The notes beneath the pieces are model-generated. The model was given only the letters and a program-made list of their open reading frames with translations, was not told the DNA's origin and made no database searches. From the IMG/VR virus record IMGVR_UViG_3300028883_000033, positions 64,001-128,000 of that record: 64,000 bases of DNA; one strand, written 5' to 3'. The translations under genes and the position numbers were made by a program. Origin of the DNA: a virus. Shown piece after piece: positions 1-64,000 of this stretch (positions are counted from its first letter, which is position 1; every line of letters starts with the position of its first letter).

Positions 1-2
1 AC

Positions 3-2546
3 GCACGAAGTGATGAACTCCGACTGCAGTTTGTTAGTGAGGATGATTTGTGCGACTCTGGTTATGCTGCTAACGTATATGATTCTGCTTGCGGTTTTGC
101 TTTCCCAATTTCCGGAACGGGTGTGTTGGTTGTTGAAAGTGGATGGACTGGAATTTCAATCACTGATTCATCTCGCTGGGTTAACTACCCTGATCAGTTG
201 GCTGAGTTGAATGATAACAACGGTATCCTGTATTTTGATCTGCGGTTGCGTCCTGAGAAGATGCTTGAAGTAAGTTCGGCAGATCCTAGCGACATCATTG
301 TTAGTACAGGATCACCAGCAACAACGGACAACTACATTCGTCACAACTTTGCTTGTGACTTCGTGACGATTACTGGCAACCTAGGTTATCCAGCAAATCA
401 CTACATCGACAGTACTGTAGGAAGTGTGATGTATCCTATGGCGGCGGACGGTCGTAGTTCAACAGTGTCTGAATATATTCCGTTCTCTAATATGGTCCGT
501 GTATTTAAGGGAACCTACAATACTTCAGATCCAGCATATGATCCTTCTAATCCAAGCCCTTCATTCATTGGCGAGGAGATGATCAATGGTGTTGATTATA
601 TTGAAGTAGCATCAACGGATCCAACGGAATTGCGCACTAACCGACTGCAGTTTGCTCAAGACTTGTCTGGATATGTTGTCCGTGTGATATACGGAACTGC
701 TACCTTGTTGTCCGGCGTGCACTATGATATGTTTAATTCCAACGTGGTGCATGTTCTATCCCCTCATGTTATTGATGGTACGTTAAATGATGCTAAGGTT
801 TGGGGATGGACATTTGATAAAGAGTCAATTAATCCACATAAACTGATTGATACCTTATCCGAAACAGTTCTAGCTACGATACAATATTGGGACCCTGCAC
901 GTGGGCATCATTATTACAATGGCATTCATGTAGTAGATCTACAGGGGGACACTGACCCAGCTGCTTATAGTAACACACTTGAAACAGATGAAGGCCAGTG
1001 CCGCCGTATTGCTGCTGGTGGTATTTGCACTGATCCAACTCGCAGAACGGCTGAAAATGATTGGAATAAGCCACGCGTTGGAACGACTTGGATGGATACA
1101 AGCCGCCTGGGTTATGTTCCATATTACGATCCTGCCGTATATGATAGTACCGACGAGCAGTACCTGCAGTGGGGAACTCTCGCGGATTGGGCCGACGTTA
1201 AGATTTACGCGTGGGTTGAGTCTGACGTTCATCCTGAAGAATGGAACGCGCTTGCTGAAGCGGAGGAAGGTAATACCACCATCGATCAGAGAAAACGTAA
1301 ATCAGGCCGTACGTTCAAAACTCTATTCCGAGATAATGGTGGAGAATGGGAAGTCGCTCGCGACACCTATGAAGAGTTTGATGTGTTGTTTGACGCACAG
1401 ACGTTTGGAACGGAAACGGAGTTCCAAGTCACTGAGTGGGTTGATGTCAATAATGTGGATCTTACAGTTTATGTCAACGGCCGTCTGGTTGATCCTCAAC
1501 CTACACCATCATCCACCACGGGTTGGAGAATTATATCACCTAACACTATTGGAATCTTCCAACTAGAAGAAACCGATCGCGTCCGGGTAGTTGAACATCG
1601 CCCAGGTTATAACCCAACTCTTGATGATGATACTAATGCAGCAAATCTTGAAGCAGCGTTGTCAGGCTCTCCACAGATGTGGATGGAAGATTATCAGTAC
1701 ACGGTCGATACGTACTATGATCGTTTTGATATCGAGCGTTCGGTGTACTACTTCTGGGTTGAAGATAAAGTAACGCGCGGCACGAAATCAATGTCACCTC
1801 AGGCGGCTCAAGATTCTATGGTTGATATTCCTATCCCATATGCATTCTATGATGATGTTCGTCAATCGCGAGTGGTTACATTTGAAGGCGAAACAGTCCA
1901 AATCCCTGTTCACTTCACCCGTTCGGTCATTCGTGGTATCCGTGATATCATTAATGATAGTGATCGGTATGCGATTCGTTGGACGCGAGACCATACTCTA
2001 CGTGATACCTTGGATACCGGAACAACAGCGCTTGAAAAGAAACAGTTACATGAACAGTGGGAGCTGATTCGTCGTGAGATGCCTTATCACATCCCTCGCG
2101 CGTTGTGGGATAAGGTGACTGAGTCTATAGTTCAGTACAAATTGAACGATCCGACTACTCGTGTTCCTTCGTATCAGCGCGAATTGTATGATGAGGAAAA
2201 CGGAACAGATACTAGGTATGGTCTGAGAGATGGACAGGCGTTCACTGATGGTACGCTAGCGCTTGCCACGATCATTGCTGACCTGAATAATCCTGATAAT
2301 GATTTTAAACCAGTGGATATCAACGTATTTTTCCAGCAACACTCATTTGATACTGCGGAAGATATCGTGGACTCCATGAACACAATTTACAACACATTCC
2401 CGTTCGTACACGTGAATAGAATGTTCTTTGATGTGCTTCTTGATGCGTTTTCCGTCAAGCGTAAATACGAGGATATATTTAAAACCTCGATGGTAGCATT
2501 GCATGGCATCAGACCATTCCAGGTTGGTGGACTATTTGACGATTAA
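3..2546 (+). CDS. Large baseplate wedge-like structural protein, 5'-truncated by the window edge
   Basis: Frame is open from position 3 (ARSDELRLQF...), so the 48 start is an artefact. WG..A..DVKIYAWVES.V.P.EW and YYFWV blocks resemble jumbo-phage baseplate wedge proteins; first gene of the structural block. Confidence 0.6.
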   Translation, partial: ARSDELRLQFVSEDDLCDSGYAANVYDSACGFAFPISGTGVLVVESGWTGISITDSSRWVNYPDQLAELNDNNGILYFDLRLRPEKMLEVSSADPSDIIVSTGSPATTDNYIRHNFACDFVTITGNLGYPANHYIDSTVGSVMYPMAADGRSSTVSEYIPFSNMVRVFKGTYNTSDPAYDPSNPSPSFIGEEMINGVDYIEVASTDPTELRTNRLQFAQDLSGYVVRVIYGTATLLSGVHYDMFNSNVVHVLSPHVIDGTLNDAKVWGWTFDKESINPHKLIDTLSETVLATIQYWDPARGHHYYNGIHVVDLQGDTDPAAYSNTLETDEGQCRRIAAGGICTDPTRRTAENDWNKPRVGTTWMDTSRLGYVPYYDPAVYDSTDEQYLQWGTLADWADVKIYAWVESDVHPEEWNALAEAEEGNTTIDQRKRKSGRTFKTLFRDNGGEWEVARDTYEEFDVLFDAQTFGTETEFQVTEWVDVNNVDLTVYVNGRLVDPQPTPSSTTGWRIISPNTIGIFQLEETDRVRVVEHRPGYNPTLDDDTNAANLEAALSGSPQMWMEDYQYTVDTYYDRFDIERSVYYFWVEDKVTRGTKSMSPQAAQDSMVDIPIPYAFYDDVRQSRVVTFEGETVQIPVHFTRSVIRGIRDIINDSDRYAIRWTRDHTLRDTLDTGTTALEKKQLHEQWELIRREMPYHIPRALWDKVTESIVQYKLNDPTTRVPSYQRELYDEENGTDTRYGLRDGQAFTDGTLALATIIADLNNPDNDFKPVDINVFFQQHSFDTAEDIVDSMNTIYNTFPFVHVNRMFFDVLLDAFSVKRKYEDIFKTSMVALHGIRPFQVGGLFDD

Positions 2547-2548
2547 CT

Positions 2549-5500
2549 ATGGCAACAGAAAATAAGTGTACAGGTCTCAAAGTTCTCGACCCCGTCCAGG
2601 GGTTGGTGGACTACATTAACGACATTAAACCTTATCACACGAAAGTGGTTGAGGTGCTCGTTGAGTACGTCTATGGCGAGGCAGTGGACATTAACATTGA
2701 AGAGTATCTCCATACTCAAATTGATATGTTCCGTCCTGAAGAACCGGAATTTGGTTATGACTGTGTGCGAGGTTATAGCTTATTGCCTTATGGAACACCT
2801 TATGGTGGTTGGCCGATAGTTCCGCCTAACCCAGCGTTAACGGAAATAGAATATAATCAGTATCCAGCTTTCAATGCTTCGGCTGGGTCGATAACCATCC
2901 CAGGCAATCGAGTCGATGATATCAAAGTCGGGTCCCGCATTGAAGTTGTGACATGGATTGAAGATTTTACGGATCCTGAAAATGTTGTTACTCTCCCAGA
3001 CCCATCCAACAACTTTAACAAATTCTTCACCGTATCGCAGGTTGTGTATAATGGTGGTGGAATTGATCAGTGGGATAGCTTTCCTGATCCAGCAACGTAT
3101 CGCACTGGCGTAGAACCACACACAGTAGTTACCCTTTCGGAAGGGTTTGGATCCATTCCAGCATTAACACCTGAGCAGGTTTATGTAGGTGTTATTCGTT
3201 TAGCGCCAATGGAAATTGAGCGTGTGTATTCCTACAGCAATGTGGATGCTAGATTTGAAGCATCACCTCCAAACCTTATTCAGGAGCCGGATGAAGGATA
3301 TCTCCGCCGCGAGATTGTAGGCGTAGTCCTATCAACCCTTGATGGTTATGGGATCGCTATTCCAGATACAGGTAAGTTGATTGTTGGTGGCAACTTACTC
3401 AGAAGCAACATTTTTGTTGGCGATCGATTGGCCGTTTATGATTCATCCGGTAATAATGGCTTATACAACATAGCATCACTCTCGTATGATGGTGGCAACG
3501 ATGAAACGACGGTGGGTGTTGTTGAACGTGTCAGAGATCCGATAGCAGATGGTGTTATTCAGATTGACATTCCATCAAACGTATTTGTAGTTGATGGTGA
3601 CCATCGTTCGCGGTTTAAGCAGGGGTACGTATTCAATATTGCTGGCGGTTCGTTCTCTGGACGATACACCACATTAACATCTGACTTTGTAGATGGAAAA
3701 ACTCGTATTCGACCTACGAGTGATATCATCAACACCATATTTGGTATTGACATCATAGGAACGGCAACGGGTTTTGTTGTTCGAGGAAATCAAACAGGAA
3801 AGTTTGCGTCTGGTAGCCAGGTTAACGTTGTTGGATCACCTACAAATGATGGTTCATATGTTGTGGTATCATCCACATACGACAGCATCAATAATGAAAC
3901 AGAGGTTCAAGTATGCAGCGCATGCACAGGATCACCTGTAGCAGCCGATCCTGTTGATTCTGAAGCAGGTGGTCAAATATTTGCTGTTCAGATGGGTATG
4001 ATCAAAGAAGCTCTTTTCGGTTTCGGTGAAAGCTCCGACTTATGCGCCAACACGTATGGGACAATGGTTCGTGTTAAGTTTCATGAACAACTAACCTTTG
4101 ATGGTTTGGGTTTTGATGCTGCTGACGATCTGATTGTGCACAACATGGAGAATAATGATTCGTGGGGGTATGAACTTCCACTTTTCACTGCTTTCAGTTC
4201 GATGGAGCCAACGGTTACAGAAAGCACTGTTCCTCCAGCCGTTCCTTCTCTCAATGAATTTTGGTTCAACACATCAGCACCTGGCGTTTCAAGCTATGCT
4301 CGAGCTCTCCATCGTTTCAATGGCTCCGATTGGAAACCAGCGCAAACGATATACTGGTTAGATACAGACACCAAGTTGTTATACTACAGAACAAAAACCC
4401 CAACTGTCGATACGGACTGGGTACTGTACTTGGCTGAGCCTCCAGGCTTCAATGACATCCAACCTGCAGTTGGTAAAACTGAAATCATTGGCGCTGAGAC
4501 GTTCATAATTGAAGAGGTCGCACCAAACATCCCACAATCCACATTTACATTCAAATCACTATCATATGCAATATCGGGTATTGTTGACGGGGCATTAGCC
4601 GGTGTAGAAGATTACTTCCTCGTTGATGGAAATGTTCTTCATGATGCTGACGGTATTGACTTTACATCCGGATCCAGAATGTTGGAAGTTACTGGTAGTG
4701 GGTTGAATGACGGAACGTACACAATTTCTCATGTGACGTTTATTGCCGGTGATAATCAAACCAGAATTTATGTCGAAGAGAACATCCCGACGGTAGTGGT
4801 ATCTGGTGATATCACGATTGGGCCGTTGGTAGTTCCGGGTGTTGATGATACATTAATCCGCGTAACAATTAACAACGTTCCAGCACAAATTACGCTGGAC
4901 ACCGCGTCGCAGTTTACATTAATAAGTCCTGATTTTAACATTGGGGATGTTGTCAAAGCGACTGTATATGATAGAACGCGTCTCGAAACAAATGCAAATG
5001 TGAATCAGTATGGATACTCACCGCATACTATATTCCACGATAATATTACCGCAGTAGGATCGCCAGCTCATTCTTATGTTCTGTATGGTGGTGATTATGT
5101 TCACCGTATGATCCCTCAGAACGTGTTGGAAGTGTATGACGTCTCCAATAACACGTTACTAGAAAAACAACGTCCTCAAAGTTTTAATGTTTGGGATGTA
5201 GATACTACTGCGAACACTATCACGATTGATGGTGAGTATGATTGGTTCTTTACACCTGGTGTCATTCTTTCGGTGCTGACTTCCGACGGAACGCTCGAAG
5301 AGTTCACGGTAAGCTCAGGCTCACCTGGAGTTCAGGTGCAAGGGTCGCCAGCGCAGACAATCATTCCTGTAGAGGAAGACGTTATTGGACGTCTATCCAG
5401 AATAGCACCAGGGCATTTCAGAAATGCTCCTAGCTGGGATGTTTATGAGATTGATAACGTAACAAACTCAATCATCGTATATGGTGATTACCGAAACGCG

Positions 5501-7336
5501 TTCCCTGTCGGCACATTCGTCAAGGTGTTTGACTCTACTACAGGAAACAGCGATAAGTTGTTTGAGGTTGATGCTGTCACTTACGCAGCCGGTAATGGAA
5601 CAACAGTTATTAGCGTCATAGACCCGTATGCTCCAGCGTCAGACCCAATTCCGGATCCAGATCCACACACAACAACAACTGCGATTGTGGTTCCAGCTAA
5701 CCTACCATCATATCAGAATGTGTATGGCGCTGTGTATGATCCTCAGGTGGACCCATCGGTTCCTGGCGACAACGTGAAGACATATGTGTTGCCAACTACT
5801 GCAGTTCATACAGATGCTGACGCAATTTCGTACATATGGTATGGTCCACTACGTATTGAATTGGCGGTCGCGTTTGAGAACAATCTGAGAACATCTATTC
5901 TTGATGGTTTGGGAGCTTCCAATGAGCTAATGCAGGTTCCAGACCGTTACGAAATTATTGAAACCGATCGTACTGCAAATACTATAAGAATTCATCATGA
6001 TGATCCTCTAACTGGCCTACCTGTCGATTTAACAGATAGCTTCCCCGTTGGAGAAGTGATTCGCATTGCAGGGTCCGACGGTCAGTTTGAGTATCAGACA
6101 AATAACTACCAGTATGTTGTCAATTCTGTAGTGTGGGAAGAAGGTACAACCGGTGATACAATAATCACTGTAGAAACTGATTTTGATAAGCTGCCACCGT
6201 ATGTGGAGCTGAATGTTGTCAGTGCCACAAATACTGGAGGCCCTGCCAGTAATGAATCTCAGCTAGTTTTTGACCGTTTCGTTGGTTCACCTGCCTTTGA
6301 TTTGCTGAATATCGTTCATCAGTATCAGCTTGATTCGGGTCATACTGTTATTCGTTTCGACGAGCCAATCATTCACGTTTGGGGTCCTCGCAATGCGACA
6401 ACGATTACTCGTCTGGAATATGATGCAACAACAATTACGCTAACGCTCGACACTGATATTGAGGATGAAGGTTTCACCGGCGCCCTTGGTTTTGCACTGG
6501 CCACATTCATTGGTGGAATTTATTATGATTCGACTAACGTTGCTGTAGACTGGAAGGATGGTTATATCCTCCGCGAGGCATTCCGGATTGAATCAGCGAC
6601 AGAGAACTTAGCATCAACAGAGATCACAGAAAATCTCGATTTCGGTTGGGGCACCACACAACGTTGGGCTATAATTTCAACGGATGCTGCAAACAACACA
6701 ATCGTAGTTGCTGGAGACATTTCGGGTATTATTGATCCTGACGATGACGCCATCATTATTGGTTCTCAGGGCAATGACGGAATGTATGAAATCGAATCAT
6801 TCTCATATGCACCTGGCCCGGACGAAACTACGGTTGTGCTACGCAATCCTGGACTGCCTGTTGATCCTCCAGCTGGACTCGAGGGATACTTCCAATTGGA
6901 AGACATTGACATCACAAGTTGGTACCAATACCTAATAAAAGAAGCCAACTCAACGACAAATGTCTTCACGGTATACGGAAATGCTACCTTGGATGTTCAG
7001 TCTGGAATGCAGTTTAGAGTGTTTGGAACACTTAATGATGGATTGTTCACTGTAACAGCACCGCCAATATATGATGCTGCGACTACAACAACATCAATCC
7101 AAGTGGCAAATATAGATACCGACGACAATGGTGGTTGGATTGAGTCATACCGTGATTATGGTATTCGCCTCATATTCGAAGACCATGTCGGAATAGATAT
7201 AACAGAGAATGTAGATGCAGTTCTTGTCTTGACTGCTGGTTCTATGATGGATGCGTTTGATTACCCATACTTCGATATCGGCGCATTTGACGAGGACTAC
7301 AAGACGGTTGTGCATCTATATGGCAATACATTTTAA
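2549..7336 (+). CDS. Large baseplate/tail-associated structural protein with repeated beta modules
   Basis: 1595 aa. N-terminal DYINDIKPYHTKV motif as in jumbo-phage baseplate proteins; about 8 degenerate GS.GNDG.Y.I.S..Y....T.I.V repeats. Confidence 0.6.
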   Translation: MATENKCTGLKVLDPVQGLVDYINDIKPYHTKVVEVLVEYVYGEAVDINIEEYLHTQIDMFRPEEPEFGYDCVRGYSLLPYGTPYGGWPIVPPNPALTEIEYNQYPAFNASAGSITIPGNRVDDIKVGSRIEVVTWIEDFTDPENVVTLPDPSNNFNKFFTVSQVVYNGGGIDQWDSFPDPATYRTGVEPHTVVTLSEGFGSIPALTPEQVYVGVIRLAPMEIERVYSYSNVDARFEASPPNLIQEPDEGYLRREIVGVVLSTLDGYGIAIPDTGKLIVGGNLLRSNIFVGDRLAVYDSSGNNGLYNIASLSYDGGNDETTVGVVERVRDPIADGVIQIDIPSNVFVVDGDHRSRFKQGYVFNIAGGSFSGRYTTLTSDFVDGKTRIRPTSDIINTIFGIDIIGTATGFVVRGNQTGKFASGSQVNVVGSPTNDGSYVVVSSTYDSINNETEVQVCSACTGSPVAADPVDSEAGGQIFAVQMGMIKEALFGFGESSDLCANTYGTMVRVKFHEQLTFDGLGFDAADDLIVHNMENNDSWGYELPLFTAFSSMEPTVTESTVPPAVPSLNEFWFNTSAPGVSSYARALHRFNGSDWKPAQTIYWLDTDTKLLYYRTKTPTVDTDWVLYLAEPPGFNDIQPAVGKTEIIGAETFIIEEVAPNIPQSTFTFKSLSYAISGIVDGALAGVEDYFLVDGNVLHDADGIDFTSGSRMLEVTGSGLNDGTYTISHVTFIAGDNQTRIYVEENIPTVVVSGDITIGPLVVPGVDDTLIRVTINNVPAQITLDTASQFTLISPDFNIGDVVKATVYDRTRLETNANVNQYGYSPHTIFHDNITAVGSPAHSYVLYGGDYVHRMIPQNVLEVYDVSNNTLLEKQRPQSFNVWDVDTTANTITIDGEYDWFFTPGVILSVLTSDGTLEEFTVSSGSPGVQVQGSPAQTIIPVEEDVIGRLSRIAPGHFRNAPSWDVYEIDNVTNSIIVYGDYRNAFPVGTFVKVFDSTTGNSDKLFEVDAVTYAAGNGTTVISVIDPYAPASDPIPDPDPHTTTTAIVVPANLPSYQNVYGAVYDPQVDPSVPGDNVKTYVLPTTAVHTDADAISYIWYGPLRIELAVAFENNLRTSILDGLGASNELMQVPDRYEIIETDRTANTIRIHHDDPLTGLPVDLTDSFPVGEVIRIAGSDGQFEYQTNNYQYVVNSVVWEEGTTGDTIITVETDFDKLPPYVELNVVSATNTGGPASNESQLVFDRFVGSPAFDLLNIVHQYQLDSGHTVIRFDEPIIHVWGPRNATTITRLEYDATTITLTLDTDIEDEGFTGALGFALATFIGGIYYDSTNVAVDWKDGYILREAFRIESATENLASTEITENLDFGWGTTQRWAIISTDAANNTIVVAGDISGIIDPDDDAIIIGSQGNDGMYEIESFSYAPGPDETTVVLRNPGLPVDPPAGLEGYFQLEDIDITSWYQYLIKEANSTTNVFTVYGNATLDVQSGMQFRVFGTLNDGLFTVTAPPIYDAATTTTSIQVANIDTDDNGGWIESYRDYGIRLIFEDHVGIDITENVDAVLVLTAGSMMDAFDYPYFDIGAFDEDYKTVVHLYGNTF

Positions 7337-7347
7337 AATATAAAAAA

Positions 7348-7353
7348 TAAATA
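7348..7353 (+). promoter_or_regulatory. Late promoter TAAATA
   Basis: AATAAATA in an AT-rich gap 30 nt before ORF 7384; the same motif precedes most structural genes here (T4 late consensus TATAAATA). Confidence 0.6.
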
Positions 7354-7383
7354 GGGCGAATACACTCTATTTGGGGATGAGCG

Positions 7384-10300
7384 ATGGCAAGATTTAATTT
7401 TAGGCACGGGATTGCGCGTAGACAGCAAGATAGCAACAACAATCCCAATAACCTTCAGCCATCGAACGGCGGTTCATACGTTGACTTAATCGTATCACCA
7501 GATCCTACAGCCTTTCTAATTGCACACTTCGATGTCGACTACCTGGTAACTGAAAACGCCACAGTAGCAAAGGCATGGGGTCCATTTACGTCCGGAACGG
7601 ATTACTGGCTGTATTGGGATGTTGATTTTCAAACAGGTGCTCTATCTCGTGGATACACGACATTAGAACCTGAATTTGGGGCAGTGCCCCCATCTTCACC
7701 TGCTCCGGATCAACACTGGTTTGACACATCTGCGGTCGTGCAGAAAGTATGGACAGGCAGTTCGTGGATTGAAAAATTACGGGTATTTGCAGCAAAATAC
7801 CAAAGCGGTACCACGCTAATTTATTATCCGTTAGGGACACAGGTTGGGATTAGTGGCGGCGCCGTATTCGCTGGTAAAATTCTTTTTGACCCCGATCTCA
7901 ACCCGCTGCAGAAGTTCCAGCGGAACCGTCGCGGTCAATTCATTACAACAGAAACTGACCTGAACTCTCAGTTTAACCGAATTTCTAACTTTCGTGTTGA
8001 AGCTGCCGTTGTTCAGGGCGAGGCACAAGAAAACATTCCGATTCACCACGCGGTGAGTTTAAATAATTACGATACGCTAGTCCTTGCTGATCATGATAAT
8101 TCCAATCGACCAGCCATTGGTGTTGCGACCGAAGATATGTTCACGGGCGAAGTTCGTTCGTACATCACTAAGGGATTCCTCACTGATGAAGTTAATTGGG
8201 ATTGGTCGGCGTACCCAGCACAAACGGGTATCTTCCTTGGAGCTGCCGGTGAACTGGTAGCAGAACCAGACCCCCTCGTCTACCATCAGCAATTACTTGG
8301 TTATATCGTAAACCGCAACACGGTTTTCATTAACATTGAGCAGGCAATTGCTCTCGAACCGCCTGCTCAGCAGAATGAATTAGCGGTCGTAACCGACAGA
8401 AACACTGGTAAGAAAGTCGGCCGCCGGATTCCTCGGTTCCTTGAAGACCTTCAAAACGTTGATATCGCCAATCCACAAGATGGTGATGTTATCATTTGGG
8501 ATTCGAATACTAATACGTGGGTATTACAATCGAATTGTTGTGGTGGTGGAAGTGGTAGCCCTCAATCACTAAATGACCTTTCTGACGTAACCGCTGTTCC
8601 TGCTGTTGATGGATATGTTCTAGTTTACCGATCAGGTTCGCCTGGTGGGTGGGTAGCTGAACCATCAACAACAACAGATGAATTTGTAAGAGCATCCAGC
8701 ACGGATACTACAACAGGTCACCTCAACTCGAAGTTGGTGGCGGGAACTGGTATCAGTTTGAACTTATTGAATTCGGGCGGCAATGAACAGTTTGAAATTG
8801 CTCTTAGTGGTGGTGTTCCTGGTGCAGCAAGCGCCGGGCTATTTGTCACTGGTGTCTCTTCACCTGGTGGCGGCATCGTAAGTGACTTCGCCTACGTTCC
8901 AGGAACTGTTCCTTCGAACACCGTTTTGCTAGAAGCCACTTCCGATCAAGAAACAGTTCGCATCGAATTTATCGTTGAAGGAGATCAGTCCTTCTATTCA
9001 CCAACGGTCATTGTTGATGTTCCGACAGGAACGCCGGCGATTGGTGATAATGTGATAGCTACATTGACTCAAGATCCTCAAGATATTCGAACCTTCCACG
9101 GATACGCGGATATCAATATCGCTGATGGTCTAACGGCCGGCCGTATGGTTTATTTGGAAGCATCGCACGGTGCAACCGCATCGGTGTTGATCAAACGCGC
9201 GCCTGAAGCACCACAGATTCAAACGATGACGTTCAGTAGTGTATATCCTACAGTCGCTGCTGATCCAACATCAGGATATCCGGGTGGAACACAAACAACA
9301 ATTAAATCTGGAGATGTGTTCTATGTTTCAGGATCGGTGGACAACTCAGCTACACTAGTCGCCCTCAATACTGGTGGTGCTGTTGGTGGTGGAACATATA
9401 CTACTGCAACGGCTGGCGGCAACCTAGGTGCTATTGATTCCGCCGGTGCTGGTTATCGGACGTTCCTAATTCGATTCAACGCGAGTTCTGCCTCGGGCGT
9501 TCAGACTGCAACTGCAGAAGCGCAGAACAGTTTCGGTTCGTGGGGTAATCCATTTGTTACCACAAACAATGTGGTTATGGATCAGATATCTCCAAGCGTT
9601 AGCATCGGTTCGGTAAACTATCCAACACTTCAAAGTGCATTAAAATTGTCTGAGAGTGCTACCGTTACAAACACGGTATCAGGACAAGACTATGTGTATT
9701 ATTATGAAAATGGCGGTGCAGGATTCATCGACATCTCCAATCCAATAACATACGAAGCATCTAAAACAGTTACTCGTATAGGTGGTAATTACGTATACAA
9801 CGGGAACAATTTTGCTATTAAAGCATATAAGACATCGAATGGAACAACGACTACTGTTGCTACTGGGGATGTTAATATTTCTAATGTTGCACCATCTGTT
9901 GCAATCTCAGGCGCGACGATGAGATTGGTTTCTAGCCCGTCTGGCGAAAACTACGCGATTACATTGACATTCACGCAGCGGTTGCGCCAAGCACCTACGA
10001 TTGCGTCTAGTGGTGATACTACTGCTGGGGATCGTGGTTCTTGGAGCGGATCTGGCGATACTTGGTCGTTTACTCTAACTGTTGATGATGCGGATGTTAA
10101 GGGCACATATACGTGGGTAGTAAACAACGTTAATACGTTGTCCAACAATACCTACAATAACATAATCATTACCTCTGGCGTATCGTATGAGATTGGTGGA
10201 TTTACTACTCGTCTTGTTACTGTCGGCGCTCTTGAACAAGTTGTTGATCTTAATGTTGATATCACGGATCCATCAAAAGTTACCGTTAAGTATGCTGGAA

Positions 10301-10539
10301 CGACAGACAATTTGACGTATCGTGCTTCAGATCTATCACAGTTCCAGAAGGGATGGTCGACTGTCGATGATACACAGTTGGTATACACCCCAGGAGCAGA
10401 ACCGTTCCCGAACTGGTCAAATTTTGTATTCCAAGATGCGACCGTAACACCATCAAGTTGGTTATTCTTAACGGACGCCGCGTTCGCGGGGTCGAATACA
10501 ACCGGAACGTTACAACTTGAAATAGGGGAGGCTGCATAA
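7384..10539 (+). CDS. Virion structural / fibre-like protein
   Basis: 1051 aa, G/S/T-rich; L.DL.DV....P.DG.VL.W fibre repeats; Ig-like C-terminal half. Confidence 0.6.
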   Translation: MARFNFRHGIARRQQDSNNNPNNLQPSNGGSYVDLIVSPDPTAFLIAHFDVDYLVTENATVAKAWGPFTSGTDYWLYWDVDFQTGALSRGYTTLEPEFGAVPPSSPAPDQHWFDTSAVVQKVWTGSSWIEKLRVFAAKYQSGTTLIYYPLGTQVGISGGAVFAGKILFDPDLNPLQKFQRNRRGQFITTETDLNSQFNRISNFRVEAAVVQGEAQENIPIHHAVSLNNYDTLVLADHDNSNRPAIGVATEDMFTGEVRSYITKGFLTDEVNWDWSAYPAQTGIFLGAAGELVAEPDPLVYHQQLLGYIVNRNTVFINIEQAIALEPPAQQNELAVVTDRNTGKKVGRRIPRFLEDLQNVDIANPQDGDVIIWDSNTNTWVLQSNCCGGGSGSPQSLNDLSDVTAVPAVDGYVLVYRSGSPGGWVAEPSTTTDEFVRASSTDTTTGHLNSKLVAGTGISLNLLNSGGNEQFEIALSGGVPGAASAGLFVTGVSSPGGGIVSDFAYVPGTVPSNTVLLEATSDQETVRIEFIVEGDQSFYSPTVIVDVPTGTPAIGDNVIATLTQDPQDIRTFHGYADINIADGLTAGRMVYLEASHGATASVLIKRAPEAPQIQTMTFSSVYPTVAADPTSGYPGGTQTTIKSGDVFYVSGSVDNSATLVALNTGGAVGGGTYTTATAGGNLGAIDSAGAGYRTFLIRFNASSASGVQTATAEAQNSFGSWGNPFVTTNNVVMDQISPSVSIGSVNYPTLQSALKLSESATVTNTVSGQDYVYYYENGGAGFIDISNPITYEASKTVTRIGGNYVYNGNNFAIKAYKTSNGTTTTVATGDVNISNVAPSVAISGATMRLVSSPSGENYAITLTFTQRLRQAPTIASSGDTTAGDRGSWSGSGDTWSFTLTVDDADVKGTYTWVVNNVNTLSNNTYNNIIITSGVSYEIGGFTTRLVTVGALEQVVDLNVDITDPSKVTVKYAGTTDNLTYRASDLSQFQKGWSTVDDTQLVYTPGAEPFPNWSNFVFQDATVTPSSWLFLTDAAFAGSNTTGTLQLEIGEAA

Positions 10540-10958
10540 TGAGTGCTTTTGAAGACTTCATTCAGGTAGAACTTCCTCGTCGCCCTTGGACGGTGGATGA
10601 TCCAGCACAGGAAACAGTTCCAGTCCGCCGTGGCGCAGGCCCCCGTCAGTTGGAATTCGTTGAGCTGTTGGACGGCCAGGTGCTTGGTAAAGTTGGTGGC
10701 GTCGTACAAGGTATCACAATCCCGGGGTTGGGTAGTGATTTAATTCCTAAGAGCTACATTCACATAGAGGATCCTCTTCCTTCAGCGCTGTGGACTATTA
10801 CTCATAATTTGGATTCGGAAGATTTTGTTATCTACGTTACCAATGCTGATGGAAATCAGATAATTCCGAATGAAATAGCTACTTTGGATGCTAACACCGT
10901 GTTGGTAGATTTTAATGTTCCAATCACAGGAAAGGCTGTGATGGTATTTGCATCATAA
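10539..10958 (+). CDS. Small virion protein with W.I.HNL domain
   Basis: TAATG overlap with upstream gene; WTITHNL..QIIPNEI...DANTV.VDF domain also at the C-terminus of ORF 11882. Confidence 0.6.
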   Translation: MSAFEDFIQVELPRRPWTVDDPAQETVPVRRGAGPRQLEFVELLDGQVLGKVGGVVQGITIPGLGSDLIPKSYIHIEDPLPSALWTITHNLDSEDFVIYVTNADGNQIIPNEIATLDANTVLVDFNVPITGKAVMVFAS

Positions 10959-10967
10959 TATAAGCGT

Positions 10968-11414
10968 ATGAATAATAAGTATCTTAGATTATTTGTTGCA
11001 TTAACGAAATTAATGGCTGCGGAAAAAATGCGGTTGGATCGTTATTGTCAGCGCGGCGAGTACCTTGCTTATAAAGTTGCATTGCCACCAGACCCATCCG
11101 TTGTTATTGAACACGCAGACGACGTGAAGTTTGTGTTTGATGTTGAGTTGGAAACGACACAATATCATTTCACTGATGATGCCTTTGACAGTGATTCGTT
11201 TGTGTTATTCGAACAACACTTATCGACTTATCTGAATGAACTATTTCAGCGAAAAACGGACTTTGAACAGCAGAATCAAATGTTCAGGGCTGTGATGAAA
11301 AAAATACATTCTGAGTTGACGGAAGAAGAACAACAGTGTTTAGCAACAAACATAGACGCAAATACACCAACGGTTCTCAAAGAACTTGGCGTAATAACCG
11401 AAGAAAAATTTTAA
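10968..11414 (+). CDS. Hypothetical protein
   Basis: 148 aa ORF filling the gap; AT-richer than its neighbours. Confidence 0.6.
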   Translation: MNNKYLRLFVALTKLMAAEKMRLDRYCQRGEYLAYKVALPPDPSVVIEHADDVKFVFDVELETTQYHFTDDAFDSDSFVLFEQHLSTYLNELFQRKTDFEQQNQMFRAVMKKIHSELTEEEQQCLATNIDANTPTVLKELGVITEEKF

Positions 11415-11483
11415 TTTGATAAATATAAAATGCGAAAATCACCGGTGGGTGAGTCGTCATTGATACCACAAATAGGGATTGAG

Positions 11484-11714
11484 ATGAAAGATTACAAGAC
11501 AACTGATATCATTTTAGCTGCTTGCTTACGGCTGAGCGGATATGATATGACTGACATTGAGTTGAATGGGACGAAGGGAACGTTCTGTTTTGATGGTGTA
11601 GATGATAATTTTATCCAGGATTATGATCTTGGAAAATGCCGCGTCGAACCTGTTGCTTTTAACAATGCTATCAAACAGTTAACAACATCAGTGCGTAGAA
11701 TGACGCGTGGGTAA
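11484..11714 (+). CDS. Small hypothetical protein (DUF5659-like)
   Basis: YKTTDIILAACL..G...F.F pattern. ATG 11484 has an AGGGA SD; alternative start 11430 lies 4 nt after TAAATA (11420-11425). Confidence 0.55.
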   Translation: MKDYKTTDIILAACLRLSGYDMTDIELNGTKGTFCFDGVDDNFIQDYDLGKCRVEPVAFNNAIKQLTTSVRRMTRG

Positions 11715-11772
11715 AACCCTGAATTTTATAACCCTATAAAACATAGCTAAAACAATAGGTTATATCCTCTTT

Positions 11773-11801
11773 AAAACGGCCGTTTTTGACCATAATAAAT
11801 A
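11773..11801 (+). promoter_or_regulatory. Late promoter TAAATA (11796-11801) with upstream 14-bp palindrome AAAACGGCCGTTTT
   Basis: Motif and perfect palindrome read directly, upstream of ORF 11882. Confidence 0.55.
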
Positions 11802-11881
11802 TAAGCGTTGAGAAACACAGTATTCAAAAGAATGCGACAATAAACAACTAACTCAAAAATTCTACCTAGGGAGAGTTAAAC

Positions 11882-14800
11882 ATGAAAATTAATGGACATT
11901 TAGAGTTCCACGTACCAGGTGGCCTATCGTCAGACGGTCAGATTAAGAACGCGATTATCGAAGTTCTGTCTGAAGCGCCTGCGACTGGTGCACAGCGTGG
12001 TCGTATCTACTACAACGACGGTCTGACGACCCCAGCCGACAAAGGCTACTGGTACCACGACGGTTCTACATGGGTGAAGTTCGCTTCTGGCGGCAACACC
12101 GCAAGTTTGCAGAATGAGATCGATGCAATCGAACTTACTATCGGAGACATGATCAACTCCGACGGAACTGCAAACACAGCAAATATGAATGCGCTGACTA
12201 ACGTCACTGGCGCAAACGATCTTTCTGACGTTCTGACGCAGTTGGACGCAGCAATCTCTAGTTCTAACGAACTGAGTGAGTTGGATGATGTTACCATCAC
12301 CGGTGCAGCAGATGGGAATATCCTATACTACGATAATGGTGAATGGGTCAACGGAGCTCCTGGTGCGACTTCTGGCGTTCAGCCATATGACGCAGGTCTG
12401 GCTAACTTGGCGACTGGTGGTTCTGGCATTGTTGTTATGGATGGTGACACTGTTTCCTTCCGTACCCTAACCGCATCAACAGCTAACGATGAACTTGGTC
12501 TGTCAATCACCAACGGCAGTGGCGTTGGCGGCCAGCCTACAATTGGTCTTGACGTTGTTGGCCTGACAGCCGTTGGCGCAGCTCCTGCTGACGACGATGC
12601 GTTGTTCATCTATGACTTGTCTACAACGACAAACAAAAAAGTTACAGTTGCTAACTTGAAATCGGCGATGGTTGGTGCTAACGCACTTGGCGATCTGTCT
12701 GACGTAACTGACGCAGCTACTGGTTCTCTGGTAACTGACGACAAATACTTCTTCAACGCAACTGGCGCTTCTGCATACGAAGTTACAGCAGCTACCCTTG
12801 GTGCTCTGAACAACGTTGCAGATGGTGTTGACTCTGCTACAACTGAAGACGTTCTGGCATTCGACGGTACACAGTGGACTGCAATCACTGTTGCTACAAT
12901 GATCGGAGATGCAAATCTGGCTGATCTTGGTGATGTTAGCATGGTTGGTTCTCCAGCTCCTGCTGACGGTGACGTTCTGCAGTACAACTCTGGCTCCGGT
13001 AACTGGGAAAATGCTTCCCTGACAGGTGCAGGCGCAGCAATGCCTTACGATGCAGGCCTGGCAGCTCTTGCAGCAGCTGGTACTGGTATCGTTTCTATGG
13101 ACGGTGACAATGTTTACTTCCGCACACTGACAGCTTCCGCTGCAGCTGGCCTGGAAGGTATCAATGTTGTTAACGCTGATGGTACAGGCGGCAATCCAAC
13201 CATCGGTATCAACATCGATACGCTGACCGACGGGGGCGTCCCAGCTTCTACTGAGAAGGTCATGGTCTTCGATGGCACTAACAACGTTACTGCTACCATC
13301 GCACAGTTGGCTGATGCTGTTATTGCAACCGACATCAACCTGAACGACCTTGCTGATGTTACAGCCGCTGGTTCAACTTCTGGTACTGGTTACATCCTGG
13401 TTGGTGATGGTGCTGGTGGTTATTCTGTTGACGAAGTAACTCCTTCTGCTCCTACAAACTTTGTGGAAGCTGTTCAGGACATGATTGGTACATTCATCGT
13501 TGATGGTACTGATACAACTGTAAACTATGCAGATGGTTCCAACACGCTAGCGATTAACGTCGATGATGTTTTCCTACGTAATACTGGCGATACGCTAGAT
13601 AGCGGTGTTCTGACAGTTGCTTCTGGTGCACAGATCACGATTGCAACAGGCGGTAAACTGGTCATCACAGACGCTCCTGTTGATCCTACTGATGCAGCTA
13701 ATAAAGCATATGTTGATTCAGCTGTTGAAGGTCTGCAGACACGTCGTTCGGTTCACGCTGCTTCTACTGGTAACTTAGCCGGTACATTCACAGCAGGTTC
13801 TGGTTCTCCATGGGCAGGCGCTACCTTAGTTGTTGCTTCTGGTTCACCAACATTTGACGGTGAAACACTAGTAATCGGCAACCGCGTTCTGTTGAAAGAT
13901 CAGACTGCCGCTGAAGAGAATGGTATTTGGTATCTGTCCGCAGGTACTGGTTCGCCAATCAACGGCTACACTCTGACTCGTTGTGATTGTACTGATGAAA
14001 GCGATGAGGTTTCTGGTGCATACACGTTCGTTGAATCTGGTAACACCTACGCGAACACTGGTTGGGTTCTGGCTGTTGACGATCCTGACACGTTCGATAT
14101 CGACAGTGATCCTATCACCGCAATCCAGTTCTCTGGTGCAGGTTCATTCACTGCAGGTGATGGTTTGGGTCAGCTTGGCACAGAAATCTTCCTGGAAATT
14201 GGTGACCTAACAAGTGCAACGATCACATTGGCTGATGGTATTGCGTTTGACGATTCATCTGTTACCGCATCTGGTAATGATGGCGCAACTCGCTACACCA
14301 CAGTTCAGCAGTTCCTCGACGATCTGGATATCCTGACCGGCGACGCTGGTGGTAATGCTATCACAGCATCTGACGGTGTTCTGATCTCTGGCCAGGATGT
14401 TCAGTTGGACATCAACGGTCTGTCTGATCTGGCAACCACAGCTGATGACTACATGGTGTTTGCTGATTATGTCGCCGGTTCTCCTGCTACATACAACAAT
14501 CACATCAAGCGTACTGTTGCGGACTTCTTGACTGATCATAACATCGTTACATCTACGGGTGGTGGTGCTCTGACTGGTTCTGATGGTATCGTTATCGACG
14601 GTTCTTCCGTGCAGATGGATATCGGTGCTCTGTCAGCTGCAGCAATCGTTAGTTCTGACGTTCTGGTATTCAACGATGGTAACATCTCAGGTGCTGGTGC
14701 AACTCACGCTAAGATCACTGCTGCTAACTTCCTGGCTCAGTTGAATGTCGTTAATGGCATCGCTGGCACAGGTCTGGTTGCAGTAACTGATGCAACATCT

Positions 14801-15580
14801 GGTGCACAGGTAATGACTAACCGTTCAATCGTTGCTTCTGCTGATAACGATCAGCTGGGTATCGAAATTGTTAATGGTAACGCAGTATCTGGTAACCCAG
14901 AAGTTGGTCTGGACATCGCTGGTCGCACAGCTCTAGGTGCAGCTCCTGCATCTGGTGACCTGTTCATGGTCTATGATCTGGACGTTACCACAAACAAGAG
15001 CGTCACAATGGCGAACTTGGCATCTGGTATCCAGGGTCTGACTGATCTGACTGATCTGGGTGATGTTGATACGACTGGTGTTACCAACGGTAACATTCTG
15101 ACGTACAGCGGTGGAACTTGGGTCGATGGTACTGACGAGTGGACCATTTCTGATGGTGTTGGTTCTACCAACATCGGTCTGGGCGACACAATGACTCTGG
15201 CAGAGGGCCCAGGTTCTGACTTCACTGTCGCAGTTGATGCTTCTAGCTCAACTGTAACTCTTGAAGTTTCTGGTGCAACCACGGCTCTGTCCGATGTTTC
15301 ATCTGATGTTGCAGATGTTGGTCAGGCGCTGGTTCATGATGGTGTTGAGTATAAGCCTGTTAAGTTCCACGCGGTTGAGCCTGGTACAGGTACAACTTGG
15401 GTTATTTCACATAACTTGGACCAGCAGTATGTTAACGTAACAGTTGTGGATGATAACGATCAGGTTATTATTCCTCAGTCTATTACAATGACAGACGCTA
15501 ACACAGTTACAATTACGTTCAACACCTCGGTTGATGGATTCGCGATCTGCACAGGTTGCCGTATCACAGTAGGATCGTAA
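11882..15580 (+). CDS. Abundant fibre/whisker-like virion protein
   Basis: 1232 aa. DAANKAYVD and RVLLKDQ..ENGIW..LTR fibre module; L.DL.DV repeats; three copies of a G.G.V...R.L.AS...GI.I.NG.G..G.P.IG repeat; strong CTG/GCT/GGT/TCT codon bias; GGGAG SD. Confidence 0.7.
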   Translation: MKINGHLEFHVPGGLSSDGQIKNAIIEVLSEAPATGAQRGRIYYNDGLTTPADKGYWYHDGSTWVKFASGGNTASLQNEIDAIELTIGDMINSDGTANTANMNALTNVTGANDLSDVLTQLDAAISSSNELSELDDVTITGAADGNILYYDNGEWVNGAPGATSGVQPYDAGLANLATGGSGIVVMDGDTVSFRTLTASTANDELGLSITNGSGVGGQPTIGLDVVGLTAVGAAPADDDALFIYDLSTTTNKKVTVANLKSAMVGANALGDLSDVTDAATGSLVTDDKYFFNATGASAYEVTAATLGALNNVADGVDSATTEDVLAFDGTQWTAITVATMIGDANLADLGDVSMVGSPAPADGDVLQYNSGSGNWENASLTGAGAAMPYDAGLAALAAAGTGIVSMDGDNVYFRTLTASAAAGLEGINVVNADGTGGNPTIGINIDTLTDGGVPASTEKVMVFDGTNNVTATIAQLADAVIATDINLNDLADVTAAGSTSGTGYILVGDGAGGYSVDEVTPSAPTNFVEAVQDMIGTFIVDGTDTTVNYADGSNTLAINVDDVFLRNTGDTLDSGVLTVASGAQITIATGGKLVITDAPVDPTDAANKAYVDSAVEGLQTRRSVHAASTGNLAGTFTAGSGSPWAGATLVVASGSPTFDGETLVIGNRVLLKDQTAAEENGIWYLSAGTGSPINGYTLTRCDCTDESDEVSGAYTFVESGNTYANTGWVLAVDDPDTFDIDSDPITAIQFSGAGSFTAGDGLGQLGTEIFLEIGDLTSATITLADGIAFDDSSVTASGNDGATRYTTVQQFLDDLDILTGDAGGNAITASDGVLISGQDVQLDINGLSDLATTADDYMVFADYVAGSPATYNNHIKRTVADFLTDHNIVTSTGGGALTGSDGIVIDGSSVQMDIGALSAAAIVSSDVLVFNDGNISGAGATHAKITAANFLAQLNVVNGIAGTGLVAVTDATSGAQVMTNRSIVASADNDQLGIEIVNGNAVSGNPEVGLDIAGRTALGAAPASGDLFMVYDLDVTTNKSVTMANLASGIQGLTDLTDLGDVDTTGVTNGNILTYSGGTWVDGTDEWTISDGVGSTNIGLGDTMTLAEGPGSDFTVAVDASSSTVTLEVSGATTALSDVSSDVADVGQALVHDGVEYKPVKFHAVEPGTGTTWVISHNLDQQYVNVTVVDDNDQVIIPQSITMTDANTVTITFNTSVDGFAICTGCRITVGS

Positions 15581-15595
15581 TAAAGCTGTAAACCA

Positions 15596-15642
15596 ATCCT
15601 AATGTAAATTAGGATGAAAAGGGGGCTTCGGCCCCCTTTTTT
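15596..15642 (+). terminator. Rho-independent terminator preceded by a GNRA hairpin
   Basis: ATCCTAAT-GTAA-ATTAGGAT (15596-15615), then AAAAGGGGGC-TTCG-GCCCCCTTTTTT (15617-15642). Confidence 0.9.
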
Positions 15643-15663
15643 ATGCCCCATATCCCGTAAACA

Positions 15664-15687
15664 TAAATAGTTACAACAGCATAAATA
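15664..15687 (+). promoter_or_regulatory. Tandem late promoters (CATAAATA x2)
   Basis: TAAATA at 15664-15669 and 15682-15687, after the terminator and before ORF 15719 (AGGAG SD). Confidence 0.6.
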
Positions 15688-15718
15688 CTGTATATCTGAA
15701 TATCAGGAGCTTGAAACA

Positions 15719-16963
15719 ATGGCAAAAGATTTATTTTCCACTACCGTCAAAGGACATGTTAACATCCGGGATGACCTGGGTAATGTTCTTCTTGACAAGG
15801 GTAACGCAGTCCATCCCCAAAACATGGCTCGCGTTATTGCACGTGCTCTGTCAAATGAAAATAATTACCACATTCACCGCATTGCTTTCGGTAACGGTGG
15901 TACGCTGACAGACGCTGCATACACGATTACATATAACACTCCTAATGACGGTCAGCCGCCTGATGTAAGTACTTGGGACTCTCGTTTGTATAATGAGACA
16001 TACAGTGAAATCATCGATGAAGGCACCCCTACTCTGAATCCGGAATTGGGCACCGACCCAGGTTCTGCTGGTCCAAATGCAGGCACTCGTCCAGGCGGCG
16101 GCGCTGATCCTTCTGGTGATCCAGCTTCAATTCCACACGTTTCTGGCCCAGGCGTTCGTAGTAATGAACTTGGCTTGACGTCTGAAGTTGTTATCACAGC
16201 GGTTCTAAACCCAGGTGAGCCTACAGGTCAGTTTAGCTCAGATAACCAAGCTCCTTCTGAGTATACTGAATCTTCATTCACCTTCGATGAAATCGGCCTT
16301 TATACTACCGGTGCTCCTGCTATCGATTCTAACGGTTCTCAGGACGTTGATGTCAGTAACCGCACATCTGAAGATGATACAGGTTTGTCAGGTTCAACCC
16401 CATATGACTTTACCATTTCTATCGATGGTGGTGCTGCACAGAACATCTGGTTCCAGACCCCAGCGGGTGGTTCAGGTCCAGGAGGCGAAATCCTCTATGG
16501 TGATTTGTGTGAAGCAATCAACACTGGCGCTGCGGGATGGACTTTCCATGTTGGCGGGCCTCCAGGCACGGGTACTCCAGTAACTGGCTCTAGCCCACTT
16601 CCTGGCGTTGGAACAACGGTTTCAATCACAGATAACACACTAGCGTTTCCATCAATCACAGCATCACAGACGTTTGGTTACTTACGTTTCACTAGTGGTT
16701 CAACGGGAGCTACTTCAACAGTTCTGTTGACAAATGGTTCTGTTAATGACATGTTTGCAGCTCTAAACCCACCAACTGGTGGAACGCTGCTAACACCCGA
16801 AGATGGCGAAGATGCCGGCGTTCAAAACGATCCAGTTAATCCTTTAACTGAGCGTGAGCGTTTGCTGACTCACATCATTTTCTCTCCGGTACTCAAGTCT
16901 GCTAACCGTACACTGACTATTACGTACACACTAACAGTATCGGTCGCTCGTACGCAATCATAA
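15719..16963 (+). CDS. Conserved jumbo-phage baseplate/tail structural protein
   Basis: IAFGNGG, FDEIGLY and LLTHIIFSPVLKSANR.L.I.YTL blocks with a G/P/S/T-rich insertion. Confidence 0.55.
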   Translation: MAKDLFSTTVKGHVNIRDDLGNVLLDKGNAVHPQNMARVIARALSNENNYHIHRIAFGNGGTLTDAAYTITYNTPNDGQPPDVSTWDSRLYNETYSEIIDEGTPTLNPELGTDPGSAGPNAGTRPGGGADPSGDPASIPHVSGPGVRSNELGLTSEVVITAVLNPGEPTGQFSSDNQAPSEYTESSFTFDEIGLYTTGAPAIDSNGSQDVDVSNRTSEDDTGLSGSTPYDFTISIDGGAAQNIWFQTPAGGSGPGGEILYGDLCEAINTGAAGWTFHVGGPPGTGTPVTGSSPLPGVGTTVSITDNTLAFPSITASQTFGYLRFTSGSTGATSTVLLTNGSVNDMFAALNPPTGGTLLTPEDGEDAGVQNDPVNPLTERERLLTHIIFSPVLKSANRTLTITYTLTVSVARTQS

Positions 16964-16992
16964 TAAAGAGTTAAGTTGTTTCTCTCCAAAAG

Positions 16993-17019
16993 AAAAGGCC
17001 CGCTTTAGCGGGCCTTTTT
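16993..17019. terminator. Bidirectional terminator
   Basis: AAAAGGCCCGC-TTTA-GCGGGCCTTTTT between convergent genes. Confidence 0.9.
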
Positions 17020-17048
17020 ATTTCCTATCGTATTACTAAGGGAGTTGC

Positions 17049-17588
17049 TTATTCAGCGGACTTCTTTGTTGTACGACGCTTTGGCGCAGGAGCTGGAGCT
17101 TCTGCGGCAGCTGGAGCAGGGGCAGGTGCCGCCTGTGTGCCACGAATAGCAGCAGCTGCAGCATCGGCAGCCGCATTTGCAGCGGCCCGAGCTGCGATCT
17201 GAGCCTGTTCTTCCATAGCAGCGCGTGCCTCTTTACCGCGAGTATCAATAATACCTTCAGTACCGATAACACCTTCACGTGGTCTCATGCGCTTACCGTT
17301 AGGGGTAATCAGTTCAACGAGCTGGTGGAAGTAGGTTAGGGCATTAACGCCGTTATTCAGTGTAATCTGACTCATCAGATCCCAAAGCTCGAACGTGTTT
17401 GCGTTGCGGTTAGAAAGGATACGTGCAAGACGTCCTTTATCAATCTTATCCAGAGCGTTCAGTGGAAAGAAATAAATGTTACCAAGGCCGTCCTTTTTCA
17501 TAACGGCACATTCAGTGTATATACCGTCATTGGCAAGGTCAATCCAAAACAGATGCGGCATATTTCCAGGTTGCATACTTACGGCCAT
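17049..17588 (-). CDS. Hypothetical protein with Ala/Pro-rich and basic tail
   Basis: ATG 17588 with AGGAG SD; TAAATA on the - strand near 17635-17640. Confidence 0.65.
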   Translation of the reverse strand: MAVSMQPGNMPHLFWIDLANDGIYTECAVMKKDGLGNIYFFPLNALDKIDKGRLARILSNRNANTFELWDLMSQITLNNGVNALTYFHQLVELITPNGKRMRPREGVIGTEGIIDTRGKEARAAMEEQAQIAARAAANAAADAAAAAIRGTQAAPAPAPAAAEAPAPAPKRRTTKKSAE

Positions 17589-17676
17589 CGTAAAATCTCC
17601 TATGTTTGTTATTATACAATTGGTTCGTTGGAAATATTTACGGTCGAACTTTAGGTGGGTAACCAATCAATTTGGG

Positions 17677-18762
17677 TTACCCCAGGCGCCTAAGACCGGG
17701 GGCATAAGATGAAGATGATACCTGAGTTAGAACTGATTTTCTATGTCCTGATGAGTTTGTACTGATGTGAATCCATGGGTTTTTTCCGAACCACTCTAAG
17801 ATAATCTGATCGTAGTCAAAATTGTCACGAATGTACTGTGCCAGATCATAATATTGCTGTCCGGTATTTCCTGTTCCGTGGAATGAGAAGAACTGAAGAT
17901 CAGTAGCTTGACCCTTATTATGCTGGCTACCGCCTGATTTGTTACGCCACCCTGACGTTATAACAAAGGGAGGAACGTTGGAATCGGCACGCAGCGGCTC
18001 GAGAACAGTTTTTGCGTGGAAGCACAGGTTTTGCAGTATCTGCTTCTGTGATAAACCACATGGCTGTGTTACAGCAGACGAGAACCTGTATGTACTCACT
18101 GCAGGGCCAATTGTAAGATCATATGCTGTGTAATTTGCTGATAATGCAACGCTTGACGCAAACGTGTCAAAATCGGGGTATGGTGGAGATCCAGTTGCCC
18201 AGCTAAAGCTAGCACTGAGATTATCAATGTCTGTGCAATTTGCTGCGGGTGGTATATTAGGCGGAGGTTGAACTGAATCCTGTTCTTGCTCGGTTATGGG
18301 TTTTACCTCAGAACTTGTGAATACTGTTTCGGCACCAGGATTAATCTCTTCAGGAACGTCATTGTTTTCGAATACGTATCGATCTTGTTCGGTTGGAATT
18401 ATCTTTCGTCCAGTACCCAAAGTTATGATTGGTGCCCCTGCCAGTGGTTCGCTGTTATCGAAAATCGCACCGCCACCGCCTCCATCGGTGAATACATTAG
18501 GAGAGCCAGCAACTCGGGGGTGCCCGCACGTGTCTGGATCGCCAGCACTATTCACCGGAATGTTTTCAGCAAATACCGTAGGACCGCCGTTCGCGGTGTT
18601 GGGGGAGCAGTGGATATTGCCATTGCTACATGCGGCGTCGGGAGATACGGAAGACCCGTCCGTTGAAACCAGCAGATTGTTAGCATACACGGTTCCTTGT
18701 GTGGTTCCGGTGACTGAGCCACCAGCGCTATTGGAATCTGTTAATCTGTGAGTTCTTGGCAT
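17677..18762 (-). CDS. PAAR (gp5.4-like) spike-tip domain fused to an M15-family Zn peptidase
   Basis: N-terminus: R..D..S.GG...TVYANN...C..HC...TVFAE..P....GD..TCGH..VAGSPNVF (PAAR). C-terminus: ITSGWR, SQH.KGQA.D, WIHIS (peptidase M15A). Confidence 0.85.
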   Translation of the reverse strand: MPRTHRLTDSNSAGGSVTGTTQGTVYANNLLVSTDGSSVSPDAACSNGNIHCSPNTANGGPTVFAENIPVNSAGDPDTCGHPRVAGSPNVFTDGGGGGAIFDNSEPLAGAPIITLGTGRKIIPTEQDRYVFENNDVPEEINPGAETVFTSSEVKPITEQEQDSVQPPPNIPPAANCTDIDNLSASFSWATGSPPYPDFDTFASSVALSANYTAYDLTIGPAVSTYRFSSAVTQPCGLSQKQILQNLCFHAKTVLEPLRADSNVPPFVITSGWRNKSGGSQHNKGQATDLQFFSFHGTGNTGQQYYDLAQYIRDNFDYDQIILEWFGKNPWIHISTNSSGHRKSVLTQVSSSSYAPGLRRLG

Positions 18763-18788
18763 GTATGGTTATGCTCCTATTTTGCCCC

Positions 18789-18803
18789 TATTTATCATAA
18801 ATA
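18789..18803. promoter_or_regulatory. Palindromic back-to-back late promoters
   Basis: TATTTAT-C-ATAAATA gives TAAATA on both strands between divergent genes. Confidence 0.65.
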
Positions 18804-18835
18804 ATTTCACGCTAATAACATATGGAGATGATAAA

Positions 18836-19294
18836 ATGAGCGGTCTAAAGGATATAGACAGTTGGCGCAAAGTACACCTAGCTGTCGCAGAATTTGTGGA
18901 TGCATGGCGAATAATTCCACGTGCCGTTGTTGTAGTGTTTAGTTATGGCGTATACGGCGTAACAACATGGTACATGAATCTAAAACCTTACATACTCGAA
19001 GGGTGTGTTAAGGCAGCAGAATCTGTTCCTACTGAGTGCATCGTTCAAGCCCCAACAACACAACATACAGCACTATTAACGGCAATGTTCGCGTTGGCGG
19101 CAGCGGTGTTCGCTTTTTATTCAAACAACGGTAGAAAGTGGAATGGATTTTCCCATTGGAATACCAACGAGTCGAAGACGTCAGAAAGTGTGTATTGGCG
19201 CGAGGGCGAAGAGAAGCCAGTTCAGGACGAGCGTAAGGACGCGGATCGTCAGGGCCGCGCTGTTATAGAGAATGCGCGCGGGAATGGCGGTTAA
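18836..19294 (+). CDS. Two-TM membrane protein (holin candidate)
   Basis: ATG 18836 with GGAG SD; two hydrophobic segments, DAWRIIPR motif, charged C-terminal tail. Confidence 0.5.
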   Translation: MSGLKDIDSWRKVHLAVAEFVDAWRIIPRAVVVVFSYGVYGVTTWYMNLKPYILEGCVKAAESVPTECIVQAPTTQHTALLTAMFALAAAVFAFYSNNGRKWNGFSHWNTNESKTSESVYWREGEEKPVQDERKDADRQGRAVIENARGNGG

Positions 19295-20208
19295 CGACTA
19301 AACATCGGAACAAATTGTTCCGCTTGGTCTGCTACCTTCTTTAGCTCATACTTTCCAAGAAATTTCATAAAATGGAAGTATGAGAAAGTTCCAGGATCGT
19401 TAAGACCCGTTAGTACGGTCTTAACGATCCTTTCTTGTATGTCGTCTGGCTGGCTTTCAAGGTCCATCAGAAGCATGTTTTCATTGAACAGCTCTCTGAC
19501 TACAAACTCTTTTCCCGTCTGGTCCGTCCAACGTTCCATTAATAGATTGGCACGTTCGTATTCATCCTGATACGCTTTCAGAATTCGGGTTTTGCGTACG
19601 CGTGGTAGAGCGGATTGAACATTATCTCCCATATCACCACGCAGACACTTTTCAAACATGAATAGATCAGCGTCTCCGCCCCATTCATCAAGAGTCCTGT
19701 TCTTTCCTGTGGCTGGATCAATTAGTACTGTGTTCTTATGTCTGAGGAGCTGGATCATATCCTTATCTCCGCTAACAATAACGAACTCAGCATCATCATC
19801 AGTAACACTCAAAGTCTGGACGGCACCAGCGACTAGATCATCCGCCTCTAATCCATCACCAGCCAGAGTGATGATTGTAGTATGATCACGAATCATATCT
19901 TCAAAATCCCCGAGATGGCTGAGGAATAGCTCAAAGCGTTCCTTCTCTTTCGGAGTCATTTTTTGACGTCGTGTGCCTTTATACGGCTTTCCAGAAATAC
20001 ACACATCGGATGCGGTATATTCCTTTCGCCATGAGCTGCGGTCAAAGCACATAATGATCTTATGTGGCTTATAGTGCTTGAAGTATTTGTTGATTGTTAC
20101 TAACGCGGTGTGAGACGCCAGGCCTGCGACCGTGATATCATCTTCAGTTTTATGAGCGAAGAATGTGCGATATAGAATGTTCGTTACGTCGAGAACAAGG
20201 TATTTCAC
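19291..20208 (-). CDS. rnh: T4-like RNase H / 5'-3' exonuclease
   Basis: LVLD..N...R.FFA, FD..SWRK, YKG.R, EADD, SGDKD, GD.GDN motifs. Confidence 0.9.
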   Translation of the reverse strand: MKYLVLDVTNILYRTFFAHKTEDDITVAGLASHTALVTINKYFKHYKPHKIIMCFDRSSWRKEYTASDVCISGKPYKGTRRQKMTPKEKERFELFLSHLGDFEDMIRDHTTIITLAGDGLEADDLVAGAVQTLSVTDDDAEFVIVSGDKDMIQLLRHKNTVLIDPATGKNRTLDEWGGDADLFMFEKCLRGDMGDNVQSALPRVRKTRILKAYQDEYERANLLMERWTDQTGKEFVVRELFNENMLLMDLESQPDDIQERIVKTVLTGLNDPGTFSYFHFMKFLGKYELKKVADQAEQFVPMFSR

Positions 20209-20588
20209 TGAAACTCCCCATCTCCGTCAGCCTTTTCATCCATCTGATTTGCCATATCATAAAGGAGCATAGCAACCCAACGCTGAACGACTTGATCATC
20301 GTCAGCACCAGTTATTCCTTGTGTGCGGAGATATTCAACAAACGCATCATTCCACTCAAGTTCAACTCGAACACCTTGAGCGGTTTCAACCCAACCCTCA
20401 ATTTCGACCCACGGATCGTCGGATGCTTTCATCATCTCAACGTACTCGTCGTGTTCCTTCTTTTGTTGTTCGCGGCGAATCTTCGCTTCTTCTCTCTTGC
20501 GAGTTTCTTCGCTCTTCATCTCCTGAATGACCTGCGCCTTAATAGCAGCGATCATATCCTGGTCGATTTGTTTGTTGTCTTCGCTCAT
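20205..20588 (-). CDS. Conserved hypothetical phage protein
   Basis: Coiled coil followed by ELEWNDAFV..L...G..G..D; in an operon with the clamp and rnh. Confidence 0.65.
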   Translation of the reverse strand: MSEDNKQIDQDMIAAIKAQVIQEMKSEETRKREEAKIRREQQKKEHDEYVEMMKASDDPWVEIEGWVETAQGVRVELEWNDAFVEYLRTQGITGADDDQVVQRWVAMLLYDMANQMDEKADGDGEFQ

Positions 20589-20594
20589 AATACA

Positions 20595-21317
20595 TTATAC
20601 CTGTGGTAGTACGTACACCGTCAAACCGTTAACAGGAAAGCTCAGAATGCCTTTTTGACCGATACTGAAAGTACCTTCCGGGTTGCTACGGAACAGTGCA
20701 AGTAGTGTCTTTGCGGGATATCTATGGGCAAATTTCGTTGTGGAGGCCACGTTGCCGTCATCATCCGGAACCAATTGAGCATCATCAGCGAATGTATGTT
20801 TAAACACATCATTGTTAACATCAACTAGCTCAAACGACACACCTTCGTTGCTAATGATGGATACGTTCTCGGCAGCCATCGCAGCTGCACCCTTCTGTAA
20901 GAGAGTTACAGCTTCGGAAGTTAGGTTCACTTGGTAACGGAGAACGTCATTGATTGAACGAGGCGCGTTGATTTTTGAAGGGTCGGCACAGCGATAATCA
21001 ATCTTAGTGCCTTTGCCTTTCAAAATTAGTGAAGTAGCAAATTCGCTATCGCCTTCATTCTTCGTGCTGTATTCGACTGAAAAGTTCTGGGTGGAGTTGG
21101 CGATTTCATATCGAGCCATCAACACATCAATTCGGTTGATACCGATGGAGTTAAACTCCATAGCTGGCACATCTTCATTCTGGAAGACTACAACTGTACG
21201 AGCATCATCCATTGCACGCACGGTGTTTGGTTCAATGATGATGTTGTCAATGCCAACAAGTTTAGCCGTTCTAACAACATTCAGAACGTAGGCAAGAGAT
21301 TCGGGTTTTAGTTTCAT
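20595..21317 (-). CDS. Sliding clamp-like protein (T4 gp45-like)
   Basis: 240 aa; IDYRCADPSKI resembles the gp45 linker motif; lies between polymerase and rnh. Confidence 0.6.
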   Translation of the reverse strand: MKLKPESLAYVLNVVRTAKLVGIDNIIIEPNTVRAMDDARTVVVFQNEDVPAMEFNSIGINRIDVLMARYEIANSTQNFSVEYSTKNEGDSEFATSLILKGKGTKIDYRCADPSKINAPRSINDVLRYQVNLTSEAVTLLQKGAAAMAAENVSIISNEGVSFELVDVNNDVFKHTFADDAQLVPDDDGNVASTTKFAHRYPAKTLLALFRSNPEGTFSIGQKGILSFPVNGLTVYVLPQV

Positions 21318-21353
21318 CGGTATTATGTCCTATAGTTATAATTTTGTGGCGTT

Positions 21354-21382
21354 ATTGTACTAAAAGTCCAGCAGATCGTCAA
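21354..21382 (-). promoter_or_regulatory. Sigma70-like promoter
   Basis: TTGACG-17-TACAAT upstream of the clamp gene. Confidence 0.75.
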
Positions 21383-21776
21383 CTACACGTCCCTGCTGCT
21401 CTGCAGCTAATTCTGCTTCATTCTTCCATTCCGGTATCCACCACCCTGTTCGGTGTTCGATCCATTGAGTAAACAGGTGTCGGTGACAGAAATCGCGAGG
21501 CGATTCGTAGCAAAGAAAGAACGTGGGGTCTGGAGTACTATTCAGCCAAGAGATCAGTTTATCTGAATCGTAATTGAGGTTGGTAAGAAGTTTAAAGTAC
21601 AACCTTGTATATTCTTGATGATCAATTTTTCCTTCACGTAGGTTCATTATCATGTCCCACGTGGGAGCAAACTCCGGCATATGCTCGCCTTGAAACCAGT
21701 CAGGTGGTTTGCGACTAATTGAAATTGCATTGGGGTGTGACCCCTTCCGGGCATAATTTGAAGTGTATATTGCCAT
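21360..21776 (-). CDS. DUF488-family protein
   Basis: IYTS.Y, ISISR..P.W, FAPTW, LCYE...FCHRH motifs. Confidence 0.75.
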   Translation of the reverse strand: MAIYTSNYARKGSHPNAISISRKPPDWFQGEHMPEFAPTWDMIMNLREGKIDHQEYTRLYFKLLTNLNYDSDKLISWLNSTPDPTFFLCYESPRDFCHRHLFTQWIEHRTGWWIPEWKNEAELAAEQQGRVVDDLLDF

Positions 21777-24451
21777 CAGAAATCCAATAAATCATCCACC
21801 AGTAATTCTTGTCGGGACGGTGCCTTTTTTCCAATTGCCCTGAAAATGTTGTTCAGGGGATTATCGACGAGGCGCTGTATATGTGCATCACGGTCGATAG
21901 TGTACTTCTCTAAGAACCATTCAGGCACTTGTTCAATATCAACAGGAATGGCGATGCTCTTGAACTTACCATACTTCTGAGTCAGGTAGAAGACCTTGAT
22001 CTTCATCCCTGTCATAATTCGCATGCTCTCTTTATCGCCATATTCATCCAGACATTGGTTATAAAAGATTGATGCAGCTACATGCCCGGGTAACCGAGTA
22101 CCTTCGCCGTGGATCTTATACTCTTGCGTGTAGTGTTCAACTTTCTTAACGCCCTTTGGAAGTCCAATGGACATTACGTCATCAGTAGTTTTAATTGAGT
22201 CTTTATAGTCGACAATATCTTTAGCAATATCATCCCACTGATCGCCTTTCAGGTACCGTTCAACAAATCCGTTGAGCACTTTCGATACTTCTTTTGGAAG
22301 GGTGGTTTTCTTGGTGTCAAGACCCATTACCTTCATCTTGTCAACTTTATCGCCTTCGTTGTCGACGATATGTAAGATGTATCGTTTCTTATCCACAAAG
22401 ATGCCACGATCGGATACGATCTCACGACCACAGGCAATCTTGTCGTTGAATCCTTCAGTACTAAGGAATGTGTCTTCCATGAACCCCTGAAACGAATCGC
22501 TAACAAGCTCACCAACTTTATCAGCAAATTTTACTGCTTCGTCAATGTTCTCGGCGCGTGTAACAAAATAGCTGGAATCGGTATCGCCGTATACGACAGA
22601 CCATTTATCAGAATAACCAAAATGATCACGACCCTCATCGTCTTTAACATGAACGTCGGGTAGTGTGTATTCCCCATCAAGAATTTCACATGCCTTGGCG
22701 CACTGATGCAGAAGAATCATTCGTCCTGTGCCAGTAGTACTCTCTCCCATTCGCAGATCATAGAATCGGAAATACGCGTTTGTTAGAGCGCCGTAGAATG
22801 AGTTTAACTTGATCTTGTATACGTACTGGAGCTTATCATAATATGTTGCTTTAACTTTATCACCAGCTTCTTTTGCTTCGGCTTTCAGCCGCTGATATTT
22901 TTTGCGGGTAGCATACCAGTCTTCCAGGATCTTAGGAATAATTCCTTGCTTTTCTTGGCTGAACACTGTTCCATATCCACTAACAGCCCAGCCTTTCTCG
23001 ATGAACGTGTCACGCCACTCATCTGCAGTTGCTGTTATGGTTTGTCCTCGTAATCTTGGAGGAACTTGTGTCGCGTCATCAAACGTACACGTTAATGCAG
23101 CAGCGGATCCCTTTGCTATTTCTTCGCACGCTTTGATTCGCTCATCAAACTGACCCATTAATGTTTCCGGACTGATGTTGATAGCGCGAATAGCGGAAGG
23201 GTATAGAGAGTTGATGTCGATTGAACCTACATTCTCATGTAGACCAATCTGTGGTAGCAATACGAATGCGCCTTGGATACTCCCAGAGTCTTCAGACTTA
23301 TGGAAGTCGTTTACTATCAAACCACCTAGTTCATGATGGCAGTAGTTGACGGCAGCATATTCAGCGAGCTTCAGGGTTCCTGTGACGTACTTCCAGACGC
23401 CAGTAGATAGATGCATCATTTGGTTAGCAAGTTCAACATATCCTAGACGTTCTTCGAGACCCTGTAGGATCTCAGTATCACGGATGTTGTACCGAACGAA
23501 CCATGCAAAGTTATCGCGGTATAGTTTGGCTAATGACCCTTCATATTCCAACTTAGGTAAGTCGGTTAACATTTCATCGGCAATAGCTTCCAACTTGTAT
23601 GATGGGCGTTCAGCCATTTCATACTTACGAAACAGTACCATATAGTCAGCAGCAATACGTCCAAACGTATCGAGGGTGACGTTGATGTTACCCATCACCT
23701 CAACTTCGCGGAATTTTGGATCGGGTGCACCAGGGAACGACATCTTGCGGAAATACTTCTTGCCGAGTCTAAGCAATCGTTTTGCGATGTATGGGTGGTC
23801 AAAGAAGTCTGAGTTCCAACCACATATTACATCACTGTCCTCAATCTCATCGATCAAGTACATCAGCAGCTCTGTTTCATTTGCACAGAAGATAATCTCA
23901 AGCTCCATATCCGGAGGGAGCTTGGCTATGCTGTGCATCTGCTGAACGAAATCCTCAGGGGCTTCCCCCGCTTCCCAAGTATCGTCTGTTGGGTTCATTG
24001 TTGCAAGGTTTGGAGGAATTGCAAGAACAACATACTTGCGTTTCCACATATGCACCAATGCCACTGAGTTGATCACTGCATATGGATTTTGTATTGAAGC
24101 GAATCCGATTTCGGGTGAGTAATCCACCTCGATATCGAGAAATGTCATGTTTAACTTTGGTGCAGGAACGTTGTAGTAGTGCTCGGATAGCACTTTCATT
24201 TCCATTGGGATGTCAGATTCGAAAAGCTCAATGCCATCTGACTCAAGCCGCTCACGAGCTTGTTGGAATGTTCTTGTATCAGGAAACTCGTGACGTTTTA
24301 ACTTATCGCCATACATGCTGGTGTATGGTCCGTCGGGATCGCGGGTGTAGAAGTAATATGGAGCTCGAAATGTTTTCAGCTCTCTACCTTGATCGGTACG
24401 CTCCCAAACGAGAACGTCGTCTCTTATTCTTACGGCGTCTATGTAACTCAT
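21776..24451 (-). CDS. gp43: DNA polymerase family B (T4 gp43-like)
   Basis: ExoI DIEV, ExoII WNS.FFD, ExoIII YN..D; Pol motifs DINSLYPS, KIKLNSFYG, YGDTDS. Confidence 0.95.
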   Translation of the reverse strand: MSYIDAVRIRDDVLVWERTDQGRELKTFRAPYYFYTRDPDGPYTSMYGDKLKRHEFPDTRTFQQARERLESDGIELFESDIPMEMKVLSEHYYNVPAPKLNMTFLDIEVDYSPEIGFASIQNPYAVINSVALVHMWKRKYVVLAIPPNLATMNPTDDTWEAGEAPEDFVQQMHSIAKLPPDMELEIIFCANETELLMYLIDEIEDSDVICGWNSDFFDHPYIAKRLLRLGKKYFRKMSFPGAPDPKFREVEVMGNINVTLDTFGRIAADYMVLFRKYEMAERPSYKLEAIADEMLTDLPKLEYEGSLAKLYRDNFAWFVRYNIRDTEILQGLEERLGYVELANQMMHLSTGVWKYVTGTLKLAEYAAVNYCHHELGGLIVNDFHKSEDSGSIQGAFVLLPQIGLHENVGSIDINSLYPSAIRAINISPETLMGQFDERIKACEEIAKGSAAALTCTFDDATQVPPRLRGQTITATADEWRDTFIEKGWAVSGYGTVFSQEKQGIIPKILEDWYATRKKYQRLKAEAKEAGDKVKATYYDKLQYVYKIKLNSFYGALTNAYFRFYDLRMGESTTGTGRMILLHQCAKACEILDGEYTLPDVHVKDDEGRDHFGYSDKWSVVYGDTDSSYFVTRAENIDEAVKFADKVGELVSDSFQGFMEDTFLSTEGFNDKIACGREIVSDRGIFVDKKRYILHIVDNEGDKVDKMKVMGLDTKKTTLPKEVSKVLNGFVERYLKGDQWDDIAKDIVDYKDSIKTTDDVMSIGLPKGVKKVEHYTQEYKIHGEGTRLPGHVAASIFYNQCLDEYGDKESMRIMTGMKIKVFYLTQKYGKFKSIAIPVDIEQVPEWFLEKYTIDRDAHIQRLVDNPLNNIFRAIGKKAPSRQELLVDDLLDF

Positions 24452-24456
24452 GAATA

Positions 24457-24633
24457 TTAATGCATACTATCTTCGTCTGGATCAATCAACAGCAGTTCCA
24501 GACGAGCTTTATAATCCTCAACGATCTGCGAGAGGGTTTTTATTATTTCTCGTTGCTCGAGGTAGAGCTCGGCCCATAGTTCGGGATCGAGCTCCATATC
24601 CTCGGCAATCTCTTCCTTTGTTTGTGCTACCAT
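24457..24633 (-). CDS. Small acidic hypothetical protein (58 aa, not in ORF track)
   Basis: MVAQTKEEIAEDMELDPELWAELYLEQREIIKTL...; fills the groES-pol gap almost exactly. Confidence 0.6.
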   Translation of the reverse strand: MVAQTKEEIAEDMELDPELWAELYLEQREIIKTLSQIVEDYKARLELLLIDPDEDSMH

Positions 24634-24634
24634 A

Positions 24635-24916
24635 TCAGCCGTGAATGGCGAGAATTGCTTCTTCAGTTAGCACTAATAACTTCTCACCATCAACCTCAAT
24701 CTCTTCAGCATTAGCACTCATGTATGACACATGCTCACCAACTGCAATGGTTACAGGTGTGAACTTGCCTTTATCGTCATACTTGCCAGGACCGACATGA
24801 GTGATTGTTCCTGTGGATACTTTATCGGGAGTGACTAAAGCAATGCCACCTTTAGATTCGGTGGCTTCTTTATCAGGACGAATAGCGATTCTATCAGCTA
24901 GTAAACGCAAGCCCAT
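24635..24916 (-). CDS. groES: Co-chaperonin GroES
   Basis: L..L.DRI.I, mobile loop TESKGGI.L, VGPG, VG..V, E...DGE..L...E..ILA. Confidence 0.9.
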   Translation of the reverse strand: MGLRLLADRIAIRPDKEATESKGGIALVTPDKVSTGTITHVGPGKYDDKGKFTPVTIAVGEHVSYMSANAEEIEVDGEKLLVLTEEAILAIHG

Positions 24917-24917
24917 C

Positions 24918-25214
24918 TTACGCAGCCTCGGAGTCGTTGGTCTTGCGACCCTCCACTACACTCTCGTACAGGAATTCGAAATGTTCATTTTCAGCCTGAA
25001 CGTCAGCATAGTTGTGCTTATACATCGTGGAAGCGAGTTTGCGAGTAACTTTTGCTTTGATCTCGAACTCTTCCTCAACCATCTTGGTGATGTCTTTGAT
25101 GTGCTCACGCTCATCGTCCATGCGCTGCATGCATGCAGTGATCTCAGCGAGCGCCTGCTTAAACTTCTGGCGGTCTTTGTCGTTTGTTGGAATTGGTAGG
25201 TGATGATCTGACAT
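24918..25214 (-). CDS. T4 DsbA-like dsDNA-binding protein
   Basis: E.IKDI....EEFEI..K..RKLA..MYK.NY......E.FE.LYE pattern. Confidence 0.75.
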   Translation of the reverse strand: MSDHHLPIPTNDKDRQKFKQALAEITACMQRMDDEREHIKDITKMVEEEFEIKAKVTRKLASTMYKHNYADVQAENEHFEFLYESVVEGRKTNDSEAA

Positions 25215-25241
25215 TTTTATTATTCTCCGTGTTGTTATACG

Positions 25242-25907
25242 TCATTTGTAGAATATGTGATCGTCAATTTGAGCAACCATTTCGTAGTCATCGCTCCAGT
25301 ACGGTGTCACATAATCAGCATGATAGTGAGTAGCACCTTCCGTGAAGTCGATGAAATTGTCAAGGGTGGCCCCGGCAAGCATAGCCTCCGCAATCTTGTA
25401 AATTTCCTCATATGCAGCTTTGTTGGCGATTTTGTCTGATTTGCCGTCAAGAGTCCAGGAAAAGTGTGCTGTCATTTTTCCTGTTTTTTTGCTACGTGCT
25501 TGGAACCAAACAACCTCACATATGCTATCTTTGAAGTGTTTGCTCTTGACGCGGTTGATGGTCGTTAGTCCAATTCCAACCTTGCCCTGCATGGACTGAT
25601 TCCGGCCCTCGAAGTATATGTTGTCTGCGAGACATTTGACCTCATCTTTTAGACTATCATATTTCCAACGCGATGCCTCAATAGGCACAGGTTCCCCGAA
25701 TGAGCCAGGCATATATGGGTGGACTTTGGGGTTGTCTGGAATTGGAACGATAATCATCGTCGGAGGACCAGCTGGTGGTGCTGAAACAGCAACAGCAATG
25801 CCGAACACGAAACCAACGAACATGAAAGCCAAAGCTACTAGGCTAGCCAATGTCCATTTAAGAGGACGTGAAAGAATCTCGTACCTGATTACAGGGGTCT
25901 TCACCAT
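25242..25907 (-). CDS. SleB/CwlJ-like cell wall hydrolase (Hydrolase_2) with N-terminal TM
   Basis: CLADNIYFEGR, INRV, ICEVV, FSW, GATHYHA.YV.PYW, I.DHIFY. Confidence 0.9.
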   Translation of the reverse strand: MVKTPVIRYEILSRPLKWTLASLVALAFMFVGFVFGIAVAVSAPPAGPPTMIIVPIPDNPKVHPYMPGSFGEPVPIEASRWKYDSLKDEVKCLADNIYFEGRNQSMQGKVGIGLTTINRVKSKHFKDSICEVVWFQARSKKTGKMTAHFSWTLDGKSDKIANKAAYEEIYKIAEAMLAGATLDNFIDFTEGATHYHADYVTPYWSDDYEMVAQIDDHIFYK

Positions 25908-25934
25908 AGGGGGTCTCCGTCAATATCGGGCCCT

Positions 25935-25963
25935 ATTATCCCACGACCCTAATTAAAGTTCAA
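25935..25963 (-). promoter_or_regulatory. Sigma70-like promoter
   Basis: TTGAAC-17-GATAAT upstream of the hydrolase gene. Confidence 0.6.
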
Positions 25964-25967
25964 CTAC

Positions 25968-26588
25968 TTATAGGCCCTTAAACCACGAGTGGTAATCGCC
26001 AGGAAATTGCGAAGGATCATAAAGATACGGCAGTTTTGTTGCCATGTGGATACGTGCTTGGAACAGGTCGCCGGAAAGGACCGTCGTTGACGCATTAATA
26101 AAATGAGGTCCACTTGGATATACGATCAGAGTTCCACGTTGGGGGTTGAACCCAAAACCGTGCTGTGGAAATTCCAACTTCCCGCCATAACACTCATATT
26201 CGCTATCGAATGGTGGGTTGTCGTTATAGTCGCTAAGAAACAACACGCCAGTAATGTCACGATCTTTTGTTCGTACCCACTTCTTGCGAAGATAATCACT
26301 ATTCTCGCAAATTGGTTCGGCAGCGACACCAGCGGCAAAGTATTCGAATTGAATCGTTTCAGTTGCTCGGTACTCCGCCCCGTAATATTCCATCAGGTTA
26401 GGAATCAAAGGTTGCAGCCGATTGAAAACAGTCATTTCTGACTCTTCTCGATATCGGTACATTTTTACTGGATTACCATCCCGATCAAAGTCGGGTGAAT
26501 AAAAATCGAGGTCATCCACGATCTTCTCACACTGTTTGGGTGAGAGAAAGTTTTGAATGACATAAAAGGGGGATTTAGCTACTGCCAT
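25968..26588 (-). CDS. 2OG-Fe(II) oxygenase-fold protein, probably catalytically degenerate
   Basis: NFLS..QC, R.IT.VLFL.D, GG.L.FP, P..GTLIVYPS framework; HxD and distal His not retained. Confidence 0.75.
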   Translation of the reverse strand: MAVAKSPFYVIQNFLSPKQCEKIVDDLDFYSPDFDRDGNPVKMYRYREESEMTVFNRLQPLIPNLMEYYGAEYRATETIQFEYFAAGVAAEPICENSDYLRKKWVRTKDRDITGVLFLSDYNDNPPFDSEYECYGGKLEFPQHGFGFNPQRGTLIVYPSGPHFINASTTVLSGDLFQARIHMATKLPYLYDPSQFPGDYHSWFKGL

Positions 26589-26830
26589 TAGTCTGTGAAT
26601 ATCTCTGGCAAACGACCATAACGATCAGAACGATAGTCATGGTCGTTTGCGTGGTTTTCTAAACTAAACCTAATGATAGACAGACGTCCGAGTTCGCGTG
26701 CGAGCTCGTCCGCTATTTCTTCTTGATTCTTTGTCTGTGCTTCTTTCAGTTGTCGTTTGACTAAGTCTTCACGGCATCTAACAGAGTAGATCAAATCCTC
26801 TACTTCTAGTGCGCTGTTTGGTGTGTACAT
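26588..26830 (-). CDS. Hypothetical protein
   Basis: 80 aa, tightly coupled to both neighbours. Confidence 0.6.
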   Translation of the reverse strand: MYTPNSALEVEDLIYSVRCREDLVKRQLKEAQTKNQEEIADELARELGRLSIIRFSLENHANDHDYRSDRYGRLPEIFTD

Positions 26831-26831
26831 T

Positions 26832-27773
26832 TTAGTACGTCAATTCCTCAAATCTTTCTACTGCTTTCGTGCGAACGTGTCTGAACAGATCGCTTATGGT
26901 TATATTGGCGTTATCCAGAGCTTCATACAATTTTGCTACTTCCTCTGGATCAGGACCATTCCCCAAATCAATCTGCGGGGAGACGTCCTCAACGAGCGAC
27001 ATGATAATATCATCTGTAATTTCAGACAACTCTTCATCTGTTAGCCACTCTTCATCTTCTTTGATTCCGTCCTGTTTTGGGTTGACTAAGAAATTTGTTT
27101 TCTCGAGAACATTCTGACCTATCAGAACAGGATACTCCATCTCCGAACGATCATTAAGGTTAAACAATGCCTTGGTGACACGTTTTCCGTTTATTTCAAT
27201 GTCAAGCTCAATAACCGGACGATACTCGGTTCCACCATCAGCTGACGACACAGCTTGCTGATCGACTAAGCGTGCTTGAATAGCATTTGGAGAAGCGTTG
27301 CGGTTAAAAAATTGAACCACCTGGCCGACAATCTTCGGAGTTCCGTCAACATGCAAAGAGCTAATTTCCGCTCCAGTATCCACTTTGCCTTTCAGAGCAA
27401 TGACACCTGAAGGAAGCGCAATCTTGAGGAGAGCGACATCACCGATAGTTTCCACTTGTTCGTACATAACCTTCCCGCGCGCAACGGACGTGGTTCGGAC
27501 GTCGTATGGCATTAAAGTCAAACCATCGGAAGTACCCCACAACATCACAATCCACTGCTGAAGGTCTTGCTTCAATGCATCTTCTTTGTTTGTTGCTGCG
27601 GTTGTGTAAATTACATATGGATTCCTACCATCACGAACGGCTTCAGCAAAATCCCATGAAGATGATCTGATATAAGTGTAATGAATTCCACCGATCATGA
27701 AGTCTTTTGGGTACTTAAACTCCCCAGAAGCCCAAGCCGATCGTAGTTCTTGTAAGTCAGCATATTCATTCAT
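26832..27773 (-). CDS. Retropepsin-like aspartic protease (RimK-associated type) with N-terminal extra domain
   Basis: GKVDTGAEISSLH, E.RPVI, FNL.DRS.M.YPVLIG motifs; acidic tail. Confidence 0.8.
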   Translation of the reverse strand: MNEYADLQELRSAWASGEFKYPKDFMIGGIHYTYIRSSSWDFAEAVRDGRNPYVIYTTAATNKEDALKQDLQQWIVMLWGTSDGLTLMPYDVRTTSVARGKVMYEQVETIGDVALLKIALPSGVIALKGKVDTGAEISSLHVDGTPKIVGQVVQFFNRNASPNAIQARLVDQQAVSSADGGTEYRPVIELDIEINGKRVTKALFNLNDRSEMEYPVLIGQNVLEKTNFLVNPKQDGIKEDEEWLTDEELSEITDDIIMSLVEDVSPQIDLGNGPDPEEVAKLYEALDNANITISDLFRHVRTKAVERFEELTY

Positions 27774-28438
27774 TTTTGGTGTGCCTTTTCGTATTCTCTA
27801 ACGCGTTCCAGTAACGGTTTTACGTATTTATCAATCTTTTCTCTGAAAACCAGCGGAACCATACCTTTCTCAACAGTCATTAGAATAACAACATCTTCTA
27901 TTGGCTCACCAGTTAATTCGTGCCACATAATAGCGTAAGCAGTGGTTTGTAGGAAATAATCTTCGATCATGTCCTTATCTTTGTTGTTATTTGACGTTTT
28001 GAAATCAATGATTGCTAAAGTTCCGTCGTATTCACCGATACAGTCAACGCGACCAGCCACTCGCAGTTTATCACTCCAAAGAGCGATTTCTTGGGCGCGA
28101 ATGTTATCAATGTGATTCACTCGCATCTTTAGCTGGTTGAACCCACGAACGTGTTCCTGTGCGTATCCTTTTGTGAAATCATCCTCGTTATTGAGGTAGC
28201 GCTCGATCATCTCATGGATTGCAGTTCCACGATCTGCGCAGCGTTTCTGCTCTTTGGCGGCTTTATCTGGGCCCAGCATATTTTGCCACTCTTTAAGCCA
28301 CGGCTTTTCTTTATGGCCAAGGACGGTGGTAATTGAAGGGTATACAATACCTTCAGGAGTCGTATAGTGTCGGACGCCCGTGGGTGAAGTATTAGACTTT
28401 AAGTCAGGTAAGTTAGGTGCACCTTGGTGTATAAACAT
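27770..28438 (-). CDS. PD-(D/E)XK exonuclease
   Basis: YPSITTVL, RGT.IH..IE, AGRVD, IIDFKTS, Q..AYA; no Fe-S cysteines. Confidence 0.85.
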   Translation of the reverse strand: MFIHQGAPNLPDLKSNTSPTGVRHYTTPEGIVYPSITTVLGHKEKPWLKEWQNMLGPDKAAKEQKRCADRGTAIHEMIERYLNNEDDFTKGYAQEHVRGFNQLKMRVNHIDNIRAQEIALWSDKLRVAGRVDCIGEYDGTLAIIDFKTSNNNKDKDMIEDYFLQTTAYAIMWHELTGEPIEDVVILMTVEKGMVPLVFREKIDKYVKPLLERVREYEKAHQK

Positions 28439-28446
28439 AGCAGAAG

Positions 28447-28477
28447 TATTTATACACAAAAATTACACAAAATTCAA
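28447..28477 (-). promoter_or_regulatory. Composite sigma70/late promoter
   Basis: TTGAAT-17-TATAAA(TA). Confidence 0.7.
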
Positions 28478-28480
28478 CGG

Positions 28481-28744
28481 TTAGTCGAATTTTCCGCCTT
28501 CGTATTCATACCCCATTACAAGGTCACTAAGGTGTTGATATACTATGGATTTTGCGTGCTCTTTGCCGGCAATTTGAGATAGGCGGTCTATAGTTGCTGC
28601 CACCACATGATCAATATCATTGAATTGGCGTTCTTTCGCCTGCTGAATTTGCTTATTAGTGTCGGAAATCTGCTGTTCGTGCTTCTTATGACGAAACGCG
28701 CCGATATCTGTAACGTCAGCTTCGGTGATATCTCTGAATCTCAT
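28481..28744 (-). CDS. Putative internal head protein
   Basis: N-terminal MRFRDITE resembles a T4 capsid-targeting sequence. Confidence 0.5.
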   Translation of the reverse strand: MRFRDITEADVTDIGAFRHKKHEQQISDTNKQIQQAKERQFNDIDHVVAATIDRLSQIAGKEHAKSIVYQHLSDLVMGYEYEGGKFD

Positions 28745-29073
28745 TACGCTTTTCCGGACAGGCGTTTGTTCATCTTTGCTACTAACCGTGAGATGGACTT
28801 ACGCTTCGTGATACCAGCTTTGCGTTTGATCGTACCTTTCTTTGACCGCATGACTTTACGGCCGCGACGCACGTTCTTAGGATCTTTACGAGTAGCGCAC
28901 TTTCCAGGTTCGGAAACGAGTTTGCCAGCCTTTGGGCCACCTACGCAACGGTACCGCTTTTTAATTTCATTACCAACGCGCTTGAACTGACGTTTTGCTG
29001 CTTCGTTGAGAATGTTGCCATCCTCATCTAACCAAACTTCTTCGCATTCATTAATTACTTCAAACAGTTTCAT
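28744..29073 (-). CDS. Basic prohead core-like protein
   Basis: MKLFEVINE leader; K/R-rich body with YRC.GGP..G..V..P..C. Confidence 0.55.
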   Translation of the reverse strand: MKLFEVINECEEVWLDEDGNILNEAAKRQFKRVGNEIKKRYRCVGGPKAGKLVSEPGKCATRKDPKNVRRGRKVMRSKKGTIKRKAGITKRKSISRLVAKMNKRLSGKA

Positions 29074-29326
29074 CTTGCTGATCTCCAGCCATCAGTTCCT
29101 TGATGCGGCGTTGGATGTCTGCTTTCGCGCGTGGGTCGGCTGTGTTTTGAAGTCGCTTACGCAAAGCCATCATTTGCTTACGTTTTGCCATTTCAGGATT
29201 GTTGCGCTTCAGTTGAGCCAGACGACGCATTTCCATTGACTGTTTCTCCATTTCTTCTGGAGGCATATCTTCTGGATCGTTCTGATCGGGAGCGCCTTCA
29301 ATCAAATATTGTTTGAACGTTAACAT
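29060..29326 (-). CDS. Putative internal head protein
   Basis: MLTFKQYLIE closely matches the T4 internal-protein leader (MKTYQEFIAE). Confidence 0.55.
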   Translation of the reverse strand: MLTFKQYLIEGAPDQNDPEDMPPEEMEKQSMEMRRLAQLKRNNPEMAKRKQMMALRKRLQNTADPRAKADIQRRIKELMAGDQQDETV

Positions 29327-30459
29327 TATCGAATACTTCCTTGTAGTCTGCGGATTAACTCATCGGCCAATGATTGGACGGAAATTGGCTGTGTCTGCTG
29401 AGCCTGATTAGCTTCGCGTTCCTGTCGAACAGTTTCCTCTTCTTCAGCCATTTTGACCTCAGCTGATTGAGCCTGGTCATGCTTCCACTTGGCAAGTTGT
29501 GCTAAGCGTTTGGCTTCCTCTTCTTCAGCCTTCTTTTGCTCGTTATATGCTTCCATATCGAGCACTTGTTCTTCTTGTTTGACTTTATTAGCAGCGGCGT
29601 TTGCGTTTGCTTCAGCGGCGCGTGCTTCAGCTTCCTTAGCGCGTGCTTCGGATTCTGCCTTGCGTGCTTCTGCATCTGCTTTTAGCATGTCGATAACTTG
29701 TTGCAGAGCAGACTCAGTTCCGCCTTCGGGTTCCATTTCCATATCACCCTCGCCTTCCATGTCACCACCTTCGAGATCACCAAGGTCTTCCATGTCACCG
29801 CCTTCCATGTCGCCTTCGGCTCCACCTTCATCGCCACCAACAGCATCCATGAAGCTATCGCCGCCTTCCATGTCGCCTTCGGCTCCACCTTCAAGCTCTT
29901 GCTCTTCTTCTTCGTCGCCTTCGATTTGTGGCCATTCGACATCAACAATGTCAAACTTATCTTTCAACTGGAAGAGAACTTCAGCGATCTCAACTCCTTC
30001 AAGAGCACCATCCTCATCCTCATCAGCGTCTTCGCCAGCTAGCATGGATGCTAGAGTGCTTTCGAATTCATCCGCTTGTTCGGCACGAACGTAAACTTTT
30101 ACGAGGTTGCCGTCTTCGTCTTCCATACCAAAAGGAACAGTGTCGTCTTCTGCTTTTACGCGGCTTTCGGCATCTTTGAGTTTGGAGATGACGTCAGCTG
30201 GATCAAAAGTCGTTTCTTCGCGCTGGCCTTTACCCATTTCCATCATTTCGCCGATCACGCGCCAGCTCCAAGCGTTCTTGTGCTTTGGCAGAGTAACTTC
30301 GGCTGGGTCGAGGCGGTACGCCTCTTTGACTTTCTTCCTTTTCTTATTGCGCTGAACGACACCACCGCCAAAAAGCGAGCCGTGAGTGGCTGCAACCGCA
30401 CCTGCGCTTGTAGCACCAGCAGCGGCCATTTCTTTTAATAGATCCTGAAGTAAAGACAT
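29326..30459 (-). CDS. Acidic coiled-coil scaffold/core-like protein
   Basis: MSLLQDLLKE leader; E/D/G-rich GGDME repeats; long coiled coil; late promoter upstream. Confidence 0.55.
   Translation of the reverse strand: MSLLQDLLKEMAAAGATSAGAVAATHGSLFGGGVVQRNKKRKKVKEAYRLDPAEVTLPKHKNAWSWRVIGEMMEMGKGQREETTFDPADVISKLKDAESRVKAEDDTVPFGMEDEDGNLVKVYVRAEQADEFESTLASMLAGEDADEDEDGALEGVEIAEVLFQLKDKFDIVDVEWPQIEGDEEEEQELEGGAEGDMEGGDSFMDAVGGDEGGAEGDMEGGDMEDLGDLEGGDMEGEGDMEMEPEGGTESALQQVIDMLKADAEARKAESEARAKEAEARAAEANANAAANKVKQEEQVLDMEAYNEQKKAEEEEAKRLAQLAKWKHDQAQSAEVKMAEEEETVRQEREANQAQQTQPISVQSLADELIRRLQGSIR
29798..29893. repeat. 33-bp exact intragenic direct repeat
   Basis: CCGCCTTCCATGTCGCCTTCGGCTCCACCTTCA at 29798-29830 and 29861-29893, encoding EGGAEGDMEGG. 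Confidence 0.9.
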
Positions 30460-30491
30460 AGCATTTTCCCTTTGTATTAACGCTTTAGCGT

Positions 30492-30497
30492 TATTTA
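30492..30497 (-). promoter_or_regulatory. Late promoter TAAATA
   Basis: Heads the 30459-28481 head-protein operon. Confidence 0.6.
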
Positions 30498-31730
30498 TTA
30501 GTCTGGGAAGGCTAACTGCATTTGTTTTCCGTATATGGCCCGTGCTAACTCATTCCAATTGGTGGATTGTGCAATATTTTGTCGTATCACATTCAATTCA
30601 CGGAGGATTTCGGCAAATACTACCAAAGTTCTCTTGTAAATCTCTTCCGTGTATCTAATGACCTTTCCTGATGTTAATACGAGTTCATATGTTGTCCACT
30701 GTCGTTTAAAAGCACCTCGGGCTGTATCTAACCGACCCAACGCACTATTGACGGCATGATCAAACACAGCCTTTGCAGCATCAAGGTCATATAAATTCCA
30801 GTCCGCGAGAAATTGTTCGACCGTTTCGTACTTTTTAAGTGTACGAGTAATCGTCATATATTTCCCAAGGCCCGTAATGCCAATCAGCTCTGCAATCTCT
30901 GATAGCATGTTATCGTATATTGATGTTTTTTGATACCCAACAGTGGCCGCAAACGTGTCATACAGATGTTTGTTGTTTGCTGGATTGAATCGAGGACCAG
31001 CCGACTTGAGCTCATTGCGGATAGCAAAATTGAACTGATTGATTAACGTAAATGTATGTTTATCAACCAGCTTTACAGTTACTCCCGTCTTTGGGTCTTG
31101 TATTACAATTCCTTCTACTCCAAAATCTTCGTGCGGCTCTACATTCGCGGCGTCGCGGAAGACAGGTTTGATGTTACGGAGAATTTGATCCACGAGCATG
31201 GTTTTTAGTTCGTCCTTGGAAGTACTATCGCTGATGTATACGTTATCCACCATGATTGAAGGAACATCATGAAACGTCCATGAAGAGGTCACGCGTTCAC
31301 TGTATGTCTCAATCCCATCATCTGAGAATATCATATTCGTACTAACTTCCACGGGTCCTTTGGGAAGGGGCTTTGGATATTTGTTGATGAACACTATACG
31401 ATTTGAACCATACACCACAGCATTTGGCTGACGTCCATATAGGATTTCAATCTCATACTGCGTTCCGGGGATGGGCTGTCGACTCAACTTGGCTGATAAT
31501 GCAACATGCGCTGCTTTGAACGTATTGTTGACGGGAATGTCTTCATAGTCGGCATGCGTGTAATATAGCTCGGCCCGACCCTTGTTCATGCGTGTTGTAT
31601 AAAATCTACCACTGTCATCAAAACCAAAGACTAGATTCGAACCGTCAATCTTTTCAGTAACCCTCATGTTGCGGAGGTTCTTCACCATATGCATCATCTG
31701 ATCTTTGGGTAATTCTTCGATATGCTTCAT
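30498..31730 (-). CDS. Ligase-fold nucleotidyltransferase-like protein
   Basis: Motif I EKIDGSN, motif IV EGIVI, motif V VKLVD. Confidence 0.6.
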   Translation of the reverse strand: MKHIEELPKDQMMHMVKNLRNMRVTEKIDGSNLVFGFDDSGRFYTTRMNKGRAELYYTHADYEDIPVNNTFKAAHVALSAKLSRQPIPGTQYEIEILYGRQPNAVVYGSNRIVFINKYPKPLPKGPVEVSTNMIFSDDGIETYSERVTSSWTFHDVPSIMVDNVYISDSTSKDELKTMLVDQILRNIKPVFRDAANVEPHEDFGVEGIVIQDPKTGVTVKLVDKHTFTLINQFNFAIRNELKSAGPRFNPANNKHLYDTFAATVGYQKTSIYDNMLSEIAELIGITGLGKYMTITRTLKKYETVEQFLADWNLYDLDAAKAVFDHAVNSALGRLDTARGAFKRQWTTYELVLTSGKVIRYTEEIYKRTLVVFAEILRELNVIRQNIAQSTNWNELARAIYGKQMQLAFPD

Positions 31731-31749
31731 TTATTATTGTCCTTAAACG

Positions 31750-31775
31750 AAAAAGCCCGGCAGGCGCCGGGCTTT
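31750..31775 (-). terminator. Rho-independent terminator
   Basis: On the - strand AAAGCCCGGC-GCCT-GCCGGGCTTTTT. Confidence 0.8.
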
Positions 31776-31804
31776 ATTCTACGTTGGTTCAATGAAACAG
31801 TCAA
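31776..31804 (-). promoter_or_regulatory. Sigma70-like promoter
   Basis: TTGACT-17-TAGAAT; the start site would fall inside the terminator stem. Confidence 0.7.
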
Positions 31805-32118
31805 TCAAGAATTTCAGTGTTGTCTTTCTTGAACGTCCGCCACTTTGCGGAAACAGTCTTGCCGGTAGAATGTTCTACCCACGTTTCGAAATCGAACAGT
31901 GCAGCAACAGCAGTCTGGTAGTATGACTGATAGTCAGCCCAAAGCTGCTGAAACTCATCTCGCTCTTCTTCCGTTAGGGTTGTAACATCAATTGCCTTGA
32001 TGTTGTCCTGTGGGATGAAGGTCGGAATAATGTACCGTTCGGTGACTTCACCTTGTTCACCACCTCCTAGGCTGGTGGCTCTTTTATACTTGATATGCGT
32101 TATTTCGTTCTGTTTCAT
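31801..32118 (-). CDS. Hypothetical protein (WYL/Sm-like pattern)
   Basis: I.Y......GE.TER.I.P ... WRTFK.D. Confidence 0.55.
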   Translation of the reverse strand: MKQNEITHIKYKRATSLGGGEQGEVTERYIIPTFIPQDNIKAIDVTTLTEEERDEFQQLWADYQSYYQTAVAALFDFETWVEHSTGKTVSAKWRTFKKDNTEILD

Positions 32119-32126
32119 CTCAAGGA

Positions 32127-32417
32127 TTACTCACCGTCTGGCGAGGCCTCGGTTGTAGCTTCTACTGCTTCCTCGGCTGCTGCTTCAGCATCCCCTGCTT
32201 CAGCTTCTTCCTTCTCCTTGCGGACCTGAAGAATGATCTGACGGGAGAGATCGTTCTTTGCTGCACTGATCTGCATCAGGCGGCCGCGGGCATCAGCTTC
32301 ATCCTGCGCCCACTCATTAAAGATCTCGACCATTGCCTTAACTTCATTAGACATACCGTCGACTGCGTAAGGGGTTCCGTCGATGTTAAGAACCTTGATA
32401 TCTTCTACTTTTGGCAT
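32127..32417 (-). CDS. Small coiled-coil hypothetical protein
   Basis: IDG..Y.VD.MS.E.K motif; AGGAG SD. Confidence 0.65.
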   Translation of the reverse strand: MPKVEDIKVLNIDGTPYAVDGMSNEVKAMVEIFNEWAQDEADARGRLMQISAAKNDLSRQIILQVRKEKEEAEAGDAEAAAEEAVEATTEASPDGE

Positions 32418-32470
32418 TTTAGTTTCTCCTATTGCTAGCTATAGTTGTAGTTATAAAACTCAGACCTGCG

Positions 32471-33799
32471 TCATACCGAGGACATCAGATCCAAGAGTGA
32501 GTTTCCACCATTTGTGCTGGAAGAGTCAACGAAGTCGCTCTTATCGTCTTTCTTTTTGAATTCCAATTTGTTGGGGGTGCCCCTGTCATCTTCGTCGACA
32601 ATTCGTAGGTGACTGCCAATCCATTTCATATAAACGGTTTGACCGACACCATCACTGTTACGTGTTTTCTGGAACGTAAACGCACAAACGCCTTGCGCCT
32701 TCATTGCTTCGGTTAGCTGAATGGTCCACCAAGTGTCACATTCGTTAATTTTACTAACACCTCCAGCAATGTGTTCATGACCGACGCGTGTTGCTTTATG
32801 TGCTTCTCTATTTAGCTGTGAAGCTGTCGCGATTGCCATATTGTATTCAATACCCAAATCGCGGGCCTGTTCAGATACGAGTTTGTCCTTTGTCCACACG
32901 TCGCTCATGTCAATGTTTTGATTCGGACTCATTTTATCAATATAGTCAATGATCAGAACATCAGGCATGATACCGTAGTGTAAACTGTATTCTTTCAGAT
33001 ACGCTTTGATCTGGTTTGCTTTAGTTCCTGAAGGCATTAACTTGATATCGAGTACCCCAATGCCCTCGGTTTGTTCAGCCATTGCCAAACGGGTGGTAAT
33101 TTCACTAACGTGTTGTTTCCATACCTTACGGCTGACACCTGTAAACATGGTATCAAAGCGTTGAGCAACAACATCCTCTGCAAGCTCAAGCGATAGGTAC
33201 AGAATGTTATACCCTTGATGTATCATGTTGAACGCAAGGTTGGATAGGGTGATAGATTTACCACCACCTGATGTTGCGGATACCAACAACAGTTCCTTGC
33301 GAGAAATTCCACCAAACAACATTTCGTCAACATCTTTCCAACCTGTTGATAGTACAGGACTCTCTGTCAGCATGCGTTGCAGTCGAGCTTCTGGATCTTC
33401 AAAGTATCGTAAACCGAGGTTTCGGTTGAGAGATATCAGGACGGCATCGCGTATAATGCTCTCCATTTTACCATAATCGCCTTCCTCAATTAACTTAGGG
33501 GTTGCGAGCACGGCTTTTTCGATTGCACGTCGCCTACAGAAAGTCTCAATTTCGTTTGTTGTGTATTCTAGTTGGTCTTTTGTTACTTCTTTCTTCGAGA
33601 GATGAACACCCGTTTCTGCTTCCACCTGCGATGGATCTGGCGTGGTGTTATACTCTTCGAAGTAGTCCTTCATGAATCGAACAGCATTCTTATATTCCGG
33701 ATCAAAATAATCCGGTTCAACAATAGCCTGACAGATGCCAAACGTGTCGGTGGAAGAGATGAGATATTCGATTAAGAGTTTCTGCTTATTATTATCCAT
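32471..33799 (-). CDS. gp41: Replicative helicase (T4 gp41/DnaB-like)
   Basis: Walker A ATSGGGKS, LSLEL, IIDYID, TASQLNR, KTRN. Confidence 0.92.
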   Translation of the reverse strand: MDNNKQKLLIEYLISSTDTFGICQAIVEPDYFDPEYKNAVRFMKDYFEEYNTTPDPSQVEAETGVHLSKKEVTKDQLEYTTNEIETFCRRRAIEKAVLATPKLIEEGDYGKMESIIRDAVLISLNRNLGLRYFEDPEARLQRMLTESPVLSTGWKDVDEMLFGGISRKELLLVSATSGGGKSITLSNLAFNMIHQGYNILYLSLELAEDVVAQRFDTMFTGVSRKVWKQHVSEITTRLAMAEQTEGIGVLDIKLMPSGTKANQIKAYLKEYSLHYGIMPDVLIIDYIDKMSPNQNIDMSDVWTKDKLVSEQARDLGIEYNMAIATASQLNREAHKATRVGHEHIAGGVSKINECDTWWTIQLTEAMKAQGVCAFTFQKTRNSDGVGQTVYMKWIGSHLRIVDEDDRGTPNKLEFKKKDDKSDFVDSSSTNGGNSLLDLMSSV

Positions 33800-33807
33800 A
33801 GAACGGA

Positions 33808-33837
33808 ATTATAAAGACAATTTGTGGTGAACGTCAA
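33808..33837 (-). promoter_or_regulatory. Sigma70-like promoter, ATG 8 nt after -10
   Basis: TTGACG-18-TATAAT-TCCGTTCT-ATG. Confidence 0.75.
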
Positions 33838-33840
33838 CCG

Positions 33841-34842
33841 TTATACGGAGCGAATAAGAGGGTAAACGTCGCGAGGAACCTCTGGCACAACAAAAAATTC
33901 GCCGTTGTTGTAATAGAATCCGCTTGGATTCTTTTCGGAGGTTACATCCGTTACATCGACGTACTGGTTGAGAATCTTATCAACTGGCTGATACGGCGAC
34001 CCAGCGAGGAGAACAAGTATATCCCCAGTTGCTATGGGAGATGGTGTTCCTGTTCCCCCGGAACTATCAACGCCGGTAAATTTGAAAGTAGACCCAGATC
34101 CGATTGCTCCGAATGTCATCTCGGGGACGATTCCATTGAATGACCGAACACTGTAGATTTGTCCCTTAACAATGACTCCTTGGTCGTAATCCACCCATGG
34201 TGATGCGAGAGATGGCTCAGTATCGATTGAGTACTGAACAGTGTCAGTGATACCTGATGGTGTTGTAAATTCAACTTCCAGCGAAATCGCTGAAGTAGCA
34301 TTAAATGACCCAATCCTTGTTGCAATGGAGATTTCACCTCCACTGGAGAATTGTATTGGGGATTCCACTTCAACGGCCTCTCTGATTGTGGGTTTAAACA
34401 GATCAGGATCTGATTGTCTGGCAACGAGTTGAGCAATACCTGACCACGACCTACTAAAGACCAACCTGATTGTGTTGTCGTTGACGATAATAATATCGTC
34501 TGGTGTAATCTCTTCGCGGTTGTCTAGGTTACCCTCAATCGGGCGGTCAACGAAAACGGATACGATGGGAACAGCGCCCATGTTATGAACAATGATCCAC
34601 TCGTCACGCTCGACAGCCTGAGCGTGATTGTGTAATACTTTTCGGCTTTTCCAATCATCTAACCCCGAAACAGGATCGGGAATTGTTCCTCTGATGTAAT
34701 CAGGCAACAGTCGTACTTGGTATAGTTTACCACGACACCCATGAGTGATATTGCAGCGACCTACGTGCTCCAACCCCTCTATGTTGCGTTGTAATTCAAT
34801 TTCACGCTTACACGTGTCGCATTTGTAAACTACGATTGCCAT
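33841..34842 (-). CDS. Probable virion protein with N-terminal Zn ribbon and W.I.HN domain
   Basis: C..C ... C....C; WIIVHNMG.VP.VSV. Confidence 0.5.
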   Translation of the reverse strand: MAIVVYKCDTCKREIELQRNIEGLEHVGRCNITHGCRGKLYQVRLLPDYIRGTIPDPVSGLDDWKSRKVLHNHAQAVERDEWIIVHNMGAVPIVSVFVDRPIEGNLDNREEITPDDIIIVNDNTIRLVFSRSWSGIAQLVARQSDPDLFKPTIREAVEVESPIQFSSGGEISIATRIGSFNATSAISLEVEFTTPSGITDTVQYSIDTEPSLASPWVDYDQGVIVKGQIYSVRSFNGIVPEMTFGAIGSGSTFKFTGVDSSGGTGTPSPIATGDILVLLAGSPYQPVDKILNQYVDVTDVTSEKNPSGFYYNNGEFFVVPEVPRDVYPLIRSV

Positions 34843-34848
34843 TTAGTG

Positions 34849-35136
34849 TTACAGTCCTGTTGCTAACTGGATGCCTGAAGTCTGCTGCAGGTACCCATCT
34901 TCCAATTCCTTTGGAACATTCGTTGCACGGTGCATAATATCAACCTTTCGTAGTGGAATTTCATCGTCCGGTACGGTAGCCATCCATGGAACCATCACGA
35001 GGCCTACTTGCCCCGGCCCGGTCGGTTGCATAATCAGCACCCGTGCATTTTTTATGGTTAGTGTGTTTTCGGTGTTTTCGGTTACTTTAGCGATAACTTC
35101 TTCGCCACTAACCAGTTTCATTAGTGCTATTTCCAT
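34849..35136 (-). CDS. Sm/LSm-like small protein
   Basis: KLVSGEEVIAKV ... Y.QQTSGI, common in T4-like phages. Confidence 0.65.
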   Translation of the reverse strand: MEIALMKLVSGEEVIAKVTENTENTLTIKNARVLIMQPTGPGQVGLVMVPWMATVPDDEIPLRKVDIMHRATNVPKELEDGYLQQTSGIQLATGL

Positions 35137-35386
35137 CTTTATCTCCTATCTCTTTATTTAGTCTGATGTATATTGCGTAAAAATCCACGAAAATGAACGA
35201 GACGTTGAGCCATAGTAGGGCCCATTCTTTCATCTGCCACGAAGCGACTGACCAAATAATATGACCAACAAGAAAACCAACATATGCCCACCACTCAGTC
35301 GCCCACCGTATATTAAACGATACTAGAATGGCACTGATAGTAATGAACGCGGTGGCGCTCCATTTAAAAATCTCAAATTCACTCAT
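35108..35386 (-). CDS. Small multi-TM membrane protein (PnuC-like half)
   Basis: Three Trp-rich hydrophobic segments. Confidence 0.55.
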   Translation of the reverse strand: MSEFEIFKWSATAFITISAILVSFNIRWATEWWAYVGFLVGHIIWSVASWQMKEWALLWLNVSFIFVDFYAIYIRLNKEIGDKDGNSTNETG

Positions 35387-36029
35387 CGGTGAAAATCTTG
35401 TGGTTGTTTTCGTGTCTGTAGCAGAAAGGTAGCAACACAGGGACTTGAACAGTCTGCCCTAGTTTCGGTGGTAGTGATTCCACATTAATGCGAGAAAATT
35501 CATATACCAGTTTATCAATCACCTGCCGGCTAACGCTCATGTCATTGTATAGACGAATCACAGCTTCGATGGTTTCGTTCGGACGTGCAAACGTATACGG
35601 GTACAGACGAACGCTAAGGGCTCCCAATTTTTTGACTGGAGGTTTGTTATCCTCGGGGTCCGGTTCCGGTTTAGCCGGTTCTGGTTTTGGCTCAGGCTCC
35701 GCTTCGGTTGGTTTAACTTCTCGGGTTACTTGAGGTTCTGGTTTTGGCTCCTCGACCGGCGGCAACTCTTCTTTAATTTCAACCGGTTTTTGGGGGACGA
35801 AATCTTCTCGTGATAATAGATCGCTGTGATTTTTATGAAACGGTGGTAAGATGGGAATGTAGACCTCAGTTCCCGGAACCACTCGTAGGTGCTTGTTCGA
35901 TCGATTGAACTCTTCAACAATTTTTTCTACTATACTGCCTGGCAGTTTTGGATTGTTAAAAGCAGCTACTTGGGTGTTCACTGGTTCGCTAGTAAACGTA
36001 GCCTGCTTATATTTGAAGTCAATCGACAT
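35379..36029 (-). CDS. Protein with two LysM-like modules and a Pro/Glu linker
   Basis: Repeats ending EF.R.N......G..V.(I/V)P(I/V)L(P); GAGGA SD before 36029. Confidence 0.5.
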   Translation of the reverse strand: MSIDFKYKQATFTSEPVNTQVAAFNNPKLPGSIVEKIVEEFNRSNKHLRVVPGTEVYIPILPPFHKNHSDLLSREDFVPQKPVEIKEELPPVEEPKPEPQVTREVKPTEAEPEPKPEPAKPEPDPEDNKPPVKKLGALSVRLYPYTFARPNETIEAVIRLYNDMSVSRQVIDKLVYEFSRINVESLPPKLGQTVQVPVLLPFCYRHENNHKIFTDE

Positions 36030-36630
36030 TTTGTAGTTCCTCAATCTCTTTTAGAAGATTTTCGTAATTATCAACGGTTGATGTGCGGATGGCGTAGAAG
36101 TACGGTATGTTGTACAGGATGATTTCGGATCCGGATTCTATTCCTTCGTGTAGTTTCTCGGAAGTGTATGTAAATTTCAACAGATCTGTTATTACGCTAT
36201 TTCCCCGATCCGACCCAAACTCTTCGAATATGGCATCAAAAACAGTTTTGTAATCTTGGCTGGAATTCTCGACTTCACGCGAATACATGAACTGATAACC
36301 GTCGATGGGGAATACGTAAAAGGGTTCAAGATCATCATGGTCGGCTGGTTCAAACGATAACTCACCATTTGCGAATATCGCTCGTTCGCGTAAGTTTCGC
36401 ATCTCGTTTTCGAATGCTTCATTGAATGCTTCCGAGAATTCACCGGATGGATCGGATTTCCGTTGTTTGCGCTTTCGCACCTTTACTTTATGAAAATCAC
36501 CGTAATTGCTCGAGAGATTTTTGAGCAAAGCACGACCTTCAGCCTCCTCGAAGAATTGGGAGCACCGTTCAGCGAGAATCTGAAGTTCTTCGCGAGAATC
36601 GTCGGTTTGTATTAGATCATCTACACGCAT
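36019..36630 (-). CDS. Hypothetical protein, possible degenerate ADP-ribosyltransferase-like fold
   Basis: CSQF, R.RAIF, YVFPIDGY.F.YS pattern; ATG 5 nt after TAAATA. Confidence 0.45.
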   Translation of the reverse strand: MRVDDLIQTDDSREELQILAERCSQFFEEAEGRALLKNLSSNYGDFHKVKVRKRKQRKSDPSGEFSEAFNEAFENEMRNLRERAIFANGELSFEPADHDDLEPFYVFPIDGYQFMYSREVENSSQDYKTVFDAIFEEFGSDRGNSVITDLLKFTYTSEKLHEGIESGSEIILYNIPYFYAIRTSTVDNYENLLKEIEELQNVD

Positions 36631-36635
36631 GGGTA

Positions 36636-36668
36636 TATTTAGACGTCATCAAGCCGAAGGAATAAATA
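36636..36668. promoter_or_regulatory. Divergent late promoters
   Basis: TAAATA on - (36636-36641) and + (36663-36668). Confidence 0.6.
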
Positions 36669-36699
36669 CACGAAAATCATATATTGGAGAGAATGCACC

Positions 36700-39600
36700 A
36701 TGAAGCATTACGGTTTTGAGAACCCTGAAGGCAGTAGCCTAAAAAATATAACAGCCCCTAGCGGAACGGCGTTTCCTAGTGGAACGGAGAATGCTGGTGA
36801 ATTATTTTTCCGAACCGACGAAAGCAAACTGTATTGTTATAATGGGTCTGGTTGGGTAGATTTAGCTGCAAGCGCTGTTGGAATTTCGGACATTGTTAGT
36901 GATACAACACCACAACTTGGTGGTGATTTGGACCTCAATGGGCATAATATTACAGGTGACGCCACCTTTACTGGTGTTGTGACCATTGAACAGGCATCTC
37001 CTGCAATCAAGATTATTGATACAGACAACGCAACTGCTGGGTATCACACGATCAATACTACTGGTACGAATGGGCAGAACTTTAACATTTCTATCGACCC
37101 TACCAATGAAGAAACGAATTCAAAACTCAACGTATGGATCGATGGTACAACAGTATTCACCATTGCGAATGACGGTACCCTCGAAGCAGTAACTCCCACA
37201 TACGAAAACCTTGTACTGGACGATAATGATATTCCGAACAAGAAGTACGTTGATGATAAGGTTATATCAGGAGCTCTGCAGAACGTCGTAGAGGATACCA
37301 GTCCACAGCTTGGTGGTGACCTGGACGTAAACGGAAATTCAATAATTAGTTCTCTCCAGGGCGGCAATATTGCAGTTGTAAGTGGTGATAATGCGAGCGG
37401 ATCTGCAGGAAGTGTTATAATTTCAACGGGCTTTGGCACTGCGGATAATGGAACGATTGAGTTTAATATTGGTAGCACATTAGCACTAGAAATCGAAACC
37501 GACGGAACCCTATCTACAAATGTTGTTTCGTATGAATCGCTAATCGTTGATAACAATGACATACCAAATAAAAAGTATGTTGACGATGCTATTGACACTG
37601 CTGTTGACACTGCCGTAACTGCAAATCCATTTGTTATCAGCGGTCTTATCCCCACTTTGAAAATTATCGAAACTGATGCAACAGCCGATAATAAGAATTG
37701 GTCATTGAAAGCCAACGACGAGGAACTATATTTCCAAGCTCTTACTGATGCTGACTCTGGTGGTGGAAATGTTATTGCAATTACGCGGGCTGCGCAGCAA
37801 ATCAACACACTCGAATTCCGCCAGGCTGGTGTTACTTGGGCCAAATTTGACAACGTGGATAAAGAGGTCACAATTACGGGGTCTGTTTGGATAGATGATC
37901 CAAACGTTCTGTTTAACCTAGATGATATTGTTGCACCAGATGGATATGCGTTTAAACGCATAACAACAAATGATGGCGGTGGCAACCTCAATATACGTAA
38001 CGGTATCTACTACGATGGTGGGTTCAAATACGCTACAGCAGCAGACGGTGGAGCGTTTTTAACTCTTGGTGGTGAGCTTGCCACCGGAGATGATCATGGA
38101 ACGGTAACGCTTGGTGCATACAAAGCCAACACAGGGTCGGCAGGTGATGCTGCCGGGAACCCAACAACCCGCTTGTCGCTTCGTGACGTTATTCGAATGA
38201 GTATGGACGACACGGATGTGTTCAAAGTTGATACTGACGGAACAATATCTGCAGGCGACACGGTAAACTACAAAGACCTTGTTATTGATGATAATGATAT
38301 CCCAAACAAAGCATATGTTGATGCTGTGGCTCAGGGATTAAGTACTCGCGCCGCAGCTAATGCAGCGACGACGGCAGCAATAACCGCCACGTACAGTGCT
38401 GGAACTGGCTCCCCCGAAATTGGTATTGGTTCTACACTAACAGGAACGAGCAACGGAGCACTCCCAGCACAAGACGGTGTTACGCTTGGACTGAATGATC
38501 GCTTGTTGGTCAAAAACCAAGGTGGCGGTTCGCCTGACCTAAGCTACCAGAACGGCATCTATTACTTGTCGCAAGTTGGTGATGCTGGCAATCCATTTAT
38601 CCTAACGCGATGCTTATGCACCGATGAGAATGATGAAGTGTCGGGAGCATATACGTTTATCCAGGATGGTAACACATACCAGAGCACTGGATGGGTTCTG
38701 CAAGTCGATGATCCCACAACGTTCCAAATTGGAACTGACGCAATTACTGCTGTGCAATTCTCGGCTGCTGGTTCATACACGGCAGGGTCGAATATTGATA
38801 TAACAGGCAACGCTATCAGCGTTGTGGATGGTTCTGGTTCTGGTCTTGATGCTGATACTGTTGATGGTATTGAAGCAGCATCATTCTTGCGTTCTGATAC
38901 TTCCGACACTGCAATAGGCACTCTAACGTTTACCAACACGGTTAGCTTGGAACGTGCTAATCCGTTCATACAGTTTGTTGATACCGATGGGGTGGTTGAT
39001 GATAAGACGGCTAGACTGTACTGGTATGAGAATGGTTTCCTGTTCCGTTCAATGTACGACAACAACACAACCAAAGCCAACATACTTAAACTTGATGATA
39101 GTGCTTTTCTATACCTAGACAATGTAATTTGGCACGCTGGTAATGATGGTTCTGGTTCTGGTTTGGATGCTGATACCGTTGATGGTCTGGAAGCATCACA
39201 ACTCGTTCGTGGAGATGCTGTAGATCACGCCGCTGATGTAATCATTCGTGTTGATGACGCAGACTTTGCTGTTGAAGATAGTACAGAAACGACATTCAAA
39301 TATATTTTCCGCGATCATTCTGCTGGCCTTCTGTATCTTGGCCTAGAGCCTAGTGAGAGTGTGGGTACTGGCGCCTTCTTAACATTCCGCTCCGGTGTTG
39401 ATTTTGGTGGGTATGATTCATATGGAATGAACTTCCTAACTTTCACCAACAGTGAGCCATCACAACTAACAGCGGACGGTCAAGTTGGATTCGATAGTTC
39501 TCGGGGACTCATACTCTATCGCACACAGCACGTGGGCCAAGAATCTGGTGATGGTGGTTACACGGTTCTCGATACTTCAAATATTACTGGTGGGACAAAC

Positions 39601-40743
39601 ATCGAAATCACCAACACAGCAGCTAACACAGCTGGTACAGAAGCGATCACTTTCAATGTAACTCAGGGTTCCGGTTCAGGTCTTGATGCTGATACGGTTG
39701 ATGGTGTTGAAGCAGCTGATATCGCACAACTGGATGTGGCAAACATATTCACTGAAGACCAGGCAATCAGAAACACATCTCCGGAGTTGAAACTTCAGAA
39801 TACCGACGTAACCGGTAACTCTGTCATTTGGTTCCAAGACGCTACGGGGGCGGTGGCTGGTGATGCAGCGATTTTCTACAATCCTCCTGGAGATTTCTTG
39901 CGCGAACAAGTATATACATCTAATCATACTGACCTGGCGACATACATCACGCAGTACAGGTCTGGTATTATTACGTTCGGCGCTGGTGGGTCGAACGGAT
40001 CCAATGCTACTGAAGTAATGCGGATCAACGCCAATGGTGAGCTGCAGATTGGTAACGCCACTGACCTGGGCGATTACAAACTCCAGGTTACAGGCGATAT
40101 CTACTCCACGACCAATGTGCGCACTAATAACTATGCGATGATCGGATCGGATAGTGGTAATGGGTTCCACATGGAATGGGATACCACCAATTCTCGCTTC
40201 AAGCACCACTTGACGTACAATGACGGTGGCGGTAACTGGAATATGCGCATTGGTCACATATACTCCGGTGGCTTGGTTTGTACTGAAGCATCATACCCGT
40301 TCGCTATGGTTCATAATCAGACCAACGGCAATATGATCTTCTATACTACCAGCACAGCATATGCTGTTAACGATTCCGTAGCATTTAACAACACATTTAC
40401 GTTTGCCCCCACTGGTGACTTTACGGCATCGGGCAACGTAACGGCTTATTCTGACATTCGTCACAAAACAGCAATTGAAAACATCGACAATGCGTTGGAT
40501 AAAGTCAAAGCTATCCGTGGCGTCACGTATGAACGTATTCACGGCAACAAAGGCGAAAGAGAAGCAGGTGTTATTGCTCAGGAAGTCGAGAAAGTGTTGC
40601 CCGAAGTCATCCGCGAAGATGGAGATGGCATGAAGTCAGTTGCTTATGGCAATATGGTTGGTTTGCTAATTGAAGCAATCAAAGAACAGCAGGAACAGAT
40701 TGACGCATTGAAAGCAGAAGTCGCCTCTCTGAAAGGAGAATAA
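36700..40743 (+). CDS. Long tail fibre with C-terminal intramolecular chaperone (peptidase S74)
   Basis: DT.PQLGGDLD.NG x2, DIPNK.YVD x3, GSGSGLDADTVDG x3; SDIRHK, GVIAQEVE.VLPE, V.YGNMVGLLIEAIKE. Confidence 0.88.
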   Translation: MKHYGFENPEGSSLKNITAPSGTAFPSGTENAGELFFRTDESKLYCYNGSGWVDLAASAVGISDIVSDTTPQLGGDLDLNGHNITGDATFTGVVTIEQASPAIKIIDTDNATAGYHTINTTGTNGQNFNISIDPTNEETNSKLNVWIDGTTVFTIANDGTLEAVTPTYENLVLDDNDIPNKKYVDDKVISGALQNVVEDTSPQLGGDLDVNGNSIISSLQGGNIAVVSGDNASGSAGSVIISTGFGTADNGTIEFNIGSTLALEIETDGTLSTNVVSYESLIVDNNDIPNKKYVDDAIDTAVDTAVTANPFVISGLIPTLKIIETDATADNKNWSLKANDEELYFQALTDADSGGGNVIAITRAAQQINTLEFRQAGVTWAKFDNVDKEVTITGSVWIDDPNVLFNLDDIVAPDGYAFKRITTNDGGGNLNIRNGIYYDGGFKYATAADGGAFLTLGGELATGDDHGTVTLGAYKANTGSAGDAAGNPTTRLSLRDVIRMSMDDTDVFKVDTDGTISAGDTVNYKDLVIDDNDIPNKAYVDAVAQGLSTRAAANAATTAAITATYSAGTGSPEIGIGSTLTGTSNGALPAQDGVTLGLNDRLLVKNQGGGSPDLSYQNGIYYLSQVGDAGNPFILTRCLCTDENDEVSGAYTFIQDGNTYQSTGWVLQVDDPTTFQIGTDAITAVQFSAAGSYTAGSNIDITGNAISVVDGSGSGLDADTVDGIEAASFLRSDTSDTAIGTLTFTNTVSLERANPFIQFVDTDGVVDDKTARLYWYENGFLFRSMYDNNTTKANILKLDDSAFLYLDNVIWHAGNDGSGSGLDADTVDGLEASQLVRGDAVDHAADVIIRVDDADFAVEDSTETTFKYIFRDHSAGLLYLGLEPSESVGTGAFLTFRSGVDFGGYDSYGMNFLTFTNSEPSQLTADGQVGFDSSRGLILYRTQHVGQESGDGGYTVLDTSNITGGTNIEITNTAANTAGTEAITFNVTQGSGSGLDADTVDGVEAADIAQLDVANIFTEDQAIRNTSPELKLQNTDVTGNSVIWFQDATGAVAGDAAIFYNPPGDFLREQVYTSNHTDLATYITQYRSGIITFGAGGSNGSNATEVMRINANGELQIGNATDLGDYKLQVTGDIYSTTNVRTNNYAMIGSDSGNGFHMEWDTTNSRFKHHLTYNDGGGNWNMRIGHIYSGGLVCTEASYPFAMVHNQTNGNMIFYTTSTAYAVNDSVAFNNTFTFAPTGDFTASGNVTAYSDIRHKTAIENIDNALDKVKAIRGVTYERIHGNKGEREAGVIAQEVEKVLPEVIREDGDGMKSVAYGNMVGLLIEAIKEQQEQIDALKAEVASLKGE

Positions 40744-40762
40744 GGGGCCGAAGCCCCTTATT
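40739..40762. terminator. Terminator hairpin between convergent genes
   Basis: AATAAGGGGC-CGAA-GCCCCTTATT (UUCG loop on the - strand). Confidence 0.8.
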
Positions 40763-40766
40763 CCGA

Positions 40767-41015
40767 TCATTTCTCGTTTTCGAGCTTTTCGATCAGTGCG
40801 TTAGCTTCCTGGATCGTTTTAGGAGTGCTATACGCAGGATCGCATTGAATGCTATTGATCAAATAGCAGAAGTCTACTTGGTAGTCGTAGAACACCGAGC
40901 CTTTGGGTTCAGACATTTTCCCGCCGGCCTTGTAAAGTGCGTTAGCAAACGCACGGTTGAGATATTCGACAACACGATCGGTGTCGATTTTCTTTTCGCC
41001 TCTGTTCGGCTTCAT
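40767..41015 (-). CDS. Hypothetical protein
   Basis: 82 aa, AGGAG SD. Confidence 0.65.
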   Translation of the reverse strand: MKPNRGEKKIDTDRVVEYLNRAFANALYKAGGKMSEPKGSVFYDYQVDFCYLINSIQCDPAYSTPKTIQEANALIEKLENEK

Positions 41016-41048
41016 ACCGAATCTCCTTTTGTTTAGAGGTGAGTGGGA

Positions 41049-41216
41049 TTACCAGAAGAATTTCTTCAGGCGGTGAAGCGGTTGGTATTTTCCGTCTTCT
41101 TTTTCGCCAAAGGCAACGATCAGAAGCACCGAGCCGATGACGGCCCCGAAAAATAAACCCATGTGACCAGCAATAAACGCACCAGCTTGTGCATCGGTGA
41201 AAAGTAGGTTCTCCAT
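41049..41216 (-). CDS. Small membrane protein (55 aa, not in ORF track)
   Basis: MENLLFTDAQAGAFIAGHMGLFFGAVIGSVLLIVAFGEKE...KKFFW; AGGA SD. Confidence 0.55.
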   Translation of the reverse strand: MENLLFTDAQAGAFIAGHMGLFFGAVIGSVLLIVAFGEKEDGKYQPLHRLKKFFW

Positions 41217-41292
41217 CTATATGTTCCTATGTGATTATGAACCCTTGACACTAGTGGTAGTGCCCCCAACGCGCCATTCGCGCGATATATCT

Positions 41293-41320
41293 ATTATCAG
41301 TTTTTCTTATTCGATGTCAA
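41293..41320 (-). promoter_or_regulatory. Sigma70-like promoter
   Basis: TTGACA-16-GATAAT. Confidence 0.55.
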
Positions 41321-41545
41321 CGGCTTTCTGTGTTCCAAAAACATTTGTGTTTCAAGGGTATTCTCAAAATCCGCAAGGATTGCATAGGCCCTATCATACA
41401 TGTCCCCTATAACATCGGGGTCAGAAACCACTTGTTCTGTTTCTTCCACGAATGTTAGAAGATGGAACTCTAGGTAGCCGAGAAAGGCTTCAATTTGATT
41501 TGCATTCATGTAAAGTACATTACTCAAAATTATATTAGTGTTCAA
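41297..41545 (-). CDS. Hypothetical protein
   Basis: 82 aa with TTG start; exact start uncertain. Confidence 0.45.
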   Translation of the reverse strand: MNTNIILSNVLYMNANQIEAFLGYLEFHLLTFVEETEQVVSDPDVIGDMYDRAYAILADFENTLETQMFLEHRKPLTSNKKN

Positions 41546-41578
41546 CGATCACAATACCGTTGATTAAAAACACAAAAA

Positions 41579-41616
41579 TATTTATCATTGACAGATATAA
41601 CAACAATAAGTAAATA
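41579..41616. promoter_or_regulatory. Divergent promoter region
   Basis: + strand TTGACA(41588)-17-TAAATA(41611); - strand TAAATA at 41579-41584. Confidence 0.6.
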
Positions 41617-41631
41617 GGACTCACGCATCAT

Positions 41632-42045
41632 ATGAAAGAAAAGCACAAACATGCTCACATGCGTTCGGCGTTTGTATATGCTGACCTATCCTACTGCAAA
41701 AGAAAGCAGGTAGGATGTGTGATTGTTAAGGATGACAATCCAATTGCAGTGGGCTACAACGGTACACCATCAGGAGAGGAAAATGTCTGCGAGGATGATG
41801 AAGGATTCACTAAACCAAACGTTATTCATGCAGAGGATAACGCTCTTCGTAAACTTACCCGAAGTCACGAATCTTCTGTAGGCGCGCACGTGTTTATCAC
41901 GGCAGCGCCTTGCATTCGTTGTGCTGAAAAACTGAAGGATGCTAAAGTAGCAAAAGTATATTACGCCGAGGTATATGGAGGCCACACGGAAGGGCTGGTA
42001 TATCTCGAGAAACACAACATAGAAACTGAATTAGTAGAACAATAA
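41632..42045 (+). CDS. dCMP deaminase
   Basis: S.C.R.QVG, GYNG.P, HAE.NA, PC..C. Confidence 0.93.
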   Translation: MKEKHKHAHMRSAFVYADLSYCKRKQVGCVIVKDDNPIAVGYNGTPSGEENVCEDDEGFTKPNVIHAEDNALRKLTRSHESSVGAHVFITAAPCIRCAEKLKDAKVAKVYYAEVYGGHTEGLVYLEKHNIETELVEQ

Positions 42046-42064
42046 TAAAACGGGAGCCGCATAG

Positions 42065-44407
42065 ATGGTATTTGATGACTTGACCGTCACTAAGCGTGAC
42101 GGGCGCGTTGAACCTTTTGACCTAGAAAAGATTCACAAAGTGTTATTCTGGGCATGTGAAGACATAGCCAACGTGTCCGTATCGGAAATTGAAGTCCGAA
42201 CGCACATGCAACTGTACAACAAAATCCCCACTTCTGAGATCCATGAAACTATTATCAAGTCGGCCGCCGACCTGATATCTGAAGAATATCCTAATTATCA
42301 ATTTGTAGCAGCACGTTTGGTTCTGTTTACGCTGCGCAAACAGGTATATCATAGGTTTGAACCCCCATATCTCGTTGATCATGTTAAGAAGAACGTAGGC
42401 CTTGGAGTGTATGATGGGGCACTGTTGGACAAATACGATGAGTCTGAATGGGAAAAGCTCGATAAGATAGTAAACCACAATCGTGATTGGTTGTTGACAT
42501 ACGCCGCAACAGAACAATTCCGAGGAAAGTATCTTGTTCAAGATCGTACGACACATACGTATTATGAAACCCCTCAGATGGCGTATATCTTAATTGCAGC
42601 CACCCTTTTTGCTGATTATCCTAGTGACATTCGGCTGCAATATATCAAAGATTATTATGATGCAATCTCTAAAGGACCAAAGTCGACAATTACACTACCT
42701 ACGCCAATTCTCGCCGGCGTCCGCACGCCAACGCGTCAATTCAGTTCTTGTGTGTTAATTGAATCTGGTGACAGCCTTGACAGTATCAACGAAACTGCAT
42801 CGGCTATTGTGGATTATGCATCGCGCCGTGCTGGCATTGGCATTAACGCTGGTCGGATTCGCGCAAAAGGATCCAAAGTGCGAGGGGGTGAAATCTTTCA
42901 CACAGGTAACATTCCATTCTACAAATATTTCCATGCGGCACTGAAGTCCTGCTCACAGGGCGGTGTGCGTGGAGCTTCTGCCACTACATATTACCCTTTG
43001 TGGCACCTGGAAGCTGAAGATTTAATCGTTCTAAAGAACAACAAAGGAACAGACGAATCTCGTGTTCGTCACATGGACTATGGTGTTCAGCTGAACGGAT
43101 ACCTGTATCAGCGGTTGATCAAGAATGAACAAATTACTTTGTTCAGTCCTAATGAAGTTCCAGATCTGTATGACGCATTCTTTACTGACCAGAAAAAATT
43201 TGCCGAACTGTATGAAAAGTATGAGCGAGCGCATTCAGTCCGTAAAAAAGTAGTTCCAGCGCTTGAACATTTCAATAACATGTTAATAGAGCGCAATAAT
43301 ACAGGCCGCATTTACATCCACAATGTTGATCATACAAACGAGCACGGCGCCTTTTTGGACACCAGCCCGGTCCGTATGTCCAACCTATGTGTTGAAATTA
43401 CCCTACCAACCGAACAGCTAACACGCAAGAGTCGTATTCCGTTCATCAAGAAATTTGTAGAGGATGTGTGGGATCTGTCTTGTCAGGATTTTCGTAAGGA
43501 ATACGGTGAGATCGCTCTCTGTACCCTAAGTTCCCTCAACTGGGGCGCAATGTCTTCACCGGCTGATTTCGAAAAGCCAGCTGAGTTAGCAGTAAGAGCT
43601 CTTGAAGAGTTGTTGGATTATCAGGACTATCCTATGCTCGCAGCAGGTGTTCCAGCCAAGAAACGCAGATCGTTGGGGGTTGGCGTAAGTAACCTAGCGT
43701 ACTTCCTTGCTAAGCATGGCCGCAAATATTCTGATGGATCTGCGAATGACTTGGTTAATGAATATGCTGAAGCAATGTCGTACTATTTGATCAAAGCATC
43801 CGTCACGCTTGCCAAAGAAAAGGGCGCATGTGATTGGTTTGATGAAACCAAATATTCTAAGGGTATTCTTCCAATTGACACATATAAAGCGGCAGTTAAT
43901 GACATAGTCGGTTCTGAGCTAAAATGTGATTGGGAGGCTCTCAGAAAAGATATTGCCGAATTTGGTATGCGGCACTCAACACTGATGGCACTAATGCCTG
44001 TTGAATCTAGTTCACAGGTTATCAACGCTACAAACGGTATGGAGCCACCTCGAAGCATGGTATCAATTAAGGGATCTAAAGACGGAACACTCCGTCAAGT
44101 TGTTCCGGAGATTATGCGACTAAAGAACAAGTATGAGTACCTGTGGGATATGCCACATACTCGTGGCTACTTAGAAATCGCCGCTATATTCCAGAAATAT
44201 ACTGACCAGTCGATTTCCACCAATACATCATATAATCCAGCAAATTATCCAGGAAACAAGGTCCCGATGTCTGAACTAATAAAGGACCTAGTTTATGCAT
44301 ACAAGCTGGGCATTAAAACATTATATTACCAAAACACAGACGACGGCTCTGGCGACGTGTGGGATCCTGATAAGAAACAGGATGACTGCGAATCGTGCAA
44401 GCTGTAA
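42065..44407 (+). CDS. nrdA: Ribonucleotide reductase class Ia alpha subunit
   Basis: ATP cone VTKRDG, SSCVL, SNLCVEI, IALCTL, KTLYY, C-terminal CESC. Confidence 0.97.
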   Translation: MVFDDLTVTKRDGRVEPFDLEKIHKVLFWACEDIANVSVSEIEVRTHMQLYNKIPTSEIHETIIKSAADLISEEYPNYQFVAARLVLFTLRKQVYHRFEPPYLVDHVKKNVGLGVYDGALLDKYDESEWEKLDKIVNHNRDWLLTYAATEQFRGKYLVQDRTTHTYYETPQMAYILIAATLFADYPSDIRLQYIKDYYDAISKGPKSTITLPTPILAGVRTPTRQFSSCVLIESGDSLDSINETASAIVDYASRRAGIGINAGRIRAKGSKVRGGEIFHTGNIPFYKYFHAALKSCSQGGVRGASATTYYPLWHLEAEDLIVLKNNKGTDESRVRHMDYGVQLNGYLYQRLIKNEQITLFSPNEVPDLYDAFFTDQKKFAELYEKYERAHSVRKKVVPALEHFNNMLIERNNTGRIYIHNVDHTNEHGAFLDTSPVRMSNLCVEITLPTEQLTRKSRIPFIKKFVEDVWDLSCQDFRKEYGEIALCTLSSLNWGAMSSPADFEKPAELAVRALEELLDYQDYPMLAAGVPAKKRRSLGVGVSNLAYFLAKHGRKYSDGSANDLVNEYAEAMSYYLIKASVTLAKEKGACDWFDETKYSKGILPIDTYKAAVNDIVGSELKCDWEALRKDIAEFGMRHSTLMALMPVESSSQVINATNGMEPPRSMVSIKGSKDGTLRQVVPEIMRLKNKYEYLWDMPHTRGYLEIAAIFQKYTDQSISTNTSYNPANYPGNKVPMSELIKDLVYAYKLGIKTLYYQNTDDGSGDVWDPDKKQDDCESCKL

Positions 44408-44419
44408 GAGGATAGAGAC

Positions 44420-45541
44420 ATGACAAGTGTAGTTTTTAATCAGGATGCTACTGACCATCTCAAGGCAAAATTATTCCTTGATGAAGGTGGAAACCCTGAA
44501 ATTCAGCGGTACGAACAAGTACGCTACGACACGTTGGAAAATTTTGTTGATAAGCAGCTGAGTTTTTTCTGGCGCCCTGAAGAAGTCGACCTATCGAAAG
44601 ATAAGAACGACTTCCGTGATTTGCCGGAAGCTCAACAGCATATTTTTACGTCGAATCTATTCCGTCAGATCCTCCTAGACAGTGTCCAGGGCCGCGGCCC
44701 TAATATGACGCTGTTGCCGATCTGTTCTCTGCCAGAAATGGAAGATTGGATCACGAACTGGTCCTTCAATGAGACGCTACATTCGCGTGCATACACCCAC
44801 GTTATCCGCAATGTATATTCAAACCCATCGCAAGTGATTGACGAAATTACGAAGATTCCCGAGATCCTGCAATGTGCCGCTGCTGTATCCAAGCACTACG
44901 ATCAGCTGGCATATTGGAACGCAATCTGGCAAGCACGCCGGTTGGGCGTTGATGTTAATTCAGCATATGACGAATACGAACACAAGAAGTCGCTGTGGAT
45001 GACTTTAAATTCTATCAATGCTCTGGAAGGTCTTCGGTTTTATGTATCGTTCGCATGCTCGTGGAATTTCGCCGAACAGAAAAAGATGGAAGGAAATGCA
45101 AAAATTATCCGATTGATTTGTCGGGATGAAAATCTGCATCTCGGCAGCACACAATATATACTACGTACCCTTCCTAAGGATGACAAAATATACAAGGATA
45201 TTGCTGCAAAAACAAAAGATGATGTAATGCAGTTATTCTTGGATGTTGTCCAGCAGGAGAAGGACTGGGCCACATACCTGTTCAAGTACGGCTCGATGAT
45301 TGGATTGAATGCTGAGATTCTTCATCAGTACGTGGAGTGGATTGCTTCTCGCCGTATGAGAACAATCGATTTGGACGTACCGTTCAATCATCCAACATCT
45401 GATCCACTACCTTGGACGAAAAACTGGATTTCTGGCAAAGAAGTGCAGTATGCCCCACAAGAATCGGAGATTGCGTCCTACTTGATCTCCGATGTTGAAC
45501 AAGACGTTGACGCATCCACACTGGATGGACTAAGTTTATAA
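44420..45541 (+). CDS. nrdB: Ribonucleotide reductase class Ia beta subunit
   Basis: FFWRPEE, DSVQ, ETLHSRAY, EGLRFY, RDE.LH, APQE.EI.SY. Confidence 0.97.
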   Translation: MTSVVFNQDATDHLKAKLFLDEGGNPEIQRYEQVRYDTLENFVDKQLSFFWRPEEVDLSKDKNDFRDLPEAQQHIFTSNLFRQILLDSVQGRGPNMTLLPICSLPEMEDWITNWSFNETLHSRAYTHVIRNVYSNPSQVIDEITKIPEILQCAAAVSKHYDQLAYWNAIWQARRLGVDVNSAYDEYEHKKSLWMTLNSINALEGLRFYVSFACSWNFAEQKKMEGNAKIIRLICRDENLHLGSTQYILRTLPKDDKIYKDIAAKTKDDVMQLFLDVVQQEKDWATYLFKYGSMIGLNAEILHQYVEWIASRRMRTIDLDVPFNHPTSDPLPWTKNWISGKEVQYAPQESEIASYLISDVEQDVDASTLDGLSL

Positions 45542-45555
45542 GGAGATTAACACAA

Positions 45556-45816
45556 ATGGATATCACTGTTTTCGGAACCCCTATTTGCCCCAACTGCAAG
45601 AATGTAACATCATTCCTCGATTCCGCTGGTGTAGGATACAAATACAAAACGATTGGTGAGGATGTTGATAAATCGGATGTTGATGCGTTGGTGGGCCGTT
45701 CTGTGCGATCCGTGCCTGTGATTGTCTCTAACGGTTCTGAAGTGTCATTTGAGGACCTACGCCGCCAGGTTTCAGTGTCTGAAATGACGAGTACGTTAGC
45801 TGCATTGGAGTTATAA
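45556..45816 (+). CDS. Glutaredoxin
   Basis: CPNC and RSVP motifs, directly after nrdB. Confidence 0.85.
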   Translation: MDITVFGTPICPNCKNVTSFLDSAGVGYKYKTIGEDVDKSDVDALVGRSVRSVPVIVSNGSEVSFEDLRRQVSVSEMTSTLAALEL

Positions 45817-46335
45817 TCCAATTTCCTTTAATTGACGTATGGTGTCCTCAGCTGATGTGTGGAGGACACCAATCCCTCCAGCCTCCATCCAAGGATTGAT
45901 AGCTTTCATTTTATCGTCTATGAGGATGTGATTAGGCGCGGCGTGTTGAGCCTTCTCCGCAGCACGTATGGTCGTATTGACGACAACGTCCTCGCCAAGA
46001 TAGTTATTGACCCATCGACGCTTTTGGTCATGCCCTCCGAACTTTGGATCGCCTGTGGCTGACAAAATTTCAGCAGGCCCGTGTGGAGAAATATATTCCC
46101 ACAACTGGAAAGCGTCTTCCATAGGCTGAGCATCATACCACAATTCCCCTCCGTGGGTGAATTGGTATTCGGTGGCGACGTGCCACATCATATCTCGAGT
46201 GGCTTGATCTGTTTCGTATAGTTTTTCTGAATACGGAAGACGGTAGCCGAGAACAACATCCATAATGCGGCCGACCCCGCCCGCGAAGTCCACAAGGACT
46301 CCGTCCATATCACAGAAAATTTTATACTGCATCAA
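45811..46335 (-). CDS. HAD 5'(3')-deoxyribonucleotidase-like
   Basis: DMDGVLVDF, K..W, LIDD, W..AGG.G. Confidence 0.85.
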   Translation of the reverse strand: MMQYKIFCDMDGVLVDFAGGVGRIMDVVLGYRLPYSEKLYETDQATRDMMWHVATEYQFTHGGELWYDAQPMEDAFQLWEYISPHGPAEILSATGDPKFGGHDQKRRWVNNYLGEDVVVNTTIRAAEKAQHAAPNHILIDDKMKAINPWMEAGGIGVLHTSAEDTIRQLKEIGL

Positions 46336-46583
46336 TAATAGTCGTCGTATGTTTGCTTTCCGTGTCCGAAACCTTCGGTGTAATCCATTTCGTCCTGTTC
46401 GAAGCTGAAGTCAGCCCACTCTCCTATGGAGATGAACGAACGATTATATGTTGGATCGAAGACTGAACCGTCCTCTTTGATTTCGATACCGTAAATTCTT
46501 TCTACTTCATCACGAGAAAGATTTTTTACGTCATTGACCACATGCGTCACTTCGTGCGCGTGAATGTGGTGGTGTCGGCTCAT
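46332..46583 (-). CDS. Hypothetical protein with His-rich N-terminus
   Basis: MSRHHHIHAHE; GAGG SD. Confidence 0.6.
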   Translation of the reverse strand: MSRHHHIHAHEVTHVVNDVKNLSRDEVERIYGIEIKEDGSVFDPTYNRSFISIGEWADFSFEQDEMDYTEGFGHGKQTYDDYY

Positions 46584-46609
46584 TATGCACCTCTGCGTTA
46601 GCCTTAGGG

Positions 46610-46867
46610 TTACAGTGCCAGGATCGTTAGGATTCCGGCGGATACGGCAAGGTTGATGATACCCAAAATGAGGTTAACAGTCAACAGCTTGCGGTTTTTG
46701 GAAAGTAGTTCAGTGGTCTCAATGTGGCGTGCCTCTGAGTTCCGGGCTAGGTCCTCGGCAACAGCCAGTGTTGTTAGTGATACGTCGACAGCTTCGCGAG
46801 CTGTATTCGCAGCACGTTGAACTTCTTCTTTAGTGACATTCGGTAGGTCGTCCGAATATGATTTCAT
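46610..46867 (-). CDS. Coiled-coil protein with C-terminal TM
   Basis: Hydrophobic last 25 aa. Confidence 0.6.
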   Translation of the reverse strand: MKSYSDDLPNVTKEEVQRAANTAREAVDVSLTTLAVAEDLARNSEARHIETTELLSKNRKLLTVNLILGIINLAVSAGILTILAL

Positions 46868-47109
46868 TTTGCGAGTACTCCAACTATAGTCTTTAGTATA
46901 TTGAATGCTTGTATGATTTTTATCTTGCGTTCTAACGTGTCCGACATCCGTCGAACTTCGTCCACTTCGAGTAGATCGTTGACCAACTCTTCGAACTGTT
47001 CTTTTGACAGATCGTCGTTATATAGGCCATCATTTAAAACAGAAATTTGTTGCGCAGCTTCGCGTATAATAGGGTCTTCGTGATTGAGAAAATCTTCTAA
47101 ACGTTCCAT
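46864..47109 (-). CDS. Hypothetical helical protein
   Basis: 81 aa, in an operon with the lipoprotein. Confidence 0.6.
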   Translation of the reverse strand: MERLEDFLNHEDPIIREAAQQISVLNDGLYNDDLSKEQFEELVNDLLEVDEVRRMSDTLERKIKIIQAFNILKTIVGVLAK

Positions 47110-47115
47110 GTTGAC

Positions 47116-47511
47116 TTACCTCGCCTTTTGGGCAACAGCTTCCAGAGCCGTGCGAACTTTCTTCAAGAACAGCTGAGATTTTAGCGTGCAGTAGGTCTTG
47201 GTGGCTGCGTCCTTTTCGTATTGCGCCTTGAACTCTAAAACATCACCCTTGAGAATGTCAGCAATTCCATAAACTTCAGTGTTTCGGGGGGTGTAGAAAG
47301 TATATGTGTGGAGCAGGCGAGCGTTGTATTCAAGCTCGGGAATATAAGACCGCACGACATCGTTATTGCCGCAGTTCTCGTTAATTAGAACCACCGAAGT
47401 TTCTAAACGAGCGAGAATTTCATACTCGTTGTTATCGTAGCTCTGCGGGACCATAGCACATCCCGATAGCACTGTAACCGCTAGAATGGTGGAAAGTAGT
47501 ATGTTCTTCAT
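47116..47511 (-). CDS. Lipoprotein
   Basis: Signal peptide with lipobox LSG-C; YDNNEY; two further Cys; ATG 5 nt after TAAATA (47517-47522). Confidence 0.75.
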   Translation of the reverse strand: MKNILLSTILAVTVLSGCAMVPQSYDNNEYEILARLETSVVLINENCGNNDVVRSYIPELEYNARLLHTYTFYTPRNTEVYGIADILKGDVLEFKAQYEKDAATKTYCTLKSQLFLKKVRTALEAVAQKAR

Positions 47512-47519
47512 ACAACTAT

Positions 47520-47738
47520 TTAGTCGATTCGATTACCATCTTCATCGTAATGTCCGAGAACTTGCTGTTTTCCCGCCAGAACGGCACTTCGCAACTTCAT
47601 CTCAGCGCGGTTTAGGTTCCCATCACAATCATCCAGATCGATAAAGAACACCCATCTCCACTCCCCATCAGACAGAATCTGTTTCTGCGCGATCAGATCG
47701 CCGTTACCATCTTCGACTATACGGTAACTATACATCAT
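47520..47738 (-). CDS. Hypothetical protein
   Basis: Probable start MMYSYRIVE overlapping the topoisomerase stop. Confidence 0.5.
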   Translation of the reverse strand: MMYSYRIVEDGNGDLIAQKQILSDGEWRWVFFIDLDDCDGNLNRAEMKLRSAVLAGKQQVLGHYDEDGNRID

Positions 47739-49074
47739 ACTTTTTCTTCCTGTAGTTTGTAAGAACGTCTTTGAGTTCTTCAACGTAGACGTCCTTTCGC
47801 CTTTTTGGTGACTTGAGCAGCGACCGGTATTCCTTCATCAGAGCTTCAGCATCTTTCAGTTTCTGCTCCACCTTATTCTTCTCTTCTTCGGTGAAACGGT
47901 AAACAGGAAGATCGGCGATGTAGTCAATATAAACAATACCAATTTCCGTCAGGAACTCTTTGAGTTCGGACCGCGACCCAATTTTCTTCGCAACACCGCC
48001 CACGTTGCGGTTAATGGCTCGAAGTACATCTTTGTAGCGTTGGATATCAATTTCCAAAAGCCCGGCCAATCGTTCGTATCGTTTGACATACCAGCTTAAC
48101 CTCCAATCACAGAAATCTTGAATGATTTCTTGATAGTTAGTTGACCATACACTCTCGCCGTCAAAGTTAATGACGTTCATGTTTTCGCCAACGTTGTTTA
48201 ACAAACCCAAATAATTCAGAACGCCCATCTCATCTTTCATGGATTCATGTGATAGTGTTCCTTTTTTAAAGCGAACCTCGATGTTGTATGAGTCTCGAGA
48301 GTTGTCAGTATATTCCTGAATCTTTCCATCTTCCTCGAGCTTGTTGAGTTTCTCAACGTACTTTTCGTGAGTGGTTCCGTATGGAAGATTGGTAATACGA
48401 ATGGTTGTTGCATTAACCTTTTCATATTCGCCCAGGAAGGTATACTTGTACCCGCCAGTGCCAGTTTCTACCCAATCAACCGCCTTCTGTTTAATCGGAA
48501 CGAGCTCGGGCAGGTCTTCGTAAAAATCTCTACCTTCAAGATAATCTATTTGAGCCTTAATGATGCTGGGGAGGGAACGGGGGAGAATGCTCGAAGCAAA
48601 ACCTACTGCGATACCGTCTTGCGGATTCAGGAGGACAATAGGGATAAGCGGTAGGAAATGCTTCGGCTCCTCTAAAGTGCCATCATAATTTTCTTGCAGG
48701 GGAACTATTTCAATGTCACGAAAAACAACATCCTTTGTAAACTCACTAACCTTGACGCTAGTGTATCGAGCAGCACCATATGCTGTGGGCGCGAGCAGCG
48801 TACCGAATGCACCATCTCCATTAAGGAGTGGAATGTTGTTGCCGTAGGGAGCAGCTAATGTGTTAACAGCCCCCTCAGGAGATTGGTGAGGATGGATAGG
48901 CATTGTTGCGCCAGCAAGCGTTGCAGACTTGAACTTGCTTCCGTTTCTAGCTGTCCACAGCACTCTTCGCGCAGCAGCCTTTAGTCCATCCGCTGCGTGA
49001 GGAATAGCTCTCGATTGTAGAACGTATAGTGAATAATCTCTACGTTCATTGTTCACATATTCAGAACTTTTCAT
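47728..49074 (-). CDS. gp52: DNA topoisomerase II, GyrA/ParC-like subunit (gp52-like)
   Basis: RAIP...DGLK...RR, HPH, G.FG, AARY catalytic Tyr, GIAVG. Confidence 0.9.
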   Translation of the reverse strand: MKSSEYVNNERRDYSLYVLQSRAIPHAADGLKAAARRVLWTARNGSKFKSATLAGATMPIHPHQSPEGAVNTLAAPYGNNIPLLNGDGAFGTLLAPTAYGAARYTSVKVSEFTKDVVFRDIEIVPLQENYDGTLEEPKHFLPLIPIVLLNPQDGIAVGFASSILPRSLPSIIKAQIDYLEGRDFYEDLPELVPIKQKAVDWVETGTGGYKYTFLGEYEKVNATTIRITNLPYGTTHEKYVEKLNKLEEDGKIQEYTDNSRDSYNIEVRFKKGTLSHESMKDEMGVLNYLGLLNNVGENMNVINFDGESVWSTNYQEIIQDFCDWRLSWYVKRYERLAGLLEIDIQRYKDVLRAINRNVGGVAKKIGSRSELKEFLTEIGIVYIDYIADLPVYRFTEEEKNKVEQKLKDAEALMKEYRSLLKSPKRRKDVYVEELKDVLTNYRKKKYDV

Positions 49075-49265
49075 AAGATTGTCATAGCTCTATCATAATC
49101 ATCTTCAGGATCGTGCGAATGTTGCCTGAGGTACCTAGTCAGCCGATCAGCCATTTCGGCATGCTGTTCATCTCGAACTTCTTCGATAAATTCAAGAACA
49201 TCATCAGGTACGTGGTCGACACCATTCAATTCAATTTCGGTTGAGATAACTAGTTTAACTGACAT
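49071..49265 (-). CDS. Hypothetical protein
   Basis: Probable start MSVKLV with GGGAG SD. Confidence 0.5.
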   Translation of the reverse strand: MSVKLVISTEIELNGVDHVPDDVLEFIEEVRDEQHAEMADRLTRYLRQHSHDPEDDYDRAMTIL

Positions 49266-49929
49266 GTTCCATACTCTCCCATCGCGTTCTTGCAATTTCT
49301 ATCAAGCGGTGCCAATGCATTGGCTTATATTCGATAACCTCTACGCTAACATTTATGTGTCGTAGGCTGTTGGTGTCATACGCGTTGTGGATGTGTCCAT
49401 GAACATTAATCCAATCAGCTGGGCAGGTTTCGAACGGGAAGTGCGTAAACACCAAAGGTGGGCTCAACCCAGGGAGTGCGTAGATTAGATGTTTTTCCTT
49501 GAAGTGAAGATTCTTAACTTTACCTTTATTGATATCGTGGTTGCCAATAATAAGGATTCTATCGCCGTTGAGATTAGCAAGGATTTCATTTGCCCGCTGA
49601 TCCCCCATAAACGCAACGTCGCCAACCCATATGACAAGATCATCATCTCCAACCGTTTCGTTGTGATTTGTAATCAGTTGTTGAGACATATCATCTAAAT
49701 CGCAGAAAGGACGGTTGCAGTACTTGATGATATTTTTGTGTCCGAAGTGAGTATCACTCCACACCCAAATATTTTCATATTGAGGAGTGTGGTCAGCTTC
49801 CATTAGAGGAATTTGTTCGTAATGTGATACCTTTCGTACGCGCGGTCGCTTAGTCTTTCCACCATCATAAGAAACAAGTTTCTTTAGATCGTCTATGTAT
49901 AACTGACGTAAATGTTCAATCTCGTTCAT
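49255..49929 (-). CDS. Calcineurin-like metallophosphoesterase
   Basis: SDTHFGH, GD, GNHD, THFP, HGHIH. Confidence 0.9.
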   Translation of the reverse strand: MNEIEHLRQLYIDDLKKLVSYDGGKTKRPRVRKVSHYEQIPLMEADHTPQYENIWVWSDTHFGHKNIIKYCNRPFCDLDDMSQQLITNHNETVGDDDLVIWVGDVAFMGDQRANEILANLNGDRILIIGNHDINKGKVKNLHFKEKHLIYALPGLSPPLVFTHFPFETCPADWINVHGHIHNAYDTNSLRHINVSVEVIEYKPMHWHRLIEIARTRWESMEHVS

Positions 49930-49931
49930 TG

Positions 49932-50639
49932 TTATGACCAATAAGTGTATATCATTGGTTGAAGCTGCCATATTGTTTTTTCGTCAGTGAACATTTCCGT
50001 ATACCGGAAGAACTCAACCAAAACTTCGGGGATGACAACGTTGTATTTCTCAGTCCAGTGCAATTCGCACCCAAGTTTTTCTAAGGCCACTAATTGCAAA
50101 TCAAATTTATCTTCCCCGGCTGCGTTTCGGTACAAGTAAATTAACTGTTCGATTGTCCGATCAGCACGTTCGCCAGTTTCGTTGTTAATGTACCCATCGT
50201 AAGGGTATAACGGAACGTCGAGAACCTTCACTGAAGGCTCAATACCAATCCCAGCGTCATAGTAGTCGATGGTATCGTCGTATCGAGTCCACCTATTATC
50301 CGTGAATGGGGTAAAAGTTACAACATCCGGCAGCCCGCCTTCGTTTTCATATGATACGCAGTAGTGAATGTCTCTGAAGTGGCTCTCTTCGAAATCTCTT
50401 TGGAGCATTAATGCTAACGCGAAATGTTCGTATGGATCACTTTCATCGACTAATCGTTGGCAGTGTTGTTTAAACCCTTCTGTCGTCCAACGGTCTTCCC
50501 TCTCGGACCAGTCTGTGTGCCACCAACCATTGGGATTAAAGCGAGGGTCGTCAACTTCTCTTGTTCCGTACTTGTCGACCTCTTTGGTTTTTAGGTCAAC
50601 TAACCCATACCCAAGAACTTTATGAATTCGGATTCCCAT
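49932..50639 (-). CDS. Hypothetical protein
   Basis: 235 aa; GIRIHK.LGYG ... PMIYTYWS. Confidence 0.65.
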   Translation of the reverse strand: MGIRIHKVLGYGLVDLKTKEVDKYGTREVDDPRFNPNGWWHTDWSEREDRWTTEGFKQHCQRLVDESDPYEHFALALMLQRDFEESHFRDIHYCVSYENEGGLPDVVTFTPFTDNRWTRYDDTIDYYDAGIGIEPSVKVLDVPLYPYDGYINNETGERADRTIEQLIYLYRNAAGEDKFDLQLVALEKLGCELHWTEKYNVVIPEVLVEFFRYTEMFTDEKTIWQLQPMIYTYWS

Positions 50640-50805
50640 CTTTTTCTTTTAGCCTCTTTTCCAGTTGTCGAATTCTCCAATACATCCACACTGCACAACT
50701 ACGGTCGTGGAAATGGGGGTCGGGTGTTTTTGTCAAACAAGTACAGCCGCCGACGGGGTATTCGGGATCCTCATCTGGTAAATCTTCGTAGTCAATTTTC
50801 TTCAT
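50620..50805 (-). CDS. Small Zn-binding hypothetical protein
   Basis: CTC...H...C. Confidence 0.45.
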   Translation of the reverse strand: MKKIDYEDLPDEDPEYPVGGCTCLTKTPDPHFHDRSCAVWMYWRIRQLEKRLKEKDGNPNS

Positions 50806-52675
50806 TTGTTTGTAGCCACTCTTTTCTGGCATCGGAATCGTTGCTAAACAACAACTTCAACGTATCTTGCATTTTACCATCATCGGTAATTGGTATCAAG
50901 GTATTAGTTTCGCCTGAAAGAATCATCTCCCAGTCTTTCTGGACCATACTGCCAAGACCCTTATAGTAGCTTATCGACCAGCCCTTGTGTTTAGATTTTG
51001 CTTGTTCGAATTCATTCCGTGTTGGGAAGTGAATCCTTTTATCTCCTTTCACTGCACATACGTTTGGTGCTACCAACCGATAGACGAAAGGATCGTAGTT
51101 GGGGTCGAATAGTTCAGGCCAATACGTGTAGAATAGATTAACAAGAAGGGTAAAGATATCACCACCGTCTACATCAGCATCTGTGGCGATGACGACCCGC
51201 CCATAGTTCAACTCACTCCTCAATGCTCGCTGGCCAGGAACCAAACCAATGGCAGTAATCAGGTCAGTAACCTTACCCATCTTCAATAGCTGTGCTACAG
51301 TAGACCCATATACGTTATTAATCTTACCTGTTAAAGGGTAGGATGCGTGTATCCTAGGATCTCTCGCTTGGGTAATCATACTGGCCGCAGAAAGCCCTTC
51401 CGTAACCAACAATTGAGTTTCCCACCGGTTCTTGCTTGTAGCATCAATCAAACCTGGAACTTTTTTCTTGAGGTTCTTTTGGTGTTCTTTAACGGCTTTC
51501 TTGTTGGCGTTAGCGTGGTACCGAACCATCGCCCGTTCGAGAACGGTTGATAGCCAGTCCTTATTCTTGCGCATAAAGGATGCCCACTGAGCATCAATCA
51601 TGTCACTAACTTCTTTGCGTAAGTTAGGACCCGTTAGTCGCGTTTTCGATTGTGCGTCGTATTGAGGGTCCGACAACCGAAGATTTCCGATGACCAGTAA
51701 GTGGTTACGGACATCGTTCTTGGTAACTTCGCATTTTGCTTTTTTTGCTTCTCTTGAGAGCTGGTTGATTGTTCTGTCGTAGAACGCATTAAGAAATTGC
51801 GTGTTACATAATCCACCATCGAAGAGAAGCGAGCTGTTAACCCACGAATATACTTGTTCATCCAATCCCTCGTTTACGTCGAACACGACGTAGAATTCCA
51901 TTCCATCTGCTTCGAACTTGAAATAGTCCTTTGAAATCTTTTTGATAATTTCCTCGAAGCCCTTTCGGTACTTATATCGTTTGCCGTTGTATTCGGCTGT
52001 AACGCCTGGGTTGGTTAGAGCGATTTCGATCGCCCTATTTTCCATCAACTGCTCTGGTAGTGTAATATCGTCAAATACCTCAGGGTCGAGCTGAAACTCG
52101 ATCGTGGTACCAGACTTTGCGCTTCCTTTGCGAATTGAGGGCTTGGTGACGTGATTCGCTCCGTTGCTAAACGTTTGGCGGTACCGCTTATTGTCGCGAT
52201 GAATGTCAATCTTGAATTCAGTGCTACAGAAATTAACACAAGCGGATCCGACGCCATTCTGACCAATAACTCCAGCCTCTTTATCATCGTCAAAGTTGCG
52301 GCCAGAACGCAATTGACCAAATACTACTTCTGGTGTGTGTGGTCCAGTTTCGTGCTTGCTAATTGGAACACCTCGACCATTGTCAGAAATTGTGTACATC
52401 CCAAGAACTGGATGAGCATCGATCGTAATGTGTTTGCCAGCTAGAGACGTCTGAGCGAATTCATCCAAGCAGTTATCAATGATTTCGCCGACCGCTTTAT
52501 ACACGGCAGGAATGAATGTGATGTTTTGAACAGAAAACGTGTTGTTGAGAAACGACGGGACGGAGTAAGTCGTCTCTTTCATATTCCCAAGATAAATTTG
52601 TGTCCGCAATCTGACGTGATCGCGATCCGACAACACCTTAATGTCGTCTGCGGTATAGTTATTTTTGCGAGCCAT
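50792..52675 (-). CDS. gp39: DNA topoisomerase II, GyrB/ParE-like subunit (gp39+60 fused)
   Basis: EIIDN..DE, DNGRG, G.NG.G, TEG.SA, PL.GK, DAD.DG, YYKGLG. Confidence 0.92.
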   Translation of the reverse strand: MARKNNYTADDIKVLSDRDHVRLRTQIYLGNMKETTYSVPSFLNNTFSVQNITFIPAVYKAVGEIIDNCLDEFAQTSLAGKHITIDAHPVLGMYTISDNGRGVPISKHETGPHTPEVVFGQLRSGRNFDDDKEAGVIGQNGVGSACVNFCSTEFKIDIHRDNKRYRQTFSNGANHVTKPSIRKGSAKSGTTIEFQLDPEVFDDITLPEQLMENRAIEIALTNPGVTAEYNGKRYKYRKGFEEIIKKISKDYFKFEADGMEFYVVFDVNEGLDEQVYSWVNSSLLFDGGLCNTQFLNAFYDRTINQLSREAKKAKCEVTKNDVRNHLLVIGNLRLSDPQYDAQSKTRLTGPNLRKEVSDMIDAQWASFMRKNKDWLSTVLERAMVRYHANANKKAVKEHQKNLKKKVPGLIDATSKNRWETQLLVTEGLSAASMITQARDPRIHASYPLTGKINNVYGSTVAQLLKMGKVTDLITAIGLVPGQRALRSELNYGRVVIATDADVDGGDIFTLLVNLFYTYWPELFDPNYDPFVYRLVAPNVCAVKGDKRIHFPTRNEFEQAKSKHKGWSISYYKGLGSMVQKDWEMILSGETNTLIPITDDGKMQDTLKLLFSNDSDARKEWLQTNEEN

Positions 52676-52678
52676 GTA

Positions 52679-53101
52679 TTAGTCGTCTATGTATTCTGAT
52701 AATGGTAGGTTTAGTTCACGCTTTATTAGTGGTGCCCATTCATAAAAATTTTGTCCGTGTGACATTCTTCGGTGATACACCCATTCATATTGATGAACCA
52801 TCTCATGAACCAAGACGGTAATAAACTGTTTTCGATCTTCCAACTGTCGCCGGACACCCATGATAACATCATCAGTTCGAAGGACTGGCGATGTCCATCC
52901 GTATGAACCATCACGAAAGTTTCTGCACACAATATCTTTCGGTGGGTAGAGTATACCTCTGAAAACTGCGTGGTTCAACTGATACCACCAATGCAGTACG
53001 AACGTAGGGGTGACGTCGAGAAGTTCTTCCCCCCGTTTCTTGAGGTGTGATTTAATGCGTTTCCTGGCCGCTATTGTTTTTGTTGTGGCCTCGTTCGTCA
53101 C
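52679..53101 (-). CDS. SprT-like Zn metalloprotease domain protein
   Basis: LN..VF.G.L, HEMVH, HG..F. Confidence 0.8.
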   Translation of the reverse strand: MTNEATTKTIAARKRIKSHLKKRGEELLDVTPTFVLHWWYQLNHAVFRGILYPPKDIVCRNFRDGSYGWTSPVLRTDDVIMGVRRQLEDRKQFITVLVHEMVHQYEWVYHRRMSHGQNFYEWAPLIKRELNLPLSEYIDD

Positions 53102-54126
53102 TCTTTGCAGTATATCCTAGCGTTCAGCTCAGCCTCAAACCCCGAAGCTGTGTGTTGAGCAAGTGTCTGCATTACATACAACTTGCCATACTTTTGGACT
53201 GCCGCGCTAACATCTTTACAATCACCGAAGTCTGGTGTGCTTATACTCCAGCCGGCATCGATAGCCTGTTTCGCTGCACGGAATCCATCTCCGAATTGGT
53301 CTGGGATGTACACTTTCTTGCGCCTGGAACGATTTAACCATTTGATTTTCGTAGAAGAAAATTCGTTTCCGAATATTGCAACTCCATCTATAACGAAAGC
53401 ATCAAACCAGCCCTCTACTATGTATAGGGGGAGGTCATTATTTTCAAAAAGTTTGTCAAACCCATAAATGACGCGATCTCGACTAACTGCCGGACTTTCG
53501 TACTTTTTCAGTGCTTTTCCAGTTAAATCTCGACCAGTGTAAAAGATCACCTTATTGTCTTTGTAAATTGGGATAATTACACGTCCAAACCATTTCTTTA
53601 AGTGTGGGATGTCTGTCTTTTTGGACAGCATAAAGGGGTAACTGCTGGGATCTATCTCCCGGTCTTCGAGGTAGTATCGAGCAATCATCGCCCACTTATC
53701 ATCTTCGGTGGCTTCAGTAAGTGGGTAAAATGTATCAGGAAGTGGGACTTCCATGGGCTCGATTGACGTTTGGACTTCGCTAGCTTTTGCCGGTACAACT
53801 CCACTATCACGGTTCTTTAGCGCAGACCACAGCACTTGTTGCCATTCATCTTCGGGAATATTGAAATCCGCCATCACCTGCTGCATGTTGTTTGACATCA
53901 ACGGCTGCCCTTCTCGTCCTATGTGATTAGGATCATAAACAGCTTTGAGGGGGCAGTTGAAACAGTGGAATGCGACTTTATCGCCATCAAACTTGAATGC
54001 TGCTCGAGGGCCTTTCTTTCCATGATCGCAAGCAGTATGGAGCACAGGATACCATCCAGTGCCTGAAGGCATAGACGGTAGATGAACATATTGGCGAATT
54101 AGTTGTTCTAGGGTTACAGAGTCCAT
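53098..54126 (-). CDS. gp61: DNA primase (T4 gp61-like)
   Basis: Zn finger (H..C ... CFNC), RVIIP, GR, KY, TOPRIM VEG.FD, PD, KD. Confidence 0.88.
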   Translation of the reverse strand: MDSVTLEQLIRQYVHLPSMPSGTGWYPVLHTACDHGKKGPRAAFKFDGDKVAFHCFNCPLKAVYDPNHIGREGQPLMSNNMQQVMADFNIPEDEWQQVLWSALKNRDSGVVPAKASEVQTSIEPMEVPLPDTFYPLTEATEDDKWAMIARYYLEDREIDPSSYPFMLSKKTDIPHLKKWFGRVIIPIYKDNKVIFYTGRDLTGKALKKYESPAVSRDRVIYGFDKLFENNDLPLYIVEGWFDAFVIDGVAIFGNEFSSTKIKWLNRSRRKKVYIPDQFGDGFRAAKQAIDAGWSISTPDFGDCKDVSAAVQKYGKLYVMQTLAQHTASGFEAELNARIYCKE

Positions 54127-54132
54127 CCGGTA

Positions 54133-54161
54133 ATTATACCGAACGCAGAAAAGACAATCAA
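54133..54161 (-). promoter_or_regulatory. Sigma70-like promoter, ATG 6 nt after -10
   Basis: TTGATT-17-TATAAT-TACCGG-ATG. Confidence 0.75.
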
Positions 54162-54259
54162 CTCACTCCCAACTATCATCCATAAACCGGTAAATCCACA
54201 TATAACGATTTTTTGTACCCTTCATTTAGTACAATGTTTTTATTATTTGCATTTATCTA

Positions 54260-54607
54260 TCAACTTGGCCAATTGACGTCGGTTGAAGGGTCGTAAGCCT
54301 CGACCTGTGCAATTGGTACAGTCTGTACCTGATTGATCTTGTTTTTTGCATAAAGGTAAATGTCTTTTACCAGTGTGCCAGTTGCTGTTGGCGTAAATAA
54401 CGGAAAGATCATTTTCAACATCTTCACCTCCTCAAAGGTATCTACGTCTGGTAATACTGCTTGAATGCGTGTTAACGCATTAACCTTTATCTCTAATTTC
54501 TTTTCAGCACGGATACTTTCTTCCATGTCCGCTGCTATTTGAGCTAACTCCTCTGCTGTTTCTTCTACGAGTGTACTAGAGCCATCTTCATTAATTATTT
54601 GTTTCAT
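54260..54607 (-). CDS. Tail fibre assembly/chaperone-like protein
   Basis: Follows the fibre gene; E.TAEE leader and C-terminal WP; AGGAG SD. Confidence 0.55.
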   Translation of the reverse strand: MKQIINEDGSSTLVEETAEELAQIAADMEESIRAEKKLEIKVNALTRIQAVLPDVDTFEEVKMLKMIFPLFTPTATGTLVKDIYLYAKNKINQVQTVPIAQVEAYDPSTDVNWPS

Positions 54608-54618
54608 ACCATATTCTC

Positions 54619-57600
54619 CTATATTCCTGCTGTTTTAATGCCATATAAATAGTAATTTCCACTCACAAAATTGCCGCTACTCCATAGTAATTGGCAACCA
54701 TCAACCTTACCATTTTGTGGTGAAGCTATACGTTTTCCCCACATATGGGTAGCTGCTTGGGCGCTATTGAAGGCGGTCTCGTAAGAACTATACGACCACC
54801 ATGTTGATGATATACCATTTACATCAGCAGCATGGCAATGTATAACCGCATTGGTTCTGTCACCTGTATCTGTGCCTGCCCCAGTAGTTATCTGGAACGC
54901 GGTCTGGTTTGTGGAGTAAGTTGGTGCTGTCGCTACACTCTGTTCAGTATAGTCGTAAGTGGAAAGTGTTTTCACAGTACCGTTCTCTCGCGTTCTTAAC
55001 AGCAACTTAGCATTATTGGATGATGGGTGTGCATTGATTATTACGATCTTTAGCTCTGTGTAATCAGATGGGAAGGGGATAGTAATTGAAGATACTGCTC
55101 CTATCGCACCACTAGATATTACCTCCCATGCACCACCGCCACCAGATGATACTGCATCATCAACATATTTCTTATTAGGGATGTCGTCATCATCAGTAAC
55201 AAGTGTTTCATAGTCAGTTGTACCTGAAACATTTAATGTTCCATTATCCTCAATTATTAACGCTGTAGTTAAACTGCTACTAGTTTTAAAATGCAACTGT
55301 CCTTGAGTAGAACTTGCACCACGATAACTTGTGATTTCTGCCATAGAGTTGCCAGCAAGATCACGGAAGCGAATTGCAGCTTTATCAGAACTGTTTGCAT
55401 TGTTAGCACCATAAAGGTCTAACTCTCTTGCAGGACTTGCAATAGCACCTATAGCACACCTACTAGCAACGGCTATTTGCTGCGAACTATTAATTACTAA
55501 TGCTTCGGTTTTAGTACCTGTTCCAGTATAGAAGGTTGCATTGCCAGCCGATTCATCCCACTTAAAGAAGACATCAGCACCATTTCTCAACAGTAGATCG
55601 CCACCATTAGTGTGTGATGCACCATACGCAACCATATTCGCACCAGCTGCAGAACCACTTCCACCTGACAGTACTATTGCCGCATCACCATCTCTATGTA
55701 CTATAGAAAAGGTTCCACCATTACCAACATCCAATATGCTACCAGATAACTCAAACATAGGAGTCTTAGCAGCAGTACCAGTAGATATAGTTAAGGAGCC
55801 AGCTGACTCATCCCATTCAAAGAAAGGATTGTTGTTAGCTTGCAGTATGACATCATTCGCCAGCGTAGCGTGGGTGCTACCATACATGATAAGGCTTGAT
55901 GAGTTTGCTGAACTTCCTCCACTTCGAATAGTAAGAGACCCATCATTGACATACTTGTTGATGACAGTTCCACTTGCAGCGGTTAGCCCACCGACCGAGA
56001 TAATGTTATCAACAACCTGTATCATTTCAAAAGTAGCATTATCATCTATACCAATTGAAGTGAATGTTCCTGTTGATAACGAAGTGGTTACCAAATCAGG
56101 ATTAACTCTCAACCCAGCAGTTGAATTTTGCAATAATGTGCTATCAGTTTTAATATACAACTTAGCGTCTGTTCCGGTACTTGATGCGGAACCGTTTTCA
56201 GTTAATATCAAACCACCATTAGTTGCATCATATAAATCAATTCCAATCTCATCGCTCGGAAGTTCTTTAATACCGGCGCCAAGATTTGCGTTGATCGTCT
56301 CGCCGCTAATTTCTAAACCAACACCTGCTGTGATTGTACCAGGACCAGAAATAATTACCCATACGTCAGTATCATTGTGATACAAGTACGACTGACCGAA
56401 ATGAGAACAATCAGAGTTGTTACATAATACTGTAATACCGTCACGGATTTCTGGTTCCGCTGTACCGCCTGTAGAAACAACAGTTGCCTCTTCGACAGTA
56501 ACAGTTGCACCTGAAACGTTGGAAATAGTATACACACCGTTGCCAGCAGAACCACCAGCATATGTGAAAGTATTACCGACTTTCATCGAACGTGACTGAT
56601 CTGCAGCCATCGTAAAGTTGCTCGATGCATCGACAGAAGTTACAGCAAATGTAACTCCACCGGCACGACCGTGTGGGAAATCCCAGTTTGCAATCTGTCT
56701 TGGATCAGCACTAGTAGCACCAACGTAAACAGCAATGTCATCTTTGACCATACCAGAAGGAAGGGTTCCTTCGTTGTCTACAGATGCAACGTTGAACCCA
56801 ACGCCAATGCGTGTTTCGACGCCATCAATGTTACCATCAACTTCCCAGTGATAACCACCAGCACCGTCTGATGTCCAGTGAACCATGTCATATTCATTAA
56901 CTGATACACCACCAGTCCATGTTTGTGAATATGTACCACCATAAGCAATGTACATACCAGAAACGATAGGAGTTGATGGTTCTGATGAAACGATATCAAC
57001 TAAATCAGGCTGTGCAACAGGATCTTGCCATACCACACTACTTGAAACTAATGCATCAACATATGCTTTTGACGTTGCAGATGTAGCTCCTGAAGGAGTT
57101 GTAGGAAGACCGCTTACTTCACCACCACCTGTAAAGATCAAATTTGCGGCTGAATTCATAGTATCGCCAGCCTTCTCGACCCATACGTCACCAGCACCAC
57201 CTGCTTCTAACCCAGCGAGTTTTGTTTCCTCGGCAGATGTATATGATGCTGTAGTGTTTTGAAGAATCGTTGAGAATGCTTGGATTGTAGATCCGATATC
57301 AGCATCTTTGAGAATTGTGGCATCAGCTGGCTCGTAGTTGCTTGCAGCCGCTGCAATACCATTATCCACATATTGTTTGGTTGCAGCATCGTTGTTTGAT
57401 GCGGGGGCGGCAAGACCTGTGATTGATTCGCCGTTCATATTGAAACCGACCTGAACCTGGATTGGATTCGCGTCGGATGATGTCAGGTTATTTCCCGCTT
57501 GCAGTGAAAGAGTACCCTTCATTTGAATGATACCTGTTCCATCTGGCAAGAATTCAATATCTCCAGACCCTTGTGATTTTACCTGGATATTCTGATCATC

Positions 57601-57891
57601 ATCCGCAGATAGTACGATCGTTCCAGAACTCTCTTCGATAACCTTCTGGCCATTAACATATAACGATCCTGGGCCGATGAACACGTCCTGCCACATATGA
57701 GTAGCAGATCCTAGAGATCTGGTGTTATCAACATCAGGGATGATGTCCTGGCTTACCGCTGACAGATCCAACGCGTTGCTGATATCTGATATTGTTGTTT
57801 TGTAGGTAGTGCCGCCCTGGACTATTACAAGTTCTTCTGTTCCTGAAAGGGTACCGGCAGCCGGCAGCTCACTAATTTTTTTAGATGCCAT
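54619..57891 (-). CDS. Tail fibre protein
   Basis: KISELPAA N-terminus; DAATKQYVD, SKAYVD and NKKYVD motifs; duplicated YG..H...WDESAG module; C-terminal SG...LYG domain. Confidence 0.8.
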   Translation of the reverse strand: MASKKISELPAAGTLSGTEELVIVQGGTTYKTTISDISNALDLSAVSQDIIPDVDNTRSLGSATHMWQDVFIGPGSLYVNGQKVIEESSGTIVLSADDDQNIQVKSQGSGDIEFLPDGTGIIQMKGTLSLQAGNNLTSSDANPIQVQVGFNMNGESITGLAAPASNNDAATKQYVDNGIAAAASNYEPADATILKDADIGSTIQAFSTILQNTTASYTSAEETKLAGLEAGGAGDVWVEKAGDTMNSAANLIFTGGGEVSGLPTTPSGATSATSKAYVDALVSSSVVWQDPVAQPDLVDIVSSEPSTPIVSGMYIAYGGTYSQTWTGGVSVNEYDMVHWTSDGAGGYHWEVDGNIDGVETRIGVGFNVASVDNEGTLPSGMVKDDIAVYVGATSADPRQIANWDFPHGRAGGVTFAVTSVDASSNFTMAADQSRSMKVGNTFTYAGGSAGNGVYTISNVSGATVTVEEATVVSTGGTAEPEIRDGITVLCNNSDCSHFGQSYLYHNDTDVWVIISGPGTITAGVGLEISGETINANLGAGIKELPSDEIGIDLYDATNGGLILTENGSASSTGTDAKLYIKTDSTLLQNSTAGLRVNPDLVTTSLSTGTFTSIGIDDNATFEMIQVVDNIISVGGLTAASGTVINKYVNDGSLTIRSGGSSANSSSLIMYGSTHATLANDVILQANNNPFFEWDESAGSLTISTGTAAKTPMFELSGSILDVGNGGTFSIVHRDGDAAIVLSGGSGSAAGANMVAYGASHTNGGDLLLRNGADVFFKWDESAGNATFYTGTGTKTEALVINSSQQIAVASRCAIGAIASPARELDLYGANNANSSDKAAIRFRDLAGNSMAEITSYRGASSTQGQLHFKTSSSLTTALIIEDNGTLNVSGTTDYETLVTDDDDIPNKKYVDDAVSSGGGGAWEVISSGAIGAVSSITIPFPSDYTELKIVIINAHPSSNNAKLLLRTRENGTVKTLSTYDYTEQSVATAPTYSTNQTAFQITTGAGTDTGDRTNAVIHCHAADVNGISSTWWSYSSYETAFNSAQAATHMWGKRIASPQNGKVDGCQLLWSSGNFVSGNYYLYGIKTAGI

Positions 57892-57906
57892 GTGAAAGTT
57901 CCTGAA

Positions 57907-58011
57907 TTAATAGATTAAAAGATCACCGGATTCTGTCGTTAACATGAAACCGTCTTCGGTTAGCAGAATGAGCTCACCGTATCCCTGCTTATATTGAAAA
58001 ATTAAAAACAT
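57907..58011 (-). CDS. 34-aa peptide with LLTEDG/LTTESG motifs (not in ORF track)
   Basis: MFLIFQYKQGYGELILLTEDGFMLTTESGDLLIY; GGAG SD; between the late promoter and the fibre gene. Confidence 0.55.
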   Translation of the reverse strand: MFLIFQYKQGYGELILLTEDGFMLTTESGDLLIY

Positions 58012-58040
58012 TATAAATGCTCCAAACGAATAGTTTAGGG

Positions 58041-58046
58041 TATTTA
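58041..58046 (-). promoter_or_regulatory. Late promoter TAAATA
   Basis: AATAAATA upstream of the peptide-fibre-chaperone unit. Confidence 0.6.
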
Positions 58047-58141
58047 TTGTATGTTAAATTGTGGTCGGTAATATACGTTAAACGCGTGTTAAATCTCGTA
58101 AAATACTGCTGCTACTTGAACTTGTGCGGCACTTAGCACAA

Positions 58142-58807
58142 TTATACCTTTCTGCTGCTGCTTTTTTTCTTAGCAACTCGTTTTTTGCGTGGTGTTTTTG
58201 GTTTGTGATCGACGCCTTCAGCAGCTGCTTTTTCTTCAGCTTCCTGTTCCGCTATCATGATCTCAACCATATTAACAAGCCTTTCGCGGATTTCTGGGGG
58301 ATGCATATAAACATCCGCTCCAGCAATCACCCTATCAACTTCCTCTTCGGAAAGGAATGGGATGTACATTCGATGCATAAAATCACGCGACCATGTTGTT
58401 GCAGATTCAAGTGCAGCGATTTGCTCATGTCCCTTTCCAAACACCCCACCGGAATAGTTGTGGATCATCATTGAACTATTGTCATGGACAATAAATTCAT
58501 CTGCAGCAAGGAAAATAAAAGTTCCCATCGACGACACCTCGCCTTCGATTGAGGCGATGACGTGAGCGTTGGACGACTTCATTGCGTTTATGATTTGAAT
58601 TCCGGCGTCCATATACCCACCAACGGTGTTCAAATGCATAAAAATTACATCATCAGGTCCAGCAGTTTGGATCCTGAAAACCATGTCCGTATACTTCAGA
58701 GCTTCTTCGATTAAACTGCTGACGTAGAAGTGGTGAACGGTTCGAACAATCTGTTGTTGCTTGTATGCGTAAGGTAAGTATTCCAGCTCGTCGTCTTTTT
58801 CTGCCAT
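58142..58807 (-). CDS. clpP: ClpP-like serine protease (S14)
   Basis: LNT.GG...AG..I, catalytic Ser in SSMG, MIH His, D.YM; basic C-terminal tail. Confidence 0.85.
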   Translation of the reverse strand: MAEKDDELEYLPYAYKQQQIVRTVHHFYVSSLIEEALKYTDMVFRIQTAGPDDVIFMHLNTVGGYMDAGIQIINAMKSSNAHVIASIEGEVSSMGTFIFLAADEFIVHDNSSMMIHNYSGGVFGKGHEQIAALESATTWSRDFMHRMYIPFLSEEEVDRVIAGADVYMHPPEIRERLVNMVEIMIAEQEAEEKAAAEGVDHKPKTPRKKRVAKKKSSSRKV

Positions 58808-58811
58808 GTGA

Positions 58812-58952
58812 TTATTCTTCTGTGTTGGTTTTGCCTGTGAAGGCTTTCCACTTATTTACGATCCAATCTTGTACCCATTTTGCATAGAAAGGTTGAGGGA
58901 AATTCCATCCAATAAAGGCGCCAACTGCAATCCAGAATAGTGTGTCTAACAT
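58812..58952 (-). CDS. Small membrane protein (46 aa)
   Basis: MLDTLFWIAVGAFIGWNFPQP; AGGAG SD 7 nt upstream; CATAAATA at 58982-58989. Confidence 0.65.
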   Translation of the reverse strand: MLDTLFWIAVGAFIGWNFPQPFYAKWVQDWIVNKWKAFTGKTNTEE

Positions 58953-58995
58953 TATCATTCTCCTGTGTTGATTGTGTGTATTATTTATGGAAAAC

Positions 58996-59022
58996 AAAAG
59001 AGGCGCCGAAGCGCCTCTTTTT
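58996..59022. terminator. Terminator ending the tmRNA transcript
   Basis: On the - strand AAAAAGAGGCGC-TTCG-GCGCCTCTTTT. Confidence 0.9.
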
Positions 59023-59333
59023 ACGGTTTGTTAACAAGGCCTATTTGCCCCGTACGCGACTGTTTCTTAGGCAGCCATTGCGTAGTCGTAGTAATCGTCG
59101 TTTGCGTTTACTTTAATTTGTGCTGATTACGTCAGTCACCTGTCGATCATCTCGTCTCATCTTCGCCCGCCCCGTCGAAACTGGTTCGGGCCCATCAAAA
59201 GTCCTCTCGGCGGTATAAGGAAATGAAATGCTCACATTTCCCCAGTGTCCGGAGCATCGGAGTAGGACTTTTGGTGGACCCGGCCGGCACTGCCCCGGCG
59301 TCCGCAACGTCTCCAACTTGAGTCATCAACGAT
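59023..59333 (-). ncRNA. ssrA: Circularly permuted (two-piece) tmRNA; tag ANDDYYDYAMAA
   Basis: Acceptor piece ends GGAC-GCCGG-GGCAGTG-CCGGC-CGGGTCC-A-CCA (CCA end 59272). A 78-nt intervening segment follows. The coding piece starts GGGCCCG (59193), pairing 7/7 with G3:U70, followed by ..TTCGAC. Tag reading frame 59105-59067. Outer ends are approximate. Confidence 0.93.
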
Positions 59334-59338
59334 AGTGT

Positions 59339-59369
59339 TATTTATACGCGAACTGCGTTAAAAATTCAA
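59339..59369 (-). promoter_or_regulatory. Composite sigma70/late promoter of the tmRNA
   Basis: TTGAAT-17-TATAAA(TA). Confidence 0.75.
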
Positions 59370-59374
59370 CAGGT

Positions 59375-59731
59375 TCAATATCCGTTGTGGAGGCAAGCTG
59401 CTATTTCCTGTATAGCCTCTTCCTCGGCCGCTTCTAGTGAGATTGGGTCCTCACGGTAAGCATCACGGACGATTCGCTGCATGTCAATATACGTAGCTCG
59501 TTTGATCCCTTTTAGGGAATAAGATTCCTTCCAATCCCGTTCAAGAACTTGTAGAGCCTTTTCTAGTGGAATCTTATCGCGGTATTGTTGTGTGAACAGT
59601 ACAGCATCTCCTTTGGCGAAACATGCAGGAGGGATGATAATGTTTCCGTTTTCATCCGTAGGGTACGCAAATACTGTTGAGGTTATTAGCAGTAAACTAG
59701 CTAGCGTCCAAATCTTCACTGTACTCTCCAA
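59375..59731 (-). CDS. Exported hypothetical protein
   Basis: Signal peptide ending VFA; two Cys. Confidence 0.6.
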   Translation of the reverse strand: MESTVKIWTLASLLLITSTVFAYPTDENGNIIIPPACFAKGDAVLFTQQYRDKIPLEKALQVLERDWKESYSLKGIKRATYIDMQRIVRDAYREDPISLEAAEEEAIQEIAACLHNGY

Positions 59732-60158
59732 TGATCTTAATCTTACTTTTGAACTCAGGCAAAGACTCTAAGTCGATATCTTTTGCGTCGTATGATAATG
59801 TGACGTGGGGCTCATACAAATCAAAGTCATATGTAGCTCCGTGCTGCTGCATCAGTTTGTGGTGGCGTTGATACAATTGCGGACAAGAAAATTTCACAAC
59901 AAGCGCATTCTTTTCGGGGCCAAATAAGTCTAGTCCTATTGGCGTACCTATAAATGGTTTTGTGTATTTTTCGATTGGTTGATAGTTTGGCAGGTGTTTT
60001 CTGCTATAGAGCAGGGTGGCATGCCAGTTATCATAATCACCAGCGACGCCAACCTTTTCGGCAAACTTCTTTAGTGCGTTGATTGTGCGTTTATCGAAAC
60101 GGACCGCTGCGTAGGTCCCCGGTTCGCCCTCTTTCTCTATAACTTCGCTCAGTTTCAT
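59697..60158 (-). CDS. acb1: Anti-CBASS nuclease Acb1 (T4 gp57B-like 2H phosphoesterase)
   Basis: GTYAAV.F, HATLLYSR, GATYDF..Y.PHVTLSY, E..E.LD. Confidence 0.88.
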   Translation of the reverse strand: MKLSEVIEKEGEPGTYAAVRFDKRTINALKKFAEKVGVAGDYDNWHATLLYSRKHLPNYQPIEKYTKPFIGTPIGLDLFGPEKNALVVKFSCPQLYQRHHKLMQQHGATYDFDLYEPHVTLSYDAKDIDLESLPEFKSKIKIIGEYSEDLDAS

Positions 60159-60249
60159 GTTCTATCCATTTTGATGCGGCCTTCCAAGTACCGAATGTTT
60201 GTTCTTTATTATTTACAGTGGCTTTAATTTCGCCGTTTTGTTTTTCCAT
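60091..60249 (-). CDS. Possible small hypothetical protein
   Basis: Fills the folA-acb1 gap but overlaps acb1 by 68 nt. Confidence 0.3.
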   Translation of the reverse strand: MEKQNGEIKATVNNKEQTFGTWKAASKWIEHETERSYRERGRTGDLRSGPFR

Positions 60250-60299
60250 GATAAAGAACAGTGCTCCCTTGCACCATCCAGAACTTGCAGTCAATGTCA

Positions 60300-60827
60300 C
60301 TACCATCTTCTCCTTTTGTATGTTACAAATTTGAGACCATCGCCGAGTTTTCCATCAACGATAGCAAACTTTTCGAGTGTTTTGATGGGAAAGAACCTAT
60401 CACAATCATAATCACCGTCCATGATGGTCATGTGTATAGTTTCAGTCCAGGCCAGGGCCTCTATGAACAGCTTCTCTCCGCCGAGAACAAATACGGGGCG
60501 GTGATCATTTCCGTCAAGAGATTGAACAGCGGCACGCAGCCCATTAACTACGGTTGCGCCAGGTGCTTCAAACTCGTTATTACTTGTAACGACAAATGAT
60601 TGTCGGCCAGGAAGGATCTCTTTAATATTGTCCTTATCTTTTTTCATGGCCAGCATATCCTCGTAGGTCTTACGACCCATAACACAAGGATGTCCTTTGG
60701 TGACCTCTTTAAAGTGTGCAAAATCTTCCTTGCTGTGCCAAGGAATCTTTCCATCTTTACCAAAACCACCGGACTCATCAACAGCAACAATGATTGCCAT
60801 TGGCCTCATATTTTCTCTAAAGCTCAT
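60300..60827 (-). CDS. folA: Dihydrofolate reductase
   Basis: IIVAV...G.G..G.IPW...D..HF, MGRKT, LPGR, GG, D.FFP; start uncertain (60809-60836). Confidence 0.93.
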   Translation of the reverse strand: MSFRENMRPMAIIVAVDESGGFGKDGKIPWHSKEDFAHFKEVTKGHPCVMGRKTYEDMLAMKKDKDNIKEILPGRQSFVVTSNNEFEAPGATVVNGLRAAVQSLDGNDHRPVFVLGGEKLFIEALAWTETIHMTIMDGDYDCDRFFPIKTLEKFAIVDGKLGDGLKFVTYKRRRW

Positions 60828-60832
60828 ATATA

Positions 60833-61303
60833 TCACCCATAGCGGTACTCTTGATTTCTCAGATTAATTTCAAAGAGTTCGCGTTCATAATCCCATTCTG
60901 TGTCTGGCGTAAGGTCAACAAAGATTCGGCTAAACATGTACCCATAGAACCTCCGCTCGAATCCTCTATACGGATGCGCGAATGTGAACGTCATATCAGT
61001 ATTTTCGATATGCAACTGTTGCCTCTGCCGCCTCGGTTTGACGGTGAACCCCTCTTGGGTTAGAACATTGTACATTGGGCGGATAGCATATAACTCGGTT
61101 GCAATATCAGTCTGGCCGATGTATAGATAGTGGTTACCATGATCCCCTTGAAGCACCTCGTGGATCATGCGTATAAACACACCGAACGTATTACCAGCAC
61201 CACGAACCCACTTATACCTGCCCTCTATCACCGCATGGAGGCGATCGATATCCATCTTGCGGTCAAGCCACAGTTCCTCGAAAGAGTGTGTTTGTGGTAG
61301 CAT
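60833..61303 (-). CDS. Hypothetical protein
   Basis: 156 aa, translationally coupled to neighbours. Confidence 0.6.
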   Translation of the reverse strand: MLPQTHSFEELWLDRKMDIDRLHAVIEGRYKWVRGAGNTFGVFIRMIHEVLQGDHGNHYLYIGQTDIATELYAIRPMYNVLTQEGFTVKPRRQRQQLHIENTDMTFTFAHPYRGFERRFYGYMFSRIFVDLTPDTEWDYERELFEINLRNQEYRYG

Positions 61304-61653
61304 TACATTACAAAATCGATGGTTAAATCACCATCATCTTCAATTTCGTAGTGGAGCGTTGTTGTGTTAAGACAGTGGCGCTGTTTATATACAACATCCA
61401 TTACATATTTTCCGTTACTCATATCGGATGCTTTGTTGTTGCGGCCATCGCAGCGAACGTCCCATTGTTCGATTTTACCTTCATCAGCAAGCTCCATCAT
61501 GTAGTCTTCAATAAACTCCACAAACGAATCGCGCTGAACATCGCTACTCCAGTTGACGCCGGTTTCGGTCATTCCCTCGACAACAATTTCGTGGACCTCC
61601 GCTAGCAGTGATTTGCTATTCACTGCTTTGCTCGTGAGCTTCCAGTTTATCAT
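61303..61653 (-). CDS. Stand-alone tail-sheath C-terminal-domain-like protein
   Basis: R.SF...I..YM..L...G.I..W.V.CD..NN...D..NG....DV...Q pattern. Confidence 0.55.
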
Positions 61654-62630
61654 ACAGCAACCTCCATTTTAATTGTTGGGTGGTAGTTATCATAGCCAAC
61701 AATCTCGATGTCTTCAAAGGTGAAATCATCAATCTCTTCGACTTTGGGATTCAGTCTTAGGGTTGGTGATGGATATGGCGTCCGATCGAGTTGTTCATAC
61801 AATTGTTCGCGGTGGTTATTGTAGATATGAACATCGCCACCAGTCCATACAAATTCAGTTGCTACATGATTAGTCACATGAGCAATCATGTGTGTTAGTA
61901 TGCTGTACTGAACTATATTGAAAGGAACTCCCAGACCAACATCGCAGCTTCGTTGGTAGAGATGACATTTTAGGCCACGCGTTGGGATGTTGTAGTTATC
62001 CAACAACTTTTCTACCTTATAGAATCCAGTATGGTCGGGATCAATAGTAGGAAACCGCTCTCTCATTACGGTTTTCCGCTGTTCCAATGTTAATTCAGCG
62101 GACCAGAACTGAAATGCCATATGGCACGGCGGAAGTGCCATTTCATCAAGTTCACCGACGTTCCAGGCGTTGACTATGATACGCCGATCATCAGGATTGT
62201 TTCTTAGTTGATCGATAATCTTTGCAATTTGATCAATCTCATCCCAATGAATTAATGCTCGCGAAGGATCATATGTGTAATCAACGTAAGCGTATTGAGG
62301 GGTTTTCCAACGCCGCCACTGAGCACCATATACTGGCCCCAGTTCACCATCTTCATTAGCCCATTCGTCCCAGATAGTAACGTTATTGTCATTGAGGTAC
62401 TTAATGTTCGTGTCGCCGCGAAGGTACCATAAAATCTCGTAGATGATACTTCGTGTGTGCATCTTTTTGGTGGTGAGGAGGGGAATGCTACCGCCGCCAA
62501 GATCGAACCGCATTTGTTGTGCGAATGTGCTTAGAGTTCCAGTTCCAGTACGGTCTGTCTTTTCAGTACCGAACATCAACACATTATCTACAAGTCTGAG
62601 ATATTCGTTGTCGTGATATTTTTCACTCAT
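61650..62630 (-). CDS. thyA: Thymidylate synthase ThyA
   Basis: DRTGTGT, PLLTTKK, LGPVYG.QWR, MALPPCH, YQRSCD, LGVPFN, H.Y.NH. Confidence 0.97.
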
Positions 62631-62907
62631 TTTTCATCTTCCCCTTCTCTACAGCTTTCTTTATTTCTTCCAACAATCGCTCACTCGTCGGTGGCGCTTG
62701 TGAATGGTGTATTTCATATAATTCGTCCAATCGAACCCATCGTCTCATTGGATCGTTAAGATTAGTTGATCTAACCTCAAAAAGCAAATTTTCTTTGCGG
62801 CGCGAAGTAACTTTACTGGCCGTCCTCCCGGTCAGCATCACTTCCTTCTTCTCCAAGAGAAATATTCTCTTTCGGAGCTGTTCCATCGTTATCTGATTTT
62901 GGCTCAT
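62623..62907 (-). CDS. Hypothetical protein, paralog of 62813-63103
   Basis: EVMLTGRTA ... WVR.DELYEI. Confidence 0.6.
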
Positions 62908-63103
62908 CTACTATTTCATAAAGCTCGTCTTTACGAACCCACTTTTTCCATGAACCATCTTCGTTGTTGGTAGGCGTAATCTCATACAAGATATCTATGC
63001 GTCTTACGGTTCGCCCGCTCCTGGTGGCCACAGAATTTCCTTCCTTCCTGGCCGTTCGTCCGGTCATCATGACCTCAGAACCATTCCACACATATGCCGT
63101 CAT
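62813..63103 (-). CDS. Hypothetical protein, paralog of 62623-62907
   Basis: EVMMTGRTA ... WVR.DELYEI. Confidence 0.65.
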   Translation of the reverse strand: MTAYVWNGSEVMMTGRTARKEGNSVATRSGRTVRRIDILYEITPTNNEDGSWKKWVRKDELYEIVDEPKSDNDGTAPKENISLGEEGSDADREDGQ

Positions 63104-63897
63104 AACATCCCCTCAATATATCTACGGTCTTTGGTGAATATTGGGATTTCTTCATCAATCACAATACGGCTTCGTTCGACAGTCTCAACATCTGTTACAA
63201 GCGATTGATCGCCATCAACGTACCTCCAATCAGTCGCAATGAGTTCTGTTTTGCGAACAACACAAGTTCCACGCTTCTTCCAAGTATCCATATCATTCCA
63301 GTTCACGCCCTTTTCCAACATGAGCATGTCTTGAATCTGACTATTGTTTTTCTTGTGAAGTTCCTTGTGTGAGAAATACTCACGACCCAGCATTTGGACG
63401 CTATTGCGGGAGGCGTCTTGTTGGCGCCAGATGAAGTAGTTAACCACCTCCTCTCGAGGAATGTTGAAAACCCGCGCGTCGAAGAATGCTGTTTCGTGAA
63501 GGAAATTTACTTGACTTTCGGCGTGACTGTCGCAGTGCGTATGATACAGCGCGTTGAAATACCCAGTAGCCAAGCTGGCAGATACTGATGCCATTTTCTG
63601 AACCGCACCGCCGAACCATTGATCGGTTTCTAACGTTTTCCAGTCATTCAATAGAATAGAAATTTCGTCAGACTGTGTGTATCCGAGTACGGCGTTCTGT
63701 ACGCTGCTGCAGAGTAGCTCGGTTGTTCCGACCATCAGCTCGTGCATCGTGTCGTTGAACGATCCGTGGAACCGTTTGGTGAACGTGTGGAAAGCCTTCC
63801 CGTCGATCCTAATAATGACAGGAGTTCGACGAAGCAATTTAGTCTTTGAAGTCGCTTCGTATTGTTTCATACGATCGCCAAGAGTTGTCTTATCCAC
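63100..63897 (-). CDS. Thg1-like tRNA(His) guanylyltransferase / 3'-5' polymerase
   Basis: RMK.YE, RIDGKAFH.FT, YTQSDEIS, FDAR, WRQ.D..RN; GTG 63897 with AGGAG SD. Confidence 0.92.
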   Translation of the reverse strand: MDKTTLGDRMKQYEATSKTKLLRRTPVIIRIDGKAFHTFTKRFHGSFNDTMHELMVGTTELLCSSVQNAVLGYTQSDEISILLNDWKTLETDQWFGGAVQKMASVSASLATGYFNALYHTHCDSHAESQVNFLHETAFFDARVFNIPREEVVNYFIWRQQDASRNSVQMLGREYFSHKELHKKNNSQIQDMLMLEKGVNWNDMDTWKKRGTCVVRKTELIATDWRYVDGDQSLVTDVETVERSRIVIDEEIPIFTKDRRYIEGML

Positions 63898-64000
63898 CCA
63901 GGAATCTCCTAAACCATGATTTCTTTGCAATGTCGCTCATGACACCTTCACTGATCTGAATACCTCTCCGTTCCCCCTGAATCGTACTCAGTATAAGTTG
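63890..64000 (-). CDS. 3' end of a hypothetical protein
   Basis: Open frame from the window edge: QLILSTIQGERRGIQ...KKSWFRRFLGG*. Confidence 0.5.
   Translation of the reverse strand, partial: QLILSTIQGERRGIQISEGVMSDIAKKSWFRRFLGG

Follow-up and report, generated by a model that had tools for sequence, protein, structure and literature searches.

The tripeptide Gly-Ser-Pro (GSP) is a real and exact protein-level motif of a jumbo-phage lineage, located in loops, specific to that lineage and rapidly turning over. It was analysed in a window (the whole stretch of DNA under study, 64,000 nt) of a 147.6-kb IMG/VR contig from an uncultured jumbo phage, which is about 43% complete and is called G000 in the comparisons below. 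Something probably reads GSP, most likely a putative protein-modifying enzyme. We give an even chance to the reading that GSP is a selected tag or sequon, in which Ser would most likely be modified and O-glycosylation would be the leading candidate chemistry.

GSP is enriched in virion-module proteins

Mechanical translation of the seven ORFs named in the earlier note returned exactly the number of GSP counted there by hand (2+6+2+5+2+1+2 = 20, Table 1), versus 3.9 expected from each protein's own composition (Poisson p = 7e-9), and GSP ranked first in enrichment among all tripeptides of the window. When each window-overlapping ORF was shuffled 2000 times, the mean was 4.8 (sd 2.2, maximum 14) versus 21 observed, and the excess thus survived correction for composition. 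None was found in the 43 further window ORFs tested, in agreement with the remark that replication and metabolic enzymes lack it. The whole contig carried 46 GSP versus 10.4 expected, distributed as 46 versus 7.7 in virion-module ORFs and 0 versus 2.7 in the other 83 ORFs.

Table 1. Window ORFs that carry GSP, and the neighbouring prkA trio (window coordinates unless marked as contig)
Feature	Coordinates	Strand	GSP sites (nt)	Basis
C-terminal 847 aa of a 3643-aa giant virion structural protein	3..2546	+	2 in window part (309-317, 1665-1673); 3 in whole protein	PHROG 10938 'virion structural protein'
1595-aa peripheral virion protein, uncharacterised family	2549..7336	+	6 (3833-3841, 3929-3937, 5057-5065, 5318-5326, 5342-5350, 6284-6292)	
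1051-aa sheath-like virion protein with inserted repeat region	7384..10539	+	2 (8554-8562, 8635-8643)	PHROG 15433 over residues 483-1050
1232-aa tail-fibre-like protein	11882..15580	+	5 (12947-12955, 13802-13810, 13841-13849, 13949-13957, 14477-14485)	
361-aa PAAR spike tip fused to endolysin-like (peptidase) C-terminal domain	17677..18762	-	2 (18499-18507, 18184-18192)	PHROG 281 (PAAR), PHROG 894 (endolysin); Pfam PAAR weak
333-aa conserved protein adjoining DnaB-like helicase, possibly non-virion	33841..34842	-	1 (33994-34002); expected 0.15	
1347-aa tail fibre with C-terminal S74 intramolecular chaperone	36700..40743	+	2 (38407-38415, 38527-38535)	many tail-fibre PHROGs; Pfam PF13884
prkA-yeaH-spoVR trio	contig 130510-135380 (2.5 kb past window end)			Pfam

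The description of these ORFs as structural carries two caveats: ORF 7384-10539 resembles a sheath protein without being the canonical one, which is found upstream of the window, and ORF 33841-34842, whose DnaB-like helicase neighbour occupies 32471-33799, may not be a virion protein. The lone GSP of the latter is plausibly a chance occurrence; its orthologues have SSP, SAP, NSP, DTP or KEP at this position.

The signal lies in the protein and not in the nucleic acid

Of the three frames on the sense strand, the reading frame contained the DNA pattern GGNTCNCC 40 times and the other two contained it 2 and 3 times; the antisense strand had 23 copies. Every Gly, Ser and Pro codon (four, six and four, respectively) was in use at the sites. 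Flanking stretches of 21 nt were on average 29% identical between sites, with no pair at 70% or above; flank identity was below 0.57 in 987 of 990 site pairs, and the remaining close pairs (57-64%) represented old paralogous positions in fibre modules. The excess was therefore confined to one frame and the flanks were unrelated, which bears out the earlier view of a protein-level signal with differing codons instead of a DNA repeat. That GGNTCNCC was selected as a DNA site or mRNA motif, with the peptide as a by-product, is barely credible: Ser was encoded by TCN at 40/45 sites versus 70% genome-wide, but such a bias is expected if a single change in a codon for Thr, Ala or Pro gives rise to a site, and the frame counts and codon diversity come close to refuting this explanation.

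All three residues of the motif are exact

In a pooled set of eight related GSP-rich phage records, GSP was observed 366 times versus 57 expected (6.4x). The tripeptides differing from it by one residue were near expectation (GTP 1.2, GAP 0.7, ASP 1.2, SSP 1.0, GSA 1.1, and GST 1.3x), and other x-S-P tripeptides ranged from 0.2 to 1.4x. A generic preference for turns is disfavoured, since it would also have raised neighbours of the GTP, GAP, and SSP type. Lys and Arg were nearly excluded from positions -4 to +3 (Lys at +1, 0/362; Arg at -1, 0/362), with Arg down to 0.2-0.4x at +1, +2, +3, and +5, and Val and Ile were enriched at -4 to -6 in a beta-strand-like manner.

Several other motifs were compared with GSP and set aside. 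A broader G-[S/C]-P motif was suggested by GCP (3.1x), but all 25 cases belonged to GCPxC zinc fingers of homing-endonuclease-like ORFs or to other non-virion contexts. The formylglycine sequon (C/S)-x-P-x-R of FGE and anSME does not fit, as Pro directly follows Ser, Arg is depleted and the GCP excess comes from zinc fingers. Collagen-like Gly-X-Y was rejected because each site is one triplet standing alone, without tandem runs and with flanks unrelated to those of other sites.

The strict requirement for Pro is consistent with Pro itself being the target, for instance of a prolyl hydroxylase whose product may or may not then be glycosylated, as in the Ser-Pro motifs of plants and algal viruses; the prolyl 4-hydroxylases of plants and chloroviruses are known to act in a Ser-Pro context. 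We regard this as very improbable, given that other x-S-P tripeptides were not enriched and that PF13640 (P4H-type 2OG-Fe(II) oxygenase) was absent from G000 and from the complete GSP-rich genome G005. This family was present only in the GSP-poor relatives G001, G015, G016, and G026, and weakly in G012.

GSP richness is switched between related lineages and its sites turn over

The whole records rich in GSP (G000, G004-G008, G011, and G017) carried the motif at 3.2-15x expectation. GSP-poor related phages (G002, G029, G012, and G026) were not equally enriched, at 0.9-1.4x. A tree of 17 proteins placed GSP-poor G002 (0.9x) within the rich clade with 100% support. The rich genomes all belong to a single clade, so that phylogeny supplies no more than one gain and one loss as evidence. 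Site numbers within the rich clade varied widely. A DNA-level search for close cultured relatives found none, and single-protein searches of IMG/VR returned few relatives.

Sites came about through insertion of three residues or through substitution, for example of GVP or GTP by GSP, and substitution to GSP was also seen at conserved G-x-P positions of non-fibre proteins, for example the canonical sheath. At most 5 of the G000 sites were common to any other genome. Judged from these alignments, GSP sites turn over fast. The earlier note had described several copies as insertions into loops, and the sites indeed coincided with alignment gaps or variable loops; the three paralogue pairs it quoted (a GSP insert versus a sister repeat) were found in the sequence at the genes it gave.

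Individual proteins illustrated this pattern. One site of ORF 3-2546 is a long insertion relative to every orthologue, and both sites of ORF 7384-10539 lie in a segment missing from, or different in, orthologues. Homologues of ORF 2549-7336 were bimodal, ten proteins having 9-22 GSP and seven having 0-2, and its sites are mainly lineage-specific insertions or substitutions. In ORF 17677-18762, the first site is GSN in the G026 orthologue, and the second falls in a gap of that sequence. The domain at residues 560-800 of ORF 11882-15580 had 0-1 GSP in 106/120 homologues, and site 641 is a 3-residue insertion versus most of them. An AlphaFold2 model (pLDDT 82) placed sites 641, 654, and 690 in coil between beta-strands; Foldseek found no significant fold match for the fibre domain. 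Site 610 of ORF 36700-40743 is an insertion versus both its paralogue in ORF 11882 and its orthologues. Residue 641 of ORF 11882 and residue 570 of ORF 36700 represent one old paralogous position.

It could be argued that nothing reads GSP, and that it is a favoured loop or turn insert spread by drift, mutational bias or exchange among paralogous fibre modules. The several sites at old paralogous fibre-module positions, the beta-strand-like residues at -4 to -6 and the variable site number inside the rich clade agree with such a process. However, chemically similar GTP, GAP, SSP, and ASP were not enriched, nearly all site pairs had unrelated flanks, GSP was created by substitution at conserved G-x-P of non-fibre proteins, and homologous domains elsewhere, as well as the sister lineage G002, lack the excess. 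On this balance we hold the absence of any reader to be unlikely.

Search for a modifying enzyme

As the earlier note had stated, no modifying enzyme was visible in the window: neither a glycosyltransferase nor a kinase was found among 30 non-structural ORFs scanned against Pfam. Ten further contig ORFs yielded no glycosyltransferase, and GT9 (PF01075), Maf-like (PF01973) and GT2 had no matches in the G000 contig, which covers ~43% of the genome; at this completeness, the absence of an enzyme is uninformative either way. A BAHT (TibC/Aah) heptosyltransferase system was set aside, as its GT9-fold family PF01075 had no match in this contig.

The proposed search for a glycosyltransferase or kinase that co-varies with GSP gave a divided answer, in that the prkA trio co-varied within the clade while no enzyme tracked the motif cleanly. 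The complete, GSP-rich G005 (363 kb) harbors a ten-gene glycan island that includes two Maf-like genes, a GT8-like gene, four methyltransferases, and a radical SAM/SPASM gene. Maf-like PF01973 was also present in GSP-poor G012 (64 bits) and weakly in GSP-poor G029, and was absent from G000. Similarly, homologues of the GT8-like gene occurred both in GSP-rich G011 and in G029, which is complete and GSP-poor. The occurrence of Maf-like and GT8-like genes does not separate rich from poor records, and GT2 was found only in GSP-poor relatives.

Comparison of gene content between 8 rich and 4 poor records identified the prkA trio, a family of 106-116-aa proteins, a 134-aa ORF, and a GSP-rich 259-aa protein as widely common to rich records and absent from all poor ones. 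The power of this contrast is low, as the rich fragments cover just the core third of the genome. The 106-116-aa family, found in six rich records, includes window ORF 61303-61653 (minus strand), which has a weak sheath-domain match. It thereby follows GSP richness as might be expected if GSP were a non-covalent docking motif, bound either by a phage protein acting in decoration, cementing or chaperoning or by a ligand from the host surface or the environment, and the exactness, loop location and on/off pattern would suit a binding partner equally. Yet three residues would make an unusually small interface for specific non-covalent binding, fast turnover and many unrelated structural contexts fit a density-dependent coat better, and the association of the small protein reflects the same single gain and single loss. 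Docking is hence a doubtful alternative, in our estimate.

The PrkA-YeaH-SpoVR trio and a possible phosphorylation

The trio was found in each of the 6 GSP-rich records that extend over its locus; a search of GSP-poor records, 15 of them above 80 kb, found no copy. Nested, GSP-poor G002 lacks the trio and has kept both flanking genes. These observations, together with a Ser followed by Pro and the presence on the contig of a counterpart of the bacterial PrkA/YeaG-YeaH-YcgB module, raise the reading that the phage's own PrkA(YeaG)-YeaH-SpoVR phosphorylates the Ser of GSP as a proline-directed serine kinase. The co-distribution is perfect inside the clade, but it again represents one gain plus one loss, and G002 also lacks most other clade-specific accessory genes of the trio region. 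Outside the clade, two phages carry the trio without a GSP excess (Ralstonia phage RsoM2USA, 14 versus 17.4 expected, 0.8x; megaphage LR756502, 31 versus 30.6, 1.0x). Moreover, proline-directed kinases would be expected to use Ser-Pro and Thr-Pro with a loose -1 position, whereas here Thr was excluded (GTP 1.2x) and Gly at -1 was obligatory. PrkA is the sole kinase-like product encoded nearby, and its biochemical activity is itself disputed. Proline-directed phosphorylation is therefore disfavoured, and we consider the PrkA version of it quite improbable. PrkA identity was uniformly 66-69% to many beta- and gammaproteobacteria and is thus uninformative on the host.

GSP as a candidate acceptor site

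GSP behaves as a recognition motif, since it is exact at three positions, on or off between sister lineages and inserted in variable loops. The recognition site proposed in the earlier note stands to this extent; the chemistries proposed with it are not established. In the favoured reading, selection would have placed GSP, as a short linear tag for recognition, in solvent-facing loops of peripheral particle proteins, namely the fibres, giant structural protein, neck adaptor extension, sheath-like protein, and spike tip. It would serve as an acceptor site (sequon) for covalent modification of Ser, with O-glycosylation as the leading candidate, and the Ser would be modified in the cytoplasm of the host, ahead of particle assembly or while it proceeds. 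The gene for the enzyme would lie outside the window, perhaps in the ~57% of the genome that the contig lacks or in the host. That GSP has a reader, that the reader is an enzyme and that its product is a glycan are all three steps that we infer. Strict use of Ser without Thr is unusual for O-glycosyltransferases and counts against a glycan; glycosylation and the binding of a docking protein are both candidate functions. With somewhat less than even confidence, we suggest more specifically that this jumbo-phage clade has a serine-specific system for modifying its particles that is as yet undescribed, and that GSP is its acceptor tag. The writer, encoded by a phage accessory gene or by the host, would fall outside the families now linked to phage-particle modification.

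In mycobacteriophages, the acceptors are said to be Ser/Thr-rich C-terminal extensions of capsid or tube subunits, with glycans reportedly shown chemically and glycosyltransferase genes reportedly adjoining structural genes; O-glycosylation of these virions by phage-encoded glycosyltransferases is reportedly the finding of Freeman et al. 2023. The proposed system would resemble this in marking a phage's own exposed particle proteins for modification in the cytoplasm and in a trait that is on or off between related phages. Here too, the candidate acceptors were found on exposed parts of particle proteins (46/46 in virion modules, in variable loops, three modelled sites in coil). It differs in its exact tripeptide, scattered in fibre-type loops and known from sequence alone, and in that a linked glycosyltransferase was not found among 30 non-structural window ORFs and ten further ORFs of the ~43% complete contig. 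The mycobacteriophage system is also mentioned in PMC11256854.

Flagellin O-glycosylation by Maf (PF01973) would be similar as cytoplasmic Ser/Thr O-glycosylation of a surface filament protein, but Maf is not known to require a strict sequon in its substrates and also accepts Thr, and Maf-like genes are absent from G000 and present in GSP-poor G012. N-x-S/T sequons, which form the glycan shields of eukaryotic viruses, are likewise short exact motifs with rapid gain and loss in exposed loops and maintained site density. The residue, chemistry, compartment, and host domain all differ, and the analogy concerns the evolutionary pattern only.

A full-text literature search found no description of a GSP motif. 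Should GSP prove to be a sequon, phage particle proteins would have their first described exact acceptor motif, and modified phages and their modified surfaces would become predictable from metagenome sequence alone. Such a tag would also be relevant to the tuning of adsorption, stability, or evasion of host or environmental recognition by phages, and the 241-residue domain with three sites would offer a compact co-expression handle toward the writer enzyme. The on/off difference between G002 and its relatives constitutes a natural experiment.

GSP is confined to the virion-module regions of a contig from an uncultured jumbo myovirus

The phage is an uncultured jumbo myovirus, represented in IMG/VR by a linear record of 147,644 bp that CheckV rates about 43% complete; the window comprises bases 64001-128000 of this record. 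Conserved virion proteins (canonical tail sheath, major head protein, portal, head-tail adaptor, and baseplate wedge) were encoded upstream of the window, and within it giant and fibre-type virion proteins were followed by replication and nucleotide-metabolism genes. Cultured relatives were distant: the sheath-like protein in the window was 32% identical to its counterpart in Pseudomonas phage PaBG, and a DNA-level search for cultured relatives gave no match. Two sheath-related genes were present (see table).

Translation of 50 non-overlapping ORFs of the window reproduced the per-ORF counts of Gly-Ser-Pro (GSP) in the earlier note exactly, with all 20 copies in ORFs 3-2546, 2549-7336, 7384-10539, 11882-15580, 17677-18762 (-), 33841-34842 (-), and 36700-40743. 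Summed over the composition of each protein, 3.9 copies were expected (Poisson p = 7e-9), and GSP ranked first in enrichment among all tripeptides. In 2000 shuffles of each protein the maximum was 14, versus 21 observed in the ORFs overlapping the window. Across the whole contig there were 46 copies versus 10.4 expected, 14 of them in a single 1180-aa fibre and 5 in the neck adaptor. All 46 lay in virion-module regions, where 7.7 were expected, and the other 83 ORFs held none (2.7 expected). A protein of 1090 aa in which Gly and Ser each made up 11% also lacked GSP; it was surrounded by non-structural genes, had homologues only in the related records G017 and G026, and could be a fibre-like protein escaping the GSP tag.

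Features in the contig and related records (L-numbers denote DNA stretches with their own coordinates)
Feature	Location	Strand	Match or remark
Canonical sheath, 599 aa	L208:1494-3293	-	upstream of window
Sheath-like protein, 1051 aa	window 7384-10539	+	N-terminal half is a repeat region
410-aa ORF	window 30498-31730	-	K-x-D-G nucleotidyl-transferase (ligase-type) motif near N-terminus
1090-aa protein, no GSP	window 54619-57891	-	without family match
Anti-CBASS protein Acb1 homologue	window 59697-60158	-	Pfam PF23474, E 9e-31
116-aa acidic protein	window 61303-61653	-	weak match to tail-sheath domain, PHROG 23
Thg1-like tRNA-His guanylyltransferase homologue	window 63100-63930	-	PF04446
Complete prkA(yeaG)-DUF444(yeaH)-spoVR(ycgB) trio	L211:2510-7380 (contig 130510-135380)		Pfam; 2.5-7.4 kb past window end
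Caspase-family peptidase, 358 aa	L211:16851-19075 (contig 144851-147075)		PF00656
Glycan-type island of complete GSP-rich record G005	L059:4286-11328 (G005 about 44.3-51.3 kb)		
Example of ~300-aa zinc-finger ORF	L069:10530-11462		

The signal is exact and lies at the protein level

Of the three sense frames, the reading frame contained the pattern GGNTCNCC 40 times and the remaining two contained it 2 and 3 times; 23 copies lay on the antisense strand. As the earlier note had observed, codons varied between GSP copies, with every synonymous codon in use, and the three paralogue comparisons it quoted were found in the sequence. Across the 45 sites analysed, the 21-nt flanks had a mean identity of 29%, and no pair reached 70%; three pairs at 57-64% were old paralogous fibre modules.

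Pooled GSP-rich genomes contained 366 GSP versus 57 expected, and pooled GSP-poor genomes 62 versus 59. In the rich genomes the one-residue neighbours stayed near expectation (observed/expected: GTP 1.2, GAP 0.7, ASP 1.2, SSP 1.0, GSA 1.1, GST 1.3). GCP was the sole other elevated neighbour, at 3.1x, and originated from GCPxC zinc fingers of unrelated ORFs. Its counts were inflated by multiple homing-endonuclease-like ORFs of about 300 aa in G005, G004, G006, and G026, each with three tandem H-x(3-5)-G-C-P-x-C units. Lys and Arg were nearly absent from positions -4 to +3 around GSP, residues at -1 tended to be small or hydroxyl and those at +1 to be Ala or Leu, and Trp at +3 derived from a recurrent hairpin repeat.

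GSP richness switches between close relatives

Among 120 homologues of the 241-residue fibre domain of ORF 11882-15580 (residues 560-800, window 13559-14281), 106 carried 0-1 GSP and only 8 carried 4-16, two of which came from this contig; at site 641 most homologues had a three-residue gap. Homologues of the 1595-aa protein (ORF 2549-7336) were bimodal, with 9-22 GSP in ten and 0-2 in seven, and one that was 65% identical to it had only 2. In their alignment GSP mostly faced gaps or variable residues and was scattered over many columns. GSP richness is therefore not a property of the folds. A structural preference for the tripeptide that operates without any reader is given lower odds than modification of the serine. 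In an AlphaFold2 model of the fibre domain (40-row alignment, mean pLDDT 82), its three GSP were predicted in coil between beta-strands; Foldseek found no significant match to the modelled domain among solved folds.

Each GSP site of this contig (G000) was compared with its orthologues. Part of the sites were insertions. At others a conserved G-x-P position had mutated to GSP, for example from GVP or GIP in the canonical sheath and from GTP in the neck adaptor. At most five sites were common to G000 and any one other genome.

An IMG/VR profile search returned 45 loci, ten at 7.6-20x expectation and most others at about 1. Twelve whole records were fetched, eight GSP-rich (G000 4.4x, G005 5.6x [363 kb, complete], G006 11x, G008 3.2x, G011 4.7x, G007 5.7x, G017 7.9x, and G004 15x) and four GSP-poor (G002 0.9x [90% complete], G029 0.9x [complete], G012 1.0x, and G026 1.4x). 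The enrichment survived both composition correction and comparison with related phages, the poor relatives lying at 0.9-1.4x; their closeness to expectation shows that the composition null is sound. Seventeen core proteins, concatenated to 7438 columns, gave a maximum-likelihood tree with the topology (G029,((G012,G026),((G011,G017),(G000,(G008,G002,(G007,(G006,(G005,G004)))))))); support was 99-100% on eight of the nine inner branches, and the ninth was not resolved. The GSP-rich genomes thus formed one clade with the GSP-poor G002 nested within, and on these sequences the history of GSP richness amounts to one gain and one loss.

Recognition of the tripeptide is favoured because identity is strict at all three positions, the excess is on or off between sister lineages, sites arose independently by insertion and substitution, they occupy exposed loops on peripheral proteins of the particle, and basic neighbours are excluded. 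It is difficult to account for these five features unless something reads GSP. A docking motif would also be read, and we consider it less likely than covalent modification of the GSP serine, the most economical reading, whose chances we put at about even. Mycobacteriophage particles can be glycosylated, and glycosylation would lead among the candidate chemistries only by analogy with them. A full-text literature search found no description of a GSP motif.

Candidates for a modifying enzyme

Consistent with the earlier note, which saw no modifying enzyme in the window, its 30 non-structural ORFs included no glycosyltransferase or protein kinase, nor did ten further contig ORFs. Gene content was contrasted by all-against-all comparison of the twelve records, in which the GSP-rich fragments represent just the genome's core third; a modifying enzyme may be encoded in the accessory region or by the host. 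Widely common to rich and absent from all poor records were just a few families: the prkA-DUF444-spoVR trio, a family of 106-116 aa, a 134-aa ORF, and a GSP-rich 259-aa protein.

All six rich records that span the region carried the trio and no GSP-poor record searched did; among 47 related records it was confined to the GSP-rich clade. G002 lacked it and kept the genes flanking its position. The trio also occurred in three uncultured phages of >630 kb and in Ralstonia phage RsoM2USA, whose trio genes are mentioned in PMC8504454. Because two trio-positive phages showed no excess (RsoM2USA, 14 GSP versus 17.4 expected; megaphage LR756502, 31 versus 30.6), the trio is not sufficient, and its association with GSP is probably phylogenetic. 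PrkA-dependent phosphorylation of the GSP serine accordingly ranks below the broader reading of covalent modification. PrkA shared 66-69% identity with numerous proteins of beta- and gammaproteobacteria, a comparison that gave no host signal. The 106-116-aa family, which includes the 116-aa acidic protein of the window, occurred in six GSP-rich records, with a duplication in G005, and in no GSP-poor record; its loss from G002 was separate from that of the trio.

The glycan-type island of G005 contained two Maf-like genes, a GT8-like gene, four methyltransferases, and a radical SAM/SPASM gene. Maf-like genes were also present in GSP-poor G012, and GT8-like homologues in both rich G011 and the complete GSP-poor G029. 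GT2 and P4H-type oxygenases occurred only in GSP-poor genomes; hydroxylation of the GSP proline was likewise given lower odds than modification of the serine. On the co-variation of glycosyltransferases or kinases with GSP, which the earlier note proposed as a check, the trio tracked GSP within the clade, two other trio phages had no excess, and in the records examined Maf-like and GT8-like genes did not cleanly separate rich from poor.

Other genes of the contig

The 410-aa ORF with the ligase-type motif had no match in Pfam and PHROG searches, and its sole homologue was in G008. At the contig end, the caspase-family peptidase adjoined a LamG-like protein and a discoidin/F5_F8-type-C protein.

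Follow-up and report, generated by a model that had tools for sequence, protein, structure and literature searches.

Trans-translation RNAs carried by phages have been described in several forms. One-piece tmRNAs have been catalogued in phages since at least 2014, including those of the mycobacteriophage Bxz1 group and Bacillus phage G, together with the molecule of mycobacteriophage DS6A that consists of the tRNA-like domain (TLD) only (PMC4131195); these genes keep the standard order or carry no tag. The two-piece form was reported from phages in 2022, when Methylophilales phage Melnitz was found to have one and 53 unique two-piece forms, mostly marine, were counted among phage genomes; the suggested role of the Melnitz-type genes is to sustain the translation machinery that the phage has hijacked or to recycle proteins (PMC9004378). 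These genes are of the alpha type, an early promoter lies ahead of them, and a glutamine riboswitch is present in some. In addition, the Sinorhizobium jumbo phage AP-J-162 encodes a tmRNA, a tRNA with a CUA anticodon, and Clp genes (PMC11242549).

The locus analysed here lies in a window of 64,000 nt (the whole stretch of DNA under analysis) from an IMG/VR viral record of 147,644 bases, in which positions 58995-59382 on the minus strand constitute a complete circularly permuted (two-piece) tmRNA gene. Like Melnitz and the Pelagibacter phage Mosig (PMC9004378), it combines a permuted, tag-encoding tmRNA with a lytic T4-type background, and no phage SmpB is reported. Unlike the Melnitz-type genes, it scores best as beta, is free of a riboswitch, bears an exact T4 late box together with a -35-like box, lies beside a ClpP-like gene, and belongs to a soil or jumbo-type lineage. 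It has in common with the Bxz1, G, and DS6A molecules that it is a phage-borne trans-translation RNA, whereas its order is permuted and its tag complete. The resemblance to AP-J-162 and to Sinorhizobium phage Phosso (PV764938.1) extends to the T4-type jumbo-phage background, a tmRNA, a tRNA with a CUA anticodon, and Clp-family genes. Phosso also carries a permuted tmRNA (113 bits, ~600 nt), which is unannotated and situated away from ClpP, whereas the window copy adjoins its ClpP-like gene, and the proteins of the two phages are ~35% identical. The novelty implied by an earlier note on this DNA was overstated, as phage two-piece tmRNAs had already been published (PMC9004378).

RF04321 (tmRNA_permuted) scored 127.6 bits in the window (E 1.3e-24; gathering threshold 47), and RF01850 (beta_tmRNA) scored 110.2 bits (E 1.2e-32; gathering threshold 84) over 59382-58995, a match that takes in both the promoter columns and the terminator columns of the model. 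Both scores are far beyond chance. In the Rfam alignment, ~28 of 31 model base pairs are canonical and three are non-canonical. The parts of the gene and its immediate neighbours are as follows.

59364-59369, minus strand: -35-like box TTGAAT, 17 nt upstream of the -10 box; aligns to the RF01850 promoter columns
59339-59346, minus strand: -10 box TATAAATA, an exact match to the T4 late-promoter consensus, with 5 nt between it and the structured RNA
59272-59333, minus strand: acceptor piece of 62 nt (RF04321 model positions 1-62), containing the 5' strands of helix P2, the T-arm, the 3' acceptor strand, A73, and CCA
59299-59283, read on the minus strand: T-arm (stem of 5 bp; GGCAGUG as 7-nt loop)
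59282-59276, read on the minus strand: 3' acceptor strand
59275, minus strand: A73
59274-59272, minus strand: encoded CCA
59194-59271, minus strand: intervening segment of 78 nt, closed by a 9-bp helix and predicted to be removed in processing
58995-59193, minus strand: coding piece (RF04321 and RF01850 alignments; ARAGORN -ps), which also holds the 3' strands of P2, the tag frame, a 3' hairpin, and the terminator
59193-59187, minus strand: 5' acceptor strand, forming a perfect 7-bp stem with 59282-59276
Within the coding piece, minus strand: D-region AGUUUCGAC, aligned to the model
59145-59130, minus strand: hairpin at the pk1 position
59067-59105, minus strand: tag frame, with resume codon GCA at 59105, 12 codons, and stop TAA at 59067 (ARAGORN and model alignment)
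58996-59021, minus strand: intrinsic terminator with an 11-bp stem, UUCG loop, and T tail (terminator scan); aligns to the RF01850 terminator hairpin
59113-59316, minus strand: spurious 67-aa ORF inside the RNA gene
58812-58997, minus strand: small ORF of at most 61 aa between the terminator and the ClpP-like gene (ORF list)
58142-58807, minus strand: ClpP-family serine protease gene, immediately downstream of and outside the RNA gene

The gene contains the alanine identity set, comprising the 7-bp acceptor stem, G3:U70, the discriminator A73, and the encoded 3' CCA. The outer, middle, and inner P2 segments all pair, with two non-canonical pairs among them, and the tag peptide read by both ARAGORN -ps and the model alignment is ANDDYYDYAMAA, ending in AMAA. 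The CCA end at 59272 lies upstream of G1 at 59193 on the minus strand, and ARAGORN likewise labels the gene as permuted. The earlier note had placed the CCA end, the coding start, the 78-nt intervening segment, the 12-codon tag, and the UUCG terminator from the sequence alone, and all of these were reproduced; the gene's own promoter and terminator, which it had also proposed, were both read on the minus strand where it had put them.

With its default threshold, ARAGORN made no tmRNA call in the window, and the check with ARAGORN -m suggested earlier therefore misses the gene at default settings and finds it with the relaxed -ps call. At the 95% threshold, ARAGORN -ps made a single permuted-tmRNA call in the entire 147.6-kb record, again with the tag ANDDYYDYAMAA, whereas -ps80 returned 34 calls, mostly spurious, so that only the 95% setting is informative. 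A blastn search with a 601-nt region against 50,697 phage records gave no matches. The 67-aa ORF lies wholly inside the RNA gene and has no protein-level conservation in the related contigs described below, save through DNA identity with the relative L038, in agreement with its earlier dismissal as spurious. The small ORF upstream of the ClpP-like gene is conserved in L038 only (63% identity) and has no family match.

Folding predictions add some detail to this architecture. The intervening segment is predicted to form a closed hairpin (-23 kcal/mol, z -2.2), and its AAAAG/CTTTT closure recurs in beta-like viral copies; the 3' hairpin together with the terminator gives a strong local fold (z -4.0). 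At the pk1 position, the clade of related contigs conserves a hairpin of 4 bp and the sequence of its 8-nt loop; in the window and L038, the third pair of this hairpin is A.A. The earlier proposal was that pk1 is reduced to a hairpin. The 7-bp hairpin on which it drew can form there, but it is weak (-6.3 kcal/mol, z -0.8), competes with the 4-bp hairpin, and is formable in the window and L038 and absent in the other clade members. No second pk1 stem is shared across the clade, and a pk1 reduced to a hairpin is no more than possible.

Features of more than one bacterial subtype occur in the gene. Like the betaproteobacterial RF01850 type, it has the D-region GUUUCGAC, a tag ending in AMAA, a single post-tag hairpin, a terminator hairpin, and promoter columns that align, and RF01850 scores highest among its sister models: RF01849 (alpha_tmRNA), scored separately, reached 75 bits against a gathering threshold of 50, so that the Infernal/Rfam comparison suggested earlier places the gene above the cut-off for that model too, and the cyano_tmRNA model gave 20.5 bits, under its cut-off. 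The gene is unlike RF01850 in its T-loop (GGCAGUG vs UUCGAUU), which is not the canonical one of the beta subtype, in its intervening segment of 78 nt (~23 nt in RF01850), and in its location outside a bacterial chromosome. With the alphaproteobacterial RF01849 (Caulobacter type) it shares the permuted order and a GGCRGUR-type T-loop, whereas the alpha D-region is GGAUCGAC. The loop is of the alpha type, close to the alpha consensus GGCgGUA, and the earlier remark that a GGCRGUA-type T-loop is alphaproteobacterial agrees with that Rfam consensus; the rest of the gene is in line with the beta model. Several clade members have fully canonical T-loops (UUCGAWU), and across the clade the best Rfam model alternates between alpha and beta. 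We therefore regard the window gene as mosaic or beta-like and assign it to neither bacterial lineage.

A scan of 185,579 species genomes for the exact T-arm pattern gave only eight contigs, each with a one-piece tmRNA of a CPR or Elusimicrobia MAG; 25 further viral contigs also show the pattern. The idea that the T-loop signature is phage-specific (25 viral vs 8 bacterial contigs) was rejected, because the alpha consensus differs only at the last loop base, which the search pattern had fixed as G, and because the eight bacterial matches are genuine. The 185,579 species genomes contained no close bacterial copy of the tRNA-like domain and pointed to no obvious bacterial donor or host.

For the carrier, CheckV estimated the record to be 43% complete, and because of this the genome is probably >300 kb. 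The tmRNA gene is flanked by phage genes for a topoisomerase II large subunit, a primase, thymidylate synthase, DHFR, a Thg1-like enzyme, an Acb1-type anti-CBASS phosphodiesterase, and a ClpP-like protease, and no integrase is present among these flanking genes. Elsewhere, the record encodes a tail sheath, a gp21-type prohead protease, a major head protein, and a gp55-like late sigma factor (phrog_234, 3e-29); because of these head and tail genes and the gp55-type sigma factor, the carrier is regarded as a T4-related jumbo phage. The record proteins share <40% identity with their counterparts in any cultured phage, and the best topoisomerase matches are to T4-type rhizobiophages and jumbo phages such as Phosso, at ~35-37% protein identity.

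Relatives of the locus were sought with the ClpP-like protein, which yielded 11 related viral loci. The five loci closest in this protein (50-65% identical to that of the window, or 46-68% over the full alignment) carry a permuted tmRNA of 109-136 bits directly upstream of the ClpP-like gene, and the six more distant loci have no permuted tmRNA at that slot. In the five relatives, the topoisomerase is 66-88% identical to that of the window, and the tmRNA lies in a syntenic block of ThyA, a small ORF, DHFR, Acb1-like, tmRNA, ClpP-like, primase, and topoisomerase genes. A search with the Acb1-like protein returned one weak match only. These covariance-model matches, together with the conservation of the slot in five related viral contigs, bear out the original identification of a two-piece permuted tmRNA on a phage.

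Although the clade tmRNAs share a mean column identity of only ~54%, their helices change in step. Acceptor stem positions 4-6 read CCC/GGG, GTT/AAC, CCT/AGG, and GAT/ATC across the clade; the T stem shows compensatory changes; the outer P2 segment occurs as AUCGU/AUGAU, GUCGC/GCGGC, AGUUG/CAACU, and CAUUG/CAAUG; and the middle and inner P2 segments switch as well. The helices were tabulated from structure-aware Rfam alignments, since 1-nt differences in T-loop length shift the acceptor columns in a MAFFT alignment. G3:U70 is constant throughout the clade, and the tags are all in frame, start with AND, and end in A[L/M]AA, with variable middles. Such a pattern marks a functional tmRNA under purifying selection. 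It excludes an integration scar, a recent host capture, and a protein-coding reading of the 67-aa ORF, and the compensatory changes and in-frame tags of the five related contigs uphold the earlier view of a functional gene.

Beyond the clade, the pattern search with the T-arm and acceptor signature, which yielded the 25 further viral contigs, revealed a perfectly complementary partner strand 26-182 nt downstream in 21 of 26 sequences (the 25 contigs plus the window), and G3:U70 is kept in all 21 viral copies with a detectable partner strand. Because of this 26-182 nt range elsewhere, the 78-nt intervening segment is ordinary for phage copies. The 25 loci have no flanking genes in common with the window, except for a Thg1-like gene in L023.

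The late-promoter idea was first judged unsupported on the count of TATAAATA in the window (three copies vs 2.35 expected, no enrichment), a judgement reversed by the positions of the copies in the record, the gp55 gene, and the invariance of the box in the clade. In the whole record, six of eight copies are intergenic: the box of the tmRNA itself and five that are correctly oriented and followed by an ORF start 20-65 nt downstream. The tail sheath gene has a copy 53 nt upstream, and a further copy stands ahead of the ORF that separates the prohead protease from the major head protein. All six clade tmRNAs have the unchanged 8-mer upstream, with 5-13 nt from it to the first paired base, and four unrelated viral tmRNA loci have it at this distance too. 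The earlier proposal that the gene is wired to the phage late programme gains support from the gp55-type sigma factor, from the boxes before the tail sheath gene and before the head-gene block, and from the clade-invariant box. In addition, TTGAxx occurs 17 nt upstream of the box in most clade members, with a perfect TTGACA in several. Because of this conserved -35-like element, expression need not be late only, and early expression from the host sigma-70 polymerase through the -35-like box is equally plausible.

Taken together, we consider it highly probable from these comparisons that the locus is a functional two-piece (permuted) tmRNA (ssrA) gene belonging to a T4-related jumbo phage. The course of its expression can be sketched from established tmRNA biology. 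A precursor of ~340 nt would start ~5 nt after the TATAAATA box, which could be read by the host sigma-70 polymerase (with the -35-like box) as well as by the phage gp55 late polymerase, and the UUCG terminator would mark the end of transcription. Host RNase P would cut at G1 (59193), host tRNA-processing enzymes would trim the other piece to the encoded CCA (59272), and the 78-nt intervening hairpin would be removed, leaving the 62-nt acceptor piece and the coding piece held together by the acceptor stem and helix P2. Host AlaRS would charge the RNA by way of G3:U70 and A73, and host SmpB would deliver it to ribosomes stalled on broken mRNAs, where translation would resume at GCA (59105) and AANDDYYDYAMAA would be appended; the A-M-A-A end would then send the product to Clp-type proteolysis. 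The phage could benefit from freed ribosomes and recycled amino acids while the mRNAs of host and phage are being cut during infection.

Cofactor genes were sought in the 43%-complete record, in a relative that is 84% complete, and in Phosso (complete, 469 kb). SmpB and SspB were found in none of the three, and a ClpX-type AAA_2 ATPase only in Phosso. We infer that the RNA uses host SmpB and host AlaRS.

The ClpP-like neighbour raises the question of a closer partnership. Its product matches phrog_1827 (1.2e-56), Pfam CLP_protease (3.9e-13), and PDB ClpP structures (3e-8), and the residues Ser93, His116, and Asp165 are invariant with a ClpP-like spacing, by comparison with the E. coli numbering. 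A phage tmRNA that supplies a phage-specific tag and, next to it, a phage ClpP-like protease that degrades the tagged proteins with the help of a host unfoldase might form a coupled tag-and-degrade module, a reading that we regard as unlikely. It draws on the position of the protease gene, which follows the tmRNA directly and on the same strand in the window and five related contigs, on the invariant Ser/His/Asp triad, and on the distinction of this enzyme from the head protease, as a separate gp21-type prohead protease is encoded in the head-gene block. G004 also has both genes, although apart. Our literature search found no description of ClpP adjacency, or of a late-promoter box, on phage tmRNA genes, which cannot prove that none exists. 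However, the adjacency can be explained by descent as part of the larger syntenic block from ThyA to topoisomerase, and it is broken in the next clade (L042 and L043), where DHFR abuts ClpP and the tmRNA is elsewhere. Among the 25 unrelated tmRNA-bearing viral loci, a ClpP-like ORF occurs within the fetched stretch in one, 9 kb distant; a terminator separates the two genes in the window, and neither ClpX nor SspB was found in the record. The adjacency of tmRNA and ClpP-like genes is specific to one clade.

An extended version, in which the phage owns a tag-and-degrade system under a dual promoter (host-type and T4-late) and, more widely, T4-type jumbo phages have a mosaic permuted-tmRNA lineage of their own that fits neither the alpha nor the beta lineage of bacteria and could have carried the permuted gene form from one bacterial group to another, seems to us improbable. 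In the tag-and-degrade reading, the degradation tag and the proteolytic chamber would both come from the phage, which would borrow only SmpB, AlaRS, and an unfoldase from its host.

The RNA might alternatively act mainly as a competitor or decoy that titrates host SmpB or displaces the host tmRNA. The lack of a phage SmpB would fit such a role, and a TLD-only phage molecule, with that of DS6A as the precedent, has been reported to inhibit host tmRNA (PMC4131195, PMC11915505); yet the mRNA-like domain is retained in full and the tag frame, resume codon, stop, and A[L/M]AA end are conserved in frame, none of which a pure decoy would need, and we judge this role very unlikely. That the gene is a passenger, whether an attachment-site remnant, a recent capture of a host ssrA, or mis-binned bacterial DNA, is hardly credible: temperate elements often integrate in ssrA and carry fragments of it (PMC4383910) and tmRNA fragments left in phages by imprecise excision have been discussed (PMC9004378), but both halves of the gene are complete with promoter and terminator, the genes on either side serve replication and nucleotide metabolism in a lytic phage of the T4 type and include no integrase, the slot has been held while flanking proteins diverged to ~50% identity, and the 185,579 species genomes hold no close match to the tRNA-like domain.

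As a functional phage tmRNA, the window gene adds to those already published and leaves the picture of tmRNA biology unchanged. Default ARAGORN misses such genes and GenBank records such as that of Phosso leave them unannotated, because of which phage tmRNAs are under-counted. The tmRNAs of T4-type phages repeatedly bear an exact late box together with a host-type -35 element, making the timing of their expression testable. In one clade, the tmRNA lies next to a ClpP-family protease that looks active and is distinct from the head protease, giving rise to the testable hypothesis that phages manipulate both the tagging and the degradation of trans-translation.

The neighbourhood of the tmRNA in the window contains both conserved genes and genes with a narrower distribution, all of the following lying on the minus strand.

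54260-57891, minus: a 1090-aa ORF and a 115-aa ORF, located between the ClpP-like gene and the primase.
59375-59731, minus: a 118-aa ORF adjoining the tmRNA promoter on its upstream side, with no family match.
59697-60158, minus: a 153-aa Acb1-type anti-CBASS 2H phosphodiesterase (Pfam PF23474, 9.2e-31).
63100-63930, minus: a Thg1-like tRNA-His guanylyltransferase (phrog_4717, 1.2e-92).

The 1090-aa and 115-aa ORFs gave no match in PHROG or Pfam. Because the primase directly follows the ClpP-like gene in all five related contigs, this stretch is a lineage-specific insertion. Immediately upstream of the tmRNA, the Acb1-type gene, whose product carries the label 'RNA ligase' in PHROGs, is retained in four related viral contigs (L039, L040, L041, and L044). 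In related contigs the Acb1-like gene abuts the tmRNA, without the intervening 118-aa ORF, a counterpart of which was not found in these contigs. The Thg1-like gene lies 4 kb from the tmRNA, and a homologue (L023 3359-4138) is located near the one-piece tmRNA of L023, an unrelated viral contig.

Additional features were identified elsewhere in the same record (genome coordinates) and in other phages.

129095-129106 (window 65095-65106), in L054, just past the window end: a pair of TATAAATA boxes that overlap, one on each strand.
139716-139791, minus, in L055, outside the window: a tRNA called by ARAGORN, which assigns it the anticodon CUA and the label Pyl.
142125-142201, outside the window: tRNA-Pro(UGG).
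L062 (PV764938.1) 349596-350198, minus: a permuted tmRNA of Sinorhizobium phage Phosso (113 bits).
L029 1165-1458, minus: a tmRNA typed alpha, in an unrelated viral contig.

The paired boxes, each identical to the T4 late-promoter consensus, are situated between divergent ORFs, 20 and 28 nt from the ORF starts, and could constitute a bidirectional late promoter; the flanking ORFs have no family match. Judging from its anticodon, the CUA tRNA is a putative amber-suppressor-type tRNA, and a similar one has been reported in phage AP-J-162 (PMC11242549).

The permuted tmRNA of Phosso, which is a cultured phage with a 469-kb genome, lies between CDS 479 and CDS 480 in a stretch that carries no annotation, and its match length of ~600 nt implies an unusually long intervening segment. 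In L029, TATAAATA also occurs 15 nt upstream of the tmRNA, and the encoded tag, ANDDFYDYAMAA, differs from the window tag by one residue, suggesting that tag sequences may have been exchanged, or have converged, among phage tmRNAs.
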